Assembly: GCA_035527535.1 (NCBI GenBank)
Contig: DATLAK010000084.1
Location: 9,413-73,412 of the forward strand
Reading direction: 5' to 3'
DNA from: Armatimonadota bacterium
GTDB lineage: Bacteria; Armatimonadota; Hebobacteria; GCA-020354555; CP070648
Length of the DNA stretch: 64,000 nt
The position numbers and the translations under genes were made by a program. Positions 1 through 64,000 of this stretch are shown in pieces. Numbering within the stretch: position 1 is the first letter of the stretch; every line of letters starts with the position of its first letter. The notes below the pieces were generated by a model. The model did not search any database, was not told where the DNA came from, and saw only the letters and a list, made by a program, of their open reading frames with translations.

Positions 1-6
1 GCCGCC

Positions 7-566
7 TCAATCCCGCCGGAGGCCGACCTGGGCGGGGGTGCGGGCGAGGTGATCAACGGCGTCTATCTCGGCGGGGAAGAAGGGAAGCTCCAGCAGGTCC
101 TGGGCGAAGGCGTGGGCGGCGACCTCGCGCGCCACCCGCGGCCAATCACGGCTCACCCCCTGCAAGATCTCCGGGCGCGCGCGCTGGAGGTAGCGGAAGA
201 TCTCGGTGGCGACGGCGATCACGTCGAGCGCAACCGTCGCCAGGCGCGGCGCCCGCAGCACCAACAGCCGCGACAGGTCGCCCAGCGCCTCGGTGTAGAG
301 GACGATGACGGGCGCGTCGGTCAGCGCCTCGCTGCGCAGCCGCGGGTTGTCGCGACAGCGCGCGCGCAGCTCGATACGGATGCCGAGCGCTTCCGCCAGC
401 CGCCAGGGGTCGCCAGTCCCCCACTGGCGCACCAGGGCGTCGGCGCTGGCATGACCTGCGCGCACGGCGCGCTCCAGCATCACCAGGCGCCCGCTGGTCG
501 CCGTATCCGGGGCGGGAGTGCGCGGCGCCGTCGCCGCGCGCAACGCTCGCGCATGGATCATCCTTG
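7..566 (-). CDS. hypothetical protein. The ORF runs off the window start, so the C-terminus is probably incomplete. Its start overlaps the lspA stop by 8 nt.
   Basis: GC3-rich ORF. Start at MIHARAL, immediately downstream of lspA in the same orientation. No motif recognised. Confidence 0.4.
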
Positions 567-1187
567 CACCCCCCCGCCGGCGCCGGCCAGCTCTCTCTCG
601 ATGAGACCAGGCAGGGCGATCATGGCCCGCACGAACAATATGAGCGCGCCCCCGAACGCCACCAGGTCGGCGAAATTGAAAACGTAGTTGCTGCGGGCCC
701 CGAATTGGAGGAAGTCCACGACGAAGCCGGCACATGCTCGCTCGGCGGCCAGTGCGGCCACGCCTCCCAGCACCAGCGCCAGGCCGCCCTCGGTGGCAAA
801 CGACATCCGGTAGCCCCGCTCCGCCAGCATCTGGTACAGCCGCACGCTCGCGACGGCGCTTACCAGGGTCGCGCACAACAGCCACGCTGACGTGCCGCCG
901 AAGCCCTGTAGGTAGTTCGCGTAGTAGCCGACCTCCATCGCGCCGCCGAGGTACGAATGGTGAGGGCCGTTGTGGGCGAGCTGACCGACGGCTAGGCCGT
1001 TGGCCGCCGTGGCGGTCGCTAGCGCCCTAGCCACAATCCACTTGCTGGCCTGATCGAGGAAGACCACTGCGGCGACGATCTGCGGCCAGTGCGGGCGGCG
1101 GGGGCCGAAGCGAAGGAGAAAGGCAAGCATGGCCGCGCTCGCCAGGAAGCCGGAGATGATGGTTTGGGTCAGCACATCAATGTGCAA
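558..1187 (-). CDS. lspA: lipoprotein signal peptidase (signal peptidase II)
   Basis: Multi-TM protein with the LspA-like C-terminal motif FNFADLVAFGGALIL. The start may be an internal Met (N-terminal extension). Confidence 0.75.
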   Translation of the reverse strand: MHIDVLTQTIISGFLASAAMLAFLLRFGPRRPHWPQIVAAVVFLDQASKWIVARALATATAANGLAVGQLAHNGPHHSYLGGAMEVGYYANYLQGFGGTSAWLLCATLVSAVASVRLYQMLAERGYRMSFATEGGLALVLGGVAALAAERACAGFVVDFLQFGARSNYVFNFADLVAFGGALILFVRAMIALPGLIERELAGAGGGVQG

Positions 1188-1189
1188 GG

Positions 1190-2044
1190 CACTCGCTCCT
1201 CAGGCATGGGCGCGAGGAGCGGCAGTTCCCCGGGAGGCCCGTTCGTAACGGGCATAGCGCAAGAATCGTGCCACGCCTATCGGGGTGCGATGCGGGGCGA
1301 GGGGACAGTTCCCCGCCGCCCAGCACACCGCCCAGGCCCGGAGCGGGAAGGAACTGTCCCCTCCCGGGTAAGGTGAACAGGGGAGCAGTTGAGCAGGGGA
1401 CTCGGAGACGAAGAGCAATAGAGTGGCACGCCGGCGGATGCTTGGGCGCGCCCCGATTCTTCGGGGCGCGAACCGCGCCCTCGGGCGAAGTCGCGCCCGG
1501 TCCTCACCCGCCAGGTGAAGGCCACACGCTGGCGGCGCATGATCTCGATTAGACCCGGATTATGCGTGAGGCTTCGGGGATGTCGTTCCGAGACGGCGTG
1601 AACGCAATCCGGTACGCGCGGCAGGTCAGTTTCGCGGCCCCGCTCGCCTTGATTTCCCAGCTGGCCACTGTCACCTCAGCCACACCCCAGAGCGACCCCA
1701 GGGCCATCTCCCTCCCATGCGCCCGCGTTACCCGCCCCACCTTTTCCCGACTCCCACCTAGCCACCCTTATCACTTGACGCAATCCTGCCCCCGCCGCCA
1801 GGACCCACCCTTGGCAGGAATCCCCGTCCCCTTGTTGAACATAGTATTGGTCCCAGCCCGCTTCAGATTGAACCAAGGCACGCTCATAGGGCTGACAACC
1901 TGCACATCCTGCGCGAGTACATCGCGCACGAGTGGTTGCCGCAGAAAGAGGTTTCCTGAGCCGATCCGAAAGGCAGCCGCATGAGGAGATTATCCCATCG
2001 CTAAGCAGCCCCTCGCCGAGGTCTTCGGTTTCCCGGTTGACAAC
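1190..2044. other. ~850 bp ORF-free, hairpin-rich region upstream of the R-M module
   Basis: No GC3-consistent ORF. Perfect 14-bp inverted repeat GAGGGGACAGTTCC...GGAACTGTCCCCTC (~1305-1370). Tandem GC hairpins GCGCCCCGATTCTTCGGGGCGC and GGGCGCGAACCGCGCCC (~1440-1500). Confidence 0.5.
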
Positions 2045-2854
2045 ATGAGTCCCGAAGCGATACAGCACCGCCGCGAGCGCGTCTGCCCTTTCAAGGCAGC
2101 GAAATGCACGAAGGACAAGAAAGATGACCCGCTCGGCGTGTGTAGCGTCTTTGCTGACGACAAGGTGGTCATCACCTGCCCTATGCGGTTTCGCCAAGAC
2201 TGGCTTGTTGCCAAAGACGCGGCGTCCTTTTTCTTCCCGGCCAGCGCGCACTTGGCGACGTTAACCGAAGTGCGCGTGAAAGACAAGTACGGCAAACTCG
2301 CGGGCGATATCGACCTCGTCCTCGTGTCTGTTGATGACGCGGGGCGCGTGCTAGATTTCGGCGCGCTGGAGGTGCAGGCGGTGTATATCACCGGCAACGT
2401 GCGTAACCCATTCGCGTACTACATGCAGAACCCGAAGGCGCGCCAAGAAATGAACTGGGCGAGGCAACCGAACTACCCTGGGCCTGATTATCTGTCGTCC
2501 TCTCGAAAGCGCCTAGCGCCACAGTTGCTGTTCAAAGGCGGCATTCTTCATTCTTGGGGAAAGAAGACCGCGGTGGCTCTGAACACGGGCTTCTTTGAGA
2601 CGCTGCCCGCCCTTGACGCCGTGGCATGTGAAAGAGCGGACATCGCGTGGTTTGTCTACGACCTGGAGCACCACGCGGCGCGGAACGTTTACACGCTGAA
2701 GCGTCGCCGAGTCGTGTACACCAAGTTTGAGGAGAGCCTCGCCAAGATTACGCGATCTGCCCCTGGCCCCATGGCCGATTTCGTCCGCGTCCTGCAGAAG
2801 AAGCTGGCCACTCAGTTAGAGGGCAACTCACAATCGGGCGTCAGCGATGACTAG
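2045..2854 (+). CDS. Type II restriction endonuclease, NotI-family-like (N-terminal Cys4 metal site)
   Basis: CPFKAAKC...GVCSV...ITCPMRFRQDWLV resembles the NotI Fe-Cys4 motif (CPF...C...GVCVV...DWLVCPNRA). Overlaps the downstream MTase by 8 nt. Local GC ~57%. Confidence 0.55.
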   Translation: MSPEAIQHRRERVCPFKAAKCTKDKKDDPLGVCSVFADDKVVITCPMRFRQDWLVAKDAASFFFPASAHLATLTEVRVKDKYGKLAGDIDLVLVSVDDAGRVLDFGALEVQAVYITGNVRNPFAYYMQNPKARQEMNWARQPNYPGPDYLSSSRKRLAPQLLFKGGILHSWGKKTAVALNTGFFETLPALDAVACERADIAWFVYDLEHHAARNVYTLKRRRVVYTKFEESLAKITRSAPGPMADFVRVLQKKLATQLEGNSQSGVSDD

Positions 2855-3737
2855 CATAGGATATCAACTGGATCTGGACGGGGCGCCGACGGCCGACCAG
2901 GTGGTAAACGTCGCGTCGGTTCCGCAGCGCAGTCCCTTCCGCTATCCGGGCGGAAAGACCTGGCTGATTCCGCGCGTCCGTCAATGGCTGCGTTCTCTCC
3001 CGAAGCGGCCCTCCGTGTTGGTGGAGCCATTCGCGGGCGGCGCGATTGTTGGCCTTACGGTAGCCTTTGAGCGCTTGGCCGAAAAGGTCGTTCTGGTCGA
3101 GCTTGATGAGCAGGTCGCCGCCGTCTGGAAGACTATCCTCAGCGACGACTGCGAGTGGTTAGTCGGCCGCGTGTTGTCCTTCACCCCGACCTTGGAGAAT
3201 GTGCGCGCGGAGCTTGCGAACACAGACCCGACCACGCCGGCGCTGGCCTTCCGAACCCTAGTCAAGAACCGCACCTATCACGGCGGCATTATCGCGCCCG
3301 GTAGCAGGCCTATGAAGAACGGCGAAAACGGGCGGGGATTGAAGTCCCGATGGTATCCCAGAACGCTAGCTGGACGGATACGGGCGATAGCGAGCATCCG
3401 CGACCGCATCACTTTCACCGAGGGCGATGGCATTGCGGTCATCCGCACCTACGCGCGCCGAAAGACCGCGGTGTTCTTCGTAGACCCCCCGTACACGGCG
3501 GCCGGCAAGAGGGCCGGCATGCGGCTCTACACGCATCACGTCCTCGACCATGAGAGGTTATTTGCGACCACGGCGCGCGTCGCGGGCGACTTCCTGATGA
3601 CCTATGACAACGCGGAAGACGTCGCGGCGCTCGCGGTAGCGCACGGCATGCAGACCCGGACGATTGCGATGAAGAACACCCACCATGCGCAGATGACCGA
3701 ATTGCTTGTCGGGCGCGACTTGAGCTGGTTGCGCTAG
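2847..3737 (+). CDS. DNA N6-adenine methyltransferase (D12/Dam-like, alpha class)
   Basis: Motif I EPFAGGAIVG precedes motif IV FFVDPPY. N-terminal FRYPGGK. Translationally coupled to the upstream REase. Confidence 0.8.
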   Translation: MTSIGYQLDLDGAPTADQVVNVASVPQRSPFRYPGGKTWLIPRVRQWLRSLPKRPSVLVEPFAGGAIVGLTVAFERLAEKVVLVELDEQVAAVWKTILSDDCEWLVGRVLSFTPTLENVRAELANTDPTTPALAFRTLVKNRTYHGGIIAPGSRPMKNGENGRGLKSRWYPRTLAGRIRAIASIRDRITFTEGDGIAVIRTYARRKTAVFFVDPPYTAAGKRAGMRLYTHHVLDHERLFATTARVAGDFLMTYDNAEDVAALAVAHGMQTRTIAMKNTHHAQMTELLVGRDLSWLR

Positions 3738-3833
3738 AACACTCCGCTTGATCGCCGTCCCACCAAGAACACCACCACCCTTCCAGGCTCACTCGTTGGC
3801 TGTGCGCTTCGCGTTGACAATGCATGATCCGGG

Positions 3834-4625
3834 CTAAAGCTTGCGCGGGCGCAGGTCGGCGCGCACGCGAAGGTCTCGCGGCGTGACCAGCAGTTGCCTG
3901 ATCGAGAACGCGAACGGCCCTTGTCGCCCCTCGTTGAGGTCAACGACGGGGTTGATGTCCCTCATCAGGCGGTCAACAATGAACGCGGGCACGGGCACGA
4001 TCGAGACGTGAGCCTTGGGGTCCACCAGGAAGACCTTGCCCCCCGCCGGCTCCAGGCTGCAGGTCAGGCGCACGGGAATCCGCACGCCGCGCCGCACATA
4101 GCCGCTGACCGTGATTTCGCCGTAGCCGAAGGCCAGGCGCAGGTCCTCGACCTGCGTCACCCGCGGCGCCACCATCTTGGTCAGGCCGGCGGCCGTGAGC
4201 CTGGCTTCGGCGGAGCTCTTGCCGACGCGAATGATCTCCAGCTTGCGCCGCCAGATCGCCTTCCATAGGTCGTAGCGAATGTCTTTGATCGTGAGGTCGA
4301 GCCGTTCCACCGGCAGTTCCTTGATGCGGAAGTCGCGCGCATGGATGGCGACGCTGCCGACCCTGCCGACGAGGTCGCCCCCGCCTCCGATGCGCAGGCC
4401 GCCGTCCTCCGGCAGCGAATGGAGGTCGAACCCGACCAGCGTGATCTCGACCTGGTCCACCTGGCGGGAGAACGGCGACCGATGGCCGCGGCGCACCTCA
4501 ACCTTGACTTGCTGGACCGGGCCCAGGGTCTCGCGCATTTGCGCTTCGATCCCCCGCTCGACTTTTCCCGAGACCCCGAGTGTGCCCAGGATGGCGGACA
4601 GCAGCAGCGCAATCAGGGCTTCCAT
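3834..4625 (-). CDS. membrane-anchored hypothetical protein (possibly DUF2993/LmeA-like)
   Basis: N-terminal TM helix MEALIALLLSAILGTLG followed by a beta-rich domain. Start chosen at the internal Met after the Arg-rich junk prefix. Confidence 0.4.
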   Translation of the reverse strand: MEALIALLLSAILGTLGVSGKVERGIEAQMRETLGPVQQVKVEVRRGHRSPFSRQVDQVEITLVGFDLHSLPEDGGLRIGGGGDLVGRVGSVAIHARDFRIKELPVERLDLTIKDIRYDLWKAIWRRKLEIIRVGKSSAEARLTAAGLTKMVAPRVTQVEDLRLAFGYGEITVSGYVRRGVRIPVRLTCSLEPAGGKVFLVDPKAHVSIVPVPAFIVDRLMRDINPVVDLNEGRQGPFAFSIRQLLVTPRDLRVRADLRPRKL

Positions 4626-4686
4626 GTCACGCCCCTCCCTGGTCTCGCCCGCCGGAGGCGGGTGAGCCTTCTTTCGCCGGCAAGCA

Positions 4687-5742
4687 TTACGTCCACCCCT
4701 GTTCATACCCCGTTTCGTACATGGCGACGATGTTTTCGGGCCGGCTGACGGCCTGAATATTGTGACACGGCGCCAGGATGTAGCCGCCGCCGGCGCCGAG
4801 AATGCGCAGGTTATCCTCCACCTCCTGCCGCACCTGCGCGACAGTGCCGAAGGCCAGCGTGTATTGGTTGTCCACCCCGCCGTGGAACACCAGCCGCTCG
4901 CCGAAATCGCGCTTCAACCCCTCGCGCTCCATGCCCTTGCAGCGCCATTGGATGGGGTTGAGCACGTCTATGCCGGCCGCGACCAGGTCGGGCAGGATCT
5001 CGCGGATCGCGCCGTCGCTGTGGTGGAAGACGTAGGCGCCGGCGTCGTGTGCCAGCTCCATCATGCGCTTCATGCGCGGCAGCAGGAACTCGTGGATGTG
5101 CGCGCGCGACAGCATCAGACCTTCCTGGGAACCGAGGTCCTCGGCGACATAGGTAATCATCACCTGGCCGGGGATCTGCTCGTAGATGCGCCGCGTGTTC
5201 TCGTGGGCCAGGTCGAATAGACGGTCGAGGCAGAAGTGGACGAGGTCCGGGTGCAGCACCAGGTCCATGAACGCCTGCTCCTGGCCGCGCAGGTTCTTGT
5301 AGAGCAGGAACGGCTCCGACCCGCCGCCGCGGAGGGGGCGATGCTCGTTGCCCTCGACCTGACCCGCGATGCCGGAGTAGTCCCACCAGTCAGGGCTGGG
5401 CCAGGAATAGTCGCGCTGCAACTGCTCCAGGGTTTCATACTTCGCCAGGGGGTTGTGAATGCACTCGGAATAGGCGCCCGTGCCGTAATCCACGGTCTGG
5501 TGCCGGCAGCCGAAGAGGTCCTCACCCGGCGGCGGCTCAGGGCCGACGTAGCGGCCGCTCACCGTCACCGGAGCGTCAATGTGCAGGCGGTGAAACACCT
5601 CGCCCAGATCGGCGCAGCCGAGATGGCGCAGGAGCTTCTCCGTCGCCTCGCCGGTCGCCCAATAGTCCATGGGCACGCGATCCGGCCGCTCCCGCCGTAG
5701 CACCGCCAGCCAGCGCTCCCGCGGGGTCATGGTCTCTTTCAT
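4687..5742 (-). CDS. uroporphyrinogen decarboxylase (URO-D)/MtaA-CmuA family protein
   Basis: URO-D fold signatures: RVPMDYW..., HHSDGAIREILPDLVAAGIDVLNPIQ, FHGGVDNQ. Confidence 0.7.
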   Translation of the reverse strand: MKETMTPRERWLAVLRRERPDRVPMDYWATGEATEKLLRHLGCADLGEVFHRLHIDAPVTVSGRYVGPEPPPGEDLFGCRHQTVDYGTGAYSECIHNPLAKYETLEQLQRDYSWPSPDWWDYSGIAGQVEGNEHRPLRGGGSEPFLLYKNLRGQEQAFMDLVLHPDLVHFCLDRLFDLAHENTRRIYEQIPGQVMITYVAEDLGSQEGLMLSRAHIHEFLLPRMKRMMELAHDAGAYVFHHSDGAIREILPDLVAAGIDVLNPIQWRCKGMEREGLKRDFGERLVFHGGVDNQYTLAFGTVAQVRQEVEDNLRILGAGGGYILAPCHNIQAVSRPENIVAMYETGYEQGWT

Positions 5743-5787
5743 TGGTTGCTCCTGCGTGTCTGGAACGATAAAGACACGAACGGTAGG

Positions 5788-5844
5788 GCAGCCGTCTCGG
5801 CTGCCAACCCGTCGAGGATGCCAGGCGGGACGCCTGGCCTACCG
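5788..5844. repeat. REP-C double hairpin GGCAGCCGTCTCGGCTGCC ... CCAGGCGGGACGCCTGGCCTACCG
   Basis: Intergenic, between the two URO-D genes. Shares CCTGGCCTACCG with the copy at 15347-15370. Confidence 0.6.
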
Positions 5845-5912
5845 TGTCTTTGTGCGGCTAGGCCAGGGGCCGCCGTGGCGGTCAGCATTGCTGACCTAGC
5901 CACCTTGGTGGT

Positions 5913-7067
5913 TCAACTGCCGCCGTACTTCGGTGCCAGCCGGTGGAACTCATCCAGCAGCGCCATGAAGTTATCGTACTTCGTGCCGTAGGCGATGGAC
6001 TGGCTGGGGCCGAGGATGAACCCCGGCGTGCGGGCGCCGCGCTCCAGTGCCTGCCGCACGTCGCGGCGGATGTCATCGGGCGTGCCCGCGATCAAGTCCT
6101 CCACCGGCACCCCGCCCCACAGGCACAGGCGGTCGCCGAAGTCGCGCTTCAGCCCGCCGATCTCCATATCCGGGATGTCCTGCAGCGACTGGTAGCACTG
6201 CACGCCCGCCTCGATGAACATCGGGATCAGCGGGCGGTTATCGCCGCAGCTATGCAGCACCACCTGGTAGCCCAGCGCGCGCGCGCGTCGCACCCGCTCG
6301 CGCATCGCCTCGAAGCAGAACTCGCGGAACATCCGCGGCGAGATGAACGGCCCCTTGGTCGTTCCGAAGTCTTGCTGGAAGAACACCCCGTCCTGGCCGG
6401 GGCGAAGCATGTACTCGTCGGCCGCGTTCTGGCGCGCGACCGCCTGCCCGGTCGCCGCGCGCACCACCTCGGGATGGAGCGCGTATTCCAGCAGCCCGCG
6501 CTCCCATCCGCCCAAGAGCACCATCGCGGCAAACCCGCCCGAGTCGCCGAGGATGTAGCGGTCGCCCCCCAGGTGCTCGATCACATGGTCCACCGCCTCG
6601 AAGATGGTGGGGTCGGGCGGCTGCACCTCGACCGGCCCCGTGAACTGCTCGACGGTGTAGGCAGTCGCTTCGACCGTCGGATCCTCGACGCAGGCGATGT
6701 TGTTCGTCTCCAGCGACGCCTTCCACACGCGCCCCTTGCGGTCGCGCCACGTGTTGTCGGCGATCTGCTTCGGCGGGTCCTCGGGCGCCCACCCGCGCGG
6801 CGGCACGATCGGCGCCTCCTTGAAGGCGATGACGTCGGCCACCTCGAGCTTGCGGTAGAACTCGACGGTATCACGCTGGTAGCTATCCACCACCTCGTCG
6901 CGCCGGCCCTGCCACAGCGCGAGCTGGGCCTTGATCTTGTTGCGCACATAGGTCTCGCGCCCGATCACGCGCTCGATGGTGTCGCAGTCCACGACGTAGA
7001 AGCCCAATGGCACGCGATCCACCGGCTCCCGGTTGATCGCGGCGCGCACTCGTTCCTTGCCGTTCAT
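5913..7067 (-). CDS. URO-D/MtaA family protein (paralog)
   Basis: Same fold: REPVDRVPLGFY, LHSCGDNRPLIPMFIEAGVQCYQSLQ, LWGGVP. Start at MNGKERV. Confidence 0.7.
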   Translation of the reverse strand: MNGKERVRAAINREPVDRVPLGFYVVDCDTIERVIGRETYVRNKIKAQLALWQGRRDEVVDSYQRDTVEFYRKLEVADVIAFKEAPIVPPRGWAPEDPPKQIADNTWRDRKGRVWKASLETNNIACVEDPTVEATAYTVEQFTGPVEVQPPDPTIFEAVDHVIEHLGGDRYILGDSGGFAAMVLLGGWERGLLEYALHPEVVRAATGQAVARQNAADEYMLRPGQDGVFFQQDFGTTKGPFISPRMFREFCFEAMRERVRRARALGYQVVLHSCGDNRPLIPMFIEAGVQCYQSLQDIPDMEIGGLKRDFGDRLCLWGGVPVEDLIAGTPDDIRRDVRQALERGARTPGFILGPSQSIAYGTKYDNFMALLDEFHRLAPKYGGS

Positions 7068-7102
7068 GGGGCCATCTCCATTCGCGCCCGCGCGTCCGGT
7101 TC

Positions 7103-9853
7103 TCACTCGCGCAGCGGCTCGCCCTGGCTGATGATGGTGACGTAAGCGCGTGCGCTCGCGGTCTGGTCGGCCCGTGCGTCGCAGGTGAAAGCGACCTGGT
7201 TGTCGCCGGCGGCAAGCTCCGGCGCTTCTCCCTCGGGCTGCACCTCGGCAATCAGCTTGCCCTGGGGATCATAGAGCCTGCAATCCGACATGGAGCGAAA
7301 CTCGAGGTAGCAGCCGGTTTCGATCTCGCACGGGAAGACGACGGTCTTGCCGCCGATGGTCACCGCCGGGTTGCGCAACTTGATCTCGACCAGCGGCAGC
7401 GCCCGGATGGGGCTCAGGCGGCAGTCCACCTGTCCCCCCGGCGGGAGGTTGTTGTACCATAGGCCGAGCGATGCCACCTGGCGGTAGTCCACGAACTCGC
7501 GGTAAATCGAGTGCAGATCGCCGTAGGGCCAGTGATAGTCCTCGAAGCGCGCGCCCTCCGGCTCGATCATCTCGAAGTAGCGCCAGCCGGTGAAGTCCAC
7601 AATGACGTAATGGTCGCCGATGCCGGCGACAACGTGCTCCGGGCTGCGGAGCTGAAAGTTGAGCACTTCCCCCTGCCCGTCGCCGTGAACCCAAACGCCG
7701 AGCGCCTGGCGCTCACCGAGGTCGAGCGGGGTCGGGAACACCTTGGTCATCCCCGCCCACGTTGCGGTGGGCTGCTGCAGTTCGCTGGTGGCGGTGTAGC
7801 GGCCGCTGACGGGGCCCGCCTTCACCTCGGCCGCGTCGGGGCGCAGATCCGCACGCACACCGGCCTGGGCGACGCGATCGGCGAAGTCGCGGTCGTCCGC
7901 GAAATCCGCCAGCGTCAAGTTGTCGGCCGCGTCGTACGGGCCCGCCGACAGCAGCGCCTCGATCCGCAACTGCGCGGGCTGGCCACCAAACTTGCTGCAC
8001 GTGGTCCAGACGTTGCTCCAGCCGTCGCTGCCCTGCACTTTGTGCTTCGCATATTGCACCGGCCGGAAGAACCACTTGCCGTCTGCGGCTTGCTCCAGCG
8101 TGAACTCGCCGCCAGGCGCCCTCAGCTTCGCCTTGACCGACTCCGGGAAGTAGTTGGCGTGCCGTAGATCCTCGTACCGCTTGAAGACGGCCGCCAGCCG
8201 CGCGAAGGCCGGCACTTGCGCTATGCTGTCGGGGTCCACCCCCATCAGCGAGAGGCCGGTATCGGTGGCCAGGGCCTTGCCGCACAGGTACTCGATGTCG
8301 TCCGTGAAGGTGGGCTCCCCCTCGGCGCCCGACCAGGTATTCACCGCCCACCATCCCAGGTGGCCAGGCATCAACATCCGCAGATTGCCCTGGTTGACAG
8401 CAACGTGGAGGTCTATGAATCGCTTGTGACTGCGCCGGGGGTGATCCCAGGCACCCAAGCGCGAGCGCACATACCACAGGTGATGGTGGAATGTGCTCAT
8501 CTCCATGAGCGCGGGGCGCTGCAGGTGCTTCCATATCTCGAACACGAACCTAGAGCTGTAGTGCCAGTAGTTCTCGGCCCCGCCGAGGATGTCTCCGCCG
8601 TCCAGCGCATCGAGGTAGATCATGTCGAAGCCGCACTCGTTGAAGGCCTGCGCGGTCCTTTCCGCCACCTCGCCCAACAGCGTGGAATCGGCATCGGGCA
8701 CGAACAGGCCGAAGCACTCCTTCAGGTGATGCACCTTCGCCCCCGGGGCATGGGGAGCGGGCCGCGTGCCGCAGGCGCCGCGCTCGCAGCCGGTGAAGCC
8801 GTAGGGCGGATCCTGGGCTACACCGGCATAGGTGATCAGCTCGTCGTCTATCTGCAGGGTGGCGCTGTTGCGCACGTAGAAGCCGGTGACCGCGGACATG
8901 CCTTCGGTCTCCTCCATCACCGCCACCGCGGTGTCGTCGGCGCCCAGCGCCGCGGCCAAGGTCAGGCACGCATCCTTGGCGAGCCGCGGATCCGGCGACG
9001 GCGCCACCCACGGGCAGCGCTTGTCAATGAAGAAAGCGTAGGTATGCAGGCCGGCCTTGATGCCGGCGGCGTGCAGCCGGTCAATCACCGCCTTGAGGCT
9101 GGCGAAGCCGCGCGGGTAGGTTTCCGGATTGGGCAGGCAGTCCCCAAACCGGAAGGAAGCGCCGCCGTGGAAGTCTATCTGGTTGAAGCCAAGCGCCTGC
9201 ACTAGCCTGATCCAGTCATCCGCGGTCTGCTCCGACAGGTTGGCGAGGTTGAACAGGTATGACCCGCGGTTGATCTCGGCGTCGAGCGCCCACGGCCCGC
9301 CGATGGAGGAATGCGGCAGCTCCGGCGCCGCGCTCACGACTTCTTGCATCACCTGCCGCAGCTCGCCCTGGGGGCAAGCGATGAGCGCGACCTTGGCGCC
9401 GGCGAAGCCGAAGCGGGGATAGCACGCCGCCCACAGGTGCTTGCTCGGTCCCGGCAGCCCGGACACATTGGTCTGCAGGTTGAGGGCGAGCGCGCAGCAG
9501 GCGAACTCCTCCTCCAGCGTCCCCTCAAGCGTGAGACCGATGTTGGCGAACACGAGCTCCTCCACCCCTTCGCCCGCGACCGACAGGACTTCCAGGGTAA
9601 AGTAGCGCCCCTGCTCGACTGCCGCGAGCACGACCTCGACTCCCGCATCGCCGAACTGCGCCGTGATGCGCCCGTCCCGAAACGAGACCGCTGACGCGCC
9701 GTGATACCGGCCCGCCTGCTTGACTTGAGCGAACGGGAGCCGTGGCTCCCGGACGCAGTAGTCCATGCCCGTGCGCCGGTCAATCAGGTGTGAGTTCTCG
9801 CCGTTGGGGCCGATCTCGTAGCTGGCGCATTGGTTCTCGATTCCCATGGTCAT
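7103..9853 (-). CDS. large (916 aa) hypothetical protein, TIM-barrel glycoside-hydrolase-like
   Basis: Long GC3-rich ORF. Segment GFNQIDFHGG...AGIKAGLHTY is typical of (beta/alpha)8 glycosidases. No exact family assigned. Confidence 0.55.
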   Translation of the reverse strand: MTMGIENQCASYEIGPNGENSHLIDRRTGMDYCVREPRLPFAQVKQAGRYHGASAVSFRDGRITAQFGDAGVEVVLAAVEQGRYFTLEVLSVAGEGVEELVFANIGLTLEGTLEEEFACCALALNLQTNVSGLPGPSKHLWAACYPRFGFAGAKVALIACPQGELRQVMQEVVSAAPELPHSSIGGPWALDAEINRGSYLFNLANLSEQTADDWIRLVQALGFNQIDFHGGASFRFGDCLPNPETYPRGFASLKAVIDRLHAAGIKAGLHTYAFFIDKRCPWVAPSPDPRLAKDACLTLAAALGADDTAVAVMEETEGMSAVTGFYVRNSATLQIDDELITYAGVAQDPPYGFTGCERGACGTRPAPHAPGAKVHHLKECFGLFVPDADSTLLGEVAERTAQAFNECGFDMIYLDALDGGDILGGAENYWHYSSRFVFEIWKHLQRPALMEMSTFHHHLWYVRSRLGAWDHPRRSHKRFIDLHVAVNQGNLRMLMPGHLGWWAVNTWSGAEGEPTFTDDIEYLCGKALATDTGLSLMGVDPDSIAQVPAFARLAAVFKRYEDLRHANYFPESVKAKLRAPGGEFTLEQAADGKWFFRPVQYAKHKVQGSDGWSNVWTTCSKFGGQPAQLRIEALLSAGPYDAADNLTLADFADDRDFADRVAQAGVRADLRPDAAEVKAGPVSGRYTATSELQQPTATWAGMTKVFPTPLDLGERQALGVWVHGDGQGEVLNFQLRSPEHVVAGIGDHYVIVDFTGWRYFEMIEPEGARFEDYHWPYGDLHSIYREFVDYRQVASLGLWYNNLPPGGQVDCRLSPIRALPLVEIKLRNPAVTIGGKTVVFPCEIETGCYLEFRSMSDCRLYDPQGKLIAEVQPEGEAPELAAGDNQVAFTCDARADQTASARAYVTIISQGEPLRE

Positions 9854-10328
9854 GGGGTCTCCTTCGGCCAGGATGAGCGTGGCCGTTGCTTGTAGATTGG
9901 AAAGTCCTATTTCTGGTGTGGGAGGTTGCCCACCTGCCGAGCAGGCGGTGTGGCGAAACCGAAGCGGGCCGGCAGCGTCAATGCCGGCCCGCCGGACGCC
10001 GGTTCGGCCGCAGGTAGGTCAGCGCGCCAGGGTGGTGAGCCGCTGCTTCCCGAGGGAAGGGAGGCCACAGCCCCGCTCGCGTGGCCGAACCGCGTGGATC
10101 GAGGGCAGCCGGAAACGGCTGCCCGCCGCTTGGGGCAGCACGAACCGTGCCACTACAGCCCTCCGATCCGCACCGCACGCACCAGACGGCGCACAGGCCG
10201 CCGCAGCCAAGGCGCCGGAGCGGGCCTCAAGGCCCCTGCGCGGTTAACGGCGAAAAACGGATGCGATTCCGGCGTCGGGCGGGGCCGCGGCTTACTCGGC
10301 CACCGTGCCCGCGCGAAAGGAGCAGACG

Positions 10329-10742
10329 ATGAAATTCGCGACCGACTACCTGTGGATGAACACCAGGCGCTCGCGCGAGTACGTGAACATCACCGCCGAG
10401 GTCGAGCGCGTGGTCGCCGAGAGCGGCATCCGCGAGGGGATGGTGCTGGTGTCGGCGATGCACATCACCGCCGGCGTCTATGTCAACGACGCGGAGGAGG
10501 GCATCATCGCGGATATTGACGAGTGGGCCGACCGCCTCGCCCCCCAGGGGCCTGATTATCGCCACCACCGCACCGGCGAAACCAATGGCGACGCCCACCT
10601 CAAGAGCATCCTCGTCCACCACCAGGTGGTGGTGCCGGTGACGGGGGGCAAGCTCGACCTCGGCCCGTGGCAGCAGATCTACTACGCCGAGTTCGACGGC
10701 CGGCGCCGCAAGCGCGTCATCATCAAGGCGATGGGGGAGTGA
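10329..10742 (+). CDS. YjbQ/UPF0047 family protein (secondary thiamine-phosphate synthase-like)
   Basis: [12 protein letters not shown]...[18 protein letters not shown]...[35 protein letters not shown] matches the YjbQ family. Confidence 0.8.
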
Positions 10743-10803
10743 GCGCCCTCGCGCTGCTGTTGCTACTATCATGCACAGGCGCGCGTCAATGTGCCGTGCG
10801 TTC

Positions 10804-10833
10804 TTGACGATCCCGCCAAACGTGTGTTAGCAT
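10804..10833 (+). promoter_or_regulatory. candidate sigma70 promoter: TTGACG-N17/18-TGtTAGCAT
   Basis: -35 TTGACG 10804-10809. Extended -10 TGtTAGCAT ~10825-10833. Lies ~35 bp upstream of the island's first gene. Confidence 0.35.
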
Positions 10834-10868
10834 CAGCGCCAACAGCGGCAGCACCGGAGGGATGACCG

Positions 10869-11126
10869 TTGAAAGAGTACGAGGAATGGTACAGGGCGAA
10901 TCCTCTGCGTCAGTGGAGGGAAGGGCAGGAGCCTCGCGTATCGCGACCCGCGCTCGCCCACGAGATGATCGTTCGCGGGTATTCCATCACCCCCGCGACC
11001 ATCCAGCGTTGGGAGTGCGGCGAGTACGCAGTGCCCGATGCGGCGATGAAGTTGCTGGCGGAGATCACGGGCATGCGCGACCTGCGCGCGAGGTGGGAGA
11101 AGTGGCAGGGAGGGCGTGCGAGATGA
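10869..11126 (+). CDS. XRE/Cro-type helix-turn-helix protein (85 aa), TTG start
   Basis: HTH pattern SRPALAHEMIVRGYSITPATIQRWECGEYAVPDAAMKLLA. RBS GGAGGG sits 7 nt upstream of TTG. In-frame stop immediately upstream. Confidence 0.5.
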   Translation: MKEYEEWYRANPLRQWREGQEPRVSRPALAHEMIVRGYSITPATIQRWECGEYAVPDAAMKLLAEITGMRDLRARWEKWQGGRAR

Positions 11127-11245
11127 GAGAACTCCTTGGCCCCGGGGATGGATCGAGCCCGATTCTGGGTGCCAGGTGAATGGCTGGCGGGAGTGGAACT
11201 CTAACGCGTCGGCTTCGAATAGACCACACCGACCGGAGGTGAACC

Positions 11246-11881
11246 ATGCCGCTTACAGGCCCAAGAGCCCTGTTGCTGGCATTGCTATACGCTCCTGGCG
11301 CAAGGCGGATGCCCGGAGAACCCATCGCCGGTATCACGCGCCTGCAGAAACTACTGTTCCTCCTGCAGGAGGAGTACGGATTGCGGAAAGGCGGCCGGGG
11401 GGTTCTGGTCTTCGAGCCGTACCGGTTCGGTCCGTACTCGGCGGCCCTGTATGACGAGATCAGCTTCCTCGAGAACCTGAATCTCATCACGGACAGGAGA
11501 GATACGGGGGCGGCGAGCGCCGAGGAGACTGAGCAGGAGGACAAGCTGGTCGAGGGACTCATGGCGGAGGCAGAAACGGAAGGCAGCATCGGGGCGGAAA
11601 TTAGTGAGGAGGACGTGAAGGGCCTGGAGTACCTTCTAGATGATGTGCCTGGCGAGGACGCCCTCGAGGCGAATCCTGACGAGAGGCAATTCTGCCTCAC
11701 GCCCAGGGGCATGGCCTCTGCGAAGGCCGTCTTTGACTCGCTCAGCTCCGACGAGCGGCATGCCCTTGAGAGCGCCAAATCGAGGTTCGGAGGCATGTCG
11801 TTGAGGAACCTCATCCGGTATGTCTACACGCAGTATCCGGAATCGGCAAGCGAATCGGAGATCAGGGATCGTATACTGTGA
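11246..11881 (+). CDS. Panacea-domain (SocA-like antitoxin) protein with acidic C-terminal extension
   Basis: ITRLQKLLFLLQEEYG...FEPYRFGPYSAALYDEI matches the Panacea/SocA hallmark (hxLQKLLY...GPxxxxLY). RBS GGAGGT upstream. Confidence 0.5.
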   Translation: MPLTGPRALLLALLYAPGARRMPGEPIAGITRLQKLLFLLQEEYGLRKGGRGVLVFEPYRFGPYSAALYDEISFLENLNLITDRRDTGAASAEETEQEDKLVEGLMAEAETEGSIGAEISEEDVKGLEYLLDDVPGEDALEANPDERQFCLTPRGMASAKAVFDSLSSDERHALESAKSRFGGMSLRNLIRYVYTQYPESASESEIRDRIL

Positions 11882-12402
11882 TGGTTCCTACGACCGCGCA
11901 GATGGGGGCGGCAGGTGCGGTTCTGGCATTCGCAGCTGGCGCGCTCGCATTGCTTCACAACTCAAAGCGGATGGAGCGTGCCAGAGATCTTGCCGCCGCC
12001 CAGTCGCGACTTTGGGAGCGAGCAGTACTTGAGTTGCGCGAGCACATCCAGCGTCTCCATGACCTGGCTGATAGATGCATGGCGGAGTCGGGTCCGGAAG
12101 CTGGGACAGCCGGCCAGATGCGGCGTCTCTTGCGTCGGTCCAGGGGGTGTGTTCGCCGCCTGGACGCGCCGATTCGGCTAGGCAAGTGGGTCTCTGGTAC
12201 CGAGAGGAGCATGTTTGCTTCCGCCCTCGGGCTGGTTGCTTCGTGTCTGGCCGTGCTGCTCGGCGGCGCATTTTCGTTCAGCCCGTTCCCGTATGCGACT
12301 TGGATGGGTGTGGGGAGCGGCGCGGCCTTGGTACTCAGCTATGGTGGCAATTATGCCGCTATCTGCTGCTGCGAAAGGCTGATGAGGGCGCAAGGGCTGT
12401 AG
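11878..12402 (+). CDS. membrane protein with central coiled-coil (candidate toxin partner)
   Basis: ATGA start/stop overlap with the upstream gene. One N-terminal TM helix, a coiled-coil in the middle, two C-terminal TM helices. Confidence 0.45.
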   Translation: MMVPTTAQMGAAGAVLAFAAGALALLHNSKRMERARDLAAAQSRLWERAVLELREHIQRLHDLADRCMAESGPEAGTAGQMRRLLRRSRGCVRRLDAPIRLGKWVSGTERSMFASALGLVASCLAVLLGGAFSFSPFPYATWMGVGSGAALVLSYGGNYAAICCCERLMRAQGL

Positions 12403-12414
12403 GGAGTGCCGAGC

Positions 12415-12828
12415 ATGACCGAGATCGAGATCGAGGAAGCGGTGGCCGAGTTCCTCTCCCGACCTGGTTGTCTTGTGGAGCGGCAGGTAGCCTTTCTCCG
12501 AAAGGTCGCGGATGTCTGCTCCTACGATCCTGTCTGCGACACGCTGCTGGCTGTGGAGGCGAAGCGAGAGGACTGGCGCCGCGGGATGCAGCAGGCGCGG
12601 TATTACCAGCTCTTCGCCGACGCCGTCTACATCGCTCTGCCAGAATGCCGGGCGCTGCGTGTCCGAACGCCGCAACTCGAAGAGACAGGCATAGGTCTCC
12701 TTGTGGTGAACAGCACAGTCTCTGTCAGCGTGGAACATGGCCACAACCCTTTCCGCCGAGATCTGTGTCGTGAGATGGTGATTGAGCGTCTTCGCTCTGG
12801 CCCGCGAAGTGGAGGGGGGAACCGCTGA
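12415..12828 (+). CDS. PD-(D/E)xK nuclease, RecB/Cas4-like family
   Basis: CDTLLAVEAK (D...ExK) followed by QQARYYQ (QxxxY). RBS AGGGAG. An alternative GTG start lies at 12406. Confidence 0.5.
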   Translation: MTEIEIEEAVAEFLSRPGCLVERQVAFLRKVADVCSYDPVCDTLLAVEAKREDWRRGMQQARYYQLFADAVYIALPECRALRVRTPQLEETGIGLLVVNSTVSVSVEHGHNPFRRDLCREMVIERLRSGPRSGGGNR

Positions 12829-14150
12829 TGTCATTTGCCGCTGCACAGGCCCCCCAGAATCTGTATCGGCTTGGAACGCACGCCGAAGCGGAGTATTACC
12901 GCCATCTGAAGTCCGCTTACGACGGCATGATCGTCAATGCCAACCTGGTAGAGGCGACCCCGAAGGCCACAGCCTCGTTCCTGGCTACACAAGGCAAGCC
13001 CTTTCTGCTCGACCCGATGACATACGCGTTCGGGCTGAGTCCTGCGGTGCTGCATAGCAACTCCAAGCGCGGGGGGATGAAACGCTCATTTGCCGCTCTA
13101 GCCGAACGATATGGCGGGGTCATACTGAAGCTGGCCGGCAAGGAGGCGATAGGGCCGGATGCCTTCCAGCGAGATTCGGACGTGTCTGACCTTGCCAAGG
13201 CCGTCATCAGTTACCAACTACACCGCTTCGATGATATAGCGAATGAGATGAAAGATGCTGCCCCTGAGGCGTTCGGCGGACTCACCGGACTCTCGCCTGC
13301 TGGGGCGATTGCACCCTACTTCCACATTGATGAGGTCATCGAGCCGGCGCTCTCACTGAACACGCGGCTTCTCCGCGCCGCTGTCTCCCTCCAGCCCGAG
13401 CAGCCAATCTACGCCATGCTGTGCCTTTCCAGCGGGATTCTCTTTGCTGCAAATCTGCTAGACACGATCGCGGGTGCCTACGTGACGGCTGGCGCGACGG
13501 GTTTCATGTTCTGGTTCGATGACGCCACGGAGCGGACCATCGGGACTCTGGGCGTGCAGAATCTCGTCAGATTTGTGAGAGCGTTGAGCCAGAATGGGCA
13601 CTCGGTCTACAACGCTTACGGCGGCTGCCTCTCCGCCCTTCTTTCTCGCTTTGGCCTTTGCGGCTTCTCGCATGGCCTCGGTTACGGAGAGCGCAGGTCG
13701 ATTGTGCCTGTGACGGGCGGAAGTGTTCCGCCACCGAAGTACTATGTTCCGCCGCTCTGCGAGCGGTACAATGTGACGACCGTCTTGCTGATTGCCCCTT
13801 CCGTGCAGTCTGGGATCGACTTTCACGCAGAGATATGCGGCTGCGCAGTCTGTCGCCGGGTGCTGGCAGGTAACCCGGATCGGCTTGTTGAGTTCGGTCG
13901 AACCAGAGATATGTCCGACAAGAATGGGCGGCCTATCAGCGTTCCCACCGCTGAAAGCATCAAGCTTTGCCGGCTTCATTACATGCTCGCGAAAAGGGAC
14001 GAGGTAAACCGGATTCGGGCCAACTGGAGCAGCGCAGTCGAAAGCCTGGCCGTGGCCTACGAGAAGTACGTCGATGTCCTCGGCAAGCCCGAGGTGGCTC
14101 ATCTCGATGTGTGGCACCGCGAACTGACTGCCGCCAACCGAAAACCGTGA
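12828..14150 (+). CDS. hypothetical protein with CxCxxC...H zinc site, possibly tRNA/DNA-guanine transglycosylase (TGT/DpdA)-like
   Basis: TGATG overlap with the nuclease gene. CGCAVC...H motif. DTIAGAYVTAGATGFMFWFDDA resembles the TGT DDIVGAVERGIDMFDCV region. Fold assignment is inference. Confidence 0.55.
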   Translation: MSFAAAQAPQNLYRLGTHAEAEYYRHLKSAYDGMIVNANLVEATPKATASFLATQGKPFLLDPMTYAFGLSPAVLHSNSKRGGMKRSFAALAERYGGVILKLAGKEAIGPDAFQRDSDVSDLAKAVISYQLHRFDDIANEMKDAAPEAFGGLTGLSPAGAIAPYFHIDEVIEPALSLNTRLLRAAVSLQPEQPIYAMLCLSSGILFAANLLDTIAGAYVTAGATGFMFWFDDATERTIGTLGVQNLVRFVRALSQNGHSVYNAYGGCLSALLSRFGLCGFSHGLGYGERRSIVPVTGGSVPPPKYYVPPLCERYNVTTVLLIAPSVQSGIDFHAEICGCAVCRRVLAGNPDRLVEFGRTRDMSDKNGRPISVPTAESIKLCRLHYMLAKRDEVNRIRANWSSAVESLAVAYEKYVDVLGKPEVAHLDVWHRELTAANRKP

Positions 14151-14459
14151 CTGAGCACCTCAACCACGCTGCCGTCGCCCGCAGGGCTGTCGGAAAGACT
14201 GTGCCGCGCGGGGAGAGGCGGCAAACCGCTGACGTGCGCGGGATGAGTGATTGTGGTGGGGTGACCCTGGCGAGCGCCCTCGCTGTGACTGTGGCGCTCC
14301 TTGCAGCAGTACAGGGCGCCGTGGAACGCTCAAGCGCCGCCGCGGACATGGTAGTGCGGGAGGCGGCACAGCTGTGAACGACGTACTGATCGGTGTGGCA
14401 ATGGGCTAGTTACCGGGACGGTCACCTGCTTTCTTGCCTGGTGGGTCCTGTTCCACGTT

Positions 14460-15011
14460 GTGGTTCCCAACGTGCGCTTCTCTCAATCAATAAGCAGGCT
14501 TCCCGCAGAGGACAGGAAACCGCCCTGGGAGTACCGCGTCAAGTTTGAGAACGCTGGCAGGAGAGCCATCATGGATGTCGAGGTGACAGCCAGACTTCGA
14601 GTGAAGCGCTTGGTCGCGACCCGTCCTGGCAATTGGTGGGTGTCCAGCATTCCTGTCGAGTACGGTGACCCCATATGCAGGGTCCCTAAGATGGGACCCG
14701 TGCGCACAGGGGCACGTCGCCAAATTGTGCCGCTTCTGGTGAACGACGCGGAGCAGTTCAGACAGGCTCCCTATCCGGCAGAGGTCAGGGAGAAGGCACA
14801 GAACCGATCTCTGCTGCCGGAGGATCTACTGCGGTTGGGCGATAGGACGGAACTGCGGCTCATCGTCTCCGGATATGATGCCTTCAGCGGCGCCCGACGG
14901 CTCTTCGTATCAAAGGAATACACCGTGGGCGACATCATCGACGGACGGTTCAACAAGGATGGACTAGAAGTAATACCGCAGGCTAGTGAGCCGTCTGAGC
15001 CTTCCGCGTGA
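14460..15011 (+). CDS. hypothetical protein
   Basis: GC3-consistent ORF. No recognised motif. Start uncertain (GTG 14460 or ATG 14569). Confidence 0.35.
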   Translation: MVPNVRFSQSISRLPAEDRKPPWEYRVKFENAGRRAIMDVEVTARLRVKRLVATRPGNWWVSSIPVEYGDPICRVPKMGPVRTGARRQIVPLLVNDAEQFRQAPYPAEVREKAQNRSLLPEDLLRLGDRTELRLIVSGYDAFSGARRLFVSKEYTVGDIIDGRFNKDGLEVIPQASEPSEPSA

Positions 15012-15043
15012 CGTCGAGGCGCTCGGTGAGTAGCGAGAGGATG

Positions 15044-15256
15044 TCATGCGGCTCTGAAGTGGCAGGGCGCATCCAGAGCCAGCAGTGCCGGGCGCGTCGC
15101 CGGGACGATGCAGCGCGCTGCTTCTTGGCCTATCTCCATCGTTGACACCCACCAGGTTGCAGGCAGCCCCTCGACCCGGAAGGTCACCAGCGGTGACGCC
15201 CCGTTGCTCCACGCGACCAACGCCGCGTCCTCGGCTATGGGGTCGGGGCGGGACAT
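15044..15256 (-). CDS. small hypothetical ORF (70 aa), possibly a gene remnant
   Basis: GC3-rich. Lies between the island and the first REP-C element. Confidence 0.2.
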   Translation of the reverse strand: MSRPDPIAEDAALVAWSNGASPLVTFRVEGLPATWWVSTMEIGQEAARCIVPATRPALLALDAPCHFRAA

Positions 15257-15316
15257 GTTCCCGACTATTATAGACGCAAAGCCGGGCGGAAACTTACGGG
15301 GCTTCTCCCATGGTGG

Positions 15317-15370
15317 GACAAGCGTCTCGCTTGTCCGCTGGCCTGGCCAGGCGAGACGCCTGGCCTACCG
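15317..15370. repeat. REP-C double hairpin GACAAGCGTCTCGCTTGTC ... CCAGGCGAGACGCCTGGCCTACCG
   Basis: Same architecture and CGTCTCG/CGAGACG core. Confidence 0.6.
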
Positions 15371-15563
15371 ATTACGGCGCGGTGGTGCCCGGCTCACTCC
15401 GCCCCGGCCGAATCCCGCCTTTGTGCCGCGCCTGCGCGACCAAAGCTGTTCCCAATCTGTTACACTCCGTGGGGAATCCATCGCGCATGGGGAGGCGTGG
15501 AGACAAGGGCGTGATGAATCACGCCCCTACACCGGAATTCACGGAGCTTATGGAGGCGAAATC

Positions 15564-16769
15564 ATGGCGGAGCATGACTACCAGTACGTCATCATCGGCG
15601 GCGGGCCGGCCGGCGCGGCGGCGATCGAAGGGATCAGGGAACGTGACCACGATGGTCGCATCCTGCTGGTCGGCGCGGAAAAGCATTTGCCCTATGACCG
15701 CCCCCCGCTGTCGAAGAAGTTGTGGTTCGGCAAGAAGCAGGTCGCGGACATCTTCCTCCACGACCAGGCGTTCTATGCCGCCAACTCGACCGACCTCGCC
15801 CTCGGCGTCCGCGTGGTCGGCCTCGATCCGCAGCGCAAGACGATCACCGACGACCAGGGCGACCTCCACCATTACCACAAGCTGCTGCTGGCCACGGGCG
15901 GCATCCCGCGCACCCTTGGCATCCCGGGGGGCGACCTGGAGGGCGTCTGCTACTACCGCTACCTGGACGATTACCTGACAACCCGCGCGCGGGCGACGGC
16001 GGCCAAGTCGGCGGTGGTCATCGGCGGCGGCTTCATCGGCTCGGAGATGGCGGCGGCGCTCAGCCTCAACCAGGTGGAGGTGACGATGGTCTTCCCGGAG
16101 CAATGCCTGGTGGCGCGCGTGTTCCCGGAAACCCTGGGGCGGTCGCTCCAGCAAACCTACATCGAGCGCGGGATCACCGTCCTGTCGGGAGACGTGCCTA
16201 CCGCTATCGAGCGGCATGATGACGCCCTCATCGTCGCCACCCGCGGCGGCCGGCGCCTGCGGGCCGACATCGTCATCGCCGGCATCGGCATCGCGCCCGC
16301 GAGCGAGCTGGCGGCGGGGGCGGGGCTGACCCTCGACGACGGGATTGTGGTTGACGAATACCTGCGCACCTCGGCCCCCGATATCCATGCCGCCGGCGAC
16401 AACGCGTTCTTCCCCTACCAGGTGTTGGGGCAGCGCACGCGCGTCGAACACTGGGATAACGCGGTCAACCAGGGCAAGCAGGCGGGGCGCAACCTGGCGG
16501 GGGCGCAGGAGGCGTTCACCTACATGCCGTACTTCTTCTCCGACCTCTTCGATTTCGGCTACGAGGCCGTCGGCGAGGTGGACGCCCGACTGGAGACCTT
16601 CGCCGATTGGCGGCAGGAGAACGACACGGGCGTCATCTATTACCTGCGGGAGGGGCAGGTGCGAGGGGCGATGATGTGCAACGTGTGGGACCAGGTGGAG
16701 GCGGCGCGGGAGCTGATTCGCGGCGGCCGGCGGATGACCGCGGAGGACCTGCGCGGCGCCATCAAGTAA
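15564..16769 (+). CDS. FAD-dependent pyridine nucleotide-disulfide oxidoreductase (AIF/ferredoxin-reductase-like)
   Basis: YVIIGGGPAGAAA (FAD), VVIGGGFIGSEMAA (NAD), AAGDNA motif. RBS GGAGG. Confidence 0.8.
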   Translation: MAEHDYQYVIIGGGPAGAAAIEGIRERDHDGRILLVGAEKHLPYDRPPLSKKLWFGKKQVADIFLHDQAFYAANSTDLALGVRVVGLDPQRKTITDDQGDLHHYHKLLLATGGIPRTLGIPGGDLEGVCYYRYLDDYLTTRARATAAKSAVVIGGGFIGSEMAAALSLNQVEVTMVFPEQCLVARVFPETLGRSLQQTYIERGITVLSGDVPTAIERHDDALIVATRGGRRLRADIVIAGIGIAPASELAAGAGLTLDDGIVVDEYLRTSAPDIHAAGDNAFFPYQVLGQRTRVEHWDNAVNQGKQAGRNLAGAQEAFTYMPYFFSDLFDFGYEAVGEVDARLETFADWRQENDTGVIYYLREGQVRGAMMCNVWDQVEAARELIRGGRRMTAEDLRGAIK

Positions 16770-16799
16770 GGGCGCGCGGGACGGCGCCGACGGGAGGAC

Positions 16800-17123
16800 G
16801 TGATGGACTTGGCGGAGCAGGAATGTCATCCGGTGGCGGCGACGACCCCGCCCCTGTCGCGGCCGGAGGCGGAGAAGCTGGCCCAGGAGATCCCGCAGTG
16901 GACGCTGAAGGAGGGGGTGATCGAGCGCGAGTTCACCCTCGACGATTTCGAGGAGGCGATGGAATTCGTTAACGGCGTCGCCGAGATCGTGCAGGAGCAG
17001 GACCACCACCCCGACATCTACATCGCCTACAACCAGGTGCGGCTGGAGTTCTCGACGCACAAGATCGGCGGGCTGTCCCGCAACGATTTCATCATGGCGG
17101 CCAGGGTGGACGAGCTGGCGTAG
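16800..17123 (+). CDS. pterin-4a-carbinolamine dehydratase
   Basis: ~105 aa. EQDHHPDIYIAYNQVRLEFSTH is the PCD signature. Confidence 0.75.
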   Translation: MMDLAEQECHPVAATTPPLSRPEAEKLAQEIPQWTLKEGVIEREFTLDDFEEAMEFVNGVAEIVQEQDHHPDIYIAYNQVRLEFSTHKIGGLSRNDFIMAARVDELA

Positions 17124-17280
17124 GGCCCCGAGCGGTTCTAAGGGGGCGTTCGAGTCTGGTTAGCGTGCGGACAGAAACCCCTCTCCCTTCGAGGGAGAGG
17201 TCGGCGAGCCCGCGGCGAGCCGAGTGAGGGTTGCCCGCCGTAGGCGGGGTCGTCCGCCATGGGCGGGATAGGTTTGGTGC

Positions 17281-17325
17281 GGCAGGCGTCTCGCCTGCCG
17301 ATCGTTTCGCAGCCGAGACGGCTGC
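17281..17325. repeat. REP-C double hairpin GGCAGGCGTCTCGCCTGCC ... GCAGCCGAGACGGCTGC
   Basis: Same family. Located in the ~1 kb noncoding stretch upstream of the folate genes. Confidence 0.6.
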
Positions 17326-18147
17326 ACTACCACTCCACCCCGACCTCAGTCATCCCCCTTGAACTTGTCCGCCTGCGGCGGGGGGGGAGGGGTGAGCTTG
17401 GATAGTTCCCGCTTTTCGCTCACACCCGTCTGAGCCGGCGTGGACGCAAGCGGGTACTTGCGCAAGGGCGGTTGCGTGGCCCTTCTTGTGTTTCCGGAGG
17501 GCATCTCCTCGGCAGGGATCCCCACGGCGTCGTCGAACTAGATCCTGCCCGCAAGATTGCCTAGCGCGGAACAATGGTAAGCCCAGATGCGCGAGAGCCT
17601 TCTGCACTACGGCGACGACCTCGACACTTCGCACTCTTGCGTCGGCGGTTGCTCACTTCCACTATCTCAGCATCGTTCATCCTCGCGAGTCACGGCACAG
17701 ATGGCAGTCAGCAGGAAGACCATGGTCTGAGGCAGAGAAGCGCGTGGCAGATGTGGGGCTGAGGGTTCCATGCACTCCGACGATCAGGTATTCGGCTGGT
17801 TAGTGTTCATCGCCTGGGCCGCCTCCCTGGTTGTGCCTGGGATTCTCCTTGTCTTCCTCTGGCGCGGCGCGAGCGCCCTGAGTCGGTTGGCGGCGCTCCA
17901 AGTCCGGCGACGGAGAAGGGGGCGCGAATCTCGGTCACCTAGTGCGTAGAAGGATCCCCGCTGCGCGGACACATGCATGTAGTGGCGGCGCACGTCGCAT
18001 GATGCGGCTGTGACGTAACGCTGGCGCGGCGAGTGAAAAATCCCCCATCCGGAGTGCCCCCATGATGGGTGTCTTGGCCTGCGGCTCGGAGTGATCTCAC
18101 GCGCCCCGCGCCTGTCGCCAGTGGACTTGCCCTGGCAAGCTGATGAT

Positions 18148-18906
18148 ATGAATGCGCAATCCCTGCGCGGCATGACCGCGCTCATCACCGGGGCGGCCCG
18201 GCGCCTCGGCCGCGCGACCGCGCTCGCGCTGGCCGACGAGGGCGTCAACATCGTCATTCACCATCGCGCCTCCGCCGCCGAGGCACGCGACCTGCAGCGA
18301 GAGCTGGAGGCCCGCGGCGTGCGCGCGTGGCCGCTGGAGGCCGACCTCGGCCATCCCCGCCAGTGCGACGCCCTGGTCCCGCGCGCGCTCGAGGCCGCCG
18401 GCGCGCTCGAAATCCTGGTCAACAACGCCGCGGCCTTCCCCGCCGACACCGTGGACGACCTCACCCGCGAGCGCCTGCTGGAGATGGTGGAGGTCAACGC
18501 CTGGGCGCCGTTCGCGCTGGGGCGGTCGTTCGCGCGAGCGGTGAAACGCGGGGTCGTCATCAACTTCCTCGACACCCGGCTCAGAGGTTATGACCCGGCG
18601 CACGTCGCATACATCATGAGCAAGCACCTGCTGGAGCGGTTCACGCGCACGATGGCGCTGGAGTTCGCCCCCGGGGTGCGGGTCAACGCGGTGGCGCCGG
18701 GGCTGATCCTGCCGCCCGCGGGCAAGGACGAAACCTACCTCGACCGGCTGGCGGCCCGGGTGCCGCTTCAGCGCCACGGCGAGCCGGAGCAGGTCGCCGC
18801 CGCCGTCGTCTTCCTCGCCCAGAGCGAGTTCATCACCGGCCAGGTCCTCTACGTTGACGGCGGCCGGCACCTGGCGGAGTACCGCTATGGACCGCATCCT
18901 GATTGA
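18148..18906 (+). CDS. SDR family oxidoreductase (pteridine-reductase-like, by context)
   Basis: TALITGAARRLGRA glycine-rich NAD(P)-binding loop. Catalytic YxxxK not examined. Located immediately upstream of folB-folK-folE. Confidence 0.7.
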   Translation: MNAQSLRGMTALITGAARRLGRATALALADEGVNIVIHHRASAAEARDLQRELEARGVRAWPLEADLGHPRQCDALVPRALEAAGALEILVNNAAAFPADTVDDLTRERLLEMVEVNAWAPFALGRSFARAVKRGVVINFLDTRLRGYDPAHVAYIMSKHLLERFTRTMALEFAPGVRVNAVAPGLILPPAGKDETYLDRLAARVPLQRHGEPEQVAAAVVFLAQSEFITGQVLYVDGGRHLAEYRYGPHPD

Positions 18907-19240
18907 GGACCTGGTCGCGCGCTGCGTGCTCGGCGTCAGCGCCCAGGAGCGCCGCGAGAAGCAGGAGGTCGTCATCAACCTCGCGCTCGCGACGGATACC
19001 CGCACCGCGGGCAAGAGCGACCGCTTCGCGGACGCGGTGGACTACCGCGCGATCAAGAAGCGCGTCTTGGCCGCAGTCGAGGAATCGCAGTTCCACCTGG
19101 TCGAGGCGCTGGCGCAGCGGGTCGCGGAGATCTGTCTCGACCACCCCGGCGTGCGCGAGGCGCAGGTGACGGTGAGCAAGCCGTCGGCGCTGCGTTTCGC
19201 GCGCAGCGTCGGCGTCCGCATCACGCGCTGCCGGGGGTAG
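18887..19240 (+). CDS. folB: dihydroneopterin aldolase
   Basis: MDRILIEDL...VVINLALATD...DYRAI resembles FolB. Overlaps the SDR gene end. Confidence 0.75.
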   Translation: MDRILIEDLVARCVLGVSAQERREKQEVVINLALATDTRTAGKSDRFADAVDYRAIKKRVLAAVEESQFHLVEALAQRVAEICLDHPGVREAQVTVSKPSALRFARSVGVRITRCRG

Positions 19241-19245
19241 CGGCG

Positions 19246-19764
19246 ATGGCGCGCGCGTTCATCGGCATCGGCTCCAATATCGCCCCCGAGCGGAACCTGC
19301 GCGCCGCGCTGCGCCGGCTCGCCCGCGACGCGCGCGTGATGGGTGTTTCGACGGTCTATCGCACGGCGCCGGTGGGCCGCCCCGAGCAGCCGCCGTTCTA
19401 TAACTGCGTGGTCGAGATCGAGACCGGGTTGGCGCCGGCGCAGGTGCGGAGCGCCTTGCGCGGCATCGAGCAGGAACTGGGCCGCCGCCGCGGCGCCGAC
19501 CGGTACGCGCCGCGCGCCATAGACCTGGACCTGCTGCTGTACGATGACCTGGTGATGGCGAACGCCGAGCTGGTGCTGCCGGATCCGCAAATCGCGCAGC
19601 GCCCGTTCCTGGCGCTGCCGCTGTACGAGCTGGCGCCGGAGCTGGTGCTGCCCGATAGCGGGGATCCCATTCGGGAGGTCGCCGCCGCCATGGCAGCCCA
19701 CGACATGCAGCCGCTGCCGGAGTACACGCGGCTTCTGCGAGAGGGTATCGCCCATGAATCGTGA
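19246..19764 (+). CDS. folK: 2-amino-4-hydroxy-6-hydroxymethyldihydropteridine pyrophosphokinase
   Basis: AFIGIGSNI...YRTAPVG...[10 protein letters not shown] matches the HPPK signature. Confidence 0.85.
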
Positions 19765-20320
19765 CAAGGTCGAGCGACTGGTGAGAGAGCTGCTGGCCGA
19801 AATCGGCGAGGACCCCGAGCGCGAGGGCCTGGTCAAGACCCCGCGGCGCGTCGCCGCCGCGCTCGAGTTCTTGACCGCGGGCTATGGCGCCGACCTCAAG
19901 ACCATCATCGCCGGCGCGGTCTTCACCCAGCAGACCAACAACATGGTCATCCTGCGCGACATCGAGCTCTACAGCCTGTGCGAGCACCACCTGCTGCCGT
20001 TCTTCGGGCGCTGCCACATCGGCTACATCGCCCGCGGCAAGGTCTTCGGCATCAGCAAGCTGGCGCGGCTGGTGGACGCCTACGCGCGGCGGCTGCAGAT
20101 CCAGGAGCGCCTGACCGAGCAGGTCGCACGGGCGGTGATGGAGGGCATCGGCGCCGAGGGCGTGGGCGTCATCATCGAGGCGCGGCACCTGTGCATGATG
20201 ATGCGCGGGGTGGAGAAGCAGAACTCGCTGATGATCACCTCCTCGGTGCTGGGGAGCTTCCACGACTCCGCCGCCACCCGCAGTGAGTTCATGTCGCTCA
20301 TCGGCAGAGCCCATATCTGA
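19754..20320 (+). CDS. folE: GTP cyclohydrolase I
   Basis: [26 protein letters not shown]. Confidence 0.9.
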
Positions 20321-20383
20321 CCGCAGCGGGGCGCCGCCCCGCCGCCTATATCTATTCATCACCATCCGGGGAAGCGAGGACCC

Positions 20384-22408
20384 ATGAGACCCGATCAAGC
20401 GCAACTCGATGAACGCTGCATCAATACCATTCGCTTTCTCGCCGTGGACGCCGTGGAGAAGGCTAACTCCGGTCACCCGGGGGCGCCCATGGGAGTAGCG
20501 CCGGTGGCCTATACCCTGTGGGACCGCTTCCTGAAGTACAACCCCCGCAACCCCGATTGGCCGGACCGCGACCGCTTCGTCCTGTCCATGGGCCATGCCT
20601 CGATGCTGATCTACTCGCTGCTGCACCTGACCGGCTACGACCTGTCCCTGGACGACCTCAAGCAGTTCCGCCAGTGGAAGAGCAGGACCCCCGGGCATTC
20701 CGAGTACGGCCCCACCCCCGGCGTCGAGGTCACCACCGGCCCCCTGGGCCAGGGCTTCGGGCACGCCGTCGGCATGGCCATCGCCGAGCGCTGGCTCGCC
20801 TGCCGCTACAATCGGCCCGGTCACGAGATCATCAACCATCACACTTATGTCCTCGCCTCCGACGGCGACATGGAGGAGGGCGTCTCCAGCGAGGCCGCGA
20901 GTCTGGCCGGCACCCTGCGCCTGGGCAAGCTCATCGTCCTCTACGACGACAACGACATTTCCATCGAGGGCGACACCGGCATCGCCTTCCGCGAGGACGT
21001 GGGCGCGCGCTTCGCGGCCTACGGCTGGCAGGTGTTGGGGCCGCTCGACGGCAATGACCTGGCGGCGGTGGAAGCGGCGATCCGTGAGGCGCAGGCGCAA
21101 GCCGAGCGGCCGTCGCTGGTCGTGTGCCGCACCGTCATCGGCTACGGCAGCCCCCAGCAGGGCACGGCCAAGGTCCACGGCGAGCCCCTGGGCGCCGACG
21201 GCGTGAAGGCGGCGAAGGACACCCTCGGCTGGCCGCAGGAGCCGGCCTTCCTGGTGCCGGAGGAGGTGGCGGCCCACATGGGCCGGGCGGTGGTGCGCGG
21301 CGAAGCGGCCGAGCAGGAATGGCGGCGGCGCCTGACCGCATACCGCGACGCCTACCCGGAGCCGGCCGCGCAGATCGAGCGGCAGTTGCAGGGTGAGCTG
21401 CCTGATGGGTGGGACTCGGACCTGGAGGGTCTTTTCCCGCCGGGTACCAAGCCCATCGCCACCCGCAGCGCCTCGGGCAAGGTCATCAACGCGCTGGCGC
21501 CGCGGGTCCCGGCGTTGATCGGCGGCTCCGCCGACTTGGCCCCCAGCACCAAGACGCTGATGGACGGCGAAGGGGACTTCAGCCCCGAGGATCACTGCGG
21601 GCGCAACCTGCACTTCGGGGTGCGCGAGCACGCCATGGGCTCCATCGCCGGGGGCATGGCGCGCCACGGGGGAACCATCCCCTATACCGCCACCTTCCTC
21701 ATCTTCTCCGACTACATGCGCCCGCCCATGCGCCTGGCGGCGCTGATGGGGGTGCGCGTCGTGTACGTCTTCACCCACGACAGCATCGGCCTCGGCGAGG
21801 ACGGACCCACCCACCAGCCGGTCGAGCAGTTGATGGGCCTGCGCACCGTGCCCAACCTGACGGTGATCCGCCCCGCCGACGCCACCGAGACCGCCGAGGC
21901 CTGGCGCGCCGCGTTGCACAACACCTCGGGGCCGACCGCGCTCGCGCTGACGCGGCAGAACGTGGCGGTGCTCGATCGCACTCGCTTCGCCCCGGCGGCG
22001 GGCTTGCAGCGCGGGGGATACACGCTGTGGCAGTCCGCCGATGGCCAACCGGAGGTCATCCTTATCGGCACCGGCTCCGAGGTGCACATCGCCCTGCAGG
22101 CGGGGGAAGACCTGGCAGCCGAAGGTATCCGCGCGCGCGTGGTATCCCTGCCCAGTTGGGAGCTGTTCGACCGCCAGCCGGAGAGCTACCGCGAGCGCGT
22201 GCTGCCGGCGGCGGTGCGGGCGCGGGTGGCGGTGGAGGCGGGCGTCACCCTGGGATGGGAGCGCTACGTCGGCCTGGAGGGCGCGGTCATCGGGGTGGAC
22301 CGCTTCGGCGCCAGCGCGCCCTACGAGGCCATCTATCAGCATTTCGGCATTACGGCGCAGGCGGTGGCGGCGGCGGCCAAGTCGCTGCTGGGTGGCACCG
22401 GCTCTTAG
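20384..22408 (+). CDS. tkt: transketolase
   Basis: N-terminal GHPGAPMG ThDP motif. ~674 aa. Confidence 0.9.
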
Positions 22409-22453
22409 CCTGTGACCTCAGGGCCGAGCCTGTCAACCGGGGGGAACGGGAGA

Positions 22454-23152
22454 ATGAACCTCGACCGTGACGAGTTGAAGCGGCAGGCGGCGGAGCGCGC
22501 CGTCGAGTATGTGGAGCCGGGGATGGTGGTGGGGCTGGGCCACGGCAGCACCGCCGCGTGGGCGGCGCGGCGGCTGGCGGAGCTGCTGCGTGCGGGCAAG
22601 CTGCGCGATATCCTGGGGGTGCCGTGCTCGTCCCAGGTCGAGCAGGAGGCGCGCGCGCTTGGCCTCCCCTTGACCTCGCTCGACGACCACCCCGAGGTGG
22701 ACTTGACGATTGACGGCGCCGACGAGGTGGACCCGCACCTGAACCTCATCAAGGGCGGCGGCGGGGCGCTGCTGCGCGAGAAGATCGTCGCCCAGGCCAG
22801 CGCGAGAGAGATCATCGTCGTGGACGAGTCCAAGCTTTCGCCGGCGCTGGGGACGCGCTCACCGCTGCCGGTGGAGGTCGTTCCCTTCGGCTGGCACGCC
22901 CAGCGCGCATACTTGGAATCGCTGGGCGCGCGGGTGACGGTGCGGCGCGGCGACTACGGGCGCGCCTTCAGCAGCGACCACGGCAATCTGATCCTGGACT
23001 GCGATTTCGGCCCCATCGCCGAGCCCGCCGAACTGGCGAAGCGCCTCCAGGCGCGCGCCGGCATCGTGGAGCATGGGCTGTTCCTGGGGTTGGCGACGGA
23101 GGTCATCGTCGCCACCGCGGGGGGTCTACGCCACCTGCGCCAGGAGGATTAG
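22454..23152 (+). CDS. rpiA: ribose-5-phosphate isomerase A
   Basis: VGLGHGSTA, DGADEVD, IKGGGGALLREKIV. Confidence 0.85.
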   Translation: MNLDRDELKRQAAERAVEYVEPGMVVGLGHGSTAAWAARRLAELLRAGKLRDILGVPCSSQVEQEARALGLPLTSLDDHPEVDLTIDGADEVDPHLNLIKGGGGALLREKIVAQASAREIIVVDESKLSPALGTRSPLPVEVVPFGWHAQRAYLESLGARVTVRRGDYGRAFSSDHGNLILDCDFGPIAEPAELAKRLQARAGIVEHGLFLGLATEVIVATAGGLRHLRQED

Positions 23153-23251
23153 CGGCGCGGCCGGCGATGATGGGCCGGGGCCGGATGGGCGCCAACATGC
23201 TCCGCCGCGAATCATCCTCCCCGGCTCGCCGGGGAGGCGCTCGCTATGACA

Positions 23252-23279
23252 GTAGGGGCGCATGGCCATGCGCCCCTAC
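23252..23279. repeat. REP-A palindrome GTAGGGGCGCATGGCCATGCGCCCCTAC (plus CCCCGACCAGTCGGGG at 23322-23337)
   Basis: Perfect palindrome. Same ends as the other REP-A copies. Confidence 0.6.
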
Positions 23280-23502
23280 TCGTGCGCATCGGGGAAAAGT
23301 GGCAGCCCCTAGGCGTCGCAGCCCCGACCAGTCGGGGTCGCGGAGCGACTTAGCCACTTGGCGACCTCGCCCGCATAGGGCCGCGCGTCGGCGGAAACGC
23401 GGTTTCGTCGCGCGCACCCGGCGCACCTCTTTCCGGGGGGAGGGCGCAGGAGTTGAGGCGGGGGCGGAGAATGCCGACGACAGATCGGGCGAGGGCTGCG
23501 AC

Positions 23503-24342
23503 ATGATTGACATTCATCTTCATGTGGGACGGCTGTATCTGGAGCCGCCGCTGCGCCCGTCCTACCTGCTGAACTTCATGGACCGCCACGGGATCGAGAA
23601 AGCAGCGCTGCTGCCGATGGAGAACCCGGAGCAGACCTATTTCTACGTCACGACCGCGGAGGTGCTGCGGGTTTGCCGCCGCCACCCCGATCGGTTCATC
23701 CCGTTCTGCAATGTTGATCCGCGGCGGTGGGCCGGCGACCGGTCCACGGACTTTGCGAGCGTGCTCAACGAATACCGGGAACGCGGATGTCGAGGATTCG
23801 GCGAGGGCATCTGCGGTCTCCCCATAGACGACCCCCGGCTGTGCGCCATCTACGAGATCTGCGGCCGCCTGGGGATGCCCGTAATCCTCGATCTCACCGC
23901 CCAAACCAACATTGACGAGCAGGGCCTGCCGCGTTTCGAGAAGATGCTGCGCGACCTGCCGGCGACGGTGTTCCTCGGTCACGGGGCGCATTTCTGGGCT
24001 GAGATCTCCGGCGATGTCACGCCGCGGGACTTCAGCGCCTATCCCGGCGGGAAAGTCGCGGCGGGCGGCGCGGCGCCGAGGCTGCTGGAACGCCATCCCA
24101 ATCTCTACGGCGATCTCTCGGCGAACAGCGGCTACAACGCCCTGACCCGCGACCCCGAGTTCGGCTACCGATTCCTGGAGGCGTTCCAGGGCAAGCTGAT
24201 CTTGGGCACCGACCTGTGCCACGCGGGCCAGCAGGCGCCGATCATTCCGTACCTCAAGGACGCCCTGGCGCAGGGGAGAATCTCTCGCGCCGCGTTCGAC
24301 CAAATCACCCGCACCAACGCGGAGCGCATACTCGGACTGTGA
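23503..24342 (+). CDS. amidohydrolase-family (TIM-barrel metal-dependent hydrolase) protein
   Basis: MIDIHLHVG...GHGAHFW...DLCHAG is the metal-ligand pattern. Confidence 0.6.
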   Translation: MIDIHLHVGRLYLEPPLRPSYLLNFMDRHGIEKAALLPMENPEQTYFYVTTAEVLRVCRRHPDRFIPFCNVDPRRWAGDRSTDFASVLNEYRERGCRGFGEGICGLPIDDPRLCAIYEICGRLGMPVILDLTAQTNIDEQGLPRFEKMLRDLPATVFLGHGAHFWAEISGDVTPRDFSAYPGGKVAAGGAAPRLLERHPNLYGDLSANSGYNALTRDPEFGYRFLEAFQGKLILGTDLCHAGQQAPIIPYLKDALAQGRISRAAFDQITRTNAERILGL

Positions 24343-24504
24343 GCGCGTAGCGCTGCGGGGGCACAACCGAGTTGCTCTGGTTTCCGGGCCGCAGACGCCC
24401 GCCGAAGGCGGGCCCGGTGAGGGTGCAGTCTACCGCCCAGCCCGAAGTTCGGCGGAAACGCCCCATGCCGGCCGTGCTTGCCGCAAGCGAGAGGAGACAG
24501 ACCC

Positions 24505-25695
24505 GTGAGACTGAAGAGCAAGCAGGTTTTCATACCCTCGCCCGGGCCGGGCGCGCTGGTGTATGGAAACTCGTTCTATACGCGCCGCGACGGGGTCGAG
24601 AAAATGGCGGTGCGCATGGTGGAGACTCGCAGCGATCTCATGGACGCCGTGGAAATCGCGTTCTCCCGCGACAACGGCAGAACCTGGTCCGCATGGGAAG
24701 CCCGCGACTGTGTCGCGCAAACGCCCCAAGGCCTTCACCGCCGCGTGCCGGCCCCGGGGTTCGTGGACCCCGAAACCGATCGCCTGATCACGATTGTGCT
24801 GGAGGGGACGCTGCCGACCGACGACCCCCTCGAGGGAATGACCACCTACTACCTGAGCTACCAGGTTTCGACCGACGGCGGGCGCACCAACCAGGTTGAC
24901 GAGCAGATCATCCAGCAGGGCGACTACGCGCCGGAACATCCCCTCGACGGCGTGTGGGTCGGGAAGAATGCCATCATAACCGGGTCCCGCCCGTATTTCC
25001 GCAGCCGCGACGGCAGGCTGCTTTTCCCCATGCAGGTGACGCCCCTCGGCCCTGACGGCGAATACTGGAATCCCGGCGGCGGGGCGACTTATACCGAGGC
25101 GGTGGTATTGATCGGCGCCTGGCGCGAAGGGTTGAGGATGAGGTGGGAGGTCTCGCAGCGCGTGGCCCTCGAGCCGGCGAAATCCACCCGCGGCGCCATC
25201 GAGCCGACCGTGGCCGAGATGCCCGACGGCCGCCTGCTCATGGTCATGCGCGGCAGCAATGACGCCAATCTCGCGCTGCCCGGGTGCAAGTGGTATGCCG
25301 TTTCCACTGACGGCGGTTGCGCCTGGAGCGCGCCGCAGCCGTGGACTTATGACGACGGCGGCGGCTTCTATTCGCCCAGCAGCATCTCGCTGCTCCTGCG
25401 CCACTCCAACGGCCGCTGCTACTGGCTCGGCAACATCACGCCCGACAACCCGCGCGGCAACCAGCCCCGGTATCCCCTCATCATCGGCGAGGTTGACCGC
25501 GCCAATCTGCTGCTCATCAGGGACCGCGTGGTGGTGGTTGATGATCGCCGGCCGCATGACGATCCGTCGCTGCAACTGTCGAACTTCGACGCGCACGAGG
25601 ATCGCGAGAACGGCGACATCATCCTGCATGTGAGCCGGTTCGATGCGAACGCGTGGCACGGCGATGCGTACCTCTATCGGTTAGCGCCGGAGTAG
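24505..25695 (+). CDS. BNR/Asp-box repeat glycosidase (sialidase-like)
   Basis: Asp-boxes SRDNGRTWS, STDGGRT, STDGGCAWS. GTG start with a GAGGAG RBS. Confidence 0.7.
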   Translation: MRLKSKQVFIPSPGPGALVYGNSFYTRRDGVEKMAVRMVETRSDLMDAVEIAFSRDNGRTWSAWEARDCVAQTPQGLHRRVPAPGFVDPETDRLITIVLEGTLPTDDPLEGMTTYYLSYQVSTDGGRTNQVDEQIIQQGDYAPEHPLDGVWVGKNAIITGSRPYFRSRDGRLLFPMQVTPLGPDGEYWNPGGGATYTEAVVLIGAWREGLRMRWEVSQRVALEPAKSTRGAIEPTVAEMPDGRLLMVMRGSNDANLALPGCKWYAVSTDGGCAWSAPQPWTYDDGGGFYSPSSISLLLRHSNGRCYWLGNITPDNPRGNQPRYPLIIGEVDRANLLLIRDRVVVVDDRRPHDDPSLQLSNFDAHEDRENGDIILHVSRFDANAWHGDAYLYRLAPE

Positions 25696-25841
25696 CGACG
25701 ATCCGCGAAGGCCCGCCCCGGTCAGAGTCATCGTTCTCACAATAACGGAGCTCCAGGGCAGCGCCTCCCTTCCGTTGCCCCTGCGCAGCTTGTGTGCTAT
25801 GATAGCGGCGCCTGGCTTATCGGATCCCGGGGAGGTCGCGC

Positions 25842-27554
25842 TTGCGCGCATCTGAGCTGCTATTTCCAACGCTGCGGGAGGTGCCGACCGACGCCGAGCT
25901 GCCGAGCCACCGGCTGCTCCTGCGCGGCGGGTTCATCCGCAAACTGGTGGCAGGGGTGTACTCCTACCTGCCGCTGGGCTGGCGAGTCCTGCGCAAGGTC
26001 GAGGCCATCGTGCGCGAGGAGATGGACCGCGCCGGGGCGCAGGAGCTGCTGCTGCCGGCGCTGCATCCGCAGGAGCTGTGGCAGCAAAGCGGGCGGGCCG
26101 GGCGTGAGGACTTGCTGCGCCTCACCGACCGCGGCGAGCGCGATTTCATCCTCGGCGCCACCCACGAGGAGGCCATTACCGACCTCGTGCGCCAGGACGT
26201 CGGCTCCTATCGCGATCTGCCCTTCATTCTCTACCAGATCCAGACCAAGTTCCGCGACGAGCCGCGTCCCCGCGGGGGGCTCATCCGCGCGCGCGAGTTC
26301 ATCATGAAGGATGCCTACAGCTTCGACCGCGACCACGCCGGCATGAACGCGGCGTACGACCGCATGGAGGCCGCCTACGAGCGCGTGTTCGCGCGCTGCG
26401 GGCTCCAATATGTCAAGGTTGACGCCGAGGCGGTGTCCATGGGCGGGGTCGAGGCCAAGGAGTTCATGCTGCCGTCCCCCAGCGGCGAGGACCTGGTCTT
26501 CATCTGCCCGTCGTGCGGCTACGCCGCCAGCGGGGACATGGCGGAGTACGCGGCGCCCCAGGACGGGGGGGTGCCACATGCCGCGCCCGCGTTGGAGAAG
26601 GTCTCCACCCCCGGCATGAAGACGGTGGACGAGGTCACCGCCTTCCTCGGGGTGGAGAGTGCGCGGCTCATCAAGACGCTGATCTACCGCGTCGGCGGCA
26701 AGCCGGTGGCGGTGCTGGTGCGGGGAGACCGCGACCTCAACCAGGCCAAGCTGTCGCACGCGGTCAACGCGACCGACATTGCGCTGGCGGAGGCGGCGCT
26801 GGTGCGCGAGGCAACCGGCGCGGCCGTCGGTTTCGCCGGGCCGGTGGGGCTGAAGCAGATGACCATCATCGCCGACCACGAGCTGCGGGGCGGCGCCAAC
26901 TACGTCACCGGCGCCAACGAGGACGACGCCCACCTGGTCAACGTCAACCCCGGTCGTGACTTCTCCGTTGACCAGTGGGCGAGCCTGCGCCTGGTCACCG
27001 GCGGCGACCCCTGCCCGCGCTGCCGCGCGCCGCTGGAGGAGCGCCGCGCCATCGAGCTCGGCCACATCTTCAAGCTGGGAACCTACTACAGCGACCGCCT
27101 CAACGCTCTCTATCGCGCCGAAGACGGCTCGTCGCGTCCCGTGGTCATGGGCTGCTACGGCATCGGCGTCAGCCGCATCGTCGCCGCCGCCATCGAGCAG
27201 GGGCATGATGACAACGGCATCATCTGGCCCCTGGGCATCGCCCCCTTCCACTGCGCGGTGGTGATCGTCAACCTCAAGGATCAGGCGCAGCGCGACCTGG
27301 GTGAGGAAATCCATCGGAGACTGGACGAAGCCGGCGTCGAAGTGCTGCTGGACGACCGCGACCAGAGCCCGGGGGTCAAGTTCAAGGACCTCGATCTCAT
27401 CGGCATCCCCCTGCAGGTGGTGGCGGGCAAGCGCGCGGGCGAGGGTCTGGCCGAGGTGCGCCGGCGAGGGCACCGGGGCGCCGAGTTCAAGCAGGCGCAG
27501 GCGGCTGCCGCCTGGGTGCAGGAGCAGCTTGCGGAGGCCGGGATGCGATCGTGA
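25842..27554 (+). CDS. proS: prolyl-tRNA synthetase (bacterial type)
   Basis: MRASELLFPTLREVP. Class II motifs. TTG start with a GGGAGG RBS. Confidence 0.9.
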   Translation: MRASELLFPTLREVPTDAELPSHRLLLRGGFIRKLVAGVYSYLPLGWRVLRKVEAIVREEMDRAGAQELLLPALHPQELWQQSGRAGREDLLRLTDRGERDFILGATHEEAITDLVRQDVGSYRDLPFILYQIQTKFRDEPRPRGGLIRAREFIMKDAYSFDRDHAGMNAAYDRMEAAYERVFARCGLQYVKVDAEAVSMGGVEAKEFMLPSPSGEDLVFICPSCGYAASGDMAEYAAPQDGGVPHAAPALEKVSTPGMKTVDEVTAFLGVESARLIKTLIYRVGGKPVAVLVRGDRDLNQAKLSHAVNATDIALAEAALVREATGAAVGFAGPVGLKQMTIIADHELRGGANYVTGANEDDAHLVNVNPGRDFSVDQWASLRLVTGGDPCPRCRAPLEERRAIELGHIFKLGTYYSDRLNALYRAEDGSSRPVVMGCYGIGVSRIVAAAIEQGHDDNGIIWPLGIAPFHCAVVIVNLKDQAQRDLGEEIHRRLDEAGVEVLLDDRDQSPGVKFKDLDLIGIPLQVVAGKRAGEGLAEVRRRGHRGAEFKQAQAAAAWVQEQLAEAGMRS

Positions 27555-27606
27555 GGTCGCGTCCCGGAGGGCCGCTGATTGCTCCCGCACCGCGAGGTAA
27601 GCGAGC

Positions 27607-28281
27607 ATGTTCCTATCGGGGCTGTCAACGCCGGAAGTGCTGGCCAAGCTCCTGATCGCGGTGGTGCTGGGGGGCGCCGTGGGCTGGGAGCGGGAAACCC
27701 TCGACCGGCCGGCCGGGTTTCGCACCCACGTGCTGGTATGCGTAGGCTCCGCGGTTTACATGATGGTGTCGGAGTCAATGGTAGCCACCTACGCCCATGC
27801 CGACCCCGGGCGCATCGCGGCCCAGGTGGCCAGCGGCATGGGCTTCCTGGGGGCGGGAACCATCCTGCGCCATGGCAACATCGTCCGCGGGCTGACCACC
27901 GCCGCCAGCCTGTGGACCGTCGCCGCGATCGGGCTGTGCATCGCCCACGGCGGCCAGACGCTGGTGGTGGCGGTGCTCGCTTCGGTGATGGTGCTGCTGA
28001 CGCTGACGCTGCTGGGGCGGGTCGAGAAGGGCATCGTCAGCAAGCGTCAGTATCGCCTGGCGCTCATCCGCGCCCCGCAGGTGCGCCGCTTTCTGCCCCA
28101 GGTAAAGGCGGTCCTAGATAGCCTCGGCGCGCGCATCCAATCGGTGGAGGTGGTGCCGAACCTCGAGCAGGGCCAGGAGGATATGAGCCTGGTCGTGCGC
28201 CTGCCCCCGGGGGTGACCACGGAGATGATTACCCTCGACCTCATGTCGGTCGAGGGGCTCTCTGCCATCCAGTGGGAATAG
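27607..28281 (+). CDS. MgtC/SapB family membrane protein
   Basis: GAVGWERE..., multi-TM, ACT-like C-terminus. Confidence 0.75.
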   Translation: MFLSGLSTPEVLAKLLIAVVLGGAVGWERETLDRPAGFRTHVLVCVGSAVYMMVSESMVATYAHADPGRIAAQVASGMGFLGAGTILRHGNIVRGLTTAASLWTVAAIGLCIAHGGQTLVVAVLASVMVLLTLTLLGRVEKGIVSKRQYRLALIRAPQVRRFLPQVKAVLDSLGARIQSVEVVPNLEQGQEDMSLVVRLPPGVTTEMITLDLMSVEGLSAIQWE

Positions 28282-28318
28282 CCGCGTTCACCCCCGTTGG
28301 CGGCGCGCCCGCCCGTCC

Positions 28319-28347
28319 TTTACAATGGCGAGTGATCGGGCTATAAT
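28319..28347 (+). promoter_or_regulatory. tRNA-Val promoter TTTACA-N17-TATAAT
   Basis: Consensus -10 TATAAT at 28342-28347, 11 nt before the tRNA 5' end. Confidence 0.55.
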
Positions 28348-28358
28348 CACGCCGAAGT

Positions 28359-28433
28359 GGGCGGTTAGTTCAGTAGGAGAACATCTGCTTGACACGCAGA
28401 AGGTCGTAGGTGCGATTCCTACACCGCCCACCA
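28359..28433 (+). tRNA. tRNA-Val (anticodon GAC)
   Basis: Cloverleaf folded by hand: acceptor GGGCGGT/ACCGCCC, anticodon loop TTGACAC, T-arm GTAGG-TGCGATT-CCTAC, 3' CCA encoded. Confidence 0.85.
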
Positions 28434-28595
28434 CCAAACATGTTGTCCATCACCACGATTACGACAACCTACGCGTAGCGCGTCGGCTCGTCCAGCAGCG
28501 CGCTGCGTGATTTCGCCTCCCGGCAACGGGGGGCATTTTAGTTGCGGGGGAGCCGGACACGGGCGGGGCGCCCATGCTCCATTCCGGAGGGACTC

Positions 28596-30542
28596 ATGAG
28601 CATTATCATCGAAGTGGATCAGACCCAGGCGGGGAAGCAAACCATCGCCGAGTGGCTGCAAACTCGCGACCAGGGGAATGTGGCACCCCGACCGATCGGG
28701 GTGTCCCCTCTGGCACAGCAGGCGGTCGCAGCGCGCGCGGACGGCGCGTTGCTCGACCTGACCGCCCCGCTGCCGGCAAGCGACCGCCTGGAGATCCTGA
28801 CCTTCGAGGATGAAGCGGGGCGCGAGGTCTATCACCACTCGACCAGCCACATCATGGCGCAGGCGGTCACCCAGCTCTTCCCCGACGCGCACCTGGCTAT
28901 CGGCCCCGCCATCGCCGAGGGCTTCTACTACGACTTCGACCTGTCACACAAGTTCGTGCCCGAGGATCTGGAGCGCATTGAGGACGAAATGCGGCGCATC
29001 ATCGCCGCCGACCTGCCCTTCGCGCGCGAGGAGATGGCCCGCGATGCCGCCGTCGGCTTCTTCAAGGAGCGCGGCGAGGACTACAAGGTCGAGCTGCTGC
29101 AGGAGATCGCCGATGACCGCGTCAGCATCTACCGCGACGGCGATTTCGTGGACCTGTGCCGCGGGCCGCATCTGCCCTCCACCGGGCGCGTCGGCGCGGT
29201 CAAGCTGCTCAGCATCGCCGGGGCCTACTGGCGCGGCGACGAGCGCCGCCCTCAGCTCCAGCGCATCTACGGCGTCAGCTTCCCCACCCAGGAGCAGCTC
29301 GACGAGTTCCTGCGCCTGCGCGAGCAGGCGGCCCTGCGCGACCACCGCCGCCTGGGCAAAGAGCTCGACTTGTTCTCGATCCCCGAGGAGCTGGGCGGTG
29401 GGCTGGTGCTGTGGCATCCCAAGGGCGCGTTGGTGCGCTACCTGATCGAAGAGTTCTGGCGCCGCGAGCACTACCAGCGCGGCTACCAATTGGTGTTCTC
29501 GCCGCATATCGCGCGCGCCCACCTGTGGGAAACCAGCGGCCACCTCAGCTTCTACAAGGAGGGCATGTACGGCCCGCTGATGATTGACGAGGACGAGTAC
29601 CGCCTCAAGCCCATGAACTGCCCCTTCCACTTGCTCATCTATAAGAGCCGGATGCGCAGCTATCGCGATCTGCCGATCCGCTATGCCGAGCTGGGCACCG
29701 TCTATCGCTACGAGCGCTCCGGGGTGCTGCATGGCCTGCTGCGCGTGCGCGGGTTCACCCAGGACGACGCGCACATCATCTGCACCCCGGAGCAGATCGG
29801 CGACGAAGTGAAGGGCGTGCTCGACCTGACGCTGTTCATGATGAACGCCTTCGGCTACCAGGACTTCGAGGTGGACCTGAGCGTGCGGGATGAGGCCGAC
29901 CACGCCAAGTACATGGGGTCGGACGAGGACTGGGCGATCGCGGAGAAGTCGCTGACCGCGGCGCTGGACGACAAAGGGGTTACCTATAAGCGCGCGCCGG
30001 GCGAGGCGGTGTTCTACGGGCCGAAGATTGACATCAAGCTGCGCGACTCCATGGGGCGGGTGTGGCAGGGGCCGACTATCCAATTCGACTTCAACCTGAC
30101 CAGTCGCTTCAACATGGAGTACATCGGCGCCGACGGGCAGGCGCACACCCCGCTGATGGTGCACCGCGCGCTGCTGGGCTCCATCGAGCGCTTCTTCGGC
30201 GGGCTGGTGGAACACACGGGGGGCGCTTTCCCCGCCTGGCTGGCGCCGGTGCAGGCGGTGGTGCTGCCGATTGCCGAGCGGCATCAGGAATGTGCGCGCG
30301 GGGTGCACGAGCGACTGACGGCCGCCGGCTTCCGCGCCGACCTCGATGACCGCAACGAGAGCATGCGCTACAAGATCCGCGAGGCGCAGGTGCAGAAGGT
30401 GCCCTACATGCTCGTCGTCGGCGACCGCGAGGCGGAATCGGGGCAGGTCTCCGTCCGCTCCCGCAGCGCGGGCGACCTCGGCGCGCAGGGGCTAGACGAG
30501 TTCGTCGCCCACCTGACCGCCGAGGTGGAAAGCAAGGGTTGA
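28596..30542 (+). CDS. thrS: threonyl-tRNA synthetase
   Basis: N-terminal TGS domain, class II core, HRAL..., C-terminal anticodon-binding domain. RBS GGAGGG. Confidence 0.9.
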   Translation: MSIIIEVDQTQAGKQTIAEWLQTRDQGNVAPRPIGVSPLAQQAVAARADGALLDLTAPLPASDRLEILTFEDEAGREVYHHSTSHIMAQAVTQLFPDAHLAIGPAIAEGFYYDFDLSHKFVPEDLERIEDEMRRIIAADLPFAREEMARDAAVGFFKERGEDYKVELLQEIADDRVSIYRDGDFVDLCRGPHLPSTGRVGAVKLLSIAGAYWRGDERRPQLQRIYGVSFPTQEQLDEFLRLREQAALRDHRRLGKELDLFSIPEELGGGLVLWHPKGALVRYLIEEFWRREHYQRGYQLVFSPHIARAHLWETSGHLSFYKEGMYGPLMIDEDEYRLKPMNCPFHLLIYKSRMRSYRDLPIRYAELGTVYRYERSGVLHGLLRVRGFTQDDAHIICTPEQIGDEVKGVLDLTLFMMNAFGYQDFEVDLSVRDEADHAKYMGSDEDWAIAEKSLTAALDDKGVTYKRAPGEAVFYGPKIDIKLRDSMGRVWQGPTIQFDFNLTSRFNMEYIGADGQAHTPLMVHRALLGSIERFFGGLVEHTGGAFPAWLAPVQAVVLPIAERHQECARGVHERLTAAGFRADLDDRNESMRYKIREAQVQKVPYMLVVGDREAESGQVSVRSRSAGDLGAQGLDEFVAHLTAEVESKG

Positions 30543-30610
30543 ACCGCAGAGAACGCGGAGGCCGCGGAGAGGGATATTGAACCGCCGACAAACGCAGACG
30601 GACGCCGATG

Positions 30611-30668
30611 GTAGGGGCGCGATTCATCGCGCCCTCCGGAGCCGGGCACAGCGTACTGTGCCCCTACG
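30611..30668. repeat. REP-A element GTAGGGGCGCGATTCATCGCGCCC...GTGCCCCTAC
   Basis: Palindromic GGGCGCGATTCATCGCGCCC core flanked by GTAGG...CCTAC ends. Confidence 0.6.
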
Positions 30669-30676
30669 TTTCCGCT

Positions 30677-30703
30677 CCGCGCTCTCTGCGTCTCTGCGGT
30701 GAG
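30677..30703 (+). promoter_or_regulatory. 27-nt motif CCGCGCTCTCTGCGTCTCTGCGGTGAG just upstream of the HAD gene start
   Basis: 26/27 identical to 31447-31473 upstream of the next gene. Confidence 0.4.
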
Positions 30704-30705
30704 GC

Positions 30706-31419
30706 ATGAACACCATGACTTGGCCGCGCGCCATACTATTGGATTTCTACGGCACCGTCGTCGAAGAGGACGACGTGGCGATCGCCGCCATTTGCGAGCA
30801 GGTGACGAGCGCGTGCGGCAATGACGCGGCCTCGCGCCGGATCGGTTCGTACTGGGGCCGCGCCTTCGCAGACATGTGCCTGCACAGCCACGGGGAGAGC
30901 TTCGGAAGTCAGCGGGAATTGGCGGTTGCGTCTTTGCGGGAGACCCTGCTGCATTTCGGGCCGCGTCTCGATGCGGTCACACTGAGTCAATCACAGTGGC
31001 GCTACTGGACGCAGCCGGAGCTGTTCCCCGAGAGCAGAGAAGTGCTCGCTAGTTGCGGCGTGCCGATCTGCCTGGTGAGCAACATTGACAACGATGATCT
31101 GGCGGCTGCCCTCGCGCACAATGGGTTGTCATTCGACCTGATCGTGACCAGCGAGGACTGCAGAGCCTACAAGCCGCGGCCCGAACCGTTCAGACGTGCT
31201 CTTTCCCTGCTGGGGTTGCCGCCGGAGGCGGTATTGCATGTGGGTGATTCTATTGGGGCTGATGTCCGGGGAGCGAAGGCCGAGGGGATTCCTGTGCTCT
31301 GGATAAACCGACAAGGGAAGTCTGTGCCGACCGGAGATGATGCCCCCGACTATGCGGCGAGCGACCTGAGCGGGCTTCTCCGCGTGCTGCCCGCAGCTCG
31401 TTCCCACCGTCAGGGCTGA
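30706..31419 (+). CDS. HAD-IA family hydrolase
   Basis: LLDFYGTVV (DxYGT), VSNID, HVGDSIGADVRGAKAEG. Confidence 0.75.
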   Translation: MNTMTWPRAILLDFYGTVVEEDDVAIAAICEQVTSACGNDAASRRIGSYWGRAFADMCLHSHGESFGSQRELAVASLRETLLHFGPRLDAVTLSQSQWRYWTQPELFPESREVLASCGVPICLVSNIDNDDLAAALAHNGLSFDLIVTSEDCRAYKPRPEPFRRALSLLGLPPEAVLHVGDSIGADVRGAKAEGIPVLWINRQGKSVPTGDDAPDYAASDLSGLLRVLPAARSHRQG

Positions 31420-31446
31420 TCCGCGTCAATCCGCAGCCGCGAATCT

Positions 31447-31473
31447 CCGCGCCCTCTGCGTCTCTGCGGTGAG
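31447..31473 (+). promoter_or_regulatory. second copy of the 27-nt motif CCGCGCCCTCTGCGTCTCTGCGGTGAG
   Basis: 9 bp upstream of the DUF1638 gene start. Confidence 0.4.
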
Positions 31474-31481
31474 CATTGCAC

Positions 31482-32297
31482 ATGCGAATCAAGGTCATCG
31501 CCTGCGAAGTGCTGTTCCGCGAGGTCTGCCTGTGCGCGGCGCGGTCGCCGCACGTCATTGACCTCGAGTTCCTGCGTCGCGGGCTGCACGACAACCCGGA
31601 GACGCTGCGCGCGGAGGTGCAGCAAGCGATAGACGCGACGGACGCCCGTGGGGGCGCGATTCATCGCGCCCATTCACCCCGATGGATCGGGGTGCCACAT
31701 GTCAAGTACGACGCCATCGCCCTCGGCTACGGCCTATGCAGCAACGGCACGCTGGGCCTGGTCGCGCGTGACACGCCGCTGGTGATCCCGCGCGCCCACG
31801 ACTGCATCACCTTCTTCCTCGGCTCCAAGGACGCCTATCATCGCCACTTCCACGACGAGCCGGGGACCTATTACTACACCTCCGGCTGGGTGGAGCGCGC
31901 CGGCGGCGGCGTCCCGCGCACCCGCGAGGAGGGCGAAGGGCTGCAGATACCCTACGAGGAGTTGGTCGCCAAATACGGCGAGGACAACGCGCAATACCTG
32001 TACGAGATCAGCCAGTCGTGGATCAAGAACTACGCGCGGGCGGCGTTCATCGGCCTGGGGCTGGGGCCGCAGGAAGCGCTGCGAGCCGAGGCGCTGCGGG
32101 TGGCGCAGGAGCGGTCGTGGGATTTCACCGACCTGCCCGGCGATCTGCGCCTGCTGTGCAAGCTGCTCGACGGCGAATGGGACGAGGCGGAGTTCCTGGT
32201 CGTGCCCCCAGGCCATCGGGTGACCCGCGGCGACGAGGCAAGCATTTTGGCCACGGAAGACGCGGATGAGAGCAAACCGCCGATGTACGCCGATTGA
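31482..32297 (+). CDS. DUF1638-family protein (corrinoid-methyltransferase-associated family) carrying an in-frame palindromic insertion
   Basis: MRIKVIACEVLFRE N-terminus. 31648-31694 encodes RGGAIHRAHSPRWIGVP from two REP palindromes. Confidence 0.5.
   Translation: MRIKVIACEVLFREVCLCAARSPHVIDLEFLRRGLHDNPETLRAEVQQAIDATDARGGAIHRAHSPRWIGVPHVKYDAIALGYGLCSNGTLGLVARDTPLVIPRAHDCITFFLGSKDAYHRHFHDEPGTYYYTSGWVERAGGGVPRTREEGEGLQIPYEELVAKYGEDNAQYLYEISQSWIKNYARAAFIGLGLGPQEALRAEALRVAQERSWDFTDLPGDLRLLCKLLDGEWDEAEFLVVPPGHRVTRGDEASILATEDADESKPPMYAD
31648..31694. repeat. REP-A core GTGGGGGCGCGATTCATCGCGCCC plus CACCCCGATGGATCGGGGTG, inside the coding sequence
   Basis: Same GGGCGCGATTCATCGCGCCC as at 30613-30634. 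Confidence 0.6.
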
Positions 32298-32311
32298 CGC
32301 CGAACGGGAAG

Positions 32312-32333
32312 GTAGGGGCGCACGGCGTGCGCC
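32312..32333. repeat. REP-A GTAGGGGCGCACGGCGTGCGCCC
   Basis: Exact reverse complement of the copy at 35788-35810. Confidence 0.6.
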
Positions 32334-32402
32334 CAACGTGGGAGACACCCCCTGGCCTGAATCTGTGCCGACTCTTTCGAACCTCGACGGACCTCGTAGC
32401 CT

Positions 32403-34448
32403 CTACTTCGCTTGCACGAATTCGGCCTGGCCGTCGGCGTAGCCGTAGAGGCGGCCGCCGGGGCGCAGGCCGGGCACGCTCGGGCTGGGCGGCTCGCCAG
32501 CGGCGTTGCGCGTGTCCGAGCTGAACTCGTAAAGAACGACCATGTTTGCCGGGTCGGCGATGTCGGAGAGGTTCAGGCCACTCACTGCGACATTCATTGC
32601 GTAGCTGTACTTATGCTTCTCCCCTGCGCAGCGCAGCACATCTTCGCTCCGGAGGTACGGCTTGATATCGTCCATCCAGGTAGCTGCATTAGGTAAGCGC
32701 CCGTCGTGATCTTTGGCGAACATGCGCAAAGCGAGCATGAGTTGCTGAGCGTTCCTAACCCATGCCTTCAGGGCACCCTGCGCGATTGGATGTGCCCTGC
32801 CGCTCCCGACGGTATAGTGCGTCTTGTGTATCTCATCGTTCACTTCGGTCCCCGGCTTGAAGTGAAGCTCGAGGTCCTTGGGCGAAAGCTTCGTGTTCGC
32901 ATCGAAAGACAGAACGCGCATTTCCCCTATGGTTGTGCTCCCGTCGTCGTTCTTCGTGTGCATCGTCATCCGCGTCGGCAGCCAGGCATGGCCTGCCTTC
33001 TTCACCTCCTTCACTCTCTGCTCACCGTGCACCGCGCCACCTACGCGAAAGCTGACAATCCTCGGGATGAAGCCGTGGACATCATCAATCCAGTAGTACA
33101 CCTGGTGTCCCTTCGCCCAATCCAAGAGGAATCCGAATCCCTTGACCCCGAATTGCGTCTCGGGGCGCGCCCACCGTGCGTGTCCCGACTCAGCCTGCGA
33201 CTGCAACTCCCGCCAGTGCACAAGGTTAGGACCAGTCCCGCGGATCACCGAAAGAGGGTTGCCCAATTGGAACCCTCTCCAGTCCATGGCGGTTCCAGTC
33301 GCATGGAGTACCTTGCCGGTGAGCAAGTCTTCGCCTGACGGCTGCTTCATCTCTTCGGCCTGATGTATCTCCCGACCGTCGGTCCATACGCTCATGCGCG
33401 GCATGACGGATTCGGGCGACATCGTGGATTCGAGGTCCTCGAAGTAGACAGTGCTTGGCGCCACATACTTCATAAGGAACTTCTTGCGCATGGTCTGTTG
33501 GGGCGCCTCCTGCGTGTATTCCACCTCAGCAGCAAGATGGCGTATGGCTTCGTAGTTTCGCTGCATGCCTGCCGCCCTTATCGCTGCTTCATGCTTGACA
33601 TTTATGCGGCCACCCGAGCGCGGGTGCGCTGGCGGCGATGCACCATGGTCTCCGACCAACCGCGGCACGCCAACCACCGCTCCGCCCACTACTGCCAAAC
33701 CAAGCGCGACGTAAATCCCCTTGACCATCAGTCCAGCCTCCTTCCATAGGGTCCAGACACCGTGCAACAAGCCGACAGTCGCTGGAGCCGCGTGGCCGAT
33801 GCTGTGAGCGATAGCCGGCGCCAGGCTCGGCGGCGCAGCCCCTTGCCCTTGCAGCGCGGTGACGAGGCCCGTAGCGGGCGGCGCCTGTCCCCCGGCGATG
33901 ATCGCCAGCCCGGCGGCCTCGCTCGGCAGCGCTCGGCGCAGGGATTCCAGCGCGCGCCGCAGTCGAGTCGAGACCGTGCCCACTGGCGCGCGGGTAATGC
34001 TCGCGATCTCGCGGTAGCTCAGCCCCTGATCGTAGTAGAGCGATACCGCCTCGCGCTGCTCCGGGCGCAGCCGCGCCACCGCCGCGAGCACCTGCTCATG
34101 CTCCAGCCGCGCCATGGCCTGCTCGGCGACCGGCGTACCCCCGGCCGGTTGCTGTTCGTCGAGCGGCTGCTCGGCAAGGTGGGCCTTGCGCGCCCTTTCC
34201 CGCCAGAGGTTGGTGGCGATGGCGAAGAGGAAGGGGCCGACCGGCCGGGCGCGGTTGAAGCGTGGCAACGCGCGGTAGAACCGGATAAAGGCCTCCTGGC
34301 AGAGGTCTTCGGCTTCCTCGTGGCGGCCGGCAAGGCGCAGGAGATGGCGATACAGCCCATCCTGGTAGCGGCGCACTATGTCGTCGAAGGCACTGCGGTC
34401 GCCGTCAAAGGTGCGCCTTATCAGTTCGCGATCATCGGTCATGTCCAT
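32403..34448 (-). CDS. ECF (sigma-70 family) sigma factor fused in-frame to a TM helix and a large C-terminal domain with an H-X9-DG-like (DUF1559-like) tail
   Basis: Region 2 EDLCQEAFIRFYRALPRF. Region 4 LSYREIASITRAPVGTVSTRLRRALESL. TM GIYVALGLAVVGGAVVGV. C-terminus GGRLYGYADGQAEFV. Single 681-aa ORF. Confidence 0.6.
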   Translation of the reverse strand: MDMTDDRELIRRTFDGDRSAFDDIVRRYQDGLYRHLLRLAGRHEEAEDLCQEAFIRFYRALPRFNRARPVGPFLFAIATNLWRERARKAHLAEQPLDEQQPAGGTPVAEQAMARLEHEQVLAAVARLRPEQREAVSLYYDQGLSYREIASITRAPVGTVSTRLRRALESLRRALPSEAAGLAIIAGGQAPPATGLVTALQGQGAAPPSLAPAIAHSIGHAAPATVGLLHGVWTLWKEAGLMVKGIYVALGLAVVGGAVVGVPRLVGDHGASPPAHPRSGGRINVKHEAAIRAAGMQRNYEAIRHLAAEVEYTQEAPQQTMRKKFLMKYVAPSTVYFEDLESTMSPESVMPRMSVWTDGREIHQAEEMKQPSGEDLLTGKVLHATGTAMDWRGFQLGNPLSVIRGTGPNLVHWRELQSQAESGHARWARPETQFGVKGFGFLLDWAKGHQVYYWIDDVHGFIPRIVSFRVGGAVHGEQRVKEVKKAGHAWLPTRMTMHTKNDDGSTTIGEMRVLSFDANTKLSPKDLELHFKPGTEVNDEIHKTHYTVGSGRAHPIAQGALKAWVRNAQQLMLALRMFAKDHDGRLPNAATWMDDIKPYLRSEDVLRCAGEKHKYSYAMNVAVSGLNLSDIADPANMVVLYEFSSDTRNAAGEPPSPSVPGLRPGGRLYGYADGQAEFVQAK

Positions 34449-34624
34449 CGGCGTTCGTCGGTGTCAGTCGGCGGTTCCAATGGTAGTATGCATTTCGGCG
34501 ATGGCTTGTTTCACCCGGCGGAGAGAAACTATGGCCGAAGATGGCGCGCAGATGCGGTAGGGGATTCCCCTCGGCGGGCTCGGGGCAGGCTCTCGGTCGT
34601 GCGGTCCCCCTCGGAATGACATTC

Positions 34625-35575
34625 TCAGATCTGCGATCCCAGTGCGCCCGGCCGCGCGCGGGCGGCTTCCTGCAGGGCCGCGGAGATCCACTGCGCCAGG
34701 CCCTGGGAGCGACGCGTGCGGCGCGTATCGTAGAAGGCGCGCGCGAGCAGGCGCAGCGCCGGCGCGCCAATCCTGCGCTCGATGCGGTCGAAGGGCACCG
34801 CTTCGCCCTCGTGCTCGATCACGTCGGCCAGGATGCACAGCGCCTCCTCGGCGGCGTCGCGCGGGCTCAGATAGCCGATGCGCAGGCTCCGGCCCAGCGC
34901 CTGCAGCAGCGGCTTGATCTCCTCGCGTTCCCACAGTTCCGCCGGTCCCACCAGCGCGTGCAAGGTCGCGTGGGCGACGGCGCCGGCCAGGCGCTCCGGC
35001 CGCTCCAGATAGGCGGCGCCGAGCACGACCGAGAGCCCGAACCGGTTGACCGTGAAGACTCGCAACAGGTGATAGTGGAAGGTGGCGCGGCCGGGGCGGT
35101 ACTCGACGCCGAGGGCGTCCTGGTGGCGGACGAGGATGCGCGCGAGATCGAAGGTGCGCAGGGCGTCGGCCAGGCGGCCGTCGAGGTCGAGGCGGATGCC
35201 GGTCCAGCGCTCGAGGAAGTCGTTGAGCTGCATGCGCCCGAAGCGCTGGAGGGTGTTGCGCGCCTGGGGGCGCGCGCGCAGGTCGGGCATGGCGGCGAGC
35301 GCGTCGGCGGCGGAGTCGGGGCAGGTGCGCGCAACCGCCTGCAGCCACGGCCGCCACAGCGGCTCGATGTGCAGGGGTTCGAGCTGACCGGCGTCGGCGA
35401 CCTCGAAGCGCCGCGCGAAGTCGGCGAAGGGGTCGTCGTCCGGCACGGGCCACAGCGCTGGTCGGGTGAGGGCGGGCAGGCGCAGTTGCGCCCGGCCGAG
35501 CAGGTAGAAACAAAAGTTCAGCCCCTGCCCGACGACGTGGCGCAGGCGGAAATCCAATCGCTCGTCGGACATCAT
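34625..35575 (-). CDS. hypothetical protein
   Basis: GC3-rich 316-aa ORF. Preferred over the overlapping Arg-rich 443-aa frame. Confidence 0.45.
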   Translation of the reverse strand: MMSDERLDFRLRHVVGQGLNFCFYLLGRAQLRLPALTRPALWPVPDDDPFADFARRFEVADAGQLEPLHIEPLWRPWLQAVARTCPDSAADALAAMPDLRARPQARNTLQRFGRMQLNDFLERWTGIRLDLDGRLADALRTFDLARILVRHQDALGVEYRPGRATFHYHLLRVFTVNRFGLSVVLGAAYLERPERLAGAVAHATLHALVGPAELWEREEIKPLLQALGRSLRIGYLSPRDAAEEALCILADVIEHEGEAVPFDRIERRIGAPALRLLARAFYDTRRTRRSQGLAQWISAALQEAARARPGALGSQI

Positions 35576-35763
35576 GTGGTCTCGCCCGGTGCAACGGGGG
35601 AGAGTCAGGTAGGTACTTAGACCCCGGCGCGCGATTTCCTCTGGCGCGCTGCCGCCGAAGGCACGGACCCGGAGCCCGTGTCGCAGCGCCGCCGGCCTGC
35701 GCGCGGGGATACGCGGGTGTGACCGTTCTTGGTTGGGGTGGCCGGTTGTGTGCCCGAATGTGG

Positions 35764-35810
35764 CACCCCGGCCGGTCGGGGTGGAGCGGGCGCACGCCGT
35801 GCGCCCCTAC
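35764..35810. repeat. REP composite CACCCCGGCCGGTCGGGGTG + GGGCGCACGCCGTGCGCCCCTAC
   Basis: Palindromes related to REP-A/REP-B. Located upstream of tRNA-Gln. Confidence 0.6.
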
Positions 35811-35865
35811 AGATTCTCGCGACCCATCCCAACTTTCCGCGGTTCCACCCGCAGGCTCGTCCTGG

Positions 35866-35895
35866 TGGACACGCGGCGCGTGGTTGTGCTAGAAT
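35866..35895 (+). promoter_or_regulatory. tRNA-Gln promoter TGGACA-N18-TGcTAGAAT
   Basis: Extended -10 ending 10 nt before the tRNA 5' end. Confidence 0.45.
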
Positions 35896-35905
35896 CCAGC
35901 GGCGG

Positions 35906-35980
35906 TGGCGGGTGGCGCAACGGTAGCGCGAAGGACTTTGGATCCTTAGGTTGCAGGTTCGAATCCTGCCCCGCCAGCCA
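35906..35980 (+). tRNA. tRNA-Gln (anticodon TTG)
   Basis: Hand-folded cloverleaf. U1:A72 acceptor pair typical of bacterial tRNA-Gln. Anticodon loop CTTTGGA, T-loop TTCGAAT, CCA encoded. Confidence 0.8.
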
Positions 35981-36094
35981 CACGGCGACTGCAGCGCCAC
36001 GGTTCCTGCTCGCGGGCAGGCGCGAGCGCTGGCGGCGGTCGTCGGGCCGGCAGGCGGGTCGCAGGCAATTCATCAGCTTGGATCAACGCAGCAA

Positions 36095-36841
36095 ATGTCG
36101 CAAGAGAACCGCACCGCGGCCGCCATCTTGGCTGCCGGCCTGGGGACGCGCATGGGCAGCGATCTCCCGAAGGCGCTGTTAGGCCTCGGGGGGCAGTCCG
36201 TCGTGCAGCGCGTTGTCAGATCGGTGCTGGCGGCCGGGATCAACAACATTGTTGTTATTATCGGCCATCGGGGTGAGCTTGTCCGCCAGGTTCTGGGAAA
36301 CGATGTGCGCTATGCGGTCCAGGACTGTCCGCGTGGCACCGCGCACGCCTTTAGCTGCGCCCGGGATGCTCTGCGCGACTTCGAGGGCTACCTCATCACG
36401 CTGTACTGTGATGTGCCGTTCGTGCCGGCCCACTTGCTGCGGCGGCTGGCGTGCGAGTGCGCCGCGCGTAATGCCGCGGCCTCCATGGTCACGGTCGAGC
36501 TCGACGAGCCCGGCGCCTACGGGCGCATTCTCCGCGCCGCCGACGGACACGTTGTCGGCATCAAGGAGGCGGCGGGCGCGACCGCCGACGAGCTGGCGGT
36601 CAAGGAGATCAACGCCGGCATCTACTGCTTCCAGGCGCCGTTGATCTTCGAGATCGCGGCCGAGATCCGGCCGGACGCGGTCAAGGGGGAGTACTACCTC
36701 ACCGATGCGATCGGTCTGCTCGCGGCGCGGGGGCTGGAGATAGCGGTGGTCAAGGCGGACGATCCCGCGGTGGTCATGGGCATCAACACTCCGGCCGAAC
36801 TTGAGCAGGCGGAGCTGATCCTGCAGCGCAGGTCCCGGTAG
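36095..36841 (+). CDS. sugar-phosphate nucleotidyltransferase, GlmU N-terminal-domain-like (lacks the LbH acetyltransferase domain)
   Basis: AAILAAGLGTRM...LPKAL (LxxGxGTRM) pyrophosphorylase signature. 248 aa only. Sits in the conserved glmU-prs-ctc position. Confidence 0.7.
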   Translation: MSQENRTAAAILAAGLGTRMGSDLPKALLGLGGQSVVQRVVRSVLAAGINNIVVIIGHRGELVRQVLGNDVRYAVQDCPRGTAHAFSCARDALRDFEGYLITLYCDVPFVPAHLLRRLACECAARNAAASMVTVELDEPGAYGRILRAADGHVVGIKEAAGATADELAVKEINAGIYCFQAPLIFEIAAEIRPDAVKGEYYLTDAIGLLAARGLEIAVVKADDPAVVMGINTPAELEQAELILQRRSR

Positions 36842-36853
36842 CGGAGGCAGCGT

Positions 36854-37825
36854 GTGAGCAACCACGACATGCGTATCCTGACCGGCAACGCCAACCCCAA
36901 GCTGGCGGCGGACATCGCGGCCTACCTGGGGCTGCCGCTGAGCGAGACGGAGGTCGGCCGTTTCAGCGACGGCGAGATCCGGGTCAAGATCAACGAGAGC
37001 GTGCGCGGGGCGGATGTCTTCGTCGTCCAGCCCACTTGCCCGCCCACCAGCGACAACATCATGGAGTTGCTGATCATCATTGACGCGCTCAAGCGCGCCT
37101 CCGCGCGCCGCATCGTGGCGGTCGTGCCCTACTACGGCTACGCGCGTCAGGAGAAGAAAGCAAGCGGCCGCGAGCCCATCACCTCGCGCCTGATCGCGGA
37201 CCTGCTGACCGTCGCCGGCGCGCACCGCATCTTGGCGCTGGACATGCACGTTCCCTCCATCCAGGGCTTCTTCAACCTGCCGGTGGATCATCTCAACGCC
37301 GGGCCGCTGCTTGCCGACTACTTCATCACCCGCGGCTTCGCCGACGCCGATACCGTCGTCGTATCCCCCGACGTCGGCGGCGTCGGCACCGCCCGCGCCG
37401 TGGCCGACCGCCTCGACGCCAGCCTCGCCATCATCGCCAAGCGCCGCCCCCAGCCCAACCAGGCGGAGGTGATGGAAGTCATCGGCGATCTCGACGGCAA
37501 GCGGGCGATCTTCATTGACGACATCATAGATACCGCCGGCTCGCTGGCATTGGGGGCGCACGCGGTCGCGGAGCGCGGGGCGGCGGAAATCTACGCCAGC
37601 GCCACCCATGGCATCTTCTCCGGCGATGCGATTGCGCGGCTGGCCGACGCTCCCCTGAAGGAGGTCGTGGTCACCGACACCGTGCCCCTATCTCCGGAGC
37701 GGCGCATCGCCAAGATCAAAGTGCTATCGGTGGCGCCGCTCTTGGCGGAGGCGATCCGCCGCGTGCACGAGGACGCGTCGGTCAGCTCCCTCTTCGACCA
37801 TCTGTGGGTCGAGGACAAGCGCTAG
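36854..37825 (+). CDS. prs: ribose-phosphate pyrophosphokinase
   Basis: PRPP synthase N-terminal and PRPP-binding motifs IFIDDIIDTAGS. Alternative ATG start at 36869. Confidence 0.9.
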   Translation: MSNHDMRILTGNANPKLAADIAAYLGLPLSETEVGRFSDGEIRVKINESVRGADVFVVQPTCPPTSDNIMELLIIIDALKRASARRIVAVVPYYGYARQEKKASGREPITSRLIADLLTVAGAHRILALDMHVPSIQGFFNLPVDHLNAGPLLADYFITRGFADADTVVVSPDVGGVGTARAVADRLDASLAIIAKRRPQPNQAEVMEVIGDLDGKRAIFIDDIIDTAGSLALGAHAVAERGAAEIYASATHGIFSGDAIARLADAPLKEVVVTDTVPLSPERRIAKIKVLSVAPLLAEAIRRVHEDASVSSLFDHLWVEDKR

Positions 37826-38005
37826 CCGGCGGCGCGCGGCCGGCGCGGGAGACCAGGCCCCAAAGGAGAGCGGAAAGGCGGCCGCCTCGACATGTCGGGG
37901 CTCCAGCCCGGGGGATGAACAACCGGGGTCCGGGGTCTTGGTCGTTCATAACTGGGTCTGCCCGAGGTTCGGCCATGGCCCCCTGGGGCGCTTTCGGAGG
38001 AAGCA

Positions 38006-38686
38006 ATGGAACAGCGGGAACTTGCGGTGACGAAACGGGAGCAGGCGGGCACCAGCGCCGCCCGGCGGCTGCGCCGCCAAGGGCTGGCGCCGGCGGTGCT
38101 GTATGGTCGGGGCCGGGCGCCGGTGGCGCTGGCGGTCAACGCCAAGCGCCTGCTCGAGGTCTTGCGCGCGGGCGGCCATAATGCGGTCGTGCGGCTGGAG
38201 GTGGAGAACGGCGGCGAGGAGCCGCCGACGGTGATGCTGCGCGAGATCCAGGTGCACCCGCTGACGGGCCAGGTGCTCAATGTTGACTTCCAGCGCATCT
38301 CCCTGACCGAGAAGATCACGGCGCAGGTGCCGGTGGTGGTGATCGGGGAGGCGCCGGGGCTGAAGCAGGGCGGCGTGCTCGACCATGTCCTGCGCGAGGT
38401 CGAGGTCGTGGCCCTGCCGACTGAGCTGCCCAACCGGATCGAGCTCGATATCTCGAAACTGGAGATCGGCCACGCGCTGCACGTCAGCGATCTCTCCCTG
38501 CCCTCCGAGGTGACGTTGGTCAGCGAGGCGAGCGGCATGGTGGTCTCGATGACCCTGCCGCGGGCGGTGGAGGAGGTCGCGCCCGCCGCGCCGACCGAAG
38601 CGCCTGAGGGCGAGGAAGCGCCCGCCGCGGGAGAAGCGCCGGCCGAGGAAGAGGACGCGGGGGCCGACGAAGGCGCCCCGAGGTGA
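38006..38686 (+). CDS. rplY: 50S ribosomal protein L25/general stress protein Ctc
   Basis: N-terminal L25 domain, a Ctc beta-barrel domain, acidic C-terminal tail. Confidence 0.8.
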   Translation: MEQRELAVTKREQAGTSAARRLRRQGLAPAVLYGRGRAPVALAVNAKRLLEVLRAGGHNAVVRLEVENGGEEPPTVMLREIQVHPLTGQVLNVDFQRISLTEKITAQVPVVVIGEAPGLKQGGVLDHVLREVEVVALPTELPNRIELDISKLEIGHALHVSDLSLPSEVTLVSEASGMVVSMTLPRAVEEVAPAAPTEAPEGEEAPAAGEAPAEEEDAGADEGAPR

Positions 38687-38760
38687 AGGGCGCGTGACCC
38701 GTCTCTCGCGGCCGGCGACCGCTCGAGGCAGGCTTGTACGGTGAGGCGCGACGGCGCCCG

Positions 38761-39324
38761 TCAGTGCGCGAAAGGCGATTCCGCCTTGTCCGCCGGAGCC
38801 GGGCGCTTGGGCGACCGCTTGAGGAAGGGCGCGGCGGTGCGCTGCATGGTCGCGGTCACGCGCATCCGCTTCTCATTCTCCGCCTCTCGCGGCGCGCGCT
38901 CCGGTTCCTTCCATTCCAGGCACAAATCGAGTTGCAGCAAGTGGTCGGGCGACAGCCATGCTGCCACCAGGGTGGCGTGGCGGCGGTGGTCGTCGCGCGC
39001 CACCCGCCATTGGGGCAGGTCCGGGGCGCCCTCGCGCGACCATCCCTGCTGTGTCATGCGGTCGTCGTAGTGCTGAAAGACCTCGATCGAGGGATAGTCG
39101 AGCGCGACGTAGTAGGCGGCCGTCTTCCAGTCCCGGTCCGGGACCGAATTCTCCCGCAGCTCAAGGGCGGACGGGTAGATCGGCAAGACGGCCTCCGGCT
39201 GCCGCCGCGGAAGCGCGTCCCGGCGGGACAGGATCAGGATCAGCCCCAGCCACCCCAGCATCACCAGGACGATGGCGATCGCAAGCCCCCGGCGCAGGCC
39301 CTTGTCGCGCCTTCTGTCATTCAT
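38761..39324 (-). CDS. membrane-anchored hypothetical protein
   Basis: N-terminal TM LAIAIVLVMLGWLGLILIL. Overlaps the upstream LysE-family gene end. Confidence 0.45.
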   Translation of the reverse strand: MNDRRRDKGLRRGLAIAIVLVMLGWLGLILILSRRDALPRRQPEAVLPIYPSALELRENSVPDRDWKTAAYYVALDYPSIEVFQHYDDRMTQQGWSREGAPDLPQWRVARDDHRRHATLVAAWLSPDHLLQLDLCLEWKEPERAPREAENEKRMRVTATMQRTAAPFLKRSPKRPAPADKAESPFAH

Positions 39325-40087
39325 GCTGCTCTTGCCTCGCCCGAGGATTCACGAGCTCGCGCGCGCCGGAGATGATGAAGTAGGCGGCGAGCACGACCAT
39401 GAACGCCCCACATGCGCCCACCAACCACCGATAGAATAGCGGCGACATGAACGAACGACCATACGACACCCCCAGCGCCACCAGGCAGTACCACACCAGG
39501 TCCGAACCCACGTGGCCGACGAACAGGACCCCCAGCCCGACCGCTCCGTCGCGCCTGGCGCGCGCGACCAGCGCCATCCCCAGGGTCGCCCACCACAAGC
39601 TCCAGTAAGGATGCGACAGGCTGATCAGCAGCCCGCGGGCGACCTCGCGCCCGGCGCTGCCCAGGCGCCAGGGTGCGCCGCCGGCCAGACCCCTCCCCGC
39701 GTCGAGGAAGCCAACCCCACCCGCGCCCGGCGACACCAGCATGCCCCAGCCCATCCACACCAGCACGCCGCCGCCGATCAGTCCCAGGGCGGCGAAGACG
39801 TAGCGCTTGCGCAGCGCCGCCCCCAGGCCGACCGCCAGCGCGGCGATGACCATCAGCTCCAGCAGCCCGTGCCCGACCATCAGCAGCGGTCCCGCCCAGA
39901 AGCCGTTCGCCGCGGCATCCGCCACCGTCACCGCCAGCAGCGGCCCCGGCATCAGCGCGCCCGAGAAGGCGGTGCCGAACGCGTACACCAGCAGCGCCGC
40001 CAATCGCCGACGCGCCGAGCCCCGCAGCCCTGCCGGCGGCGCGGGCGACGCGGATGCGGTTCGCGGATAGCGCCCGTCCCCGTTCAA
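39317..40087 (-). CDS. LysE/RhtB-type amino-acid exporter family protein
   Basis: ~6 TM protein with LysE-like topology. Start uncertain. Confidence 0.5.
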   Translation of the reverse strand: MNGDGRYPRTASASPAPPAGLRGSARRRLAALLVYAFGTAFSGALMPGPLLAVTVADAAANGFWAGPLLMVGHGLLELMVIAALAVGLGAALRKRYVFAALGLIGGGVLVWMGWGMLVSPGAGGVGFLDAGRGLAGGAPWRLGSAGREVARGLLISLSHPYWSLWWATLGMALVARARRDGAVGLGVLFVGHVGSDLVWYCLVALGVSYGRSFMSPLFYRWLVGACGAFMVVLAAYFIISGARELVNPRARQEQHE

Positions 40088-40174
40088 CGCTGGTTCACGT
40101 CCCGCAGCGGCTCCCCTGACCGCTGCCTTCCGCCGCTTCTCATCATCACCGGGGTGGCTTCACATGCTCCGAGC

Positions 40175-41329
40175 TCACCCGTGCACCATCTCCACGTTGG
40201 CCCGCGGCACCAGCGCGCGGCGGCCGTCCTCCAGCTCCACCTCCACCACGCGCACCTTCGCCTCGGTCTCCACCGGCTGCGGCTGCGCCGGCAGCGCCGT
40301 CACCTTCCCCAGCCGCCCGAAGTAAGGCTCCCGGATCAGTCGCACCTGCGCCCCCACCGCCAGTTGCGCGGGCGGGGACGGGCCCAAGGCGGACTGTATC
40401 CGCCCGACAGATGACGGTCCCTGTTCAGGAACAATCCCCCCTCGCGCCACGATGATCTCCGGCCGGATGACCCCCGCGCGGATCTGCGTCTCGCCATCAA
40501 TCGAGGCTTGCCTACCCGCCAGCGACGCCAGCAACTCGAAGGTCGCCGCCGCCATCGCGACGCTGCCGAAGCCCTCGGTGATGATGAGCGTGAACGGCAC
40601 CTGCTCCTGGCCGGTAATCGCCACCCCGATGTCGTAGCCGACGAACGCCCGCAGGTCGGTGTCCGCGATGCCGCCCACGACGACCCCGGCGGCGCCGGCC
40701 CGCCCCGCCGCCGCCAGCGACTCGCCGTCGGCGCTCGCACCCCCCACCAGCACCGCGCCCCGCGCCTGCTCGCCGACGAGCGAGAGGTCGAGCGGCGCTT
40801 CGGGCCCCCGCGCGGCCATGCGCACCACGCCGCGACGCTCGCCGCCCACTCCGAAGATCCCCTGCACCAGCGCCGCCTGGGTTTCCACCACTACCCCCTG
40901 CCCTTCGATCACGCGCTCCACGCGCCCGCCGATGTGCGCCAGCACCTCCAGCGGCACCGGCGCCTCGCGGATGGCCACGAACCCCGACAGCGGGCTGACA
41001 TGCTCGATCACCCCCGCCACCGGGGAGGCGCAGGCGTTGTGGAACAGCCCGAAGAAGCTGCGCGTCTCCGCGATCACCTCCCCCGCCGTGACCGCCTCCC
41101 CCGGCGCCTTGCGCATCGTCCCCGGCACATCGCCGGGGTTCACCCCCAGCCGCTCCGACACCTTGATCGACGTCAGATTGCCCGGTCGCATTGCCCGCGC
41201 CACCGGCGTTTCCGCCTCCACCTGCTGCCCTTGCGCCACCAGCACCTCGCCGGCGACGGGCAGTAGCCGCTCCTTGCGCAGGACGATATTCGCGGTCACC
41301 GTCAGACCGCAGGCATAGGCGATGGGCAT
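40175..41329 (-). CDS. hypothetical protein, co-transcribed with the GlmL-like gene
   Basis: GC3-rich 384-aa ORF immediately downstream (2-nt gap) of the ASKHA gene. Confidence 0.45.
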   Translation of the reverse strand: MPIAYACGLTVTANIVLRKERLLPVAGEVLVAQGQQVEAETPVARAMRPGNLTSIKVSERLGVNPGDVPGTMRKAPGEAVTAGEVIAETRSFFGLFHNACASPVAGVIEHVSPLSGFVAIREAPVPLEVLAHIGGRVERVIEGQGVVVETQAALVQGIFGVGGERRGVVRMAARGPEAPLDLSLVGEQARGAVLVGGASADGESLAAAGRAGAAGVVVGGIADTDLRAFVGYDIGVAITGQEQVPFTLIITEGFGSVAMAAATFELLASLAGRQASIDGETQIRAGVIRPEIIVARGGIVPEQGPSSVGRIQSALGPSPPAQLAVGAQVRLIREPYFGRLGKVTALPAQPQPVETEAKVRVVEVELEDGRRALVPRANVEMVHG

Positions 41330-41331
41330 GG

Positions 41332-43152
41332 CTAACCTTCTCCCCCTGCGCCGGCGCCGGGGGCGTCGGCGGCGCGCGGCGCCTGCGGGTCGGCGCCGAC
41401 CTGGCGCAGCCACCGCCGCAGTGTCAGCGCGCGGTCCTGCGACGGCAGCTCCAGCGGGCGCCCGCGCGCGTCAATGATCAGCCCCACCACCCCGCCGCGC
41501 GCGCGGACCGTTAGCGGCCGGCCCGCGCCCGCGCCCACATCCAGGCCGCGCGCCGGGCGCACCGTCACCTCGGCCTCGGCTCCGGTTTCAAGGGGGAACA
41601 CCCGCAGCTCTCCGAAAAGCGCTTCGACGTCGCCGTCGGGGGTGCTCACCACGACCGCGGAGGCGCCGGGCTTGGAGGCGCCCACCACCGCCACCACCGT
41701 GCCCAGCGGGATGAGGCAGTCGCGGCGGAAAACCTCGTGCGCGGCCTCCGGCAGCACCTGCGCCAGCACCCCGAGCTGGGGCATCATGAAGATGCTGTCC
41801 ACCGCCAGTTCGGTCACGCCCTCGGGCTGGAAAGCGTCAATCATCATCAGCGCCGCCTGCTCGCGGCGCGGCGCGTGGGACAGCACGCCCCCGCTGCCGA
41901 TGATCAGCCCCAGCTCCATCAGGTTGACCCGGCTCTCCGCGCCGGCGTCCTGGGAGAAGGTATCGCCCACCGTGCGCCGGCGCTGCACCCCGCGCAGTCC
42001 GACCGCCAACTGGCGATGCTGCGCCAGCGCCAGGCGCAGCGCCTCGCGCGCCACCGCCTGCTCGATCAACAGGTCATCGGGGGTTTGCGGGATGGTGGTC
42101 GGGCGGATCATCTTATTGCGCAGGCGGTTGCGCAGGTCCCCCTCCTCGACCGCGAACGGCACCCAGCGCGCGATGCCCTCGATCCCCGCCTTGGCCAGCA
42201 CGTTGGAGACGCTGTAGCTCATGCCGAGGTTGGCGCTCACGGTGCGCGTGAACTCGCCGCCGAAGACGGAGAACACGTCGGTCGTCGCCCCGCCGATGTC
42301 CACCGCCAACACGCTGCGCGCTTGCGCCTGGGCCGCGATCTGCACCATGTCGCCCACCGCCGCCGGGGTCGCCATCACCGGGGCGGTCGTCCACCCCAGC
42401 AGCTTGTCGTAGCCCGGCGCCTGGGCCATGACGTGCTCGAGGAAGAGCTGGTGGATGGCCGCCCGCGCCGGCCCCAGGTTCTCGCGCTCCAGCGCCGGCC
42501 GCAGGTTATCAACCACGGTCAGCCTGACCGCCGTGCCCAGGAGTTCGGCGACCGGCTCGCGGGCCTCGGCGTTGCCGGCGTAGATCACGGGCAACTGGAA
42601 CCCGCTGCCCAGGCGCGGCTTGGGCGCGGCGGCGCGCAGGATCTCCGCCATGTCGAGCAGGTGGCTGACGGTGCCGCCCTCGGTGCCGCCGGACATGAGG
42701 ATCATGTCCGGGCGCAGGCTGCGGATGCGCTCGATCTGCTCGTGATCCTCGCGCCCGTCATCCACCGCCAGCACGTCAATCACGATCGCGCCCGCGCCCA
42801 GCGCCGCCCGCTGCGCGCTCTCCGCGGTCATGTTCTTGACCACGCCCGTCACCAACATCTGCAAGCCGCCGCCCGCGCTGCTGGTCGAAACGTAAAGGTC
42901 GGCACCCCCCGACCCGTTGCCCCCGACCCGCAGCCGCCCGTTGTGGACGAACGACTCGCCGGTGAGGTCCTCCAGCTCGCCCGCGGCGTTGAGAACGCCC
43001 ACGGTGACGTCGTCGAAGGGGGCTTCCACCGTCGTCGGCGCCTCGCCGCGCGCGACCAAGCGGTAGCCGTCATCCCCCCGGCGAATGAGGATCGCCTTGG
43101 TGGTGGTGCTCCCGCAGTCGGTGGCGAGGATGGTATTGACGGAGTCGCCCAT
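41332..43152 (-). CDS. ASKHA-superfamily protein, glutamate-mutase accessory (GlmL/MutL)-like
   Basis: ILATDCGSTTTKA phosphate-1 motif. ~600 aa. Confidence 0.55.
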   Translation of the reverse strand: MGDSVNTILATDCGSTTTKAILIRRGDDGYRLVARGEAPTTVEAPFDDVTVGVLNAAGELEDLTGESFVHNGRLRVGGNGSGGADLYVSTSSAGGGLQMLVTGVVKNMTAESAQRAALGAGAIVIDVLAVDDGREDHEQIERIRSLRPDMILMSGGTEGGTVSHLLDMAEILRAAAPKPRLGSGFQLPVIYAGNAEAREPVAELLGTAVRLTVVDNLRPALERENLGPARAAIHQLFLEHVMAQAPGYDKLLGWTTAPVMATPAAVGDMVQIAAQAQARSVLAVDIGGATTDVFSVFGGEFTRTVSANLGMSYSVSNVLAKAGIEGIARWVPFAVEEGDLRNRLRNKMIRPTTIPQTPDDLLIEQAVAREALRLALAQHRQLAVGLRGVQRRRTVGDTFSQDAGAESRVNLMELGLIIGSGGVLSHAPRREQAALMMIDAFQPEGVTELAVDSIFMMPQLGVLAQVLPEAAHEVFRRDCLIPLGTVVAVVGASKPGASAVVVSTPDGDVEALFGELRVFPLETGAEAEVTVRPARGLDVGAGAGRPLTVRARGGVVGLIIDARGRPLELPSQDRALTLRRWLRQVGADPQAPRAADAPGAGAGGEG

Positions 43153-43290
43153 AATGGGTGTCGGCAGGCGCGCGGCGTGAGGTCCGACCACGCGGCGCGA
43201 CGCTGCGATTGCATCTTAGCATAGCCCTGTTTCCACGGTCAACGCGGGGCGCAAGGGTTATGACCCGCGCGTGCCGAACACGCAGGAGAC

Positions 43291-44547
43291 TTGACGCAAG
43301 GAGGCCGCAAGGTGAGTCACGCGACGGCGAAGATAGCGATGTTGATCTGCGACGGGCTGGGCGACCGCCCGTGCCCGGAGCTCGACGGCGAGACCCCGCT
43401 CGAGGCGGCCCGCAAGCCCCACCTCGACGCCATCGCCGCCCGCGGCGAGTGCGGCATCATGGACCCCATCGCCCCCGGCATCCGCGCCGGCAGCGATACC
43501 TCCCACCTCGCCCTGCTCGGCTACGACCCCCACACCACCTACACCGGGCGCGGCCCCTTCGAGGCCGCCGGCATCGGCATGGATGTCCGCGGCGGCGACA
43601 TCTGCTTCCGCTGCAACTTCGCCACCGTGGACGACGGTTTCGTCATCCAAGACCGCCGCGCCGGGCGCATCGAGCACGGCACCCGCGAACTCGCCCAGGC
43701 CCTCGACGGCATGACGCTCGATGGCGTCACCGCCGTCTTCAAGGAGTCCATCGAGCACCGCGCCGCCCTCATCCTGCGCGGCGAAGGCCTCGGCCACGAT
43801 GTCACCGACACCGACCCCCACGAGACCGGCCAGAAGGTCTGGCAGGCCCGCGGCGGCGACCCCGCAAGCGAGAAGACCGCCCGCGCCGTCAACCAGTTCG
43901 TGCGCCGCTCGTATGAGTTGCTCAAGGGCCATCCCGTCAACCAACAGCGCCGCCGGGAAGGCAAGCCGCCGGCTAGTATCGTCCTGCCGCGGGGCGCCGG
44001 CATCGCCCCCCACCTGGAGCCGTTCGAGCAGCGCCACAAGCTGAGCGGCGCGTGCGTGGTCGAGGTCGGGCTGATCAAGGGTCTCGGCCGCTACTTGAAG
44101 ATGGCGGTGCCCGAGGTGGCGAGGGCGACCGGCGGCTACGACACCGACGAGCTGGCGCTGGCCCAGGCGGCGGTGGAGGCGCTGGCGGCGAATGATTTCG
44201 TGTTGTGTAATCTCAAGACCAGCGACCTCGCCGGCCATGACGGCGACGCGCAGCGCAAGGTCGCGGCGGTGGAGAAGTTCGACCGCCTGGCCGGGTACAT
44301 CGCCGAGCAGTTGGGCGACGACGCCTACATCGTCATCACCGGCGATCACTCCACCCCGGTAGCGGTGCAGGATCACTCCGGCGACCCGCTGCCGCTGGCG
44401 CTGGCGGGGCCGGGCGTGCGCACCGACGCGGTGCGCGAGTTCGGCGAACGGGCGACCGCCGTCGGCGGACTGGGGCGTATTCGCGGCGCCGACATCATGC
44501 CCATTCTGACCAGTCTCGTGATGACGCAGGACAAGTTCGGGGCGTAG
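43291..44547 (+). CDS. apgM: 2,3-bisphosphoglycerate-independent phosphoglycerate mutase, archaeal type (ApgM)
   Basis: LICDGLGD metal-binding motif. ITGDHSTP. Possible alternative GTG start at 43309. Confidence 0.7.
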   Translation: MTQGGRKVSHATAKIAMLICDGLGDRPCPELDGETPLEAARKPHLDAIAARGECGIMDPIAPGIRAGSDTSHLALLGYDPHTTYTGRGPFEAAGIGMDVRGGDICFRCNFATVDDGFVIQDRRAGRIEHGTRELAQALDGMTLDGVTAVFKESIEHRAALILRGEGLGHDVTDTDPHETGQKVWQARGGDPASEKTARAVNQFVRRSYELLKGHPVNQQRRREGKPPASIVLPRGAGIAPHLEPFEQRHKLSGACVVEVGLIKGLGRYLKMAVPEVARATGGYDTDELALAQAAVEALAANDFVLCNLKTSDLAGHDGDAQRKVAAVEKFDRLAGYIAEQLGDDAYIVITGDHSTPVAVQDHSGDPLPLALAGPGVRTDAVREFGERATAVGGLGRIRGADIMPILTSLVMTQDKFGA

Positions 44548-44785
44548 CCGTTCGCGGGGCTGGGCCGCCAGCCGGAGCGGGGGCGATGCACCGCGGGTTT
44601 GCCTGCCCTATTGAGTGGCTAGGTCGCGCCGCGACCGCCACCCCGGCCCAGCGGGCTTAAGGGCTCGTCGAATGGGTCGAAGGGGGGCCCCGCCTGGCGA
44701 CCGGCGGGCAAGCCCCGGCAGTGCTACATGGCAGGGCTCACACCAACGTACCGAGTTCACACCCCCTCGGCAGGAGCTGCTGGGT

Positions 44786-44850
44786 CAGTCGGCGCAGCCC
44801 CCAGTCAGTCGGCGCAGCCCTTGACAGGCCATGGCGCCCTGTGCTAGATT
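44786..44850 (+). promoter_or_regulatory. tandem 15-mer CAGTCGGCGCAGCCC x2 followed by promoter TTGACA-N18-TGcTAGATT
   Basis: -35 at 44821-44826. Extended -10 at 44842-44850. Begins a ~430 bp leader before the 3D-domain gene. Confidence 0.4.
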
Positions 44851-44896
44851 GACGAGTCGCGACTCAAGGGGGCGACCTGGCCGAAGCGGAGACTAT

Positions 44897-44923
44897 CTCG
44901 CCCCGACCGGTCGGGGCGCCCGT
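44897..44923. repeat. REP-B CTCGCCCCGACCGGTCGGGGCGCCCGT
   Basis: 27/27 identical to 52548-52574. Confidence 0.65.
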
Positions 44924-45279
44924 TGGAGTCCGACACAATTTGGCCGGAATTGCATGGTGGCCCGGAGCTTGCCCTGAGTGAGCCGAAGGGTTCTCAACCG
45001 GCGCCACCGACCAGGGCTGACAGCACCAATCGCCGCCTCGCATCGCAGCACCGCCCCACGCACAGTCCCACCACGACCTATGCTGCTCAAGTCGCGCCTC
45101 GGCTGGTGCCGCGTCAAGATTGACCTGCATGGGATATCCTTTGTCGTGGCGAGAATTGCGCCCCGACATGGAACGTACCCATCAGCTCACGGTTGACGGG
45201 GCGCTGGGTTCCTGGTGCGGCGGGCGGAGCCAGACGGTGGCGTCGCTCCGGAGCGGACAACTCCGAGGGAGGACCCTGT

Positions 45280-46158
45280 ATGGCACCACGCGGCCGCGGC
45301 CCGGGTAGGATGCATCGCTTCGAGCCGGTATTCCCCGGCGCCTGGCGCCTGGGGATGCTCAGCGCGCTGATTGCCGCTCTCTGCCTGATCACGTGGTCCA
45401 TCGGCGGCGCGGGCGTTACCCCCTTGTGCGCCGACGCCGCGCCCGACGACGGGCGGGTGATGGTCACCTTGCTCGCCGACGGCGAGCAATCAACCCTTCG
45501 CAGCGACCCGGTGATGGTCGCCGAGCTGCTGGCGAGCGCGGGTATCGCGCTGGGCGAGCTCGACCGCGTCGAGCCTGCGCTGGAGCGCGTGGTGGCGGAG
45601 GGCGATGTCGTGCGCGTGGTGCGGGTGACGCGCGAAGTGGTCGAGCGGGAGATCGAGATCCCGATCGCCACCCGCGTGCGCCTTGATCGTCGCGTGCACC
45701 GGCCGATTACCCTGCGCCCGGGCCGGCCGGGGCGGGCGCTGGCGACGCTGGAGGTCTGGCGCCGCGACGGCGCGGAGACGCAGCGCAGCGTGATCTCGCA
45801 GCGGACGCTCGAGCCGATGCGGCCGCAGGTGGTGGTGCGGGGGACCGTATCCTTTCCTTCGCGCGGCGGGCAGGTGCTATACCTGGAGGCGACGGGCTAT
45901 GACCCCGGGCCGCGCAGCTGCGGGCGCTATGCCAGCGGCTACACCGCCATCGGGGTGCGCGCGGGCAAGGGGATCGCGGCGGTGGATCCGCGGGTGATCC
46001 CCCTGGGCACGCGGCTCTACGTTGACGGCTACGGCGAGTGTGTCGCCGCCGACGTCGGCAGCGCCATCAAGGGCCGCCGCATAGACCTCGGCTTCGACAC
46101 CTACCGCGAAGCGCTGGCCTGGGGGCGGCGCACGGTGCGGGTGCGCATACTGGAGTGA
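45280..46158 (+). CDS. 3D-domain (RlpA/MltA-like) cell-wall-binding protein with N-terminal TM helix and G5/DUF348-like region
   Basis: C-terminal YLEATGYDPGPRSCG...GIAAVDPRVIPLGTRLYVDGYGECVAADVGSAIKGRRIDL is the 3D domain. RBS GGGAGG. Confidence 0.7.
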   Translation: MAPRGRGPGRMHRFEPVFPGAWRLGMLSALIAALCLITWSIGGAGVTPLCADAAPDDGRVMVTLLADGEQSTLRSDPVMVAELLASAGIALGELDRVEPALERVVAEGDVVRVVRVTREVVEREIEIPIATRVRLDRRVHRPITLRPGRPGRALATLEVWRRDGAETQRSVISQRTLEPMRPQVVVRGTVSFPSRGGQVLYLEATGYDPGPRSCGRYASGYTAIGVRAGKGIAAVDPRVIPLGTRLYVDGYGECVAADVGSAIKGRRIDLGFDTYREALAWGRRTVRVRILE

Positions 46159-46200
46159 CCCCGATTCCCACCGCGCGCGGCGCCCGGCACGCGGACCGCG

Positions 46201-46983
46201 TCACGCGCCCAGCTCCCGCTGCAGCAGCTCCTTCATCTGCGCCGCGTTGGTGGCGGCCTGGCCCCCGTAGCAGTTGTTCATGAACACGTACACGCGCTCG
46301 GTCTCCTCCTCGAGCCCGCGGATCTTGGGCGTCCACTCGCGCAGCTCTTCTTCGCTGTAGAGGTAGTCGTAGCGCGTCTTGGCGTCGCCTTTCCACCATT
46401 TCTCGTAGTTGCGCCCGTGGAAGCGCACATAGCCGATCGCGGAGGTGGCGACGGCGACGGGCGGCATGAGACTGCTAAAGCGCGGCTCGTCCACCGCGCA
46501 GAAGCCGATGCCGGCCTCACGCAGGAGATCGAACACCGCCGGCTGCGCCCATTCGCGGCTGCGAAACTCCGCCACCAGCGGCAGCGCGCCGAAGCGCTGC
46601 TTGAACTCAAGCAGGTAACGGCGATTGTCCTCGGTGTTGTGGAAGCGGTGCGGGAACTGCGCCAGCACGCACCCGAACTTGTCCGCCTCCAGCAGCGGTT
46701 GCAGCGAATCCAGGAACGCCTGGAAGTCCTCGTCGTCGCCCGCGCCCGGCTCGTGAGTGAGACCGCCGTAGGCCTTGACCGTGAATCGGAAGCCGGCGGG
46801 CACCTTCTGCGCCATGTAATGGAACGTGCGCGCGGGCAGCAGCCGGTAGTAGGTCGAGTTGACCTCCAGGCAGTCGAAGCGTTCGCCGTAGTACCTCAAC
46901 CACTCCTTCGCGGGCATATCGCCGGGATAGAAGCTGCCCTTCCAATCGGGGAACTTGAAGCCGGAAGTGCCGACGTGGATCAT
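46201..46983 (-). CDS. DUF72 (YecE) family protein
   Basis: IHVGTSGFKFPDWKGSFYP is the DUF72 hallmark. Confidence 0.75.
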   Translation of the reverse strand: MIHVGTSGFKFPDWKGSFYPGDMPAKEWLRYYGERFDCLEVNSTYYRLLPARTFHYMAQKVPAGFRFTVKAYGGLTHEPGAGDDEDFQAFLDSLQPLLEADKFGCVLAQFPHRFHNTEDNRRYLLEFKQRFGALPLVAEFRSREWAQPAVFDLLREAGIGFCAVDEPRFSSLMPPVAVATSAIGYVRFHGRNYEKWWKGDAKTRYDYLYSEEELREWTPKIRGLEEETERVYVFMNNCYGGQAATNAAQMKELLQRELGA

Positions 46984-47840
46984 CTGCGTCGCCCCTGCCG
47001 GCGGCGGCGCGGCTGACAGGCGGGGCAGAAATGCGCCGAGCGACCGGCGAGCACCATGCGTTTGATTTCCGCCCCGCAGCGCTTGCACGGCAGCCCCGCG
47101 CGCTGATAGACCGCTAGGCAGCCCTGGAAGTCCCCGGGCGCGCCGCGCGCATCAACGTAGCCCCCGTCGGCGGAGGAGGTGCCGCAGCGACGAATGGCGC
47201 GGCGCAGGACCTGCGGCAGCGCGCGGCCCAAGCGCAATGTCTCGTCGTCGGTCAGGGTGTTGGCCGGTTGCGCGGGGTGTACCCCCGCGCGAAACAGCGC
47301 CTCGTCGGCGTAGATGTTGCCCACGCCTGCGAGCAGGCGCTGATCCATGAGCACCGGTTTGATGGCGGCGGAGCGGCGCGGCAGGTGGGCGCGCAGATGC
47401 GCGCACAGGCCCCGCCCGAACGGCTCGGGGCCGAGGCTGGTCAACCCCGGGATCGCCGACAGGTCGGTGCCGCGGGCGACATAGACCTCCCCGAAGCGGC
47501 GGGGGTCAACATAGCGCAGCTCGCGGCCATCTTCGAGGCGCAGCGTGACGTGGGTATGCGTGGCTCGCGGCTCGTCCGTCGCCGTTGCCAGCAGGCGTCC
47601 GCTCATGCCCAGGCGCACGACCAGGGTATCGGCGTCGTCGAGGGTCAGCACCAGGGCCTTGCCGCGGCGGCCGACGGCGGTGATGCGCCGGCCGACCGCG
47701 AGGCGCGCAAACCGGCGAGCCGACTGGCGGTGGCGGCCCAGGAGGTCGCGCTTGCCGACGAGCGCTGCGACGATGCGGCGGCCGCTGATCTCAGGCGCGA
47801 GTTGACGGCGAATGGTTTCCGCTTCCGGCAGTTCCGGCAT
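46980..47840 (-). CDS. mutM: formamidopyrimidine-DNA glycosylase
   Basis: N-terminal MPELPEAET (Pro2, Glu3), H2TH, C-terminal C4 zinc finger CKRCGAEIKRMVLAGRSAHFCPAC. Confidence 0.9.
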   Translation of the reverse strand: MPELPEAETIRRQLAPEISGRRIVAALVGKRDLLGRHRQSARRFARLAVGRRITAVGRRGKALVLTLDDADTLVVRLGMSGRLLATATDEPRATHTHVTLRLEDGRELRYVDPRRFGEVYVARGTDLSAIPGLTSLGPEPFGRGLCAHLRAHLPRRSAAIKPVLMDQRLLAGVGNIYADEALFRAGVHPAQPANTLTDDETLRLGRALPQVLRRAIRRCGTSSADGGYVDARGAPGDFQGCLAVYQRAGLPCKRCGAEIKRMVLAGRSAHFCPACQPRRRRQGRRR

Positions 47841-48048
47841 CCGCGAGCCTCGCGATCGCGGCGGGCCGTCCGCGGTCGGGAATCCATGGTCGGCGGCCCG
47901 CGACTGCCTAGATTATAGCAGAACGCGAGCGTGAATTCGGCTGCGCGGAAAGGCCAGGCAGCGCACGCGGCGAAACATATCACGTCATGGTCGCCGCAGC
48001 CGCCGCCTGGTAAAAAAGCGTTTGCTCCGGTCAAGAGCGTGTGGTATA

Positions 48049-48783
48049 ATGTGCGCGCTTTCGCAATCGCACCTTGATATCGCGGACAACGTGGCGCGCG
48101 TGCGCGAGCGGGTCGCGGCCGCGGCCGCCCGTGTTGGGCGCCGCCCCGAGGATATCACCCTCGTCGCCGCCGCGAAAACCATCGCCCCCGAACTTATCGC
48201 CGACGCGGCCGCAGCGGGGATCACCGATGTCGGCGAGAACTACGTCCAGGAGGCGCGCGCCAAGATCGAGCGCCTCGGCCGCGGCGTGCGCTGGCACCTG
48301 GTCGGACACCTGCAGACCAACAAGGCCACGCAAGCGGTGGAGCTGTTCGACCTCGTGCAGACGGTGGACAGCGAGCGCCTGGCGCGGGAGCTGGATCGCC
48401 GGGCGCGCGCCGCCGGGCGCCGGCTGGCGGTGCTGGTGCAGGTCAACACCAGCGGCGAAGGGACCAAGTTCGGGGTCGCCGGCGATGACGCGCCGGGCCT
48501 GGCCGAAGTCGTGGCCGGTTTGCAGGGCCTCGAGCTAAGAGGGCTGATGACCATCGGGCGGTTCGGCGCGGAGCGGCAGGCGGCGCGCCCCGATTTCCGA
48601 TTGCTGCGCCGCCTGTTCGAGCAGATCGCGGCTTCCCTCCCCGGGGCGCCGATGACATGGCTGTCAATGGGCATGAGCCAGGACTTCGAGGTCGCGATCG
48701 AAGAAGGAGCGAACATGGTGCGGGTGGGCACCGCGATTTTCGGCGCCCGCCCGGCCGCAGCCGGTGAGCAGGGGAACGGATGA
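48049..48783 (+). CDS. yggS: YggS-family PLP homeostasis protein
   Basis: Alanine-racemase N-terminal-like fold, LVAAAKT (PLP Lys), HLVGHLQTNKA. Confidence 0.8.
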   Translation: MCALSQSHLDIADNVARVRERVAAAAARVGRRPEDITLVAAAKTIAPELIADAAAAGITDVGENYVQEARAKIERLGRGVRWHLVGHLQTNKATQAVELFDLVQTVDSERLARELDRRARAAGRRLAVLVQVNTSGEGTKFGVAGDDAPGLAEVVAGLQGLELRGLMTIGRFGAERQAARPDFRLLRRLFEQIAASLPGAPMTWLSMGMSQDFEVAIEEGANMVRVGTAIFGARPAAAGEQGNG

Positions 48784-48954
48784 ATCGGCGAGACGGTCGC
48801 GGCTGGCTTGGCCTGCAGGCGCTTCAGCGTTCAACTGCTCGCCCGCTGCGCACGGGCGAACACAACCGAATAGGGCACCACGAACCCGTTGCCGGCCGTA
48901 GGCTGACGGCATACAGCACACTTGCAGCACACATCACAGAACCGGGAGGGTCGC

Positions 48955-49356
48955 ATGTCAGGCGTAGTGGAACGGGTCAAGGGCTGGTTGTTCGCCGAGG
49001 ACGACGGCGATGAGACGGCGGCGCCGGTGAGCGCGGACCGCGGCGCCAAACCACGATTGCTTCTCCATCCCCGCCAGGACGAGATCTTCGTCCGCTGGCC
49101 CAAGTCGCTGGATGACGCCCAGGTCTGCGCCGATTGCTTGAAGGCGCGCCGGCCGGTGATCGTCAACCTGCGCATGCTCGAGGATCTTCAGGCTCGCCGC
49201 GTGCTCGATTTTCTGGGCGGCGTCGTTTACGCCATTGACGGCCACCTGGAGCAGGCAGGCGACGGCATCTACGTCCTCGCACCCGCGGCCATGCTCATCA
49301 CCGCCGAGGCGGACGAGCAGCCCGTCGCCGCCGACCTCTGGAGCGATCCCTCCTAG
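48955..49356 (+). CDS. sepF: cell division protein SepF
   Basis: ~130 aa. RPVIVNLRMLEDLQARRVLDFLGGVVYAIDGHLEQAGDGIYVLAP. Confidence 0.75.
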   Translation: MSGVVERVKGWLFAEDDGDETAAPVSADRGAKPRLLLHPRQDEIFVRWPKSLDDAQVCADCLKARRPVIVNLRMLEDLQARRVLDFLGGVVYAIDGHLEQAGDGIYVLAPAAMLITAEADEQPVAADLWSDPS

Positions 49357-49482
49357 GATCGCCGCGGCGTCCCCACCGCCGGCGGTGACGGCTGTTCGCA
49401 GCCCCACGGTGGGCGCAGGCCAGGCGCGGGCGCGCCACACCGGGCCGCGCGCGGGGCTGCGGCGTCACGCTGCGGCGTTACT

Positions 49483-50307
49483 ATGTCCGACGCCCGCACC
49501 ATAGCGATCATCGGCACCGGCCGCATGGGCACGGCGCTGGCGAGCGGCCTCATCGCCACCGGCGCCGCCGCCGCCTCGATTCGCGCCTTCGATCACGACC
49601 CGGCGCGCCTGCGCGCCGTCGAGGGCCTGGGCTTGACCCCGTGCGCCGACACGGCGGCAGCGGCCGCCGGGGCGGCCCTGATCGTGATCGCGGTCAAGCC
49701 GGCGGACGTCCCCGCCGCGCTCGCGCAAGTCGCTCCCTCCCTCACTGCTGCAACCCAGACGGTGCTGTCGCTCGCCGCGGGGGTCACGACGCGGGCGCTG
49801 CGCGCGGCGCTGCCGCGGGACTGCCCGGCGGGGGTGGTACGGGCGATGCCCAACACGCCCTGCGTGGTGGGCGAGGGGATGGCGGTGATCGCCGCGGACA
49901 GCCCCGCGTCGGCGAAGGGCATCGCCGCCGCGCGAGAGGTGCTGGCGGCGGTGGGGCGGGTCATCGAGCTGCCGGAGGCGCTGCTCGACGCCGCCACCGG
50001 GCTCTCGGGGAGCGGTCCGGCCTATGCCTTCGTCTTCATGCAGGCTTTGGCTGACGGCGGAGTTGCGGCCGGGCTGCCGCGGGTGGTGGCGATCGAGCTG
50101 GCGGCGCAGACGGTGCTGGGAGCGGCGCGCATGGTGCTGGCGGGAGAGGGGCACCCCGAGCAGCTCAAGGACGCGGTGATGTCGCCCGCGGGCACCACCG
50201 CCGCCGGCGTCGCCGCCCTCGAGGCGCGCGGGCTGCGCGCGGCGGCGATGGAGGCGGTCGTCGCCGCCTGGCGCCGCGCGCGCGAGTTGGGAGCAGAGGA
50301 CCCGTGA
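49483..50307 (+). CDS. proC: pyrroline-5-carboxylate reductase
   Basis: IAIIGTGRMG Rossmann, C-terminal dimerisation domain SPAGTT. Confidence 0.85.
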   Translation: MSDARTIAIIGTGRMGTALASGLIATGAAAASIRAFDHDPARLRAVEGLGLTPCADTAAAAAGAALIVIAVKPADVPAALAQVAPSLTAATQTVLSLAAGVTTRALRAALPRDCPAGVVRAMPNTPCVVGEGMAVIAADSPASAKGIAAAREVLAAVGRVIELPEALLDAATGLSGSGPAYAFVFMQALADGGVAAGLPRVVAIELAAQTVLGAARMVLAGEGHPEQLKDAVMSPAGTTAAGVAALEARGLRAAAMEAVVAAWRRARELGAEDP

Positions 50308-50594
50308 CCCCGGCGCAGATCGGCGTGAACATGCAAGTGATATCGCTCATCCACATGGCCTTCTGGCTGCTGCAGCTGCTGGTGTTGGCGCGAGTGATCA
50401 TTTCCTGGATCCGGGTAGATGCCCGGCATCCGCTGGTGCGCCTTATCCACGACCTGACCGAGCCCATGCTGCGGCCCTTGCGCTCGATGCTGCGCGTGCA
50501 GAGCATGGGGCTCGACTTCTCGCCCATCGTTCTCTTGCTCCTATTGTGGGTCGCGGAGCGGATAATCGTCAATCTGGTGGCAGGAGCGTTCTAG
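50304..50594 (+). CDS. yggT: YggT-family membrane protein
   Basis: ~90 aa, two TM helices, VIISWI motif. Confidence 0.65.
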   Translation: MTPAQIGVNMQVISLIHMAFWLLQLLVLARVIISWIRVDARHPLVRLIHDLTEPMLRPLRSMLRVQSMGLDFSPIVLLLLLWVAERIIVNLVAGAF

Positions 50595-50608
50595 TGGTCA
50601 ACGACATC

Positions 50609-51073
50609 ATGCCCATTGACATCGTCAACCAGAAGTTCCGCCAGGGTCTGCGGGGGTACGTGCAGACCGAGGTGGACGACTTCATGGGGCGAGTGGCGGA
50701 CGCATACGGCAAGGCGTTGGAGGAGAACGACCGCCTGAAGCAGCAACTGGAGAAGGCGGAGCGGGAGCTGCGCCAGTATCGGGATACGGAGGAGATGATC
50801 AAGAGCGCGCTGGTGCTGGCGGAAAAGACGGCGGACGAGGCGCGCAGTCGCGCGCAGGACAAGGCGAGCCTGATGGTGCGCGAGGCCGAGCAGCAGGCGC
50901 GCGAGACGCTGGCGGCGGCCCGGCGCGACGCGGAGGGCATAGCGCGCGAGGTGGAGGAGCTGCGACGCGAGCGAGCCCGCTTCGAGGCCGAGTTCCGGGG
51001 GCTGCTGGAGACCTACCTCCACCTGCTGGCGGGCGGCTCGCGCGCCGAAACGGTACCGGATCAGTCATGCTAG
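50609..51073 (+). CDS. divIVA: DivIVA-domain protein
   Basis: MPIDIVNQKFRQGLRGY N-terminal DivIVA motif plus a coiled-coil. Confidence 0.75.
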   Translation: MPIDIVNQKFRQGLRGYVQTEVDDFMGRVADAYGKALEENDRLKQQLEKAERELRQYRDTEEMIKSALVLAEKTADEARSRAQDKASLMVREAEQQARETLAAARRDAEGIAREVEELRRERARFEAEFRGLLETYLHLLAGGSRAETVPDQSC

Positions 51074-52518
51074 CGAGCGAGGAGCCGAGACCGCAACCGC
51101 AGCCGGCCCCGCAGGGAGACTCGCGGGGCCGTATCGCAGCAGCGGTGGTGCTGCTGGGGTTGGCGGCGCTGGGGCTGACCGCCGAGGTCGTGGTGTCCAC
51201 CGCCACCGACGCCGGCCGCGCCCAGATGCGCACCCACCAGGCGCGCATGGATCTCTTCCAGGGCCGGGTGGTGCTGGGGCTGACCTACTACCTGGAGGGC
51301 CTTGAGTCCGACCGGTCGTTTGCCCTGCGGCAGCGCAAGGCGGCGGGGCGCTTCGCGCGCATGGGCGTCCAGAGTGCGGCGGCGTACTTCCAGCGGGCGG
51401 CGCAGGGGCTCCAGGACCCGCAGGAGCATACCGCCGCCATCGCCTCGGCGGCGGCGCTCTATGCCCACGGCGGCGATACCATGCGCGCGCTGCGGGTGCT
51501 TCAGGGGTCACTGGACATCGGCCGTCGCGACGTCCTGTCGCTGCTGGCTCAACTCTACGCCAACAACCGGCTCACGCAGGAATGGCTGGTCAGCGAAGCG
51601 GCGGCGTGGATACCGCAGCGGGTGCCGGCGCACCTGCTGATCGAATCGCAGATCGCGGTCAGCGGCGGCCGCGTGCAGCGGGACCTCGAGCTGCGCCGGA
51701 GCATGTTCGAGGCGGGGGTGCGGCTGGTCAAGCGGGTGGGGGCGTTGATGGCAGGCTTCATCGCGCTCATGCTGCTGGGGGTCGGGGTGCTGCTGTGGGG
51801 AATCCTGCGGCGGGCCGGCTTCGGCCCCTACCACGGCCTGCCCGAACGCCCCTGGGGGGCGTGGGCGGGCCTGGAGCTGGTGGGGGCGTGGCTGGTGCTG
51901 AGCACGCTCGTGGCAGGGGGCACTCTTGCGTTCGCGCGTCGCCTGGGCACGACGGGCGTCATCGCCGCCATCTTGGCCTCATACATCGCGGCCTCGGTGC
52001 TTGCCCTGTGGTGGTTTGCCGCGGCGGTGGCGCCGCCGGGCACGGGCCTGCGCACCGCCGGCTGGCGCCGCCTGTCGGTGGCCAAGAGCATCGCCCACGG
52101 CATCGGCGCCTACGCTGCGGCCCTGCCGCTGGCCATGGCGGCGGTCGTCGTTGCCAGTCGCCTGCTGCCCGCGCCGCCCGTCAACCTGCTGGTGGCCGAG
52201 ATGACCCGGGCGCATGGGCTGGCGGCGCGCGCGCTGCTGCTGGTGCTGCTGTGCGTGGCCGCGCCGGTGGTGGAGGAGACGGTGTTCCGCGGAGCCCTCT
52301 ACGGCGGCATGCGCAAGCGCTGGACGATGCCGGTGGCGGCGCTGGCGAGCGCGGTGGTGTTCGCGCTCGTGCACCTCAACTGGGTGAGCTTCGTGCCGGT
52401 GCTGGTGCTCGGGGTGGCGCTGTGCGTGGTTTACGAGCGCACGGGGTCGCTGCTGCCGGGGATGGTCGCGCACGGCCTTTTCAACTTCGCTACCGCGGTC
52501 GCGCTATTCCTGCTCTAG
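51067..52518 (+). CDS. CPBP-family intramembrane metalloprotease (CAAX protease) with long N-terminal extension
   Basis: EETVFRGALYG (EExxxR), FALVHL, HGLFNF motifs in C-terminal TM helices. Confidence 0.7.
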   Translation: MLASEEPRPQPQPAPQGDSRGRIAAAVVLLGLAALGLTAEVVVSTATDAGRAQMRTHQARMDLFQGRVVLGLTYYLEGLESDRSFALRQRKAAGRFARMGVQSAAAYFQRAAQGLQDPQEHTAAIASAAALYAHGGDTMRALRVLQGSLDIGRRDVLSLLAQLYANNRLTQEWLVSEAAAWIPQRVPAHLLIESQIAVSGGRVQRDLELRRSMFEAGVRLVKRVGALMAGFIALMLLGVGVLLWGILRRAGFGPYHGLPERPWGAWAGLELVGAWLVLSTLVAGGTLAFARRLGTTGVIAAILASYIAASVLALWWFAAAVAPPGTGLRTAGWRRLSVAKSIAHGIGAYAAALPLAMAAVVVASRLLPAPPVNLLVAEMTRAHGLAARALLLVLLCVAAPVVEETVFRGALYGGMRKRWTMPVAALASAVVFALVHLNWVSFVPVLVLGVALCVVYERTGSLLPGMVAHGLFNFATAVALFLL

Positions 52519-52547
52519 GGGCGCGACTTCGCTGAAGTCGCGGTTGT

Positions 52548-52574
52548 CTCGCCCCGACCGGTCGGGGCGCCCGT
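52548..52574. repeat. REP-B CTCGCCCCGACCGGTCGGGGCGCCCGT (second exact copy), preceded by hairpin CGCGACTTCGCTGAAGTCGCG
   Basis: Exact 27-mer shared with 44897-44923. Confidence 0.65.
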
Positions 52575-52577
52575 GAG

Positions 52578-52889
52578 GTGGGCGACTTGCGCAAGAAAAC
52601 GGAAAGCACGGGAGGCCCGGTGACCCTGCGCGTGCGCGTGCGCCCGCGGGCGGCGGCCGATGCTATCGAGGCCGACGTCGCGGCGCGAGAGGTGATCGTG
52701 TCGGTCACCGCGCCGGCGGTCGAGGGCAAGGCCAACCGCGCGATGCTGGCGCAGATCGCCGAGCACCTGGGGGTCGCGCGGTCGTCACTGCACATCGTGT
52801 CGGGGGAGAAATCGCGGCGCAAGGCCGTGCGCGTCCACGGCCTGGGCGAGGCGGAGGTGTGGCGGCGGCTGGGAGGCGGACGAGAGTAG
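52578..52889 (+). CDS. DUF167 (YggU) family protein
   Basis: VRVRPRA...EGKANRAMLAQIAEHLGVARSSLHIVSGEKSRRKAV. Confidence 0.65.
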   Translation: MGDLRKKTESTGGPVTLRVRVRPRAAADAIEADVAAREVIVSVTAPAVEGKANRAMLAQIAEHLGVARSSLHIVSGEKSRRKAVRVHGLGEAEVWRRLGGGRE

Positions 52890-53005
52890 TCTCCGCGGAC
52901 CTCGCGCGGGTCGCGGAGGCTGGGCGTGCGCGGTTCGAGGCGCCAAGTCGGCCCCTCGGAGAGCACCGGTCGGGAGACGCGCAGCTGCCAGCCTGTTGAC
53001 TGCAA

Positions 53006-53905
53006 GTGCACCATGGGAGACCGCTGGCGATGAACTTGAGAATCGGCGATGGTCGCGACTGGGCCTTTGTCAACGGCGCGTGGAGCGAAGACGCGGCAGG
53101 GCGGATTGACTGCCCGACCACCCCTGACAACCACGCCCTGGCGTTCCATCTGCCGCAGGCGTTCGCGGACGCGACCGTGGGGTTCGAGTTCCTGGCGAGC
53201 TATCGCGAGACCGGCGCCGGCGATGTCGGGGTCATCCTGCGCGCGCGGGGCGCCAATGACTACTATTGGGTCAGCTTCCCGTGGTGCGCGCAGCAGGCGC
53301 GCGCCAAACACTTCTGGGCGGCGATCTCGAGGGTTGACTCCTCGGGCTACGTCCGCAACCTCAAGCTGGCGATCATACCGGGGGTGCCGAGCGAGACCGA
53401 ACGCTGGTACCAGGCGCGGGTGGAGTGCGCGGGCGCGACGATTCGCGTGTGGGTCGAGGGCCGCCCGGGACCGGTGGTGAGCGACATCACGGCGGGCGCG
53501 GGGCGCATCGGCTTCGCCGGGTATGGGGGCTTCGCGCTGCGCAACCTGCGCGTCAGCGGCGATGCGGCGCCGGCACCCGCATGGGACGAGACCGCCCCGA
53601 CCGGTCGGGGCAACTGGTTTCATCCCGCGCCGGGCGCCAACGGGGGGCAGAGCATGCCCTCGCTGTGCCGCACGCCCGGGGGCGATCTCCTGCTGGCGAT
53701 CCCGACGGTGGAGACCGATCAGACTTTCGTGGTGCGGTCGCGCGACCACGGACGCTCTTGGGGGCAACCGCAGGAGCTGCCAGCGGCGTTGAATGGCGGC
53801 ATCGTGCACGCGACCAAGAGCGGTCGGCTGGTGCTGCAGGTGGTCCACGCTGGGCCCCGCCGTATCCTAATGGCGGAATCGCAAGATGACGGGCGCACCT
53901 ACTGA
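53006..53905 (+). pseudogene. BNR/Asp-box repeat protein, apparently 3'-truncated (ends ...SQDDGRTY*)
   Basis: Asp-boxes SRDHGRSW and SQDDGRTY, with the stop directly after the latter. The 3' end overlaps the first copy of the tandem duplication. Confidence 0.4.
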
Positions 53906-55470
53906 AACATCGTCTGCTTCACCTGCGGCGGCAGCTGCGAGGAGAAGTCCAGCAGGTGCCGCCGCAGTATCGGCGCTTCCGCTGGGTCAACCGCATAGAA
54001 GGTGACGGTGTCGCCGGCGCAGATCAGGTTAACCGGTATGCGCCACTTGCCCACCATCACCCACTCGCGGGGCAGGCCGCCGAAGGGCGTGAACCATCCC
54101 CGGTAGGCGATGGCGACCTTGACTCCCTTGGCGCGCGCCAACCGGCGGATGGTTGCGGTGTCATAGGTCCGGCTCAGGCGCGCGGCTGCTACCTCCGGGG
54201 TGCCCAGCCCCCACAAGTCCAGCAGCTTGATGTCCGCCAGGTAATCCACGGCTCCGATATCGTTGGCCGCGACCGCCTCCCCTTGATAGTACTGCCGGTA
54301 GAACCGACCCATCTGGTACTGCTGTTGATAAATGTTCGCGACGGTGATATGCGTGACGGTGATCGTGTACAGCCCGTGTTGTCCGATCGGCATGAGCAGC
54401 AGCGCCCCGGTCGCCGCCAGCGCCGCCCGCAGGCGGGCGCGGTCCGACAGCCTGGTGGAACGCAGCGCCGCGAACACGGAAACGGCGAGTGCATAGATCC
54501 CCAAGGTGGCGAGGTAGGCGTCGTAGCGGAGCAACCCCGCCTTTGCCAGCAGCACCTGCATCCCCAAGACGACCAGGAATACCAGGAGCGCCAACTGCTC
54601 CCTCCGCCATATGCCGCGTCTCCTCAGCAGGCCGTAGCCGAACAGCAGCGCGCAAGGGACTGCCACTTGCCACACGCGGGATTGCGCCGCCAGCTCCAGC
54701 CCCTTCATCTCCCCCGCCAAGCCCAAGCAGGCGCTCTTGAGCAGCACCGAGTTGGGCAGCCAGCGGCCACCATGGGCGATCGCGACCACCCCGTAGGCCG
54801 CCAACGGAACCGCCGCCAGGCCTGCCAGCGCGATCGCCAGCGCCCACCTTCGCCGCAGCAGGAACAGCGGCATCACCGCCGCGATCAGGAATAGTCCCTC
54901 ATAGCGGATGGCGGTGATCAGGGGAGTCAGCGCCAACATGAGCACTGCGTTGGTGCGCGGCTGGTCCTGGCGAGTGAGCGCCTGGATGCAGAGGCAAACG
55001 AAGGCCAGGTCCACCGACGCCTGCAGCACGTGCTCCATGCCCGTGAACACCAGCCACGGCAGCGGCACGAAGATAATCAGCTCTACCAGTACCAGCAGGA
55101 TATAGACGCTTGGCAACTGGGCGCGCTTCAGCAGGAGGAACATCAGGCCGACCAGCAGTGTCGCGAAGACGATGTTGAGCGCAAGCGGCACGATCTCGCT
55201 CGGCCCTACCAGCAGATAGGGAAGGGCTACCAGCAGCGGCCACAACAGCGAGGACTGCGAGGAGCTGAAGCCATATTTCGTGACCCCCAAGACGCCATCC
55301 TGCACCAGGTGCTTGGCCAGCGCCATGTGGATATAGGCGTCATCCAGGCCGTACACCACGCGCCCGCCGGTCACGGACAGGGAGCGCTCAAGGATCACCG
55401 CCAGGTTCCACCATAGGAACGCTATGGCGACCACCAGCGGCCAGTTTTCGCGCACCCACTTCAACCGCAC
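53899..55470 (-). CDS. polytopic membrane protein (~10 TM, putative GT-C-fold glycosyltransferase-like), paralog 1
   Basis: 523 aa. YGLDDAYIHM in the first extracytoplasmic loop. Soluble C-terminal domain. Confidence 0.6.
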   Translation of the reverse strand: MRLKWVRENWPLVVAIAFLWWNLAVILERSLSVTGGRVVYGLDDAYIHMALAKHLVQDGVLGVTKYGFSSSQSSLLWPLLVALPYLLVGPSEIVPLALNIVFATLLVGLMFLLLKRAQLPSVYILLVLVELIIFVPLPWLVFTGMEHVLQASVDLAFVCLCIQALTRQDQPRTNAVLMLALTPLITAIRYEGLFLIAAVMPLFLLRRRWALAIALAGLAAVPLAAYGVVAIAHGGRWLPNSVLLKSACLGLAGEMKGLELAAQSRVWQVAVPCALLFGYGLLRRRGIWRREQLALLVFLVVLGMQVLLAKAGLLRYDAYLATLGIYALAVSVFAALRSTRLSDRARLRAALAATGALLLMPIGQHGLYTITVTHITVANIYQQQYQMGRFYRQYYQGEAVAANDIGAVDYLADIKLLDLWGLGTPEVAAARLSRTYDTATIRRLARAKGVKVAIAYRGWFTPFGGLPREWVMVGKWRIPVNLICAGDTVTFYAVDPAEAPILRRHLLDFSSQLPPQVKQTMFQ

Positions 55471-55660
55471 TTACCCCCGGCCGCGTCTCAGGCGATCCCG
55501 CGAGGGTTGGGTCCCGCCTCCATACCAAGGGTCACCATCGCTCAGCGGTTCCCGGTATGGGACTCCTTGTGCTTGTTCGCCCTCGCAAAGCCCTCCCCTT
55601 CCATCAGGTCCCTGGCTGATGGGGGACGGCGGTCTGCAACCCGGGCCGTAATCACGGGAC

Positions 55661-57232
55661 CTACTGAAAAACCAACTGCTCCACCTGCGGCGGCAGTTCC
55701 GAGGAGAAGTCCAGCAGGTGCCGGCGTAACATCGGCGCTTCCGAGGGGTCAACCGCATAAAAAGTGACGATCTCCTCGGCGCAGATGACGTTGGCCGGTA
55801 TGCGCCACTTGCCCACCATCACCCACTCGCGGGGCAGACCGCCGAAGCGCGTGAACCATGTCCAGTAGACCACGGCGACGTTGACTCCCTTGGCGCGCGC
55901 CAACCGGCGGATGGTCGCGGTGTTGTAGGTCCGATTCAGGCGCGCGGTCGTGACCTCCGTGTTCGCCAGCCCCCACAGGTCCAACAGTTTGGTGTCCGCC
56001 AGGAAGCTCACGGCGCCGATGTCATTGGCCGCGACCGCCTGCCCCTGATAGTACTGCCGGTAGAACCGACCCATCTGGTACTGCTGTTGGTAGATGTCCG
56101 CGACGGTCACGTGCGATAGGATCATGGTGGACAAGCCCCATTGGCCGGGACGCAGGGCCAGCAGCACCCCCATGGCCAGCAATGCCGCCCGGACGCGGGT
56201 TGCCTCCGAAATGCTGATGGAACGCAGCGCCGCGAACACGGAAACGGCGAGTGCATAGAGGCCCAGGGCGACGAGATAGGCGTCGTAGCGGGATAACCCC
56301 ACCTTTGCCAGCAGGGCCTGCATCGCGAAGACGAGCAGGAAAATCAGGACCGCCAACTGCTCCGTTTGCCATATGCCGCGCCTCGCCCGCAGGCCCCAAA
56401 GGTATAGGAGCACGCAGGGCACCACCAGATACCATAGGCGGGAGCGCGCCGCCAGCGTCAGCCCCCCGACCTCCCCCGGCAAGTCCAAGTACGCGCTCTT
56501 GAGCAGCACCGAATTGGGCAACCAGTAACCGCCGTGGCTGATCGCGACCACCCCGTAGGCAGCCAAGGGGGCCGCCGCCAGGCCTGCCAGTGCAATCGCC
56601 AGCGCGAAGCGGCGGCGCAGCAGGAACAGCAGGATCGCCGCCGCGATCAGGAACAGCCCCTCGTAGCGGATCCCGGTTATCAGGGGAGTCAGCGCCAGCA
56701 TGAGCACTGCGTTGGCGCGCGGCTGCTCTTGGCGGGTGAGCGCCTGGATGCAGAGATAAACGAAGGCCAGGTCCATCACCGCCTGCAGCAGGTGCTCCAT
56801 GCCTGTGAACGCCAGCCACGGCACCGGCAGGAACACGATCAGCTCCGCCAGCACCAGCAGGATGAAGGCGTTCGGCAGCCCCGCGCGCTTCAGCAGGAGG
56901 AACATCAGGGCCACCAGCAGCGTCCCGAAGACGATGTTGAACGCGAGGGGCACGATCTCGCTCGGCCCCACCAGCAGATAGGGAAGGGCCAGCAGCAGCG
57001 GCCACAACAGCGAGGACTGGGACGAACTGAAGCCGTACTTGGTGACGCCCCAGATGCCATCTTGCGCCAGGTGCCTGGCCACCGCCATGTGGATGTAGGC
57101 GTCATCCAGGCCGTAGACCAGGCTCCCGCCGGTCACAGACAGCGACTGATGGAGGATCACCCCCAGGCTCAGCCACAGCAGCGCTATGGCGACCACCAGC
57201 GGCCAGTTCTCGCGCACCCACCTCAATCGCAC
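55661..57232 (-). CDS. polytopic membrane protein, paralog 2 (tandem duplicate)
   Basis: Same length. Roughly 85-90% identical at the amino-acid level by eye across the full protein, including ~50 bp of upstream sequence. Confidence 0.6.
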   Translation of the reverse strand: MRLRWVRENWPLVVAIALLWLSLGVILHQSLSVTGGSLVYGLDDAYIHMAVARHLAQDGIWGVTKYGFSSSQSSLLWPLLLALPYLLVGPSEIVPLAFNIVFGTLLVALMFLLLKRAGLPNAFILLVLAELIVFLPVPWLAFTGMEHLLQAVMDLAFVYLCIQALTRQEQPRANAVLMLALTPLITGIRYEGLFLIAAAILLFLLRRRFALAIALAGLAAAPLAAYGVVAISHGGYWLPNSVLLKSAYLDLPGEVGGLTLAARSRLWYLVVPCVLLYLWGLRARRGIWQTEQLAVLIFLLVFAMQALLAKVGLSRYDAYLVALGLYALAVSVFAALRSISISEATRVRAALLAMGVLLALRPGQWGLSTMILSHVTVADIYQQQYQMGRFYRQYYQGQAVAANDIGAVSFLADTKLLDLWGLANTEVTTARLNRTYNTATIRRLARAKGVNVAVVYWTWFTRFGGLPREWVMVGKWRIPANVICAEEIVTFYAVDPSEAPMLRRHLLDFSSELPPQVEQLVFQ

Positions 57233-57342
57233 GCACCCCCGGCCGCGTCTCAGGCGGCCCCGCGAGCGTTTCCGCCTGCCCGCTCACATCCTGATCTTGG
57301 CGGCCGCGGCTCCGCCACCCCCTGGCGCCGCCGGCCGCCCCC

Positions 57343-58743
57343 TTACGCCGCGGTGACGACGGCGATGTCGTTGAAGCGACAGAAGCTCTCGAGGGCGGCG
57401 GCGACCTCGGGGTCGTGGATGAGCACGCCGTGGTGGATGATGCCGTGCTCCACCATCTTGCGCTCCCAGTCCATGACGTCGCCGACCTGCACCCAGCCGT
57501 AGGACCCCCGCGTGAAGGGCTCGATCGCTACCACCTCGCCGCGACCGATGAACATCGTGAACTCGCCGTCGTATTCCACCAGGCGCATGCAGGTCACGGG
57601 CCCCGGCTTCATGCGGAACTCGACGGTGCCGTGGGAGGGCTTGACCGGCAGGATGCTGTGATCGCGCAGCGCCGGAGCGCAGCCGCTCTCGCACAGACTG
57701 GTCGGGCAGTTGCCGCAGTGCCAGGCGAGCCACACGTTGTCGCGCTCGGGGTGGAGCTCGGTCCAGTCAATGAAGTGCGGCGCCACGCGGTCGAGGGCGG
57801 CGGTGTAGGCGGCCCACATGCTGACTGCGCCGTACATGTCCACCTCGCACGCGCACGGAAGGCCCTTGTCGGTGAGGCGGCCCAGCACCCCGCACACCGA
57901 TACCCCCAGCCGCTCCTGCACCCGCGTCCAGCAGTTGACTCCCAGCGCGACCAGCTCCTTCTCCCGCGCCAGTTGCTCCAGGGCCAGCTCGACGCGCGCC
58001 ATGTTGGTGAGCGCCTCCGGCGGCGCGTCGCAAGGGCCGAGGGCGCGCTTGAGCTTGCGCACGAGCGCCACCGTCTGCCTCGCGTTGGCGGGGATCGCCT
58101 CCGCCCGCGACCATGCCTCGTCGAGGTCCACCGGCACGATGGTCTGGTGGAAGCGCTTTTGCAGCGACGCCTCGTCCCACCACACCGACTCGAATTCCTC
58201 CGGCCGCGCGCCGATCTGGCCGAAGCGCGCGCCGTGGAACGCCTGGTGGGCCGCGCACGCGCGCGCGAAGCGAGCGGCGTGCTCGGCGAACACCGGCTCC
58301 TCGGGAAAGCACGTGGGGATATGCTCGTACTTGATGCCGCGGCGCTTCATGGCGGAGGTCAGCATGAACTGCCCGCACCACGAGTCGGAGGCCCGCAGGC
58401 CGTCCGCGCCGATGGGCGCTCCCTTGGCTGCGAAGTGCAGCACCGGTGTGCCCGGCGCCATGCCCGCAATCACGACTCCCACGGCCGAGGTCTCGTGGCC
58501 GAAGGTCATGCCGCCGACGATGACGCCAGCGACCCCCTGCGCGCGGAAGAGAGCGAGCGTCTTGCGCCCTTCCTCGATGTTACTCACCAGGCCGTCGGCG
58601 GTCAGCTCCGGGCTGGGCGCGACCAACTCGAGCCCGGGGGTCTTGCGCAGCGCGGCGGCGCAGCGCCGCCGCATCTGCGCCCCCCACTTGCGGCTGAACG
58701 GGTCGCGGTGGGAGGGAATGAATCCGATCTTGACCTTGCGCAT
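57343..58743 (-). CDS. L-fucose/L-arabinose isomerase family protein
   Basis: KIGFIPSHRDPFS N-terminal isomerase domain pattern. Start at MRKVKIG with a GGGAGA RBS. The Arg-rich 165-aa extension upstream was rejected. Confidence 0.55.
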   Translation of the reverse strand: MRKVKIGFIPSHRDPFSRKWGAQMRRRCAAALRKTPGLELVAPSPELTADGLVSNIEEGRKTLALFRAQGVAGVIVGGMTFGHETSAVGVVIAGMAPGTPVLHFAAKGAPIGADGLRASDSWCGQFMLTSAMKRRGIKYEHIPTCFPEEPVFAEHAARFARACAAHQAFHGARFGQIGARPEEFESVWWDEASLQKRFHQTIVPVDLDEAWSRAEAIPANARQTVALVRKLKRALGPCDAPPEALTNMARVELALEQLAREKELVALGVNCWTRVQERLGVSVCGVLGRLTDKGLPCACEVDMYGAVSMWAAYTAALDRVAPHFIDWTELHPERDNVWLAWHCGNCPTSLCESGCAPALRDHSILPVKPSHGTVEFRMKPGPVTCMRLVEYDGEFTMFIGRGEVVAIEPFTRGSYGWVQVGDVMDWERKMVEHGIIHHGVLIHDPEVAAALESFCRFNDIAVVTAA

Positions 58744-59122
58744 GGTTGTTCTCCCTGTTCGGCGCGTGGATTCGCAAATACATTCGTGAGGCGGGAGCTT
58801 GCCTCCTGCCCAGGCGGCGTGGGGGCCGCCCGGCGCTTGGGCAGGACGTGACCTCGGAAAGCGGGAATGCCCCGGCGGATTGAGCACCCCGATCTGTCGG
58901 GGTGATGTTGCCGCAGGGCAGCACCTTCGCGTTCCATCACCGCCGCCTGAAAGCGATTGTGCGACAGGATGGGGCGCGGGCTCAAGCCGCGATCCAGGAA
59001 CTCGGGGAAGCCGCAACCGGCGATATGCTGGGCAAGCGCGTCCGCGGCCGCGCCAGCGGGCGCACGAATACCGGCGCCTGCCGCAGCAGCTCCTCGGCTT
59101 CCTGGTCCCAGTCCATGTCGTC

Positions 59123-59404
59123 CTAGTCGGTCGGCCCCGCCTGCGCGTTGCCAACCGCTTTGGCCTGTCGGCTCTGGGCGACCAGCCGCTGGTAGCGCTC
59201 CGCGCCCAGGCACTCGCGCGCCATCTCGCAGTGGTCAATACAGCCCTGGATGCGCTCGCGCGTCACCTCGCGCCCACACTCCGGACACTTGGCCTGCAGC
59301 TCGTCGCTCCAGATCTCGACCTCGCCGCCGCACCACGGGCACGGGTAGAACTCCGGCATCGGCTGGGAGAACTGCCTGGAGCCCGGGCACTTGTCCCACG
59401 TCAT
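59123..59404 (-). CDS. small Cys-rich zinc-ribbon protein
   Basis: CPWCGG...CPECG...CIDHC. Confidence 0.4.
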   Translation of the reverse strand: MTWDKCPGSRQFSQPMPEFYPCPWCGGEVEIWSDELQAKCPECGREVTRERIQGCIDHCEMARECLGAERYQRLVAQSRQAKAVGNAQAGPTD

Positions 59405-59427
59405 GGGCGTTACCTCCTACCCCCCAT

Positions 59428-60186
59428 TCATGCGTGCGGGCACGCAGCCCCGCGATCGGGAGCGGACTTGACCGTGCCGTCGCGCCCGATGACGGTCGTC
59501 TCCACCGGAATGGACTTGCCGGACTGCGCCACCGCCGTCTCCGCCACGCGCTGCAGCCCGAAGCAGCACGGCACCTCCATGTGCGCCACCGTCAGGCTGC
59601 GGATGTCGTTGGCGCGCAGGATGCCGGCCAGCTTCTCGACGTAGAAGCCGGCGTCGTCGAGCTTGGGGCAGCCGACGGCGAGCGTGCGCCCCCGCAGCAG
59701 GTCGTGGTGGAACGCCGGATGCGCAAAGGGCACGCAGTCGGCCGCCAGCAGCAGGTCCGCGCCCGCGTAGTAGGGCGCCTCCAGCGGCAGCAGGTGAATC
59801 TGCACCGGCCAGTTGCGCAGTTCCGACGCGACCGCCGCGGTTGGCGCGGCCTCGGCATAGGCCCGCCGCGGGCGCAGCTCCTCGGCCAGCGAGCCCGGAC
59901 AGTCGCAAGGCAGCGGCTCTCGTGATGAAACGGTCGCCTGCGCCAGGTGCCGTTCGACCGCCTCCTCGTCGAACTCGTCGGCCGTCCGCTGCTCGATGAG
60001 GAGGGCGCCCGTCGGACACTCGCCGATGCAGGCTCCCAGGCCGTCGCAGAAAACCTCGTTGATCAGGCGGGCTTTGCCGTCAATGATCGCCAGCGCGCCC
60101 TCGGCGCAGGCAGTCACGCACTGGCCGCAGCCGTTGCAGCGGTCCTCGTCAATGTGGATGATCTGCCTGGCAACTTTGGTGCTCAT
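59428..60186 (-). CDS. 4Fe-4S dicluster ferredoxin-domain protein
   Basis: CNGCGQCVTACAEG and CDGLGACIGECP cluster motifs. An additional Cys-rich C-terminal half. Confidence 0.65.
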   Translation of the reverse strand: MSTKVARQIIHIDEDRCNGCGQCVTACAEGALAIIDGKARLINEVFCDGLGACIGECPTGALLIEQRTADEFDEEAVERHLAQATVSSREPLPCDCPGSLAEELRPRRAYAEAAPTAAVASELRNWPVQIHLLPLEAPYYAGADLLLAADCVPFAHPAFHHDLLRGRTLAVGCPKLDDAGFYVEKLAGILRANDIRSLTVAHMEVPCCFGLQRVAETAVAQSGKSIPVETTVIGRDGTVKSAPDRGAACPHA

Positions 60187-60204
60187 GTCATTCTCCTCGT
60201 TTCG

Positions 60205-60672
60205 TCAGCGGTCCGCGCTTACCGCGGCGCGCCGTCGCTTGCCTCCACCCGGCGCCGGCCCCAGCGACCGCACCAGGTCCTCCACCGTCAGGCCGCGCAA
60301 GAAGGAGGCGATCTTCTGCTGCACCATCTCCCACGCCCAGCGCAGGCCGCAGCTCTCCTGGCGCGGGCAGGCGTCATCGCCGAGCAGACACCGACTCACC
60401 GCCACCGGCCCCTGCATGATCTCGACCGCCTCCAGCACGGTGATCTCGTCGGCCGGGCGCGCCAGCGTAAAGCCGCCCGTCCGCCCGCGCTGTCCGTCGA
60501 GCACCCCGGCGTTGGCAAGGTCGGTCAGCGCCTTGTGCAAGAAGGCTACCGGAACCCCCTCCTGCGCCGCCAGCTCCTCGGTGCGCATCGGACCCTCGGC
60601 CCGGGCGATCGCCACCAGGGCGCGCAACCCGTAATCTGTCTTTCGCCGGATGACGTCCACGCAGATCTCCAC
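60205..60672 (-). CDS. Rrf2-family transcriptional regulator
   Basis: KTDYGLRALVAIA wHTH. Conserved Cys triad C..C.....C (CLLGDDACPRQESC). Confidence 0.75.
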   Translation of the reverse strand: MEICVDVIRRKTDYGLRALVAIARAEGPMRTEELAAQEGVPVAFLHKALTDLANAGVLDGQRGRTGGFTLARPADEITVLEAVEIMQGPVAVSRCLLGDDACPRQESCGLRWAWEMVQQKIASFLRGLTVEDLVRSLGPAPGGGKRRRAAVSADR

Positions 60673-60748
60673 CTCTCTTATGGACTATAATAATCCAGAA
60701 TGAACGCCCTGTCAAGGGGTTCTTGGACCAAAATCGTGAGACGGCTTC

Positions 60749-61513
60749 CTACATCTGCCCCATGAGCTTGTGCGTTTGCGGGATGACGCGGACGTCGGCG
60801 AGAAGCGGTTTTGCGGCGGCCTGCAGGGCGAGCGCGTGGGCGGGCGCGGGCGGCTCGGGGCCGCCGGCAACCGCGGAGACGGGCTGGAGCACGAGTGGTA
60901 TCTCCGCGCTGACCTGCGCCAGCAGCGTACAGGCGCGCTCGATTTCCTGCTCGGTGGTTGCCTGCGCGAACACCGCCTTGGCGAACAGCAGGGCGCCGGG
61001 GCGCTGCATGAAGGGTCTCGCGGCATCGAGAAAGGCGCGGTGCTCGTCCCAGCACTCGAACCCGGCGGCGCTGGGGAGCTTGAGGTCCATGGCGATGACG
61101 TCAACCGCATCCGACACCCGCGCGAGGGCTTCCGCGAGCGTACCATTGGTTTCCAGGTGCGCCCGCAGTCCCGCCGCCCGCAGTCGCTGTGCCAGGTCGC
61201 GCAGGAACTCCGGCTGCAGCAGCGGCTCGCCGCCGGTGAAGCTCACCGCATCGTGCAGTCGTCCCACCTGCAGGCGCAAGACGAGGGCCGTCGCACCTTC
61301 GGCGTCGAGGGGATTCGCATGCGCCGTGAAGTCGCGACCGCCGGGGGTGTGCTCGGCGCGGCAGCAGGGCGTCCGCGCGCGCGCCCAGGCGGTGTCGCAG
61401 TAGCGGCAGCGCAGGTTGCACCCCGCCAGGCGGACAAAGAGTTGGCGCTGCCCGACGAACAGCCCCTCGCCCTGGGTGGCGGAGAAGACCTCGGCGAGGC
61501 TGCCGGTGATCAT
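60749..61513 (-). CDS. queE: radical SAM enzyme, 7-carboxy-7-deazaguanine synthase (QueE)-like
   Basis: EVFSATQGEGLFVGQRQLFVRLAGCNLRCRYCDT has the QGEG and CxxxCxxCDT QueE signatures. Confidence 0.6.
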   Translation of the reverse strand: MITGSLAEVFSATQGEGLFVGQRQLFVRLAGCNLRCRYCDTAWARARTPCCRAEHTPGGRDFTAHANPLDAEGATALVLRLQVGRLHDAVSFTGGEPLLQPEFLRDLAQRLRAAGLRAHLETNGTLAEALARVSDAVDVIAMDLKLPSAAGFECWDEHRAFLDAARPFMQRPGALLFAKAVFAQATTEQEIERACTLLAQVSAEIPLVLQPVSAVAGGPEPPAPAHALALQAAAKPLLADVRVIPQTHKLMGQM

Positions 61514-61550
61514 CGCAGTCGCCTCGCGGACGCGGCGCCCCCCACCGCGC

Positions 61551-62642
61551 CTATTCCGAATCCAACGGCAGAGTCACCGGCGCGCCGAGGCGCGATGACT
61601 TGTAAACGCCCAGGATGATCTCCACCGCGTGGCGGGCGTCGCCGCCGCTGACCATAGGCTCGCGGTCGTGTCGGATCGCCTCCACCAGGTCCATTATCTG
61701 GCGCACGTGTCCCTCCGCGCCGATGGCGGTGGGGTCGGAGGCCGAGCCGTCGCGCTCGACGGTGACACAGGACCGCGCTTGCTCGAGGGTTTCGCCGGGC
61801 ACCTCCCACTTGACGATATCGTCGCCGTCAACGACGATGGTGCCCCGCTCGCCGTGGAACTCCAGCCGGTGGTCCATGCCGACGACCGAGGTCGTGCCCT
61901 CGAGCACGCCGAAGGCGCCGCTGGCGAAGGTGAGCACCGCCGCCGCGGTGTCCTCGACCTCGATCTTGCGTACCAGATGGTCGGCGCGACCGAAGACGGT
62001 CTGCACCGGACCCATGATCCACTGCAGCAAGTCAACGCAGTGCACGCCCTGGTTCATGAGGGCGCCGCCGCCATCCCACTGCCAGGTGCCCCGCCACCCG
62101 GCGGTGTCGTAGTACTCCTGGCTGCGAAAGTACTTGATGTACGCGTCCCCCAGCACCATCTTACCGAGGGCGCCGGATTGCACCGCCTCGCGCACCTTCC
62201 GCCACACCGGCTGCGTGCGCCGCTGGAAAACCACCCCCAGCTTCACCCCTGCGTCGCGGCAGGCCGCGATCATCGCGTCCATTCGCGCGACGTGGATCTC
62301 CATCGGCTTCTCACACAACACGTGCTTGCCGGCGCGGGCGGCCTCGACCACCATCTCGCCGTGCATCCCGCTCGGGGTGCAGATGGACACGGCTTGGATA
62401 TCGTCCCGCCCCAGCACCTCCCGGTAGTCCGTGTGGTACTGCACGCCGTGCTGCTCGGCCAGGGCTTTCGCCTTGGGCTCGACGATATCGCACACCACCG
62501 CCAGTCTGGCGCCAGGCGCCTGCTCCAGTGCGCGCGTATGCCAGGGGCCGATGACCCCGCACCCGATAACTCCGAAGTTGATGGTTTCCTCCACGATAGG
62601 CCTCCCGGGTAAGGTGGAACCGGCATACGCGCCGTATCTCAA
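61551..62642 (-). CDS. Gfo/Idh/MocA family oxidoreductase
   Basis: INFGVIGCGVIG Rossmann, EKP motif. Confidence 0.8.
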   Translation of the reverse strand: MRYGAYAGSTLPGRPIVEETINFGVIGCGVIGPWHTRALEQAPGARLAVVCDIVEPKAKALAEQHGVQYHTDYREVLGRDDIQAVSICTPSGMHGEMVVEAARAGKHVLCEKPMEIHVARMDAMIAACRDAGVKLGVVFQRRTQPVWRKVREAVQSGALGKMVLGDAYIKYFRSQEYYDTAGWRGTWQWDGGGALMNQGVHCVDLLQWIMGPVQTVFGRADHLVRKIEVEDTAAAVLTFASGAFGVLEGTTSVVGMDHRLEFHGERGTIVVDGDDIVKWEVPGETLEQARSCVTVERDGSASDPTAIGAEGHVRQIMDLVEAIRHDREPMVSGGDARHAVEIILGVYKSSRLGAPVTLPLDSE

Positions 62643-62812
62643 TAGACATATTACTACGCGGCGCGCGTCGAATTATCCTGCCGGCCAGCGTCGGTGGGCG
62701 CTGGCGCCGGGGGCGAACGCGCCGGGGTTCGGTTGACGGGGAGGGGGCTTTGTGCTAGCATTCCCCCGGCTCGAAACGCAGCACGGGCGAGCGCCCGGCA
62801 GGAGGTAGCGCG

Positions 62813-64000
62813 ATGCGCAAGGCTGCGGCCATCGGCATGACCCTCGGTTTCGCTCTCATTCTGGCGGCCGGCCTGACGATCTCGGCGGCGGCGGGCGAGA
62901 ACGGCCCCAGCGCCGCCATCGCTTCCCCGGCCTATTCGTCGGTGGTCGTCGGCGAGCAGGTGGCGGTGACCGTGCTGTTCGATGCCGGCGCGGACGCCGA
63001 AGTCACCGCGGCGGAACTGTACGTGGACGGCAAGCTGCACGATACCGTCACCATGTCGCCCGCGGTCGCCGCCGGCAGTTGCAAGCTCACCTGGCGCTGC
63101 GGCCAGTTCGCGCAAGGTTCCCACACGCTGACGGCGCGCGTCTATGACTCGACCGGCCGCAGCCACGCCGTGGACGCGGTGGTCGCGCTGAAAGGCGAAG
63201 CCGGCCAACCCGGCGCCGCGCAACTGCGAGTGGAGATCGCCGCCCCGGCGGAGGGACAGGAGGTCTCGGGTCCCATCCAAGTGCGCGTGAATACCGATGA
63301 GAGCCGCGTGCGCTACGTCATGCTGCTGGTTGATGATGCCTTCGTCGCGCTGACCAACATGCCCCCGTTCACGTATTCGCTGGATACGACGCGCTACGTC
63401 AACGGCCCGCACGCGTTGAAGGCGACCGCCTTCGATCTGGGCGACCGGCGGCACGATTCGGCACTGGTCAGCGTGATCGTCAATAACCCCGGCGGGCGCA
63501 CCGAGATGCGCGGCCAGCCCGCGGCGGCGCTCCCGGGGGTTGAACTCGCCGCCGCCACCGCCGCCGAAGCCGCGGCCCCCGACGCCGCCATCGGGTCCAT
63601 GCTCGAATCCGCCGAGGTCGGCAGTCCGGTCGGGCCGTCAGTCGTCGCTCCCGCCGGCGCGGCGCCGCCGGCGGCGACTCGCGCCGAACCCACGACCGTC
63701 ACGGCGGCTCCCGCCCCCGCGCAGCCCATGGGCGCGGCGGAGCCGACGGCGGCCATCGCGTCGGTCGCCGACCCCGCGGCGGACGAGCCCCTCGCGGTTG
63801 CGTCCGCGCCGGAGGCGGCGCTGGCGCACAATGTTCTGCCGGTGGGGGTGGTACAGGTAGCCGCGCTGCCCCCCGCCGCGCAAGTTCCGCAGTCCGCGGC
63901 CGTCGCGCTCGCGGTTGCGACCCCGGCGGTCGGGGTCCAAGCCGCGGCCCTGGCGCCGCAGGCGCCGGCGCCCGCGGCGGGTTCGCCGGTGCAGATTGCG
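62813..64000 (+). CDS. secreted protein with two Ig-like (Big-like) repeats and an Ala/Pro-rich region. 3'-partial, runs off the window.
   Basis: RBS GGAGGT. Signal peptide MRKAAAIGMTLGFALILAAGLTISAAAG. Two ~100-aa repeats, one of them ...PPFTYSLDTTRYVNGPHALKATAFD. Confidence 0.6.
   Translation, partial: MRKAAAIGMTLGFALILAAGLTISAAAGENGPSAAIASPAYSSVVVGEQVAVTVLFDAGADAEVTAAELYVDGKLHDTVTMSPAVAAGSCKLTWRCGQFAQGSHTLTARVYDSTGRSHAVDAVVALKGEAGQPGAAQLRVEIAAPAEGQEVSGPIQVRVNTDESRVRYVMLLVDDAFVALTNMPPFTYSLDTTRYVNGPHALKATAFDLGDRRHDSALVSVIVNNPGGRTEMRGQPAAALPGVELAAATAAEAAAPDAAIGSMLESAEVGSPVGPSVVAPAGAAPPAATRAEPTTVTAAPAPAQPMGAAEPTAAIASVADPAADEPLAVASAPEAALAHNVLPVGVVQVAALPPAAQVPQSAAVALAVATPAVGVQAAALAPQAPAPAAGSPVQIA

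Follow-up and report, generated by a model that had tools for sequence, protein, structure and literature searches.

The two genes at positions 12415 to 14150 of the window, that is, of the whole 64,000-nucleotide stretch of Armatimonadota DNA analysed here, form the distal half of a four-gene cassette that is conserved and horizontally mobile and encodes a PanA-like protein, a protein with three transmembrane (TM) segments, a PD-(D/E)xK nuclease and a protein of the TGT fold. This cassette is probably a toxin-antitoxin (TA) or anti-virus module rather than a 7-deazaguanine DNA-modification system, and we would give about even chances to its being a TA-like or abortive-infection module that counters phages or stabilises plasmids. 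To our knowledge, TGT-fold enzymes are the only catalysts of nucleic-acid base exchange. Two of their branches, DpdA and Cap10, have recently been shown to be parts of immune systems. The family described here is predicted to retain the TGT fold and zinc site with a rebuilt base pocket; should the protein prove active, a new substrate would be added to TGT chemistry. The relevant features of the window are:

10804..10833, + strand: sigma-70-like promoter match, TTGACG-18-TAGCAT with an extended TG (consensus match only)
10869..11126, + strand: 85-aa HTH protein HUT74306.1, with weak HTH_31, HTH_3 and Aca2 matches
11246..11881, + strand: PanA-like protein, 211 aa, HUT74307.1, with a putative Panacea/SocA antitoxin-type domain and an acidic insert
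11881..12402, + strand: predicted membrane protein, 173/174 aa, from its ORF, gene junction and TM scan
12415..12828, + strand: PD-(D/E)xK nuclease, 137 aa from the ATG at 12415 (140 aa if from a GTG at 12406)
12828..14150, + strand: predicted divergent TGT-superfamily TIM-barrel protein with a Zn subdomain, 440 aa, HUT74309.1
14460..15011, + strand: orphan ORF, 183 aa, within the low-GC island and outside the conserved cassette
19556-20320: folE, 5 kb from the nuclease/TGT-like pair
60749-61573, minus strand: QueE-like radical-SAM gene, 46 kb from the pair

Cassette homologs with the same gene order were found at 21 distinct loci in several phyla, the related loci being located with the narrower family alignment A1, and the synteny is kept across bacteria and archaea (haloarchaea). 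Since the order is the same at 21 loci, the nuclease and TGT-like ORFs are real genes and not chance ORFs. When the flanks of 15 loci were clustered all against all, only the four cassette genes recurred. Defence genes are found at the flanks in a minority of loci only, while others are flanked by housekeeping genes (RNR, Mfd, glycine cleavage); the large ORFs upstream in locus L021 and downstream in L023 were considered as parts of the system and rejected, being class II RNR and Mfd. Neither a tRNA gene nor a flanking direct repeat was found at the island ends, and the phage GenBank collection held no homolog. Outside the conserved cassette, the HTH gene has a GC3 of 0.79, as in the low-GC island genes, and the related loci showed no counterpart of it; the promoter match upstream of it is, from its sequence, a possible operon promoter. 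The 183-aa orphan ORF has an island-like GC3 of 0.67, matches no family, and its exact sequence is absent from a collection of 15 billion proteins. The gene combination is undescribed in the literature searched, although a prior description is possible given that this search was incomplete.

The PanA-like and TGT-like genes are the only ones present at all 21 loci, which would fit an alternative in which these two form an antitoxin/toxin pair, the TGT-fold enzyme blocking translation by, for instance, excising or exchanging a tRNA or rRNA base, with the membrane protein and the nuclease as accessories. However, one or two genes lie between them in every locus examined, whereas the partners of a type II TA pair usually sit side by side. 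The nuclease and the membrane protein, each found at 19 of the 21 loci, also seem too constant for optional accessories, and the tight coupling of the nuclease and TGT-like genes suggests a DNA-acting complex. PanA domains do neutralise very diverse toxin folds, many of them aimed at translation (PMC8832971), and the nearest structural relatives of the 440-aa protein act on tRNA; weighing both sides, we consider a simple PanA/TGT toxin pair rather unlikely.

The antitoxin-type assignment of the first gene comes from a marginal match to Pfam SocA_Panacea (E 2.8e-5, 25.4 bits against a cutoff of 25.7), shared by 5 of 15 family members, and the NCBI annotation of two Haloarcula orthologs is SocA-domain antitoxin. 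The PADLOC model PDC-M19A also gives a partial match (5.7e-13); membership of PDC-M19 was rejected, as only the Panacea-like N-terminus of the first gene is matched and the other cassette genes have no match. The membrane protein has its start overlapping the PanA stop (GTGATG), in an ORF that is not called in the GenBank record, and the TM scan predicts an N-terminal TM helix, a hydrophilic middle and C-terminal TM helices. At 19 of the 21 loci an ORF of like size and architecture occupies this slot, and the proteins have almost no sequence in common. For the protein of the window there is no support at the sequence level, a leave-one-out HMM giving 10.3 bits against 9.5 for the best shuffle. 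An assignment to SLATT was discarded, the matches being weak and single, with no consistent Pfam match in 18 members. In one Haloarcula plasmid, a single case, a SIR2 NADase-type gene appears to occupy the slot of the membrane protein.

Moving to the distal half, the nuclease gene likely starts at the ATG at 12415, which has a GGAG 8 nucleotides before it and is also where the public record begins its 137-aa protein. As the earlier note had described, it overlaps the next gene: its stop TGA (12826-12828) shares the A with the following ATG (TGATG), the junction being preceded by GGAGGGGGG. The nuclease motifs named there are all present, as D36, E51-A-K53 and Q63xxxY67, and we identified D36, E51, K53 and Q63 as invariant in 12 of 12 homologs, within an invariant set that also includes E6, W57 and D72. 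The protein thus carries the putative catalytic D...(D/E)xK core of the PD-(D/E)xK superfamily. Pfam matches are to MTES_1575 (4 of 12 members), MmcB-like (5.8e-4) and NERD (3.5e-3), and the family profile matches PDB 3dnx (E 0.0032) with the D and ExK aligned. No Cys is conserved, so the Cas4 Cys cluster is indeed lacking; the proposed RecB/Cas4 type does not hold, as the Tyr of QxxxY is found in only 9 of 12 homologs and neither PDDEXK_1 nor Cas4 is matched in Pfam. A homolog search with the nuclease returned only the protein itself, and its single-sequence structure model (pLDDT 48.7) was unusable.

The 440-aa protein was modelled as a (βα)8 TIM barrel, and the model shows a TGT-superfamily fold with a CxCxxC...H zinc subdomain predicted to be inserted between β8 and α8. 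In the fold search, the top ranks are filled without a gap by five TGT-superfamily structures (scores of 15.1-20.4), in partial support of the TGT-like reading of the earlier note. The zinc site CGCAVC (C337, C339, C342) with H384 is present as proposed, and 57-59 of the 59 family members share it; a distant plasmid member, pSI-1, lacks the cysteines. According to the model, these cysteines follow β8 (279-283) and H384 lies in helix 375-398, and hhalign pairs the four residues with C302, C304, C307 and H333 of E. coli TGT, with a Cys-to-His spacing of 41 instead of 22-25 (25 in bacterial TGT). Both the higher scores of the TGT-superfamily structures and this subdomain, which is specific to the superfamily, argue against a carbohydrate-active or other metabolic barrel (glycoside-hydrolase-like, for instance), in which the likeness to TGT would be that of any barrel and the neighbours would be unrelated. 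Sugar-metabolism neighbours are absent and the synteny with the nuclease and the antitoxin-domain gene is kept from bacteria to archaea, making this possibility a most improbable one.

Sequence comparisons, on the other side, did not connect the family significantly to TGT. The 440-aa protein has no match in Pfam, NCBIfam, PADLOC, PHROGs or PDB sequences, none of 48 diverse members matches PF01702 (TGT) at E <= 0.1, and when the family profile was compared by hhalign with E. coli TGT and with a TGT profile, the probability stayed below 2%, with only the CxCxxC and His columns pairing; the homolog search intended to diversify that TGT profile returned only E. coli TGT orthologs of at least 83% identity. 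A fold search of the viral BFVD yielded weak generic barrel matches only. The family comprises at least 1,079 clusters at 50% identity, has no Pfam, NCBIfam or PADLOC model, and shows a median pI of about 6.2, not obviously that of a nucleic-acid binder.

TGT and DpdA share three invariant active-site Asp residues: the general acid/base on β3, the base reader on β4 and the nucleophile on β8 (PMC10164549). The 440-aa family does not have this triad. The stretch DTIAGAYVTAGATGFMFWFDDA, which had been equated with that of the TGT nucleophile, falls in the model on helix α5 and strand β6 (residues 212-232) and not on β8; D231 aligns with a consensus Thr, and the D232 position is Asp in 22 of 59 members. 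The Asp-to-zinc spacing of about 105 aa claimed from it was consequently counted from the wrong residue, and a count from E288, the acidic residue after β8, gives 49 aa to C337, against 38 aa from D264 to C302 in E. coli TGT. The key residues in the model are D62-P63 (β3), Y164 (β4), W229 and E235 (β6), H282 and E288 (β8 and its loop) and Y306. D62 is the sole Asp invariant across the 59 members, all 59 carry Tyr at the β4 position (Tyr164), and β8 ends in His282, with Glu288 (Glu in 54, Asp in 5) as the nearest acidic residue.

From these positions we infer that an acidic pair is kept at the places of the TGT general acid/base (D62) and, just after β8, of the nucleophile (E/D288), and that the Asp reading the guanine/7-deazaguanine edge would be replaced by an invariant Tyr in an aromatic pocket (Y164, W229, Y306). 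The proposed equivalences D62=D102, Y164=D156 and E288=D280 follow the order of secondary-structure elements in the model, and a low-confidence hhalign path puts the TGT β8 elsewhere. Given the retained acidic pair, the Tyr in place of the base-reading Asp and the aromatic pocket, we propose a substrate base other than guanine or 7-deazaguanine. The same residues bear on whether the TGT-fold protein is instead a non-catalytic binding or sensor subunit, which would recognise a free base, a nucleotide, a modified nucleic acid or a partner protein and so control the nuclease and membrane effectors. Models for such a role exist in QTRT2, which is non-catalytic, and in Cap10, which holds a protein-linked base. 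We assign it a fairly low probability, as the always-acidic D62 and E/D288, together with H282 and the invariant aromatics on the face predicted to be catalytic, look like a maintained active site, and a QueC-like or CD-NTase partner is absent.

The earlier note had also pointed to folE and a queE-like gene in the same window. Both are present, though 5 kb and 46 kb away, and folE adjoins a gene for pterin-4a-carbinolamine dehydratase, which points to pterin metabolism. They would matter if the 440-aa protein were a DNA-guanine transglycosylase of the DpdA kind, placing preQ0, or a derivative obtained via folE and queE, in host DNA, with the nuclease restricting unmodified DNA as in a Dpd-like restriction-modification pair. 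This is quite improbable: the family has a single invariant Asp and a Tyr at the guanine-reading position, the nuclease is missing from 2 of the 21 loci, and this model gives no role to the membrane protein or to the invariant PanA-like partner. Within 8 kb of the related loci, no DpdB-like ATPase, DpdC, QueC, QueD or QueE gene was found in 14 of 14, nor any FolE motifs.

Mechanistically, the preferred reading of a TA-like or abortive-infection module would work as follows. The TGT-fold protein would flip a base out of a nucleic acid, one that is neither guanine nor 7-deazaguanine and may be a modified base carried by invading DNA, and cleave or exchange its N-glycosidic bond; the basic nuclease, translationally coupled to it, would then cut DNA marked in this way. 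The Panacea-type protein would restrain the toxic components by direct binding, as PanA antitoxins do, and cell killing would fall to the membrane protein as effector, its place apparently being taken by the SIR2-type protein in the one Haloarcula plasmid. More tentatively, and with less confidence than in the module itself, we put forward a new anti-phage or anti-plasmid defence of Bacteria and Archaea: a third, independently recruited TGT branch, retuned from guanine or 7-deazaguanine to a different base that might be a hypermodified one of phages, would act as a base-flipping glycosylase or transglycosylase to mark foreign DNA for the nuclease, with an exchangeable, Panacea-controlled suicide effector, either the membrane protein or SIR2, as second layer. 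Putative catalytic and zinc residues are thereby defined as targets for mutation: D62, E288, H282, Y164 and C337/C339/C342 of the TGT-fold protein, along with D36 and K53 of the nuclease.

Compared with known systems, the 440-aa protein has no detectable sequence homology with bacterial TGT (Z. mobilis 3unt/1PUD, E. coli Tgt) and differs from it in β4, where Tyr takes the place of the Asp, and at the end of β8, where His282 stands for an Asp and Glu288 follows six residues on. It also has a long helical β3-β4 insert, lacks the N-terminal β-sheet cap, and is encoded in a mobile cassette instead of beside queA. DpdA (7ui4) retains all three Asp and requires the DpdB ATPase and preQ0 (PMC10164549), whereas the cassette loci lack DpdB, DpdC and preQ0 genes and the family retains only one of the three Asp. 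Cap10 of type IV CBASS (9ntn) keeps D73/S74, D122 and D248 and is partnered by the QueC-like Cap9 and a CD-NTase; no cassette locus has either neighbour or a PADLOC match to such a system. The cassette nuclease resembles the MmcB-like/MTES_1575 nucleases (PDB 3dnx) as a small single-domain PD-(D/E)xK protein in which D and ExK align, but all its matches are under the curated cutoffs, and the extra invariant W57, Q63 and D72 set it apart as a separate small family, seen in this analysis only beside the TGT-fold gene.

A further likeness is to the type II TA modules PanA-PanT: the first gene has a putative Panacea/SocA-type domain, and the next encodes a small protein with C-terminal TM helices, with overlapping or abutting stop and start codons, at 19 of 21 loci. 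Some validated PanT toxins are membrane-disrupting (PMC8832971), and the TM protein of the cassette resembles these. The cassette has four genes, however, and operons of more than three were left out of the PanA surveys by design, which is why they missed it; if the TGT-fold protein is active, the cassette would add a defence or TA system to those catalogued. It further differs from PanA-PanT in the marginal Panacea match with its acidic insert, and in having as invariant partner the TGT-fold protein rather than the TM protein.

The nuclease (Nuc) and the 440-aa TGT-like protein are encoded in a cassette of four genes on the forward strand, which is followed by an orphan reading frame:

11246-11881, +, PanA-like gene
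11881-12402, +, ORF for a protein with three transmembrane (TM) helices, 173 aa
12406-12828, +, Nuc ORF, 140 aa when read from a GTG
12828-14150, +, TGT-like ORF, 440 aa
14460-15011, +, orphan ORF, 183 aa, inside the low-GC island that carries the cassette

The overlap of Nuc with the TGT-like gene was confirmed: in a TGATG junction, directly downstream of the stretch GGAGGGGGG, the last base of the Nuc TGA (12826-12828) is the first base of the next ATG. At this junction, related loci show anything between an overlap of 35 nt and a gap of 10 nt. The ATG at 12415, 8 nt past a GGAG, is the most likely start of Nuc and the one used in the public record (137 aa, 'hypothetical protein VM221_05690 [Armatimonadota bacterium]'). 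The records identify the source as an Armatimonadota MAG. 'Hypothetical' is the annotation of every cassette protein located in public records (HUT74306, HUT74307, HUT74309).

Sequence searches with the 440-aa protein against Pfam, NCBIfam, PADLOC, PHROGs and PDB sequences returned no match, and none of 48 diverse family members matched the Pfam TGT model or any other consistent family. The family itself is large. A word-indexed search retrieved 29 unannotated homologs; when 1.84 billion cluster representatives were scanned in full with a HMMER profile, 1,079 clusters scored E ≤1e-3, of which 548 reached ≤1e-30, and almost all are 430-480 aa in length. The AlphaFold2 model built on a 30-sequence alignment (pLDDT 91.4, pTM 0.90) consists of eight alternating β/α units and a C-terminal helical region. 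In a Foldseek search of the PDB with this model, Z. mobilis TGT took the top nine places (E ~2e-5, ~450 aligned columns), and archaeosine TGT was also among the matches. The earlier note had named the lack of a TIM-barrel TGT fold as the outcome that would count against its proposal; given these ranks, the fold is there in the model. An unrelated glycosidase-type barrel, which the Foldseek ranks speak against, is very improbable.

The modelled protein shows a TGT-superfamily fold with a conserved zinc subdomain, and the CxCxxC-H zinc site first read from the sequence is borne out. C337, C339, C342 and H384 are kept in 57-59 of the 59 TGT-like sequences; the model places the cysteines in an insertion after β8 (279-283) and H384 in the next long helix (375-398). 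This is the topology of DpdA and the TGTs, whose cysteines come from Ins8 and whose histidine comes from α8 (PMC10164549). When the family was aligned to E. coli TGT with hhalign, the CxCxxC stretch provided the only paired columns (E 0.088), while a longer, low-confidence path also pairs H384 with H333 of E. coli TGT. The Cys-to-His spacing differs: it is 41 residues in this family, whereas E. coli TGT has 25 and DpdA 22. One distant member, on the Arthrobacter sp. AK-1 plasmid pSI-1 (4938-6167 of that locus), is entirely without CxCxxC, so the zinc site is dispensable in at least one branch; this member retains the D-P, W, SHG...E and GGxPxRYY motif.

The active site departs from the known enzymes. 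TGT and DpdA carry three invariant aspartates, namely the general acid/base at β3, the base reader at β4 and the nucleophile at β8 (PMC10164549), and this signature is absent from the TGT-like family under any alignment. The stretch previously aligned with the TGT active site (residues 212-233, ...GFMFWFDDA) forms helix α5 and strand β6 in the model, and the low-confidence hhalign path sets it on TGT β6 (GYAVGGLAVGE), not β8. The consensus in the D231 column is Thr, and just 22 of 59 members carry Asp at position 232, so that alignment had to be abandoned. The sole invariant Asp of the family is D62, followed by P63, at the end of β3. Strand β4 ends in P163-Y164-F165, with Y164 in 59/59, and β8 in S-H282-G, then G-Y286-G287-E288, where position 288 is acidic throughout (54 Glu, 5 Asp). 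Also invariant are W229 and Y306, and E235 is found in 56/59. If the eight strands are matched one to one by their order alone, D62 would be the acid/base and E288 the nucleophile, with Y164 replacing the guanine reader. In the window's own protein, residue 174 is Ala where 56/59 members have Trp, and residue 311 is Cys where 43/59 have His; the remainder of the conserved set is intact.

Under this mapping, the catalytic acid pair would be kept in TGT-like positions beside a rebuilt, aromatic base pocket, a combination suggesting that the protein would act on an N-glycosidic bond, though not on that of guanine or 7-deazaguanine. Cap10 retains the residues equivalent to the three TGT/DpdA aspartates (10.1101/2025.04.06.647259). 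We consider a non-catalytic sensor subunit like QTRT2 or Cap10, a role that the conserved acid pair makes less attractive, unlikely.

For the nuclease, homologs from related loci (blastp 1e-16 to 1e-18) gave a 12-member alignment. E6, D36, E51, K53, W57, Q63, D72 and G97 are invariant, so the PD-(D/E)xK core is complete. Of the QxxxY motif, the Gln (Q63) is present in 12/12 and the Tyr in 9/12; no Cys is conserved among the 12 members, and Nuc thus lacks the Cas4 cluster. All Pfam matches were sub-threshold and all to PD-(D/E)xK families (MTES_1575 REase in 4/12, MmcB-like at 5.8e-4, NERD at 3.5e-3). Against the PDB, the family profile matched the MmcB-like structural-genomics protein 3dnx (E 0.0032), and the D and ExK line up; a single-sequence AlphaFold model (pLDDT 48.7) gave no usable structure. 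The core, the Pfam matches and 3dnx confirm a PD-(D/E)xK nuclease, but not one of the RecB/Cas4 type that had been proposed.

HMMs made from the neighbouring genes in the window were used to map cassette genes in the neighbourhoods of homologs, in 11 named-genome loci, in two IMG/VR contigs and in three plasmids. The 21 distinct loci, a small sample of a family of ~1,000 clusters, share the order PanA-like, 3-TM protein (~150-205 aa), Nuc, TGT-like:

PanA-like: 21/21 loci, absent in none
TM-type ORF: 19/21 loci, absent in the Haloarcula plasmids pNG400 and pHsi540
Nuc: 19/21 loci, absent in L001 and L003
TGT-like: 21/21 loci, absent in none

Locus L001 has a NucS_C-domain gene downstream. All-against-all clustering of the locus flanks gave no recurring gene beyond the cassette. 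The bacterial hosts are Armatimonadota (the window), Chloroflexota (Dehalococcoidia, Anaerolineales, Limnocylindrales), Planctomycetota (Gimesia), Eremiobacterota, Gemmatimonadota and Actinomycetota (pSI-1), and Halobacteria are represented by the Haloarcula plasmids.

The first gene encodes 211 aa whose match to Pfam SocA_Panacea (E 2.8e-5) is marginal, with a score of 25.4 bits just short of the 25.7-bit cutoff. That model is matched by 5 of 15 family members, and both Haloarcula orthologs are NCBI 'type II toxin-antitoxin system antitoxin SocA domain-containing protein'. With a median pI of 5.1 and an acidic insert, the PanA-like product is an acidic protein; its middle (residues ~120-165, '...Y.IT..G...' and the next helix) weakly matches the wing of winged-helix Sso10a and PadR-like TM0937 (E 0.1-0.4), a sequence hint that it could also bind DNA. 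PanA antitoxins directly bind and neutralise membrane-disrupting toxins with C-terminal TM helices (PMC8832971). The survey defining them left out operons of more than three genes (PMC8832971), so this cassette would have escaped it. The ubiquity of the PanA-like and TGT-like genes could point to a PanA/TGT-fold toxin pair acting on RNA, which would leave the recurring Nuc and TM genes aside; such a pair seems improbable.

The second-gene product always has an N-terminal TM helix, a ~90-aa hydrophilic stretch and two C-terminal TM helices, with strongly divergent sequence. The window's ORF is uncalled in GenBank, where locus tag VM221_05685 is followed by VM221_05690, and it lacks sequence-level similarity to its positional counterparts, since a leave-one-out HMM scored it no better than shuffled sequence (10.3 against 9.5 bits). 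We take the gene as real from its position (the slot holds an ORF of matching size and topology in 19/21 loci), its coupling through a GTGATG overlap, its architecture and its island-like codon usage. A SLATT identity was dropped, as early matches were weak and no Pfam family matched consistently. A 37-nt direct repeat of 70% identity (11546-11582 in the PanA-like gene, 12064-12100 in the TM gene) is probably due to chance.

The window's copy of the cassette occupies part of a ~4.8-kb lower-GC stretch (~10.8-15.6 kb): third-codon-position GC is 0.67-0.79 in six island genes, whereas the flanking genes, UPF0047 and an oxidoreductase, reach 0.89-0.93. The island also carries a non-conserved HTH gene and an upstream promoter-like site; its ends showed no tRNA gene, no integrase and no flanking direct repeat. 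For the orphan ORF, family libraries gave no match, related loci have no counterpart, and a 15-billion protein collection does not contain the exact sequence; the sole similarity, to a PanA-like protein of L003, is a weak one by blastp (E ~0.01). A 916-aa ORF (7103-9853, -) lies directly upstream of the island region.

Elsewhere the cassette adjoins a relaxase (mobilizable pSI-1), ParA, HNH and IS elements (pNG400), a large serine recombinase (L018, 9665-11329), a Type IIG RM enzyme and a DUF5906 protein (L016, 2854-6240, 11117-13972) or a 1,154-aa DNA methylase fusion (L019, 1852-5313), and in L006 Type ISP RM enzyme, Mrr_N and PIN genes are nearby (9405-12737). Housekeeping genes (class II RNR, Mfd, glycine cleavage) flank the cassette in other loci, so the association with defence islands is only suggestive. 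On pHsi540 of Haloarcula sinaiiensis, a SIR2_2-domain gene (5369-6856, Pfam E 2.8e-24) lies ~100 bp downstream of the TGT-like gene on the same strand, and may be an effector swapped in for the TM gene.

The support that the earlier note had sought in folE and a queE-like gene fell away. The folE gene (19556-20320, +; GTP_cyclohydroI E 1.6e-71) is close to a pterin-4a-carbinolamine dehydratase gene (16800-17123), and both group with a pyridine-nucleotide-disulfide oxidoreductase (15519-17123, 19556-20320; +) in what looks like pterin/folate metabolism, not a queuosine cluster. The QueE-like radical-SAM ORF (60749-61573, -), recognised by its GCNLRCRYCDT motif only, is 46 kb from the cassette. 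Both genes have host-like positions outside the island, and no QueC, QueD, QueE or FolE motifs were found within 8 kb in the related loci. The loci show a conserved and mobile cassette without linkage to the preQ0 pathway. A Dpd-like 7-deazaguanine restriction-modification pair, which would not suit this genomic setting, is very unlikely.

We put the chance that the cassette is a toxin-antitoxin-like or abortive-defence module at about even. In such a module the coupled nuclease would process the targets marked by the TGT-fold protein; killing would fall to the membrane protein (or SIR2) as effector, with the Panacea-like protein restraining the toxic partners. No published description of the family or the cassette was found in a literature search of incomplete coverage. 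Precedents exist for the fold class and for each type of module, but apparently no description of the family, of its altered active site or of the four genes together.

Follow-up and report, generated by a model that had tools for sequence, protein, structure and literature searches.

Scattered GC-rich palindromes in an uncultured Armatimonadota bacterium as probable REP elements of the GTAG-tagged superfamily

Tagged palindromes in other bacteria

The GTAG-tagged REP superfamily is made of stem-loops of 20-40 bp with an unpaired GTAG at one foot (Di Nocera, De Gregorio and Rocco 2013, PMC3733652). Stems are 6-13 bp long, loops are short, and sub-families differ by complementary stem changes; some families have a tag relaxed to GTRG or GTGG. 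Inverted pairs with outward tags, the HH dimers of these authors, predominate, and hybrid dimers between families occur. Copies lie mostly between co-directional or convergent genes, with occasional in-frame intragenic ones. There are 24 published families, GTAG-23 being found in Chloroflexi (Thermomicrobium roseum, Roseiflexus castenholzii). The cognate enzyme, TnpA-REP, binds the single-stranded REP and cleaves at CT, 5' or 3' of the hairpin, in a reaction that requires GTAG; in one system, a change of GTAG to GTGG redirects cleavage (PMC8266576). Group 3 REPs of the same work are short perfect palindromes, with for example an 8-bp stem and a 3-nt loop.

We analysed a 64-kb stretch, hereafter the window, of the chromosome of an uncultured Armatimonadota bacterium (68% GC). 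The GC-rich palindromes scattered in it are, with good confidence, REP elements of this superfamily: the tag, the stems, HH and hybrid dimers, placement and in-frame copies are all shared. Armatimonadota is not among the phyla listed in the survey, and we found no paper linking this phylum with RAYTs (REP-associated tyrosine transposases). The variety of stems is unusually large: in 64 kb, one tag goes with six stem types or more. With the REPIN-RAYT systems (Bertels and Rainey 2011, PMC3116915) and REPtrons (Ton-Hoang et al.; Corneloup et al. 2021, PMC8266576) the window shares inverted pairs that make a larger foldable unit, and its short perfect palindromes are similar to group 3 REPs. The Y1/HUH RAYT gene flanked by the same REPs is shared too, as seen in relatives: L170, L175 and, among 80 related loci, 76 with a GTAG hairpin within 200 nt of RAYT (on both sides in 50). 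By contrast, most doublets of the window are heterodimers, whose arms cannot pair lengthwise and are each predicted to fold alone, and the nearest RAYT seen, that of a relative, is a pseudogene. Escherichia coli REPs are likewise GTAG-tagged extragenic palindromes, but their stems are bulged and imperfect, in BIME arrays with defined linkers, whereas those of the window are short perfect hairpins, with no alternating array of this kind to be seen there. The 'REP/BIME-like' label of an earlier note keeps its first half, on the strength of anatomy, intergenic bias, insertion polymorphism between close relatives and RAYT-flanking hairpins in the clade; organisation of the E. coli BIME type was not seen.

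Anatomy, census and excess of the units

The census gives about 28 units at 20 sites. Each is a perfect or near-perfect GC-rich hairpin (stem 8-11 bp, loop 1-4 nt) with GTAG or GTGG at its 5' foot, usually in the longer form GGTAGGG or RATGTGG. Units agree in the proximal pairs of the stem and vary in the distal part (GGGCGCG.., GGGCACAG, GGCAGCCG, GCCAGGCG, CACCCCGA). Units occur singly or in inverted, REPIN-like pairs with outward tags (head-out doublets). 'Almost all intergenic', as previously proposed, holds for 16 of the 20 sites according to the gene calls; three are wholly within genes (thrS, DUF1638 and a 3-keto-disaccharide-hydrolase-like gene), and at the fourth, 52515, the foot overlaps a stop codon. 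The sites are as follows, with strand where assigned.

1447..1470: B2-like hairpin CGCGCCCCGAttctTCGGGGCGCG, no clear GTAG tag; intergenic, between an lspA-like gene and a small ORF
5782..5845: family C head-out doublet, GGTAG-GGCAGCCGtctCGGCTGCC ... GCCAGGCGggaCGCCTGGC-CTACC; between two URO-D genes
5875..5903: palindrome with a GTGGC tag at both ends, GTGGCGGTCAGCAtTGCTGACCTAGCCAC; same design as 44615
10094..10126, plus strand: C-like single unit, GTGG..GAGGGCAGCCGgaaaCGGCTGCCCGC; divergent intergenic region
15311..15370: family C head-out doublet, GGTGG-GACAAGCGtctCGCTTGTCC ... GGCCAGGCGagaCGCCTGGCC-TACC; intergenic
15505..15530, minus strand: family A-type single unit, GTAGGGGCGTGATtcATCACGCCC
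17275..17335: family C doublet, GGTGC-GGCAGGCGtctCGCCTGCC ... GCAGCCGagaCGGCTGC-ACTACC; within a 1-kb gene-free stretch
23216..23237: possible cluster hairpin CCTCCCCGGCtcGCCGGGGAGG, adjoining the family A palindrome; membership uncertain
23251..23280: perfect palindrome of family A, 30 nt, with a tag at either end, AGTAGGGGCGCATGGCCATGCGCCCCTACT; in the spacer between rpiA and an amidohydrolase gene
23320..23339: B2-like hairpin AGCCCCGACCAGTCGGGGTC without a tag; 40 nt separate it from the family A palindrome
28676..28708, plus strand: B1 unit of 33 nt, (G)AATGTGG-CACCCCGAccgaTCGGGGTG-TCCCC(T); in frame in thrS
30610..30668: family A head-out heterodimer, GGTAG-GGGCGCGATtcATCGCGCCC tccggagcc GGGCACAGcgtaCTGTGCCC-CTAC; directly 3' of thrS
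31648..31698: hybrid A+B1 head-out doublet, GTGG-GGGCGCGATtcATCGCGCCC attc ACCCCGATggATCGGGGTG-CCAC; within the DUF1638 gene
32311..32334, plus strand: single unit of family A, GGTAGGGGCGCACGgCGTGCGCCC; its neighbours, the DUF1638 and sigma-70-like genes, are convergent
35760..35810: hybrid B1+A head-out doublet, GTGG-CACCCCGGCcgGTCGGGGTG gagc GGGCGCACGcCGTGCGCCC-CTAC; upstream of tRNA-Gln
44615..44641: palindrome with a GTGGC tag at both ends, GTGGCTAGGTCGCGcCGCGACCGCCAC
44868..44923: 56-nt B2 composite, in which CGCCCCGACCGGTCGGGGCG-CCCGT follows a decayed left hairpin
52515..52574: B2 composite, CTAG-GGGCGCGACTTCgctGAAGTCGCG gttgtct CGCCCCGACCGGTCGGGGCG-CCCGT; the TAG of its left foot is the stop codon of an Rce1-like gene
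53594..53611: exact B2 core GCCCCGACCGGTCGGGGC, coding; encodes APTGRG in an inter-domain linker
58883..58906, plus strand: single unit of B1 type, its tag degenerate, (TTGAG)CACCCCGAtctgTCGGGGTG; intergenic

The gene downstream of the 15311 doublet starts at 15564, not 15108, and the 44868 composite sits in a 732-nt spacer upstream of an Rpf-like gene.

The earlier note had sorted its copies into three families, and every copy that it listed was found in place, including the exact reverse complements at 32312-32334 and 35788-35810 (23 nt) and the identical 27-mers at 44897-44923 and 52548-52574, which belong to a 56-nt repeat (82% identical). The sequences are real; they are better read as one tagged superfamily, whose sub-types combine in hybrid doublets. 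Family A, described as palindromic, is a full GTAG...CTAC palindrome only at 23251-23280, the others being single-tagged hairpins or doublet halves, and its sequence at 31648 carries GTGG, not GTAG. The ending given for family C, CCTGGCCTACCG, is that of two of the three doublets; the one at 17275 ends in GCTGCACTACC. Several copies had been missed (B-type 1447, 28684, 53594 and 58885; A-type 15505; C-type 10094; GTGGC palindromes 5875 and 44615). Frequent pairing was correctly noticed: head-out doublets stand at several sites, A+B hybrids among them. In subgroup B2 (44897, 52548, 53594, 23322 and 1447) ACGG, or no recognisable tag, is found where GTAG is expected, and only the similarity of its stems would place it here.

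That the families outnumber chance is borne out for all three within the 64-kb window. Against 300 dinucleotide-preserving shuffles, exact GTAGGGGCGC on both strands was observed 5 times (expected 0.26, shuffle maximum 2), the family B core CCCCGR-N4-YCGGGG 10 times (0.15, maximum 2) and family C hairpins (at least 7 bp, closed on CG-TCT/AGA-CG) 5 times (0.013, maximum 1). Perfect hairpins with a stem of 8 or more and a loop of no more than 8 number 49 for 20.8 +/- 4.6 expected, and 22 of them lie entirely within intergenic DNA, which makes 14.4% of the window. Hairpins with a GT[AG]G foot number 13, for 1.03 +/- 1.02 expected and a shuffle maximum of 4. In an unbiased scan of all 4-mers adjoining hairpin feet the most enriched was TAGG (12 against 1.6 expected, p = 1e-7). 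Outside the window, GTAGGGGCGC-N6-9-GCGCCC has at least 120 matching stretches in a viral contig collection, with GC from 45% to 73% and many inverted pairs among the matches listed; the exact B1 pattern is scarce, with 39 scattered single matches in 596 Gb, several of them coding.

As single-stranded DNA, the doublets are predicted to fold as two hairpins atop a stem made by both tags. Fold z-scores are -5.6, -5.5 and -5.0 for the family C doublets (5778-5848, 15308-15374 and 17272-17338), -6.0 for the family A palindrome (23251..23280), -5.2 for the family A heterodimer (30607-30671), -4.8 for the A+B1 doublet (31644-31702), -2.9 for the B1+A doublet (35756-35814) and -3.8 for the B2 composite at 52515..52574. 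For the other B2 composite, the whole 64 nt of 44864-44927 do not fold significantly better than shuffles (z = -0.8).

Insertions within genes and the transposase of relatives

Mobility of the elements is supported by sequence comparison with relatives. The insert in thrS is exactly one B1 unit of 33 nt (28677-28709 as bounded by DNA alignment) and encodes 11 residues, NVAPRPIGVSP. It is present only in the window and in L168, with a thrS 93% identical at the nucleotide level; it is missing from relatives at 84% and 80% and from 22 further ThrRS sequences, and no target duplication is visible in comparison with the empty site. The core of the insert differs between the window and L168, while length and reading frame are unchanged. 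In the DUF1638 gene, the 31648 doublet encodes RGGAIHRAHSPRWIGVPH, and the segment reaches 54 residues for a median of 36 in 114 homologues; in L168 the same loop holds an unrelated inverted-repeat (palindromic) element in place of the A+B1 doublet. The 30610 heterodimer has an orthologous copy in L168 with changed hairpin cores, and the 32311 unit one with a 29-nt loop insertion. The coding copy at 53594 has no clear length gain over a 35% homologue, and is not a clear insertion. In-frame palindromic insertion, adding a short peptide in a tolerant loop, is shared with Rickettsia RPEs and the intragenic REPs of Opitutus terrae (summarised in PMC3733652); what sets thrS apart is an insert of 11 residues from a single 33-nt unit, with a core that differs between two 93%-identical relatives.

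The earlier note had suggested looking for a RAYT gene. Pfam and a motif scan found none across the 64-kb window and roughly 10 kb of flanking sequence at each end, but there is a RAYT pseudogene in L170, the relative with 84% ThrRS identity. There, a Y1_Tnp ORF (Pfam 28.4 bits, for a cut-off of 23) lies between URO-D and tRNA-Val-thrS. Its best solved relative is E. coli TnpA-REP, the enzyme that recognises E. coli REPs (PDB 4ER8, E = 8e-10, against E = 0.008 for the IS200-type ISDra2 transposase), with aligned HUH and Y motifs, and its homologues carry the JGI name 'REP element-mobilizing transposase RayT'. GTAGGG hairpins flank it, GTAGGGCGGGCGtgccacCGCCCGCC and GGCGGGGAacggcgTCCCCGCC-CTAC. 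Some RAYT-flanking hairpins are near-identical to family A (GTAGGGCGCGCACgcctGTGCGCGCC; GTAGGGCGCGCATG..CATGCGCGCC); the commonest REP type flanking that RAYT clade, GTAGGGCGGG.., is absent from the window. Because an in-frame TAA is present in the one RAYT that the immediate clade has shown (L170 and L177, two independent assemblies), the repeats might be fossils.

Alternative readings and proposed mode of spread

Could the palindromes be regulatory hairpins that evolved on the spot (factor-independent terminators, stabilisers of mRNA 3' ends or protein-binding operators) and came to look alike by convergent selection in a GC-rich genome? Most copies do lie between co-directional or convergent genes, often just past a stop codon (30610 after thrS, 32311 after DUF1638, 52515 overlapping the stop), orthologous spacers of relatives hold tagged hairpins with other stems (downstream of thrS in L168 and L171, downstream of DUF1638 in L171), and compensatory changes preserve pairing. 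Yet in the sequences read the hairpins are not followed by a T-run, and the terminator-like sites found in 22000-37000 do not coincide with any REP. Copies occupy divergent spacers (10094, 35760) and coding DNA (28676, 31648) as well, the one in thrS is seen against an empty site to be cleanly inserted with its 33 nt, and the identical kind of tagged hairpin flanks RAYT genes. The exact 23- and 27-nt identities of distant copies, together with the shared GTAG tag, speak for copying rather than convergence, and we hold the regulatory origin to be quite improbable. Chance palindromes from high GC and codon bias have still less to offer: the 68% GC of the window, and the weak enrichment of the 10-mer GTAGGGGCGC when one mismatch is allowed (19 against 11.2 expected), are outweighed by exact-word and structure-aware counts 10- to 400-fold above all 100-300 dinucleotide-preserving shuffles, and by the concentration of copies in the intergenic 14% of the window. 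This origin, of negligible probability, is already refuted by the shuffle controls.

Conventional MITEs, that is, deletion derivatives of DDE-transposase IS with terminal inverted repeats and target-site duplications, are brought to mind by the head-out doublets, which resemble small elements with inverted ends (GGTAGG...CCTACC, 51-64 nt). Such an identity is very improbable: the thrS insertion has no target-site duplication although its empty site is known, many copies amount to one hairpin of just 23-26 nt, doublet halves are often of different sub-types, the transposase that accompanies such hairpins is a Y1/HUH enzyme, and the Pfam tables of the window hold no IS gene. More weight goes to a split within the set, with A, C and B1 as GTAG/GTGG REPs and B2 (CTCGCCCCGACCGGTCGGGGCGCCCGT and its relatives 1447, 23322, 44897, 52548 and 53594) as a separate, unrelated repeat or binding site. 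B2 is without the GTAG/GTGG tag, its foot being ACGGG on the reverse strand; two copies have the longer 56-nt repeat in common, one exact core is in a coding linker with no clear gain in length, and 44864-44927 folds no better than shuffles. Nevertheless, B2 cores with a proper GTAG tag are found at RAYT loci (GTAGGGCGCCCCGAtaggTCGGGGCGCC in L180, 3.5 kb from RAYT, and GTAGGGCGCCCCGACtcGTCGGGGC in L186, 34 nt from it), a hairpin resembling family A, with a CTAGGGGCGCG foot, makes up the left half of the composite at 52515, and closing pairs are the only stem difference between B1 and B2, so that we consider the split unlikely.

Taking the palindromes as tagged REPs, we propose a mode of spread modelled on other systems, from which cleavage and transposition of the window's elements are inferred. 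The elements would be non-autonomous. RAYT (TnpA-REP), a tyrosine transposase of the HUH/Y1 type, would bind the folded single-stranded hairpin with its tetranucleotide tag, cleave at a nearby dinucleotide and rejoin the strands, and this cutting and rejoining would spread copies without target-site duplication. Inserted copies would endure between genes and in protein loops that tolerate them, adding 11-18 residues in frame to the latter; hairpin cores would thereafter change fast, with self-complementarity retained. Once transcribed, the hairpins may possibly have a role in mRNA 3'-end stability. If this reading is right, GTAG REPs are seen here in a little-studied phylum, with at least one copy inserted in frame in an essential gene.

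A tagged hairpin and its distribution

Every copy that the earlier note had listed was found where it had been placed, and the palindromes are present in excess. We compared the window with 300 dinucleotide-preserving shuffles. The exact word GTAGGGGCGC occurs five times against 0.26 expected, the pattern CCCCGR-N4-YCGGGG 10 times against 0.15, and hairpins closed on CG-TCT/AGA-CG with 7 bp or more five times against 0.013. With a GC content of 61-73% in the window some GC-rich palindromes are expected; the excess is large all the same, and these controls rule out a chance origin. The wider class of perfect hairpins, with stems of 8 or more and loops of 8 or fewer, counts 49 members in the window (expected 20.8 +/- 4.6), 22 of them wholly intergenic, while intergenic DNA makes up 14.4% of the sequence. 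GT[AG]G-footed hairpins number 13 where 1.03 +/- 1.02 are expected and, in an unbiased tabulation of all 4-mers adjoining hairpin feet, TAGG, with 12 occurrences for 1.6 expected (p = 1e-7), ranks first and GTAG third.

The earlier note had sorted the copies into three separate families, A, B and C. The copies are real; the partition did not hold, since A, C and those members of B that carry GTGG (B1) share one tagged design and make up a single superfamily. One foot of each such hairpin bears an unpaired tag, GTAG or GGTGG in A and C, GTGG in B1, with GGTAGGG or RATGTGG as the usual extended form. The stem, of 8-11 bp, starts inside the G-run of the tag, and the loop has 1-4 nt. Stem sequences are varied: GGGCGCGAT, GGGCGCACG, GGGCGCATG and GGGCACAG occur, as do GGCAGCCG, GCCAGGCG, GACAAGCG and CACCCCGA. 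Additional copies are present in 10-kb extensions on both sides of the window, taken from metagenome contigs identical to it, and there a B1-type tag is combined with a C-type stem, as in GAATGTGG-CGCAGCCGtctCGGCTGCG. We call one tagged hairpin a unit, and a head-out inverted pair of units a doublet. A permissive census of the 64-kb window gives about 28 units at 20 sites, including eight positions that the earlier note had not listed.

Elements of the window (window positions)
5782, 15311, 17275, 30610, 31648 and 35760: the six head-out doublets
31648-31698 and 35760-35810: the two hybrid doublets, family A joined to B1
44897 and 52548: identical 27-mers of the untagged subgroup of B (B2)
53594, 23322 and 1447: cores of the B2 subgroup
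1447, 5875, 10094, 15505, 28684, 44615, 53594 and 58885: extra copies from the permissive census

B2 is the exception, its foot being ACGGG or bearing no tag at all. It would nevertheless be part of the same system as A, C and B1, because the same core carries a proper GTAG tag in two metagenome loci with a gene for a REP-associated tyrosine (Y1/HUH) transposase (RAYT, or TnpA-REP), at 34 nt from the gene in L186 and 3.5 kb in L180, and because the left half of the composite at 52515 is an A-like hairpin.

Units stand alone or as inverted pairs with their tags outward. When the elements are folded as single-stranded DNA, predicted stabilities correspond to z of about -3 to -6. Five of the six doublets are predicted to fold into two separate hairpins (z -4.8 to -5.6), and the doublet at 35756-35814 has z = -2.9. 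The two arms carry differing stem sequences. In two doublets, 5778-5848 and 31644-31702, the tags are predicted to pair with each other into a basal stem; where paired, they alone close the structure.

Using gene calls from metagenome contigs 99.9-100% identical to the window, we found the main location of the repeats to be intergenic, as the earlier note had it with its "almost all": 16 of the 20 sites are wholly so. Most are flanked by genes running in the same direction; 32311 lies in the spacer between convergent genes, and two sites lie in divergent spacers. Several long mechanical open reading frames that seem to span repeats are over-extended, among them 15108-16769, for which the called start is at 15564. 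An Rfam scan of the whole window at gathering thresholds returned two tRNAs alone, so no repeat matches a curated RNA family. Intrinsic (Rho-independent) terminators offer another reading of such hairpins. No terminator-like site between 22000 and 37000 falls on a repeat, however, and no T-run directly 3' of the hairpins appears in the sequences read; we rejected this reading. The sole T-tailed hairpin of that interval (28515-28534, between tRNA-Val and thrS) is kept in two relatives of the host, L168 and L170 (presented below); it may terminate the tRNA transcript or act as an attenuator in the thrS leader, and Rfam detects no T-box there.

Other features of the spacers and their neighbours deserve mention. 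The 1,024 nt at 17124-18147, without called gene or Rfam match, hold several hairpins, including CCTCTCCCTtcgAGGGAGAGG (17180-17200), which has a near-identical counterpart in L171, an 80% relative (2705-2725). In the 732-nt spacer upstream of an Rpf-like gene, where no riboswitch was detected, 44786-44820 is a tandem duplication of CAGTCGGCGCAGCCC, two copies 19 nt apart. Two tandem paralogues of 523 residues each (53899-55470 and 55661-57232) have no Pfam match and are 86% identical over their first 300 nt. At 2045-3737, genes for a NotI-like restriction endonuclease and a D12-class N6-adenine methyltransferase overlap by 8 nt; their lower GC content (61%) makes this pair probably an acquired restriction-modification system.

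Insertions and core turnover between relatives

The elements show insertion polymorphism between relatives. The threonyl-tRNA synthetase (ThrRS) of the window contains an 11-residue insertion, NVAPRPIGVSP, whose 33 coding nucleotides are exactly one B1 unit. It is shared only with L168, a relative in which thrS is 93% identical at the DNA level, and is missing in the 84% and 80% relatives (L170 and L171) as well as in 22 more homologues. DNA alignment sets an empty site, ...GGG|CTG..., against the filled one, ...GGG[33 nt]CTG.... A miniature element of the DDE type would show terminal inverted repeats and a target-site duplication; the thrS insertion came without duplication, and we consider this origin very unlikely.

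A second case is found in the gene for a DUF1638 protein, where a loop contains RGGAIHRAHSPRWIGVPH, encoded by an A+B1 doublet. The segment has 54 residues in the window against a median of 36 in 114 homologues, and in the 80% relative the loop contains neither element. At the orthologous place of L168 (2380-2470, corresponding to about 31640-31700 of the window) a different inverted-repeat element, TGTCATTCCGAGGGAGCGACG...CGCTGCGCTCAGGATGACA, encodes ...ILRCAQDD.... This unlike element shows that a second palindromic repeat family is active in the clade. The B2 copy at 53594, a less clear case of insertion, also lies in a protein, for which a PDB search gave no match; the linker is of nearly equal length in a 35% homologue, one of three that exist.

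The region downstream of thrS differs between the two lineages in other ways. A HAD-hydrolase gene (30715-31419) is absent from L168, where DUF1638 directly follows thrS. In the window the two copies of a 38-nt direct repeat (30675-30712 and 31445-31482, 87% identity) enclose it, which suggests gain or loss through recombination between the repeats. A motif of about 33 nt, whose three 10-nt units end in ACGCCGA(Y), occurs at 30579-30611, 32272-32310 and, inverted, at 34445-34477. It stands directly 5' of two GTAG-tagged repeats, and in L168 too it precedes the repeat downstream of thrS; the inverted copy overlaps the start codon of a sigma-70-like gene (32403-34448). This motif could be a promoter, an operator or a preferred target of the repeats. 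The product of the sigma-70-like gene, with regions 2/4 and a long C-terminal part weakly similar to LolA, has 681 residues in the window and 583 in L168 (3193-4944), so that its length varies between close lineages.

What is most unusual at this locus is the replacement of cores at orthologous sites, thrS included. In repeats shared by the window and L168 the flanks are identical, and the cores are altered yet self-complementary. The core of the thrS unit goes from CACCCCGAccgaTCGGGGTG in the window to CACCGGCGccccCGCCTGTG in L168, with 11 of the 14 central nucleotides different and the length unchanged. In the repeat downstream of thrS, two base pairs are altered on both sides, while a third shared repeat keeps its stem and has a 29-nt loop insertion in L168. 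Hence, in genomes about 93% identical, orthologous cores differ at exactly equal length, and the reading frame of an essential gene, thrS, is kept. It is conceivable, though we consider it unlikely, that a single tag-reading system of the lineage, recognizing GT[AG]G and the first G:C pairs, serves open-ended stems, and that gene conversion among copies, template-switch repair or a new insertion into the same site actively rewrites the cores in place. If true, this would offer a natural system in which to study how palindromic repeats persist and diversify, and how proteins tolerate them.

RAYT genes in the clade

The earlier note had proposed that the palindromes might be targets of a transposase encoded elsewhere. 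Pfam tables and a motif scan place no Y1/RAYT gene in the 64-kb window or within 10 kb on each side of it, and the part of the proposal that holds is that the elements are probable targets of such an enzyme encoded elsewhere; RAYTs with the same kind of hairpin are present in the clade. In L170, whose ThrRS is 84% identical, a Y1_Tnp open reading frame lies directly upstream of tRNA-Val-thrS. A strict motif expression (NH.H ... Y..NP) had no match; a looser one picked up this frame, which scores 28.4 bits against Pfam PF01797 (cut-off 23). Its best solved relative is the E. coli TnpA-REP structure 4ER8 (E = 8e-10, against E = 0.008 for the IS200-type ISDra2 transposase 2XM3), and its motifs HVH and YVRCNPV align with HMH and YIYINPV, the HUH motif and catalytic tyrosine. 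Its homologues carry the JGI name RayT. Repeats occur around it at 1253, 1460 and 1958, with GTAGGG hairpins on both sides. By its Y1_Tnp fold, its HUH and tyrosine motifs, its greater proximity to TnpA-REP than to IS200 and the repeats on either side, it is a RAYT. The frame is interrupted by an in-frame TAA, which recurs in L177, a contig of another sample with 99.5% identity; its presence in two independent assemblies indicates that the gene is a real pseudogene in that population. Copies of a direct repeat, about 100 nt long and 96% identical, bracket the gene (L170 1473-1958, L177 694-1161), and each starts with a GTAGGGCGGGCG or GCAGGGCGGGCG hairpin. A further relative, L175, has a RAYT gene as well.

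A scan of JGI metagenomes with the L170 protein gave 80 RAYT loci, many of them on contigs merely 1-4 kb long. A GTAG-tagged hairpin lies within 200 nt of the gene in 76 of the 80, and on both sides in 50. The flanking stems are mostly of a GGCGGG.. type unseen in the window; others, GTAGGGCGCGCACgcctGTGCGCGCC and GTAGGGCGCGCATG..CATGCGCGCC, are one base off family A. Two loci, L204 and L217, come from the window's own sample (JGI 3300031565). We do not assign them to its genome, because their RAYTs are 54-55% identical to that of the clade and are flanked by GTAGGGCGGG-type repeats, which are missing from the window. RAYT genes bracketed by the same kind of hairpin thus occur in the clade, and we infer that the copies of the window are, or formerly were, moved by an enzyme of this type.

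Place among known repeats

The REP-like reading of the earlier note is borne out by the tagged-hairpin anatomy, the excess over chance, the intergenic bias, the insertion polymorphism and the hairpins that flank RAYT genes in the clade. GTAG-tagged REPs are stem-loops of about 20-40 bp, with a stem of 6-13 bp, a short loop and a foot tag that degenerates in places to GTRG or GTGG (Di Nocera et al., PMC3733652). Their sub-families differ by complementary stem changes, head-out (HH) dimers dominate, heterodimers and hybrids between families occur, unidirectional and convergent spacers are preferred, and in-frame intragenic copies are seen now and then (PMC3733652). The elements of the window agree in tag and tag degeneration, short GC-rich stem-loop, stem changes, head-out and hybrid dimers, spacer preference and intragenic copies. 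They are likewise short perfect palindromes, as are group 3 REPs (Corneloup et al., PMC8266576). TnpA-REP binds the folded single strand; it cuts at a CT dinucleotide close to the hairpin, a step that depends on the tag, and for one system a change of GTAG to GTGG shifts the cleavage site (PMC8266576).

Two better-known arrangements fit less well. In REPINs (Bertels and Rainey) the arms pair into one long hairpin, whereas the arms of our doublets are usually different and fold separately. The earlier note had also evoked BIMEs: the REP anatomy is there, but E. coli-type BIMEs are alternating arrays of REPs and inverted REPs with defined linkers and bulged stems, while stems of the window are perfect and arrays have at most two units. 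The pattern of family A recurs very widely: in a viral collection it is present in at least 120 contigs, with GC from 45% to 73%, and no RAYT was found among the 120 listed. Outside the lineage, by contrast, exact B1 matches are rare: the pattern TGTGGCACCCCG-N6-8-CGGGGTG has 39 scattered single matches, several in urease coding sequence, in a collection of genome contigs that yielded none of the window's own three sites and so lacks its genome. Searching the literature for the string GTAGGGGCG gave unrelated primer sequences only.

No new principle emerges from this locus, and the understanding of REPs is unchanged. Such repeats fragment metagenome assemblies and mislead gene callers. Two insertions into coding sequence are unusually clear: 11 residues in a threonyl-tRNA synthetase, where the empty site is known and no target was duplicated, and one protein loop in which sister lineages carry two different palindromic elements. 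The survey of GTAG-tagged REPs reported them from Proteobacteria, Cyanobacteria, Chloroflexi and the PVC group among others, Armatimonadota not being listed (PMC3733652), and we found no literature connecting Armatimonadota with RAYTs. The present host is an uncultured member of the Armatimonadota: its closest named ThrRS relatives are Armatimonadota metagenome-assembled genomes, and one protein of the window is 100% identical to an NCBI entry from an Armatimonadota genome of that kind. The phylum is known nearly entirely from metagenomes, and tagged REPs, and by inference their RAYT partners, are now extended to it.

Follow-up and report, generated by a model that had tools for sequence, protein, structure and literature searches.

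REPs are short palindromic repeats that have been divided by their tag, GTAG or CGTC, into two superfamilies (Di Nocera, De Gregorio and Rocco 2013, BMC Genomics 14:522; PMC3733652). According to the part of that survey on which we draw, RAYT genes are flanked by GTAG REPs, and a minority of REPs in several species lie wholly inside ORFs of known proteins, with the GTAG cases most numerous in Opitutus terrae. Over half of the intragenic REPs described there are dimers or groups that encode 20 to 30 amino acids, which the authors suggest may sit in flexible linkers or loops (PMC3733652). In-frame fusions of BRE, RUP and BOX elements are reviewed elsewhere (Delihas 2011; PMC3184786).

Here, we describe a related arrangement in the window, the whole 64-kb stretch of Armatimonadota DNA that was analyzed. 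A neighboring protein has a 100% identical NCBI entry that is named as belonging to an Armatimonadota MAG. We consider it very likely that a REP dimer inserted in frame into the DNA for a loop of a DUF1638 protein, where it is translated and tolerated. An earlier note had proposed that two palindromes within 31648-31694 of ORF 31482-32297 are read through in frame and that the first shares its core with an intergenic REP at 30613-30634. Both palindromes are present (stems 31652-31671 and 31675-31694), the common core is an exact 21-mer found at 30614-30634 and 31651-31671, and the frame is intact, reading ARGGAIHRAHSPRWIGVPHV through the palindromes. The features concerned are the following, in window coordinates.

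31482..32297, plus strand: DUF1638 coding sequence of 271 aa, host of the insert (Pfam PF07796 match, homologs, dN/dS)
31644..31703, plus strand: the insert, 20 in-frame codons (55-74) in place of the 2-3-residue loop of empty alleles (ortholog protein and DNA alignments, loop-length census, AlphaFold2 pLDDT)
31648..31671, plus strand: REP A, a GTGG tag (GTAG in intergenic copies) and a hairpin with a 9-bp stem and 2-nt loop (21-mer match, inverted repeat, tagged-hairpin census)
31675..31700, minus strand: REP B, an (AT)GTGG tag and the hairpin CACCCCGAT cc ATCGGGGTG (inverted repeat, repeat family in the window, 40 contigs, census)

The host of the insert is a member of the DUF1638 family, as the earlier note had assumed. 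ORF 31482-32297 matches Pfam DUF1638 (PF07796) over the full profile (1-161 of 161) at E = 7.6e-38 and 130.4 bits, where the gathering threshold is 27 bits, and a search with its protein found 5843 homologs. Residues 1-54 and the whole part C-terminal of the insert are conserved in the homolog alignment, and the 54 residues preceding the insert rank among the best conserved of the family (MRIKVIACEV.FRE...RGLHDNP..LR..VQ..ID). Among the invariant residues are C8, R13, E14, G34-L35-H36, Y83, L85-C86-S87 and H106-D107-C108. Moreover, dN/dS against orthologs is 0.24-0.28 (Nei-Gojobori, loop excluded) and is alike for pairs with and without inserts. Given the conservation on both sides of the insert and a dN/dS of about 0.24, we conclude that the ORF is a genuine, intact DUF1638 gene under purifying selection.

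The insert itself consists of two hairpins set back to back. The stretch 31640-31710 reads ggacGCCCGTGGGGGCGCGATTCATCGCGCCCATTCACCCCGATGGATCGGGGTGCCACATGTCaagtacg, and the insert within it is built as 5'-GTGG-[GGGCGCGAT tc ATCGCGCCC]-att-[CACCCCGAT gg ATCGGGGTG]-CCAC-3', two inverted palindromes with their tags outward. Palindrome A (GGGGGCGCGATTCATCGCGCCC, 31650-31671) has 9-bp stems at 31652-31660 and 31663-31671 that are 100% complementary around a 2-nt loop, and palindrome B (CACCCCGATGGATCGGGGTG, 31675-31694) has perfect 9-bp stems at 31675-31683 and 31686-31694. The predicted RNA fold of 31640-31710 comprises two neighboring hairpins (-37.3 kcal/mol, z = -3.5 versus shuffles). No T-run follows either hairpin in this stretch, which rules out a terminator function.

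The boundaries of the insert follow from an empty allele. In a close ortholog (P0006 on contig L003) the site reads ...ATAGATGCCGCCGAG-CCTAGT-AAGCACGACGCC... and encodes IDAAE-PS-KHDAI; at the same place the window encodes IDATD-ARGGAIHRAHSPRWIGVPHV-KYDAI. Relative to the empty site, the window gains 18 aa (54 nt) net, and this gain coincides with the two palindromes. Judged against the empty site of L003, no direct repeat flanks the insert. All sequences compared are metagenome assemblies, and one of them, contig L001 (JGI 3300031566), carries the same insert in 11.3 kb of DNA that is 99.95% identical to the window; the only indel, of 6 nt, is located elsewhere in the DUF1638 gene. That L001 carries the insert argues against an assembly error.

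Both halves of the insert have relatives outside the gene. The copies of REP A and its variant A', together with other tagged repeats in the window, are as follows.

15507..15530, minus strand: GTAG-tagged REP A variant whose stem differs by 2 compensatory changes; extragenic, as it precedes the real start (MAEHDYQYVIIGGGPAG) of a gene for an FAD oxidoreductase
23252..23279, unstranded: perfect palindromic GTAG REP (GTAGGGGCGCATGGCCATGCGCCCCTAC), intergenic (palindrome search, census)
30611..30667, unstranded: intergenic REP dimer downstream of thrS, with a GTAG-tagged REP A at 30611-30634 (+) and a GTAG-tagged partner hairpin at 30644-30667 (-) (repeat search, census)
32312..32334, plus strand: GTAG-tagged REP A' (GTAGGGGCGCACGGCGTGCGCCC), an identical copy of 35788-35810 (-), 15 nt 3' of the DUF1638 stop codon
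35760..35810, unstranded: intergenic B-A' REP dimer, GTGG-[B]-gagc-[A']-CTAC, laid out as in the DUF1638 insert (repeat search, census)

The 21-mer GGGGCGCGATTCATCGCGCCC occurs exactly twice in the window, once in the insert and once between thrS and a HAD gene, and a copy with 2 mismatches lies at 15507-15527 (-). Only 0.02 matches are expected by chance, and none of 100 dinucleotide-preserving shuffles reached the observed count. On L003, a REP A variant with compensatory stem changes occupies the same place as the intergenic REP at 30611 of the window. The B-A' dimer lies between genes annotated on L001 at window positions 34619-35569 (-) and 36089 onward (+), and its B-spacer-A' layout matches the DUF1638 insert read on the minus strand.

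REP B forms a family of its own. The pattern (AT)GTGG-CACCCCGA-nnnn-TCGGGGTG has three copies in the window, and an exact-pattern scan found it in 40 metagenome contigs, sharing 22 specified bases; the tag is (AT)GTGG in every copy observed. Many of the metagenome copies have a second hairpin 2-4 nt upstream, which is GTAG tagged in nine, and one copy has the junction of the insert, ...GCCGCCC-ATT-CACCCCGA. Among the metagenome copies one further REP B, on L128, is possibly intragenic: it lies in a long open frame and reads NVAPRPIGV, in a low-complexity region that may precede the true start.

In a census over the 64 kb, 14 hairpins had a GTAG or GTGG in front of them, and 11 of these are extragenic. 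Most form inverted pairs with their tags outward (5783/5842, 15313/15368, 30611/30667, 31648/31698 and 35760/35810), the tagged REP B arm of the insert spanning 31675-31698 (-) in this census. The tag is GTAG in 10 of the 14, including those at 30611, 30667 (-), 32312, 35810 (-), 15530 (-) and 23252, and it is GTGG in both intragenic DUF1638 arms and in a copy within thrS. To judge by this layout, A and B of the DUF1638 insert are one inverted REP dimer with outward tags, like the intergenic dimers of the genome. Since the inverted-pair arrangement is shared with those dimers and REP B often lies beside other hairpins, the simplest reading is that the two-hairpin dimer was inserted as one unit. 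Structurally, the insert would belong to the GTAG REP family, although its intragenic tags are GTGG and a candidate RAYT was seen only in a relative.

The candidate RAYT gene is encoded by a syntenic relative. On contig L088, thrS is immediately preceded by a gene for a 160-aa Y1_Tnp protein (PF01797, RAYT-like) that has inverted GTAGGGCAGGAGCTTGCCTCCTGCCC repeats on either side, and L092 has a weak Y1_Tnp match. A tblastn search with the RAYT-like protein of L088 found no RAYT gene in the 64-kb window or the other loci. Because the Y1_Tnp gene of L088 is flanked by inverted REPs, REP/RAYT systems appear to exist in this clade.

The essential gene thrS (28596-30542) seems to carry a translated REP as well.

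28677..28709, plus strand: a single in-frame REP B of 33 nt, encoding NVAPRPIGVSP (11 aa) in the TGS domain of threonyl-tRNA synthetase (gap in orthologs)

At this site, the 11 aa are cleanly absent from six syntenic orthologs (...RDEG|LAKQ...). In a search with the ThrRS N terminus, 117 of 120 homolog fragments have the uninserted length, and none of the 120 has an insert. The phmmer alignment of the protein to solved ThrRS structures begins only after the insert. As no homolog fragment carries an insert there, the thrS site, to go by these fragments, is not recurrent. Other candidates for intragenic REPs were rejected. The sequence at 53594-53611 (GCCCCGACCGGTCGGGGC, read as APTGRG in ORF 53006-53905) is not a third in-frame case, as the homologs have a linker of nearly the same length there (AAAPR). 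The REPs at 15507-15530, 58885-58904 and 35788-35806 lie upstream of real starts, which were judged from conserved N termini (MAEHDYQYVIIGGGPAG, MRKVKIGF) and from the gene calls on L001. Finally, 5783-5842 is at the 5' end of a stop-to-stop ORF and is assumed to precede the real start.

The A-B insert is confined to one lineage. From GLH to Y[GA]LCS the distance is 28 residues in 96 of the 120 closest DUF1638 homologs and 27 in 2, and it is 46 in the window and its near-identical twin P0001. Thus the loop is uninserted in 98 of the 120, and among the 120 the A-B insert is found only in the window and the twin. In a scan of GTDB genomes, homologs among the matches listed were 42-55% identical, and in those that could be parsed, about half, the loop was 28-33 residues long with no inserts. 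The earlier note had expected an insertion of about 16-20 aa, restricted to this organism and coincident with the palindromes. Its size and restriction stood, at 18 aa and in the window and twin only; the loop as a site is less exclusive, as orthologs hold other palindromes there.

P0002/L006, P0003/L002 and P0007/L004: a palindrome of about 75 nt, TGTCATTCTGAGGGAGCG...CGCTCAGGATGACA (CHSEGA.RPKNL...CAQDDI), adding 24 to 28 aa
P0015/L005: a single GTAG REP, GTAGGGCAGGTTTCAAACCTGCCC, adding 15 aa
P0004-P0013 clade: a palindrome with a 10-bp stem, in L088 GCTCTGCCCA-gcagcgcga-TGGGCAGCGC, adding 12 aa
P0024 and P0041: weakly palindromic inserts, adding 23 aa

Relatives of the approximately 75-nt palindrome occur as intergenic copies in L002 and L004. 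The 12-aa palindrome is clear in L088 and visibly decayed in L087, and weak palindromes are found in the loop of L089 and L090. The alleles of the loop conflict with the DUF1638 gene tree, as in the following pairs.

Window and P0002: A-B dimer and long palindrome, 93% identity outside the loop
P0007 and P0009: long palindrome and 12-aa palindrome, 97% identity outside the loop
P0006 and P0010: empty and 12-aa palindrome, 90% identity outside the loop

In L002 and L004, GTGCCACATGTG, the last 3 nt of the REP B stem plus its tag, directly follows the long palindrome, and on the strength of this remnant REP B probably preceded the long palindrome in the loop. Moreover, to go by the alleles themselves, inserts must have been acquired independently in at least three clades: that of the window, P0015 and P0024/P0041. 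Recurrence could reflect either repeated insertion into a pre-existing REP or transfer of alleles by recombination, and both are compatible with the data.

How the protein absorbs the insert is suggested by a structure model. An AlphaFold2 model of the DUF1638 protein has a mean pLDDT of 82 and a pTM of 0.79, and a Foldseek search of the PDB with it returned nothing at E <= 0.001. In the model, strands alternate with helices, and the invariant residues all come after strands 1-4: C8/E9 after strand 2-8, GLH after 25-31, YGLCS after 78-81 and HDC after 100-103. Apart from the chain ends, pLDDT falls below 50 only at residues 58-71. The earlier note had suggested checking whether the element maps to a surface loop; in the model, it falls in this low-confidence internal loop between helix 39-59 and strand 78-81. 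The loop would precede strand 3, at the strand end opposite the YGLCS motif. From the model, we infer that the insert is tolerated as a near-neutral "junk" peptide rather than selected.

We propose that a REP dimer, perhaps mobilized by a tyrosine transposase of the RAYT type, inserted into the DNA for the loop that joins helix 2 to strand 3 in the DUF1638 protein. The gene would have stayed open, and the element would be translated as about 18 extra residues in a loop predicted to be disordered. Openness is to be expected because the net gain of 54 nt is divisible by three and the A-B dimer is free of stops in four of its six frames; as all six frames of REP B are stop free as well, insertions of these elements by multiples of three should usually leave a gene open. 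A palindrome already resident in the loop may then attract further REPs or recombination, which might account for the different palindromes at one spot in orthologs.

That the palindromes are REP copies in a working gene is hard to dispute. For the alternative that they are of local origin, or that the ORF is a pseudogene or a mis-called fusion with its real start downstream of the hairpins, there is a precedent of sorts, as the window is GC rich and several other REPs (such as 15507-15530 and 58885-58904) fall in long stop-free ORFs only through calls made upstream of the true start. The residues ahead of the insert, however, rank with the best conserved in the family and include the invariant C8, R13, E14, G34, L35 and H36. 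Together with the dN/dS of 0.24, the 21-mer shared with the intergenic REP and the spread of REP B over 40 contigs, they refute this reading, to which we give almost no weight. A reading in which homologous recombination among related lineages was the main way for alleles to spread, from one or two original insertions later shuffled and partly overwritten, deserves more attention. It would explain the discordant pairs just listed, the retention of GTGCCACATGTG behind the long palindrome, and a mosaic in which L004 and L091 are nearly 100% identical in DNA 3' of the loop and 83-90% identical 5' of it. The mosaic could be an assembly chimera at a repeat, however, and the unrelated inserts of P0015/L005 and P0024/P0041, in other clades, still call for at least three independent insertions. 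Recombination as the main route is a serious candidate that we nevertheless lean against, and as it concerns the history of the alleles rather than the identity of the element, it is compatible with insertion of a REP dimer.

Whether the hairpin is merely tolerated is a separate matter. At least four clearly different and two weakly palindromic inserts in one loop could point to selection for a hairpin there. Perhaps a stem-loop of RNA or DNA, placed where the N-terminal beta-alpha-beta unit meets the remainder of the gene, is useful, for instance as a translational pause, for mRNA stability or as a gyrase site, and lineages keep any palindrome that supplies it. Unrelated palindromes do sit in exactly this one loop (the A-B dimer, the approximately 75-nt element of L002, L004 and L006, the GTAG REP of L005, the 10-bp-stem element of P0004-P0013 and the weak ones of L089 and L090), and the insert folds as RNA with unusual stability. 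Most of the closest homologs (98 of 120) do without an insert, however, including the close ortholog P0006/L003. Moreover, the decay of the 12-aa palindrome in L087 suggests that the stem is under no constraint, and neither a T-run nor another signal follows the hairpins. REPs are also known to attract insertions, at least in the part of the REP survey on which we draw, such that recurrence would arise without selection (PMC3733652, PMC3184786). We therefore rate selection for the hairpin as very unlikely. Slightly less so, though still improbable, is the idea that the loop between helix 2 and strand 3 is a standing "landing pad" where palindromes of the REP type are gained, swapped and lost on short time scales, given that orthologs with 90-97% identity outside the loop differ within it. 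If so, a hypervariable protein segment would stem from mobile palindromes and might be kept through a useful hairpin in mRNA or DNA, and the loop would be a natural system in which to follow REP turnover within a coding sequence.

In-frame insertion of a REP dimer, our preferred reading, extends translated REPs to the Armatimonadota, with a second example in the essential gene thrS. Such inserts also matter in annotation work, since alignments, structure models and domain calls can be misled by the lineage-specific "loops" to which they give rise. Should the alternation of palindromes hold in closed genomes, the loop would offer a way to study how REPs seed insertions and recombination and how a protein absorbs a junk peptide.

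The insert resembles several known systems in part. Like Correia/NEMIS of Neisseria and MITEs such as BRE, RUP and BOX (PMC3184786), it is a small, nonautonomous repeat of a kind that sometimes lies in frame in coding sequences. MITEs, however, are 70-400 bp long and have terminal inverted repeats and target-site duplications, whereas the elements here are 24-nt tagged hairpins without terminal inverted repeats or visible duplications. The insert does not fit the MITE description, as it is 51-54 nt long, comprises two separate hairpins and has no flanking direct repeat by comparison with L003. Rickettsia is an obligate intracellular alphaproteobacterium, and its RPEs have no sequence relationship to the elements described here, whose host belongs to the Armatimonadota; the resemblance is functional only. 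We know of no dedicated transposase for CGTC REPs. As in Rickettsia (Ogata et al. 2000, cited in PMC3733652 and PMC3184786), palindromes sit in frame and genes remain functional, housekeeping genes included, as far as the cited parts of these sources go. The short RPEs of R. conorii are CGTC tagged, and longer RPE-1 insertions are also mentioned in the part of PMC3733652 on which we draw. With GTAG/GTGG tags, 24-nt units and an armatimonadotal host, the insert is not an RPE. The analogy with Rickettsia RPEs and Neisseria elements drawn in the earlier note is apt for the similar in-frame insertion; the closest precedent, going by the material cited from PMC3733652, is instead the catalogued intragenic GTAG REPs.

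REPINs and their RAYTs come nearer in architecture (Bertels and Rainey 2011, PLoS Genet; PMC3116915, PMC3337134). As in that system, two inverted REPs with a short spacer form the presumed mobile unit, and a single-copy Y1 transposase flanked by REPs is found in the lineage (L088). Canonical REPINs, however, join two copies of one REP and are extragenic, whereas here two different hairpins are separated by 3 nt and translated, with no RAYT within the window. Like the GTAG REPs in the cited part of PMC3733652, the elements are short GC-rich hairpins that lie mainly between genes and commonly pair in inverted orientation; the GTAG tag is found in 10 of the 14. They differ from the cases in that part of the survey in having a dimer of two different REPs and, inside genes, GTGG tags. 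The same part does not describe Armatimonadota, DUF1638 or thrS hosts or palindromes that alternate at one orthologous loop. Ultimately, the kind of event and its mechanism are already known, and the novelty lies in the host lineage and genes, in the heterodimer of two REP families and in the alternation of unrelated palindromes at a single loop.

A single copy of REP B, the short hairpin tagged (AT)GTGG, lies in frame within the threonyl-tRNA synthetase gene thrS. That copy and the other elements considered here are as follows.

28677-28709, in thrS (28596-30542): single REP B copy, in frame, AATGTGGCACCCCGACCGATCGGGGTGTCCCCT
30675-30712 and 31445-31482: 38-nt repeat, 87% identical, including CTCTGCGTCTCTGCGGTGAG
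53594-53611: perfect palindrome GCCCCGACCGGTCGGGGC, encoding APTGRG in the inter-domain linker of a DUF1080/BNR-sialidase-like gene
53897-54196 and 55659-55958: 300-nt repeat, 86% identical
53899-55470 and 55661-57232, minus strand: two tandem paralogous membrane-protein genes, 523 aa each

The thrS copy of REP B is read as NVAPRPIGVSP inside the TGS domain of the enzyme. Six syntenic thrS orthologs are without the insert, and at this site the uninserted length is seen in 117 of 120 homolog fragments. A further REP B copy, possibly coding, was found in a long open frame of metagenome contig L128 (~243-268). There it reads NVAPRPIGV, the frame used in thrS, in a low-complexity stretch rich in Ala, Pro, and Ser upstream of a membrane segment.

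The palindrome at 53594-53611 has related copies in intergenic DNA, at 44899 and 52550. It was rejected as a clean in-frame insertion because homologs have a linker of almost the same length. The DUF1080/BNR-sialidase-like gene that contains it (53006-53905) is itself short, at 299 aa versus 523 aa in homologs. Its stop coincides exactly with the start of the 300-nt repeat, where the pair of membrane-protein genes also begins, and the gene looks to have been truncated by duplication or insertion at that repeat.

The DUF1638 gene of the window carries an in-frame REP dimer in a loop. On the 3' side of this loop, the DUF1638 genes of L004 (160-1020) and L091 (6001-6813) are ~100% identical in DNA; on the 5' side identity is only 83-90%, and their loop inserts differ. 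The shift in identity stems either from recombination with its breakpoint at the palindrome or from a chimera of metagenome assembly. Over 11.3 kb, the window and an independent contig, L001, differ solely by a 6-nt indel at 32067-32072 inside the DUF1638 gene; the indel is CCGCAG, encodes PQ, and lies in a GGGCTGGGGCCGCAGGAAGCG context.

The copy of the 38-nt repeat at 30675-30712 ends at the HAD-hydrolase start codon and the copy at 31445-31482 at that of the DUF1638 gene; a related copy in inverted orientation is found near 30544-30572. The repeat may represent a further family of repeats or a 5' leader common to the two genes. Downstream of thrS, the relative L003 has GGGGCGGGATTCATCCCGCCC at 2572-2592, in the same place as the REP A copy at 30614-30634 of the window; the hairpin loop is unchanged, and compensatory substitutions in the stem turn GCGCG/CGCGC into GCGGG/CCCGC. 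Elsewhere, about 100 nt separate a tRNA-Gln gene (anticodon TTG, 35906-35980) from the B-A' REP dimer in the intergenic region at 35760-35810.

Matches to Y1_Tnp were seen in other contigs. In L092, one 461-aa gene call (1024-2409) unites Phos_pyr_kin with a weak Y1_Tnp match. In L088, a syntenic relative, a 160-aa Y1_Tnp gene (6767-7249) immediately precedes thrS and has inverted GTAGGGCAGGAGCTTGCCTCCTGCCC REPs on either side; it resembles RAYT, the Y1 transposase linked to REPs.

Follow-up and report, generated by a model that had tools for sequence, protein, structure and literature searches.

An ECF sigma factor fused to a transmembrane helix and an exchangeable two-module ectodomain in an Armatimonadota bacterium

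The 64-kb stretch of Armatimonadota DNA analyzed here (hereafter, the window) carries at 32403..34448, on the minus strand, a single 681-aa open reading frame (ORF), in which an ECF sigma core (aa 1-177), a linker (aa 178-242), a transmembrane (TM) helix (aa 243-265) and a 416-aa ectodomain follow one another. The fusion is a real single gene, and its ectodomain is a cassette that has been exchanged on a conserved sigma-linker-TM chassis, even at the orthologous locus. The product is probably a one-component transmembrane ECF sigma factor, with a cytoplasmic sigma core connected through the linker and the TM helix to two sensor modules on the outside, from which the sigma part would be released by proteolysis.

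One reading frame from sigma core to ectodomain

The preliminary description of this DNA had placed a sigma factor, a TM helix and the ectodomain in one ORF, and had proposed that a frameshift joining two genes be excluded. The ORF listing confirmed the single frame, with no stop or frame change between sigma and ectodomain, and the identical 681-aa ORF is present on at least 8 contigs; three of these occurrences come from three different ENA samples, with the same neighbors each time, and an identical NCBI entry is a sigma-70 family protein from an Armatimonadota MAG. Furthermore, sigma, linker and TM helix share one frame in 14 relatives from other metagenomes (418-657 aa), in about 15 relatives at 37-64% identity the frame is unbroken from sigma4 through the linker into the TM helix, and the C-terminal module is also found in the relatives P0002 (64% overall identity) and P0003 (50%). 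An artefact in which a frameshift or assembly error merged an ordinary sigma gene with the anti-sigma or membrane-protein gene behind it could invoke the standalone genes for TM helix plus module 1 whose start codon exactly matches Met241 (P0036, P0180), as well as the AAGGAGG in front of this codon; however, the identical copies from several samples and the single-frame homologues from different metagenomes, together with the same layout in two unrelated sigma lineages, make such an artefact extremely improbable, and we regard it as effectively refuted. Among the contigs of the GTDB species representatives, a search recovered no close family member, the matches being sigma-only (34-36% identity) plus one 37-residue fragment; the nearest sigmas beyond the family of the 681-aa protein share ~36% identity.

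The sigma core (33918..34448, minus strand) was delimited with Pfam and NCBIfam. It includes sigma2 (aa 24-89; 34182-34379, minus strand), matched by Sigma70_r2 (PF04542) over the same residues with 59.4 bits, and sigma4 (aa 118-171; 33936-34097, minus strand), matched by Sigma70_r4_2 (PF08281) at aa 118-170 with 53 bits, and with the NCBIfam model TIGR02937 (sigma70-ECF; cut-off 42.9 bits) it reaches 91.9 bits. No sigma3 or sigma1 domain was matched by Pfam in the 681-aa protein, and no NCBIfam equivalog model reached its cut-off, the best being PRK12513 with 111.9 bits vs 206. The best PDB matches of the core are ECF sigmas throughout, and in this sequence search the closest solved structure was Bacillus subtilis SigW (5wuq, E 4e-21). 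By these matches the protein belongs to the ECF (group 4) sigma-70 family, in agreement with the sigma-70 regions 2 and 4 initially recognized within residues ~1-190. The start of the homologues corresponds to the second ATG (34442), not to the annotated ATG (34448).

The TM helix expected after the sigma part was recovered by a hydropathy scan as the only hydrophobic segment of the 681-aa protein, a Gly-rich stretch at aa ~243-265 (KGIYVALGLAVVGGAVVGVPRLV; 33654..33722, minus strand). It is preceded by the Ala/Gly/Pro-rich, putatively cytoplasmic linker (33723..33917, minus strand), which was defined by its conservation and has the invariant residues G180, L181, L199, G201, A205, P206 and A212. 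Mean pairwise identity among 15 family members is 0.69 in sigma2, 0.75 in sigma4, 0.57 in the linker and 0.69 in the TM helix, and ~0.2 in the ectodomains. Since linker and TM helix are conserved about as well as sigma2 and sigma4, and the ectodomains only at ~0.2, the protein appears to combine a constrained transducing half with a free input half. The linker has no Cys in aa 178-242 and no zinc finger; no anti-sigma domain, either FecR-type or zinc-finger/ZAS, was matched in Pfam at E<=1, and linker plus TM helix found no PDB match at E<=10 in a sequence search. An AF2 single-sequence model of the whole protein, linker included, was uninformative (pLDDT 35).

At the end of the linker, Met241 is nearly invariant in the family, and its ATG follows AAGGAGG after an 8-nt spacer (33726..33743, minus strand; DNA AAGGAGGCTGGACTGATG); the standalone homologues P0036, P0038 and P0180 begin exactly at this position. 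The arrangement is a possible internal ribosome-binding site for a sigma-less TM-ectodomain product, which we offer as a lead only, and the AAGGAGG may simply reflect the conservation of the K-E-A codons. Upstream of P0180, a 27-aa stretch considered as a "linker remnant" was too weak and was dropped.

Ectodomain modules and their exchange

The extracytoplasmic-looking domain of ~420 aa noted in the preliminary description agrees in length with the 416 aa that follow the TM helix; as a single domain it did not hold, as sequence comparison resolves it into two separate modules, one possibly LolA-like and the other pilin-like. Module 1 (aa 266-555, core ~281-550; 32784..33653, minus strand) has no Pfam model. 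Its homologues include standalone proteins of ~300 aa (P0036, 59-60% identity; P0180, 54%; P0037, 46-48%; others more distant) and P0066, where it is joined to a BlaR1/M56 peptidase (M56 E 4e-45). The only recurrent Pfam signal was LolA_like, seen in 4 of 10 members and always below threshold (22.7 bits vs 30), and a LolA-like beta-barrel is plausible for this module.

Module 2 (aa 556-681; 32406..32783, minus strand) was delimited by transitive homology and its AF2 fold. It ends in ...RPGGRLYGYADGQAEFVQAK, an R-X9-DG string in which the DG is kept and Arg takes the place of the His ten residues upstream, and as a query this C-terminus matched nothing in Pfam and NCBIfam, PF07596 and TIGR04294 included, even at E<=10. 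Conversely, a profile of the three sigma-fused copies led to small standalone membrane-anchored proteins, some of which have a literal H-X9-DG, e.g., RHEGGNNYAYADG in P0029. An exhaustive phmmer search with the whole ectodomain returned 2,378 cluster representatives at E<=0.001, and most of the best 150 align to aa ~560-681, with E down to 1e-43. Of the 112 close module 2 homologues (E 1e-14 to 1e-43 to the query), 40 match PF07596 (DUF1559; best E 4.9e-14) and 31 match TIGR04294 (H-X9-DG; best E 6.2e-12), the homologue consensus being C..NL.QL.LA...YA.DHD..LP ... PY......F.CP ... YA.N..LSG ... TVL.FES ... RH.GGN.....DGH. In 140 aligned copies of this branch the DG is nearly invariant, and the His position is occupied by H (83 copies), Y (23) or R (17); the Arg of the window protein is therefore a recurrent variant.

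The AF2 model of module 2 is confident and displays a type IV pilin/pseudopilin fold, with a long alpha-helix on an antiparallel beta-sheet, similar to solved pilins; a Foldseek search of the PDB with the ectodomain model gave nothing significant, and a PDB sequence search with either module gave no match. None of the 136 carriers of module 2 has a prepilin leader ([GAS]F[TS]L[IVLM]E within the first 60 aa); the module is present in them in one to five copies, along with signal peptides or TM anchors. A pilin head domain devoid of prepilin leader and alpha1-N helix should not form a fiber. The DUF1559/H-X9-DG prepilin-type proteins of Planctomycetes, Verrucomicrobia and Lentisphaerae share with module 2 both the pilin/pseudopilin fold and a set of sequence blocks (C..NL.QL.LA..MYA.DHD..LP, PY....F.CP, YA.N..LSG, TVL.FE and H.GG.....DG), whereas module 2 lacks the prepilin leader and the hydrophobic alpha1-N, has Arg for His, and stands behind other domains. 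By remote homology, we regard it as a globular pilin head without prepilin features and as a divergent member of the DUF1559/H-X9-DG superfamily, its link to PF07596 and TIGR04294 being transitive, below the threshold of either model. The earlier likening of this C-terminus to H-X9-DG proteins is upheld by the DG, the intermediates and the fold, but not by the His, which is Arg; likewise, the DUF1559 part of the original "DUF1559/prepilin-like" label is backed by the matches of the homologues, and its prepilin part is contradicted by the missing leaders. The window itself contains no bona fide prepilin or H-X9-DG genes as comparators. The DUF1559 family is barely mentioned in the literature.

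Both modules recur on other proteins. Two unrelated ECF sigmas have HX9DG modules behind a single TM helix, namely P0103, with two copies, and P0113 (RHDGTYGYAFADGH), and both also have an Ala/Gly/Leu-rich segment resembling the linker after sigma4; other HX9DG modules are carried by three BlaR1/M56 proteins and by thioredoxin, DUF3352 and zinc-ribbon proteins. BlaR1/M56 proteins with module 1 or module 2 as their extracytoplasmic part are P0066, P0077, P0099 and P0143. The recurrence of both modules on BlaR1/M56 proteins, and of HX9DG on P0103 and P0113, supports a role of the ectodomain modules as sensor or input modules. The very large DUF1559/H-X9-DG family is in this way linked to signal sensing, with the module occurring on three sigma lineages as well as on BlaR1-type sensor-proteases.

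The exchange of ectodomains is seen at the locus L004 (relative P0002), where the gene order is that of the window (a 316-aa ORF upstream, then the sigma gene, the convergent DUF1638 gene and the ThrRS gene). On either side of the exchanged segment, which encodes aa ~266-572, the DNA of the two loci is 82-96% identical, the segment itself shows no similarity, and hhalign gives the two middle domains a probability of 0.25%. The ectodomain consists of module 1 plus HX9DG in the window and of a DUF4412-like domain plus HX9DG at L004; in the corresponding place, L013 carries yet another, unrelated ectodomain (452 aa), and at L019 no more than a remnant of 88 aa is left. These four states at the syntenic sigma/DUF1638 locus indicate that the ectodomain is swapped as a cassette, and the middle domain of the window is itself found, at 63%, at the locus L012. 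The family clearly illustrates how sensor modules are swapped in nature on a chassis that is itself conserved. The exchanged segment has lower GC and GC3 than its surroundings; recent horizontal transfer was rejected as the meaning of this low GC, because the GC of the standalone homologues departs in the same way from that of the genomes they belong to.

A broader and rather improbable reading joins these observations into a plug-and-play sigma factor, whose cassettes (LolA-like, DUF4412, pilin-head HX9DG and others) would be recombined at the TM-coding boundary, and whose gene would yield two products through the Met241 start. The sigma-less TM-ectodomain product might then compete for signal or protease and so tune sigma release. 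If this reading were true, the pilin-head HX9DG module would serve generally to sense ligands in the envelope and would provide a first functional handle on DUF1559.

Known sigma fusions and related sensors

That fusions of sigma and anti-sigma-like parts exist had been noted from the outset, and the literature agrees. In IutY of Pseudomonas putida (ECF243), sequential proteolysis by Prc and RseP frees the sigma domain (PMC5411451; PMC8999054). Like the window protein, IutY is one polypeptide that crosses the membrane once, between an ECF sigma in the cytosol and an extracytoplasmic C-terminal domain; it is however a proteobacterial protein of 374 aa and FecI/FecR-type, receiving its signal from a TonB-dependent receptor, whereas the window protein, from Armatimonadota, has a SigW-like sigma and a possibly LolA-like module plus a pilin-like HX9DG module as its ectodomain. 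Neither a FecR domain in the window protein nor a receptor gene nearby was found. For the actinobacterial fusions ECF48, ECF52 and ECF53 (e.g., SCO4117), proteolytic activation has been proposed (PMC8999054; see also PMC7826278). These also consist of an ECF sigma with a long C-terminal extension that includes TM helices and an extracytoplasmic binding domain, and differ in bearing a ZAS-like zinc-finger anti-sigma domain before the TM helix, to which SCO4117 adds a Pro-rich region and a carbohydrate-binding domain; the window protein has a linker without Cys or zinc finger, and different ectodomains. Compared with hybrid ECFs, the window protein thus presents the sigma, the TM helix and the extracytoplasmic domain in one polypeptide, and lacks a recognizable anti-sigma domain. 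The combination was described beforehand as unusual, which is accurate for the set of domains, new together with the absence of an anti-sigma domain and the Armatimonadota host, but not for the principle of a sigma-transmembrane sensor fusion, already known from IutY and ECF48/52/53.

B. subtilis SigW, besides being the closest solved sigma, has an autoregulated TGAAAC/CGTA promoter, and the motif upstream of the window gene shows the same -35 element (TGAAAC) and a similar -10 element, C(G/A)TA. SigW is freed by regulated intramembrane proteolysis of the single-pass anti-sigma RsiW. SigW and RsiW are two proteins, whereas in the window the membrane part is fused to the sigma and has no RsiW-type anti-sigma domain. 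BlaR1/MecR1-type (Peptidase_M56) sensor-proteases have both ectodomain modules in common with the window protein; their output is a metalloprotease domain acting on a repressor, in place of the fused sigma, and the presence of both modules on M56 proteins suggests that the same inputs have been plugged into another transmembrane signaling chassis. No path by which an external signal reaches RNA polymerase could be simpler than an ECF sigma fused to its own transmembrane sensor, and few such fusions have been studied (IutY, SCO4117); the present family adds a case without a recognizable anti-sigma domain, from a barely studied phylum.

Mode of activation and conserved promoter

Release of the sigma part by regulated proteolysis is the best-supported reading, by analogy with IutY and ECF48/52/53. 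The intact protein would hold the sigma at the membrane in an inactive or poorly active form; a cue from the envelope or from outside the cell, received by the ectodomain, would lead to site-1 trimming, after which a site-2 intramembrane cleavage inside the Gly-rich helix would free the sigma together with the linker. The freed sigma would then bind RNA polymerase and direct it to TGAAAC-N17-C(G/A)TA promoters, including its own, thereby creating positive feedback. This course is favored by the architecture of the protein, by the strong conservation and Gly-rich composition of the TM helix, by the sensor-type nature of the ectodomains and by the promoter described below; it is disfavored by the lack of a recognizable anti-sigma domain in the linker, and a crude motif scan of the 64-kb window yielded no site-2 protease candidate.

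Two other modes of activation were weighed against proteolytic release. The linker (aa 178-242) could be a fused minimal anti-sigma that folds back on sigma2/sigma4, with activation following from its removal or displacement, a proposal we consider unlikely: a classical anti-sigma domain has ~80-90 aa, and the linker, at ~65 aa, is shorter and of low complexity, with no zinc-binding motif and no match among Pfam anti-sigma models or in the PDB, and the sole model covering it is the uninformative one mentioned above. What gives this proposal some appeal is the 57% identity of the linker across the family, with several invariant residues, the similar Ala/Gly/Leu-rich segment after sigma4 in the independent fusions P0103 and P0113, and the accepted view of ECF48/52/53, in which anti-sigma-like extensions are fused to the sigma (PMC8999054). 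Alternatively, the sigma could be active while tethered, without proteolysis, in the manner of ToxR/CadC-type membrane-bound activators; binding of the signal by the ectodomain would reshape the linker and the TM helix or change how they oligomerize, and RNA polymerase would be recruited to DNA at the membrane. We hold this to be quite unlikely, as a sigma must become part of a large holoenzyme and also clear the promoter, the ECF reviews consulted (PMC7826278, PMC8999054) describe no sigma that is active while tethered, and the characterized hybrids are activated by truncation or proteolysis (PMC5411451); moreover, the ToxS/VtrC matches rest on a low-confidence part of the model.

A conserved promoter upstream of the gene, proposed early on as something to look for, was indeed present. 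The ECF-type promoter-like motif of the window (34479..34516, minus strand) comprises TGAAAC at 34513-34508, a 17-nt spacer and CATACT at 34490-34485; from its end to the start codon there are 36 nt in the case of the annotated ATG (34448) and 42 nt in that of the second one (34442). The pattern tGAAAC-N17-C(G/A)TA(C/T)T lies upstream of the gene in 12/12 family loci with invariant spacing, at 14 to 149 nt from the start codon, and resembles the sigW-type promoter class TGAAAC/CGTA (PMC5758882). It occurs once in the 64-kb window, with a PWM score of 29.2 vs a maximum of 15.1 in 20 shuffles, a score that is partly circular because the PWM was built including the window site, which does not apply to the conservation across loci. 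A PWM search of the 64-kb window and of ~112 kb from related loci (~225 kb with both strands counted) detected no further copies, and the scan of the window and 22 loci retrieved the sigma genes' own promoters only, plus one weak match at L021. The motif fits autoregulation, and it may also be read by another sigma. A GGAAC-N16-CGAA beside the ATG was dropped as an ECF promoter, being conserved in no other locus, and a scan for sigma-70 promoters and terminators around the gene gave nothing informative. The compact design may be useful for engineering orthogonal sensors, for which the conserved promoter would provide a direct activity assay.

Candidate translation starts and promoter leaders

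In all homologues, the N-terminus corresponds to a second ATG of the sigma gene (MT[DE]D...; window 34442-34448, minus strand), so that the true start is probably at 34442 rather than at 34448, judging from this sequence comparison. Within the gene, a canonical AAGGAGG lies 8 nt before the Met241 codon (33726-33743, minus strand), directly ahead of the TM helix. Met241 is nearly invariant and is the exact start residue of the standalone homologues P0036, P0038 and P0180; translation may initiate internally at this site, or the AAGGAGG may be a by-product of the K-E-A codons. The leader that separates the conserved promoter from the start codon is long in L004 (128 nt), the locus syntenic with the window, and in the related locus L014 (149 nt); both leaders (L004, ~1016-1137; L014, ~782-924) contain repeated TGGAGCAC.GGCGCC...CCCGT elements, possibly reflecting insertion of a small repeat or a hairpin with a regulatory role.

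Standalone, degenerate and duplicated family members

Standalone genes consisting of the TM helix and module 1, the possibly LolA-like part of the ectodomain, were found at L024 (4001-4942; P0036) and L025 (4001-4963; P0180), P0180 being encoded in the complete Armatimonadota chromosome CP070648.1. In these genes, the TM helix is very similar to the one in the sigma family (e.g., KTIYVAIGLAVVGGATFGVPGLVG), a likeness that points to a gene having been split, or two having been fused, at the TM boundary. The sigma genes of two other loci are degenerate family members: in L019 (2992-3258) the gene is reduced to an 88-aa remnant adjoining DUF1638, with the promoter kept, and in L016 (~3001-3780) the frame ends right past the linker, ahead of the TM helix. 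Furthermore, P0009 and P0011 are encoded by tandem family genes (5795-7228 and 7377-8801) on a single JGI 3300075153 contig, indicating a local duplication of the chassis, i.e., the conserved sigma, linker and TM half, with different ectodomains.

Module 2 cysteines and neighborhood of the sigma gene

The HX9DG family displays two conserved cysteines (C..NL... and F.CP), corresponding to aa 565 and 606 of the window protein. Both are retained in the ortholog P0002; in module 2 of the window the first is replaced by Trp, and thus the presumed pilin-type disulfide would be unable to form in this copy.

Upstream of the sigma gene, at 176 nt and on the same strand, lies a 316-aa ORF (34625-35575, minus strand) with no Pfam match, which has a 95% identical counterpart in L004 and is missing from the other family loci. 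The region is flanked by the plus-strand genes for tRNA-Val(GAC) (28359-28433) and tRNA-Gln(TTG) (35906-35980), the latter immediately preceded by a sigma-70-like promoter match, TGGACA-18-TAGAAT (35866-35895).
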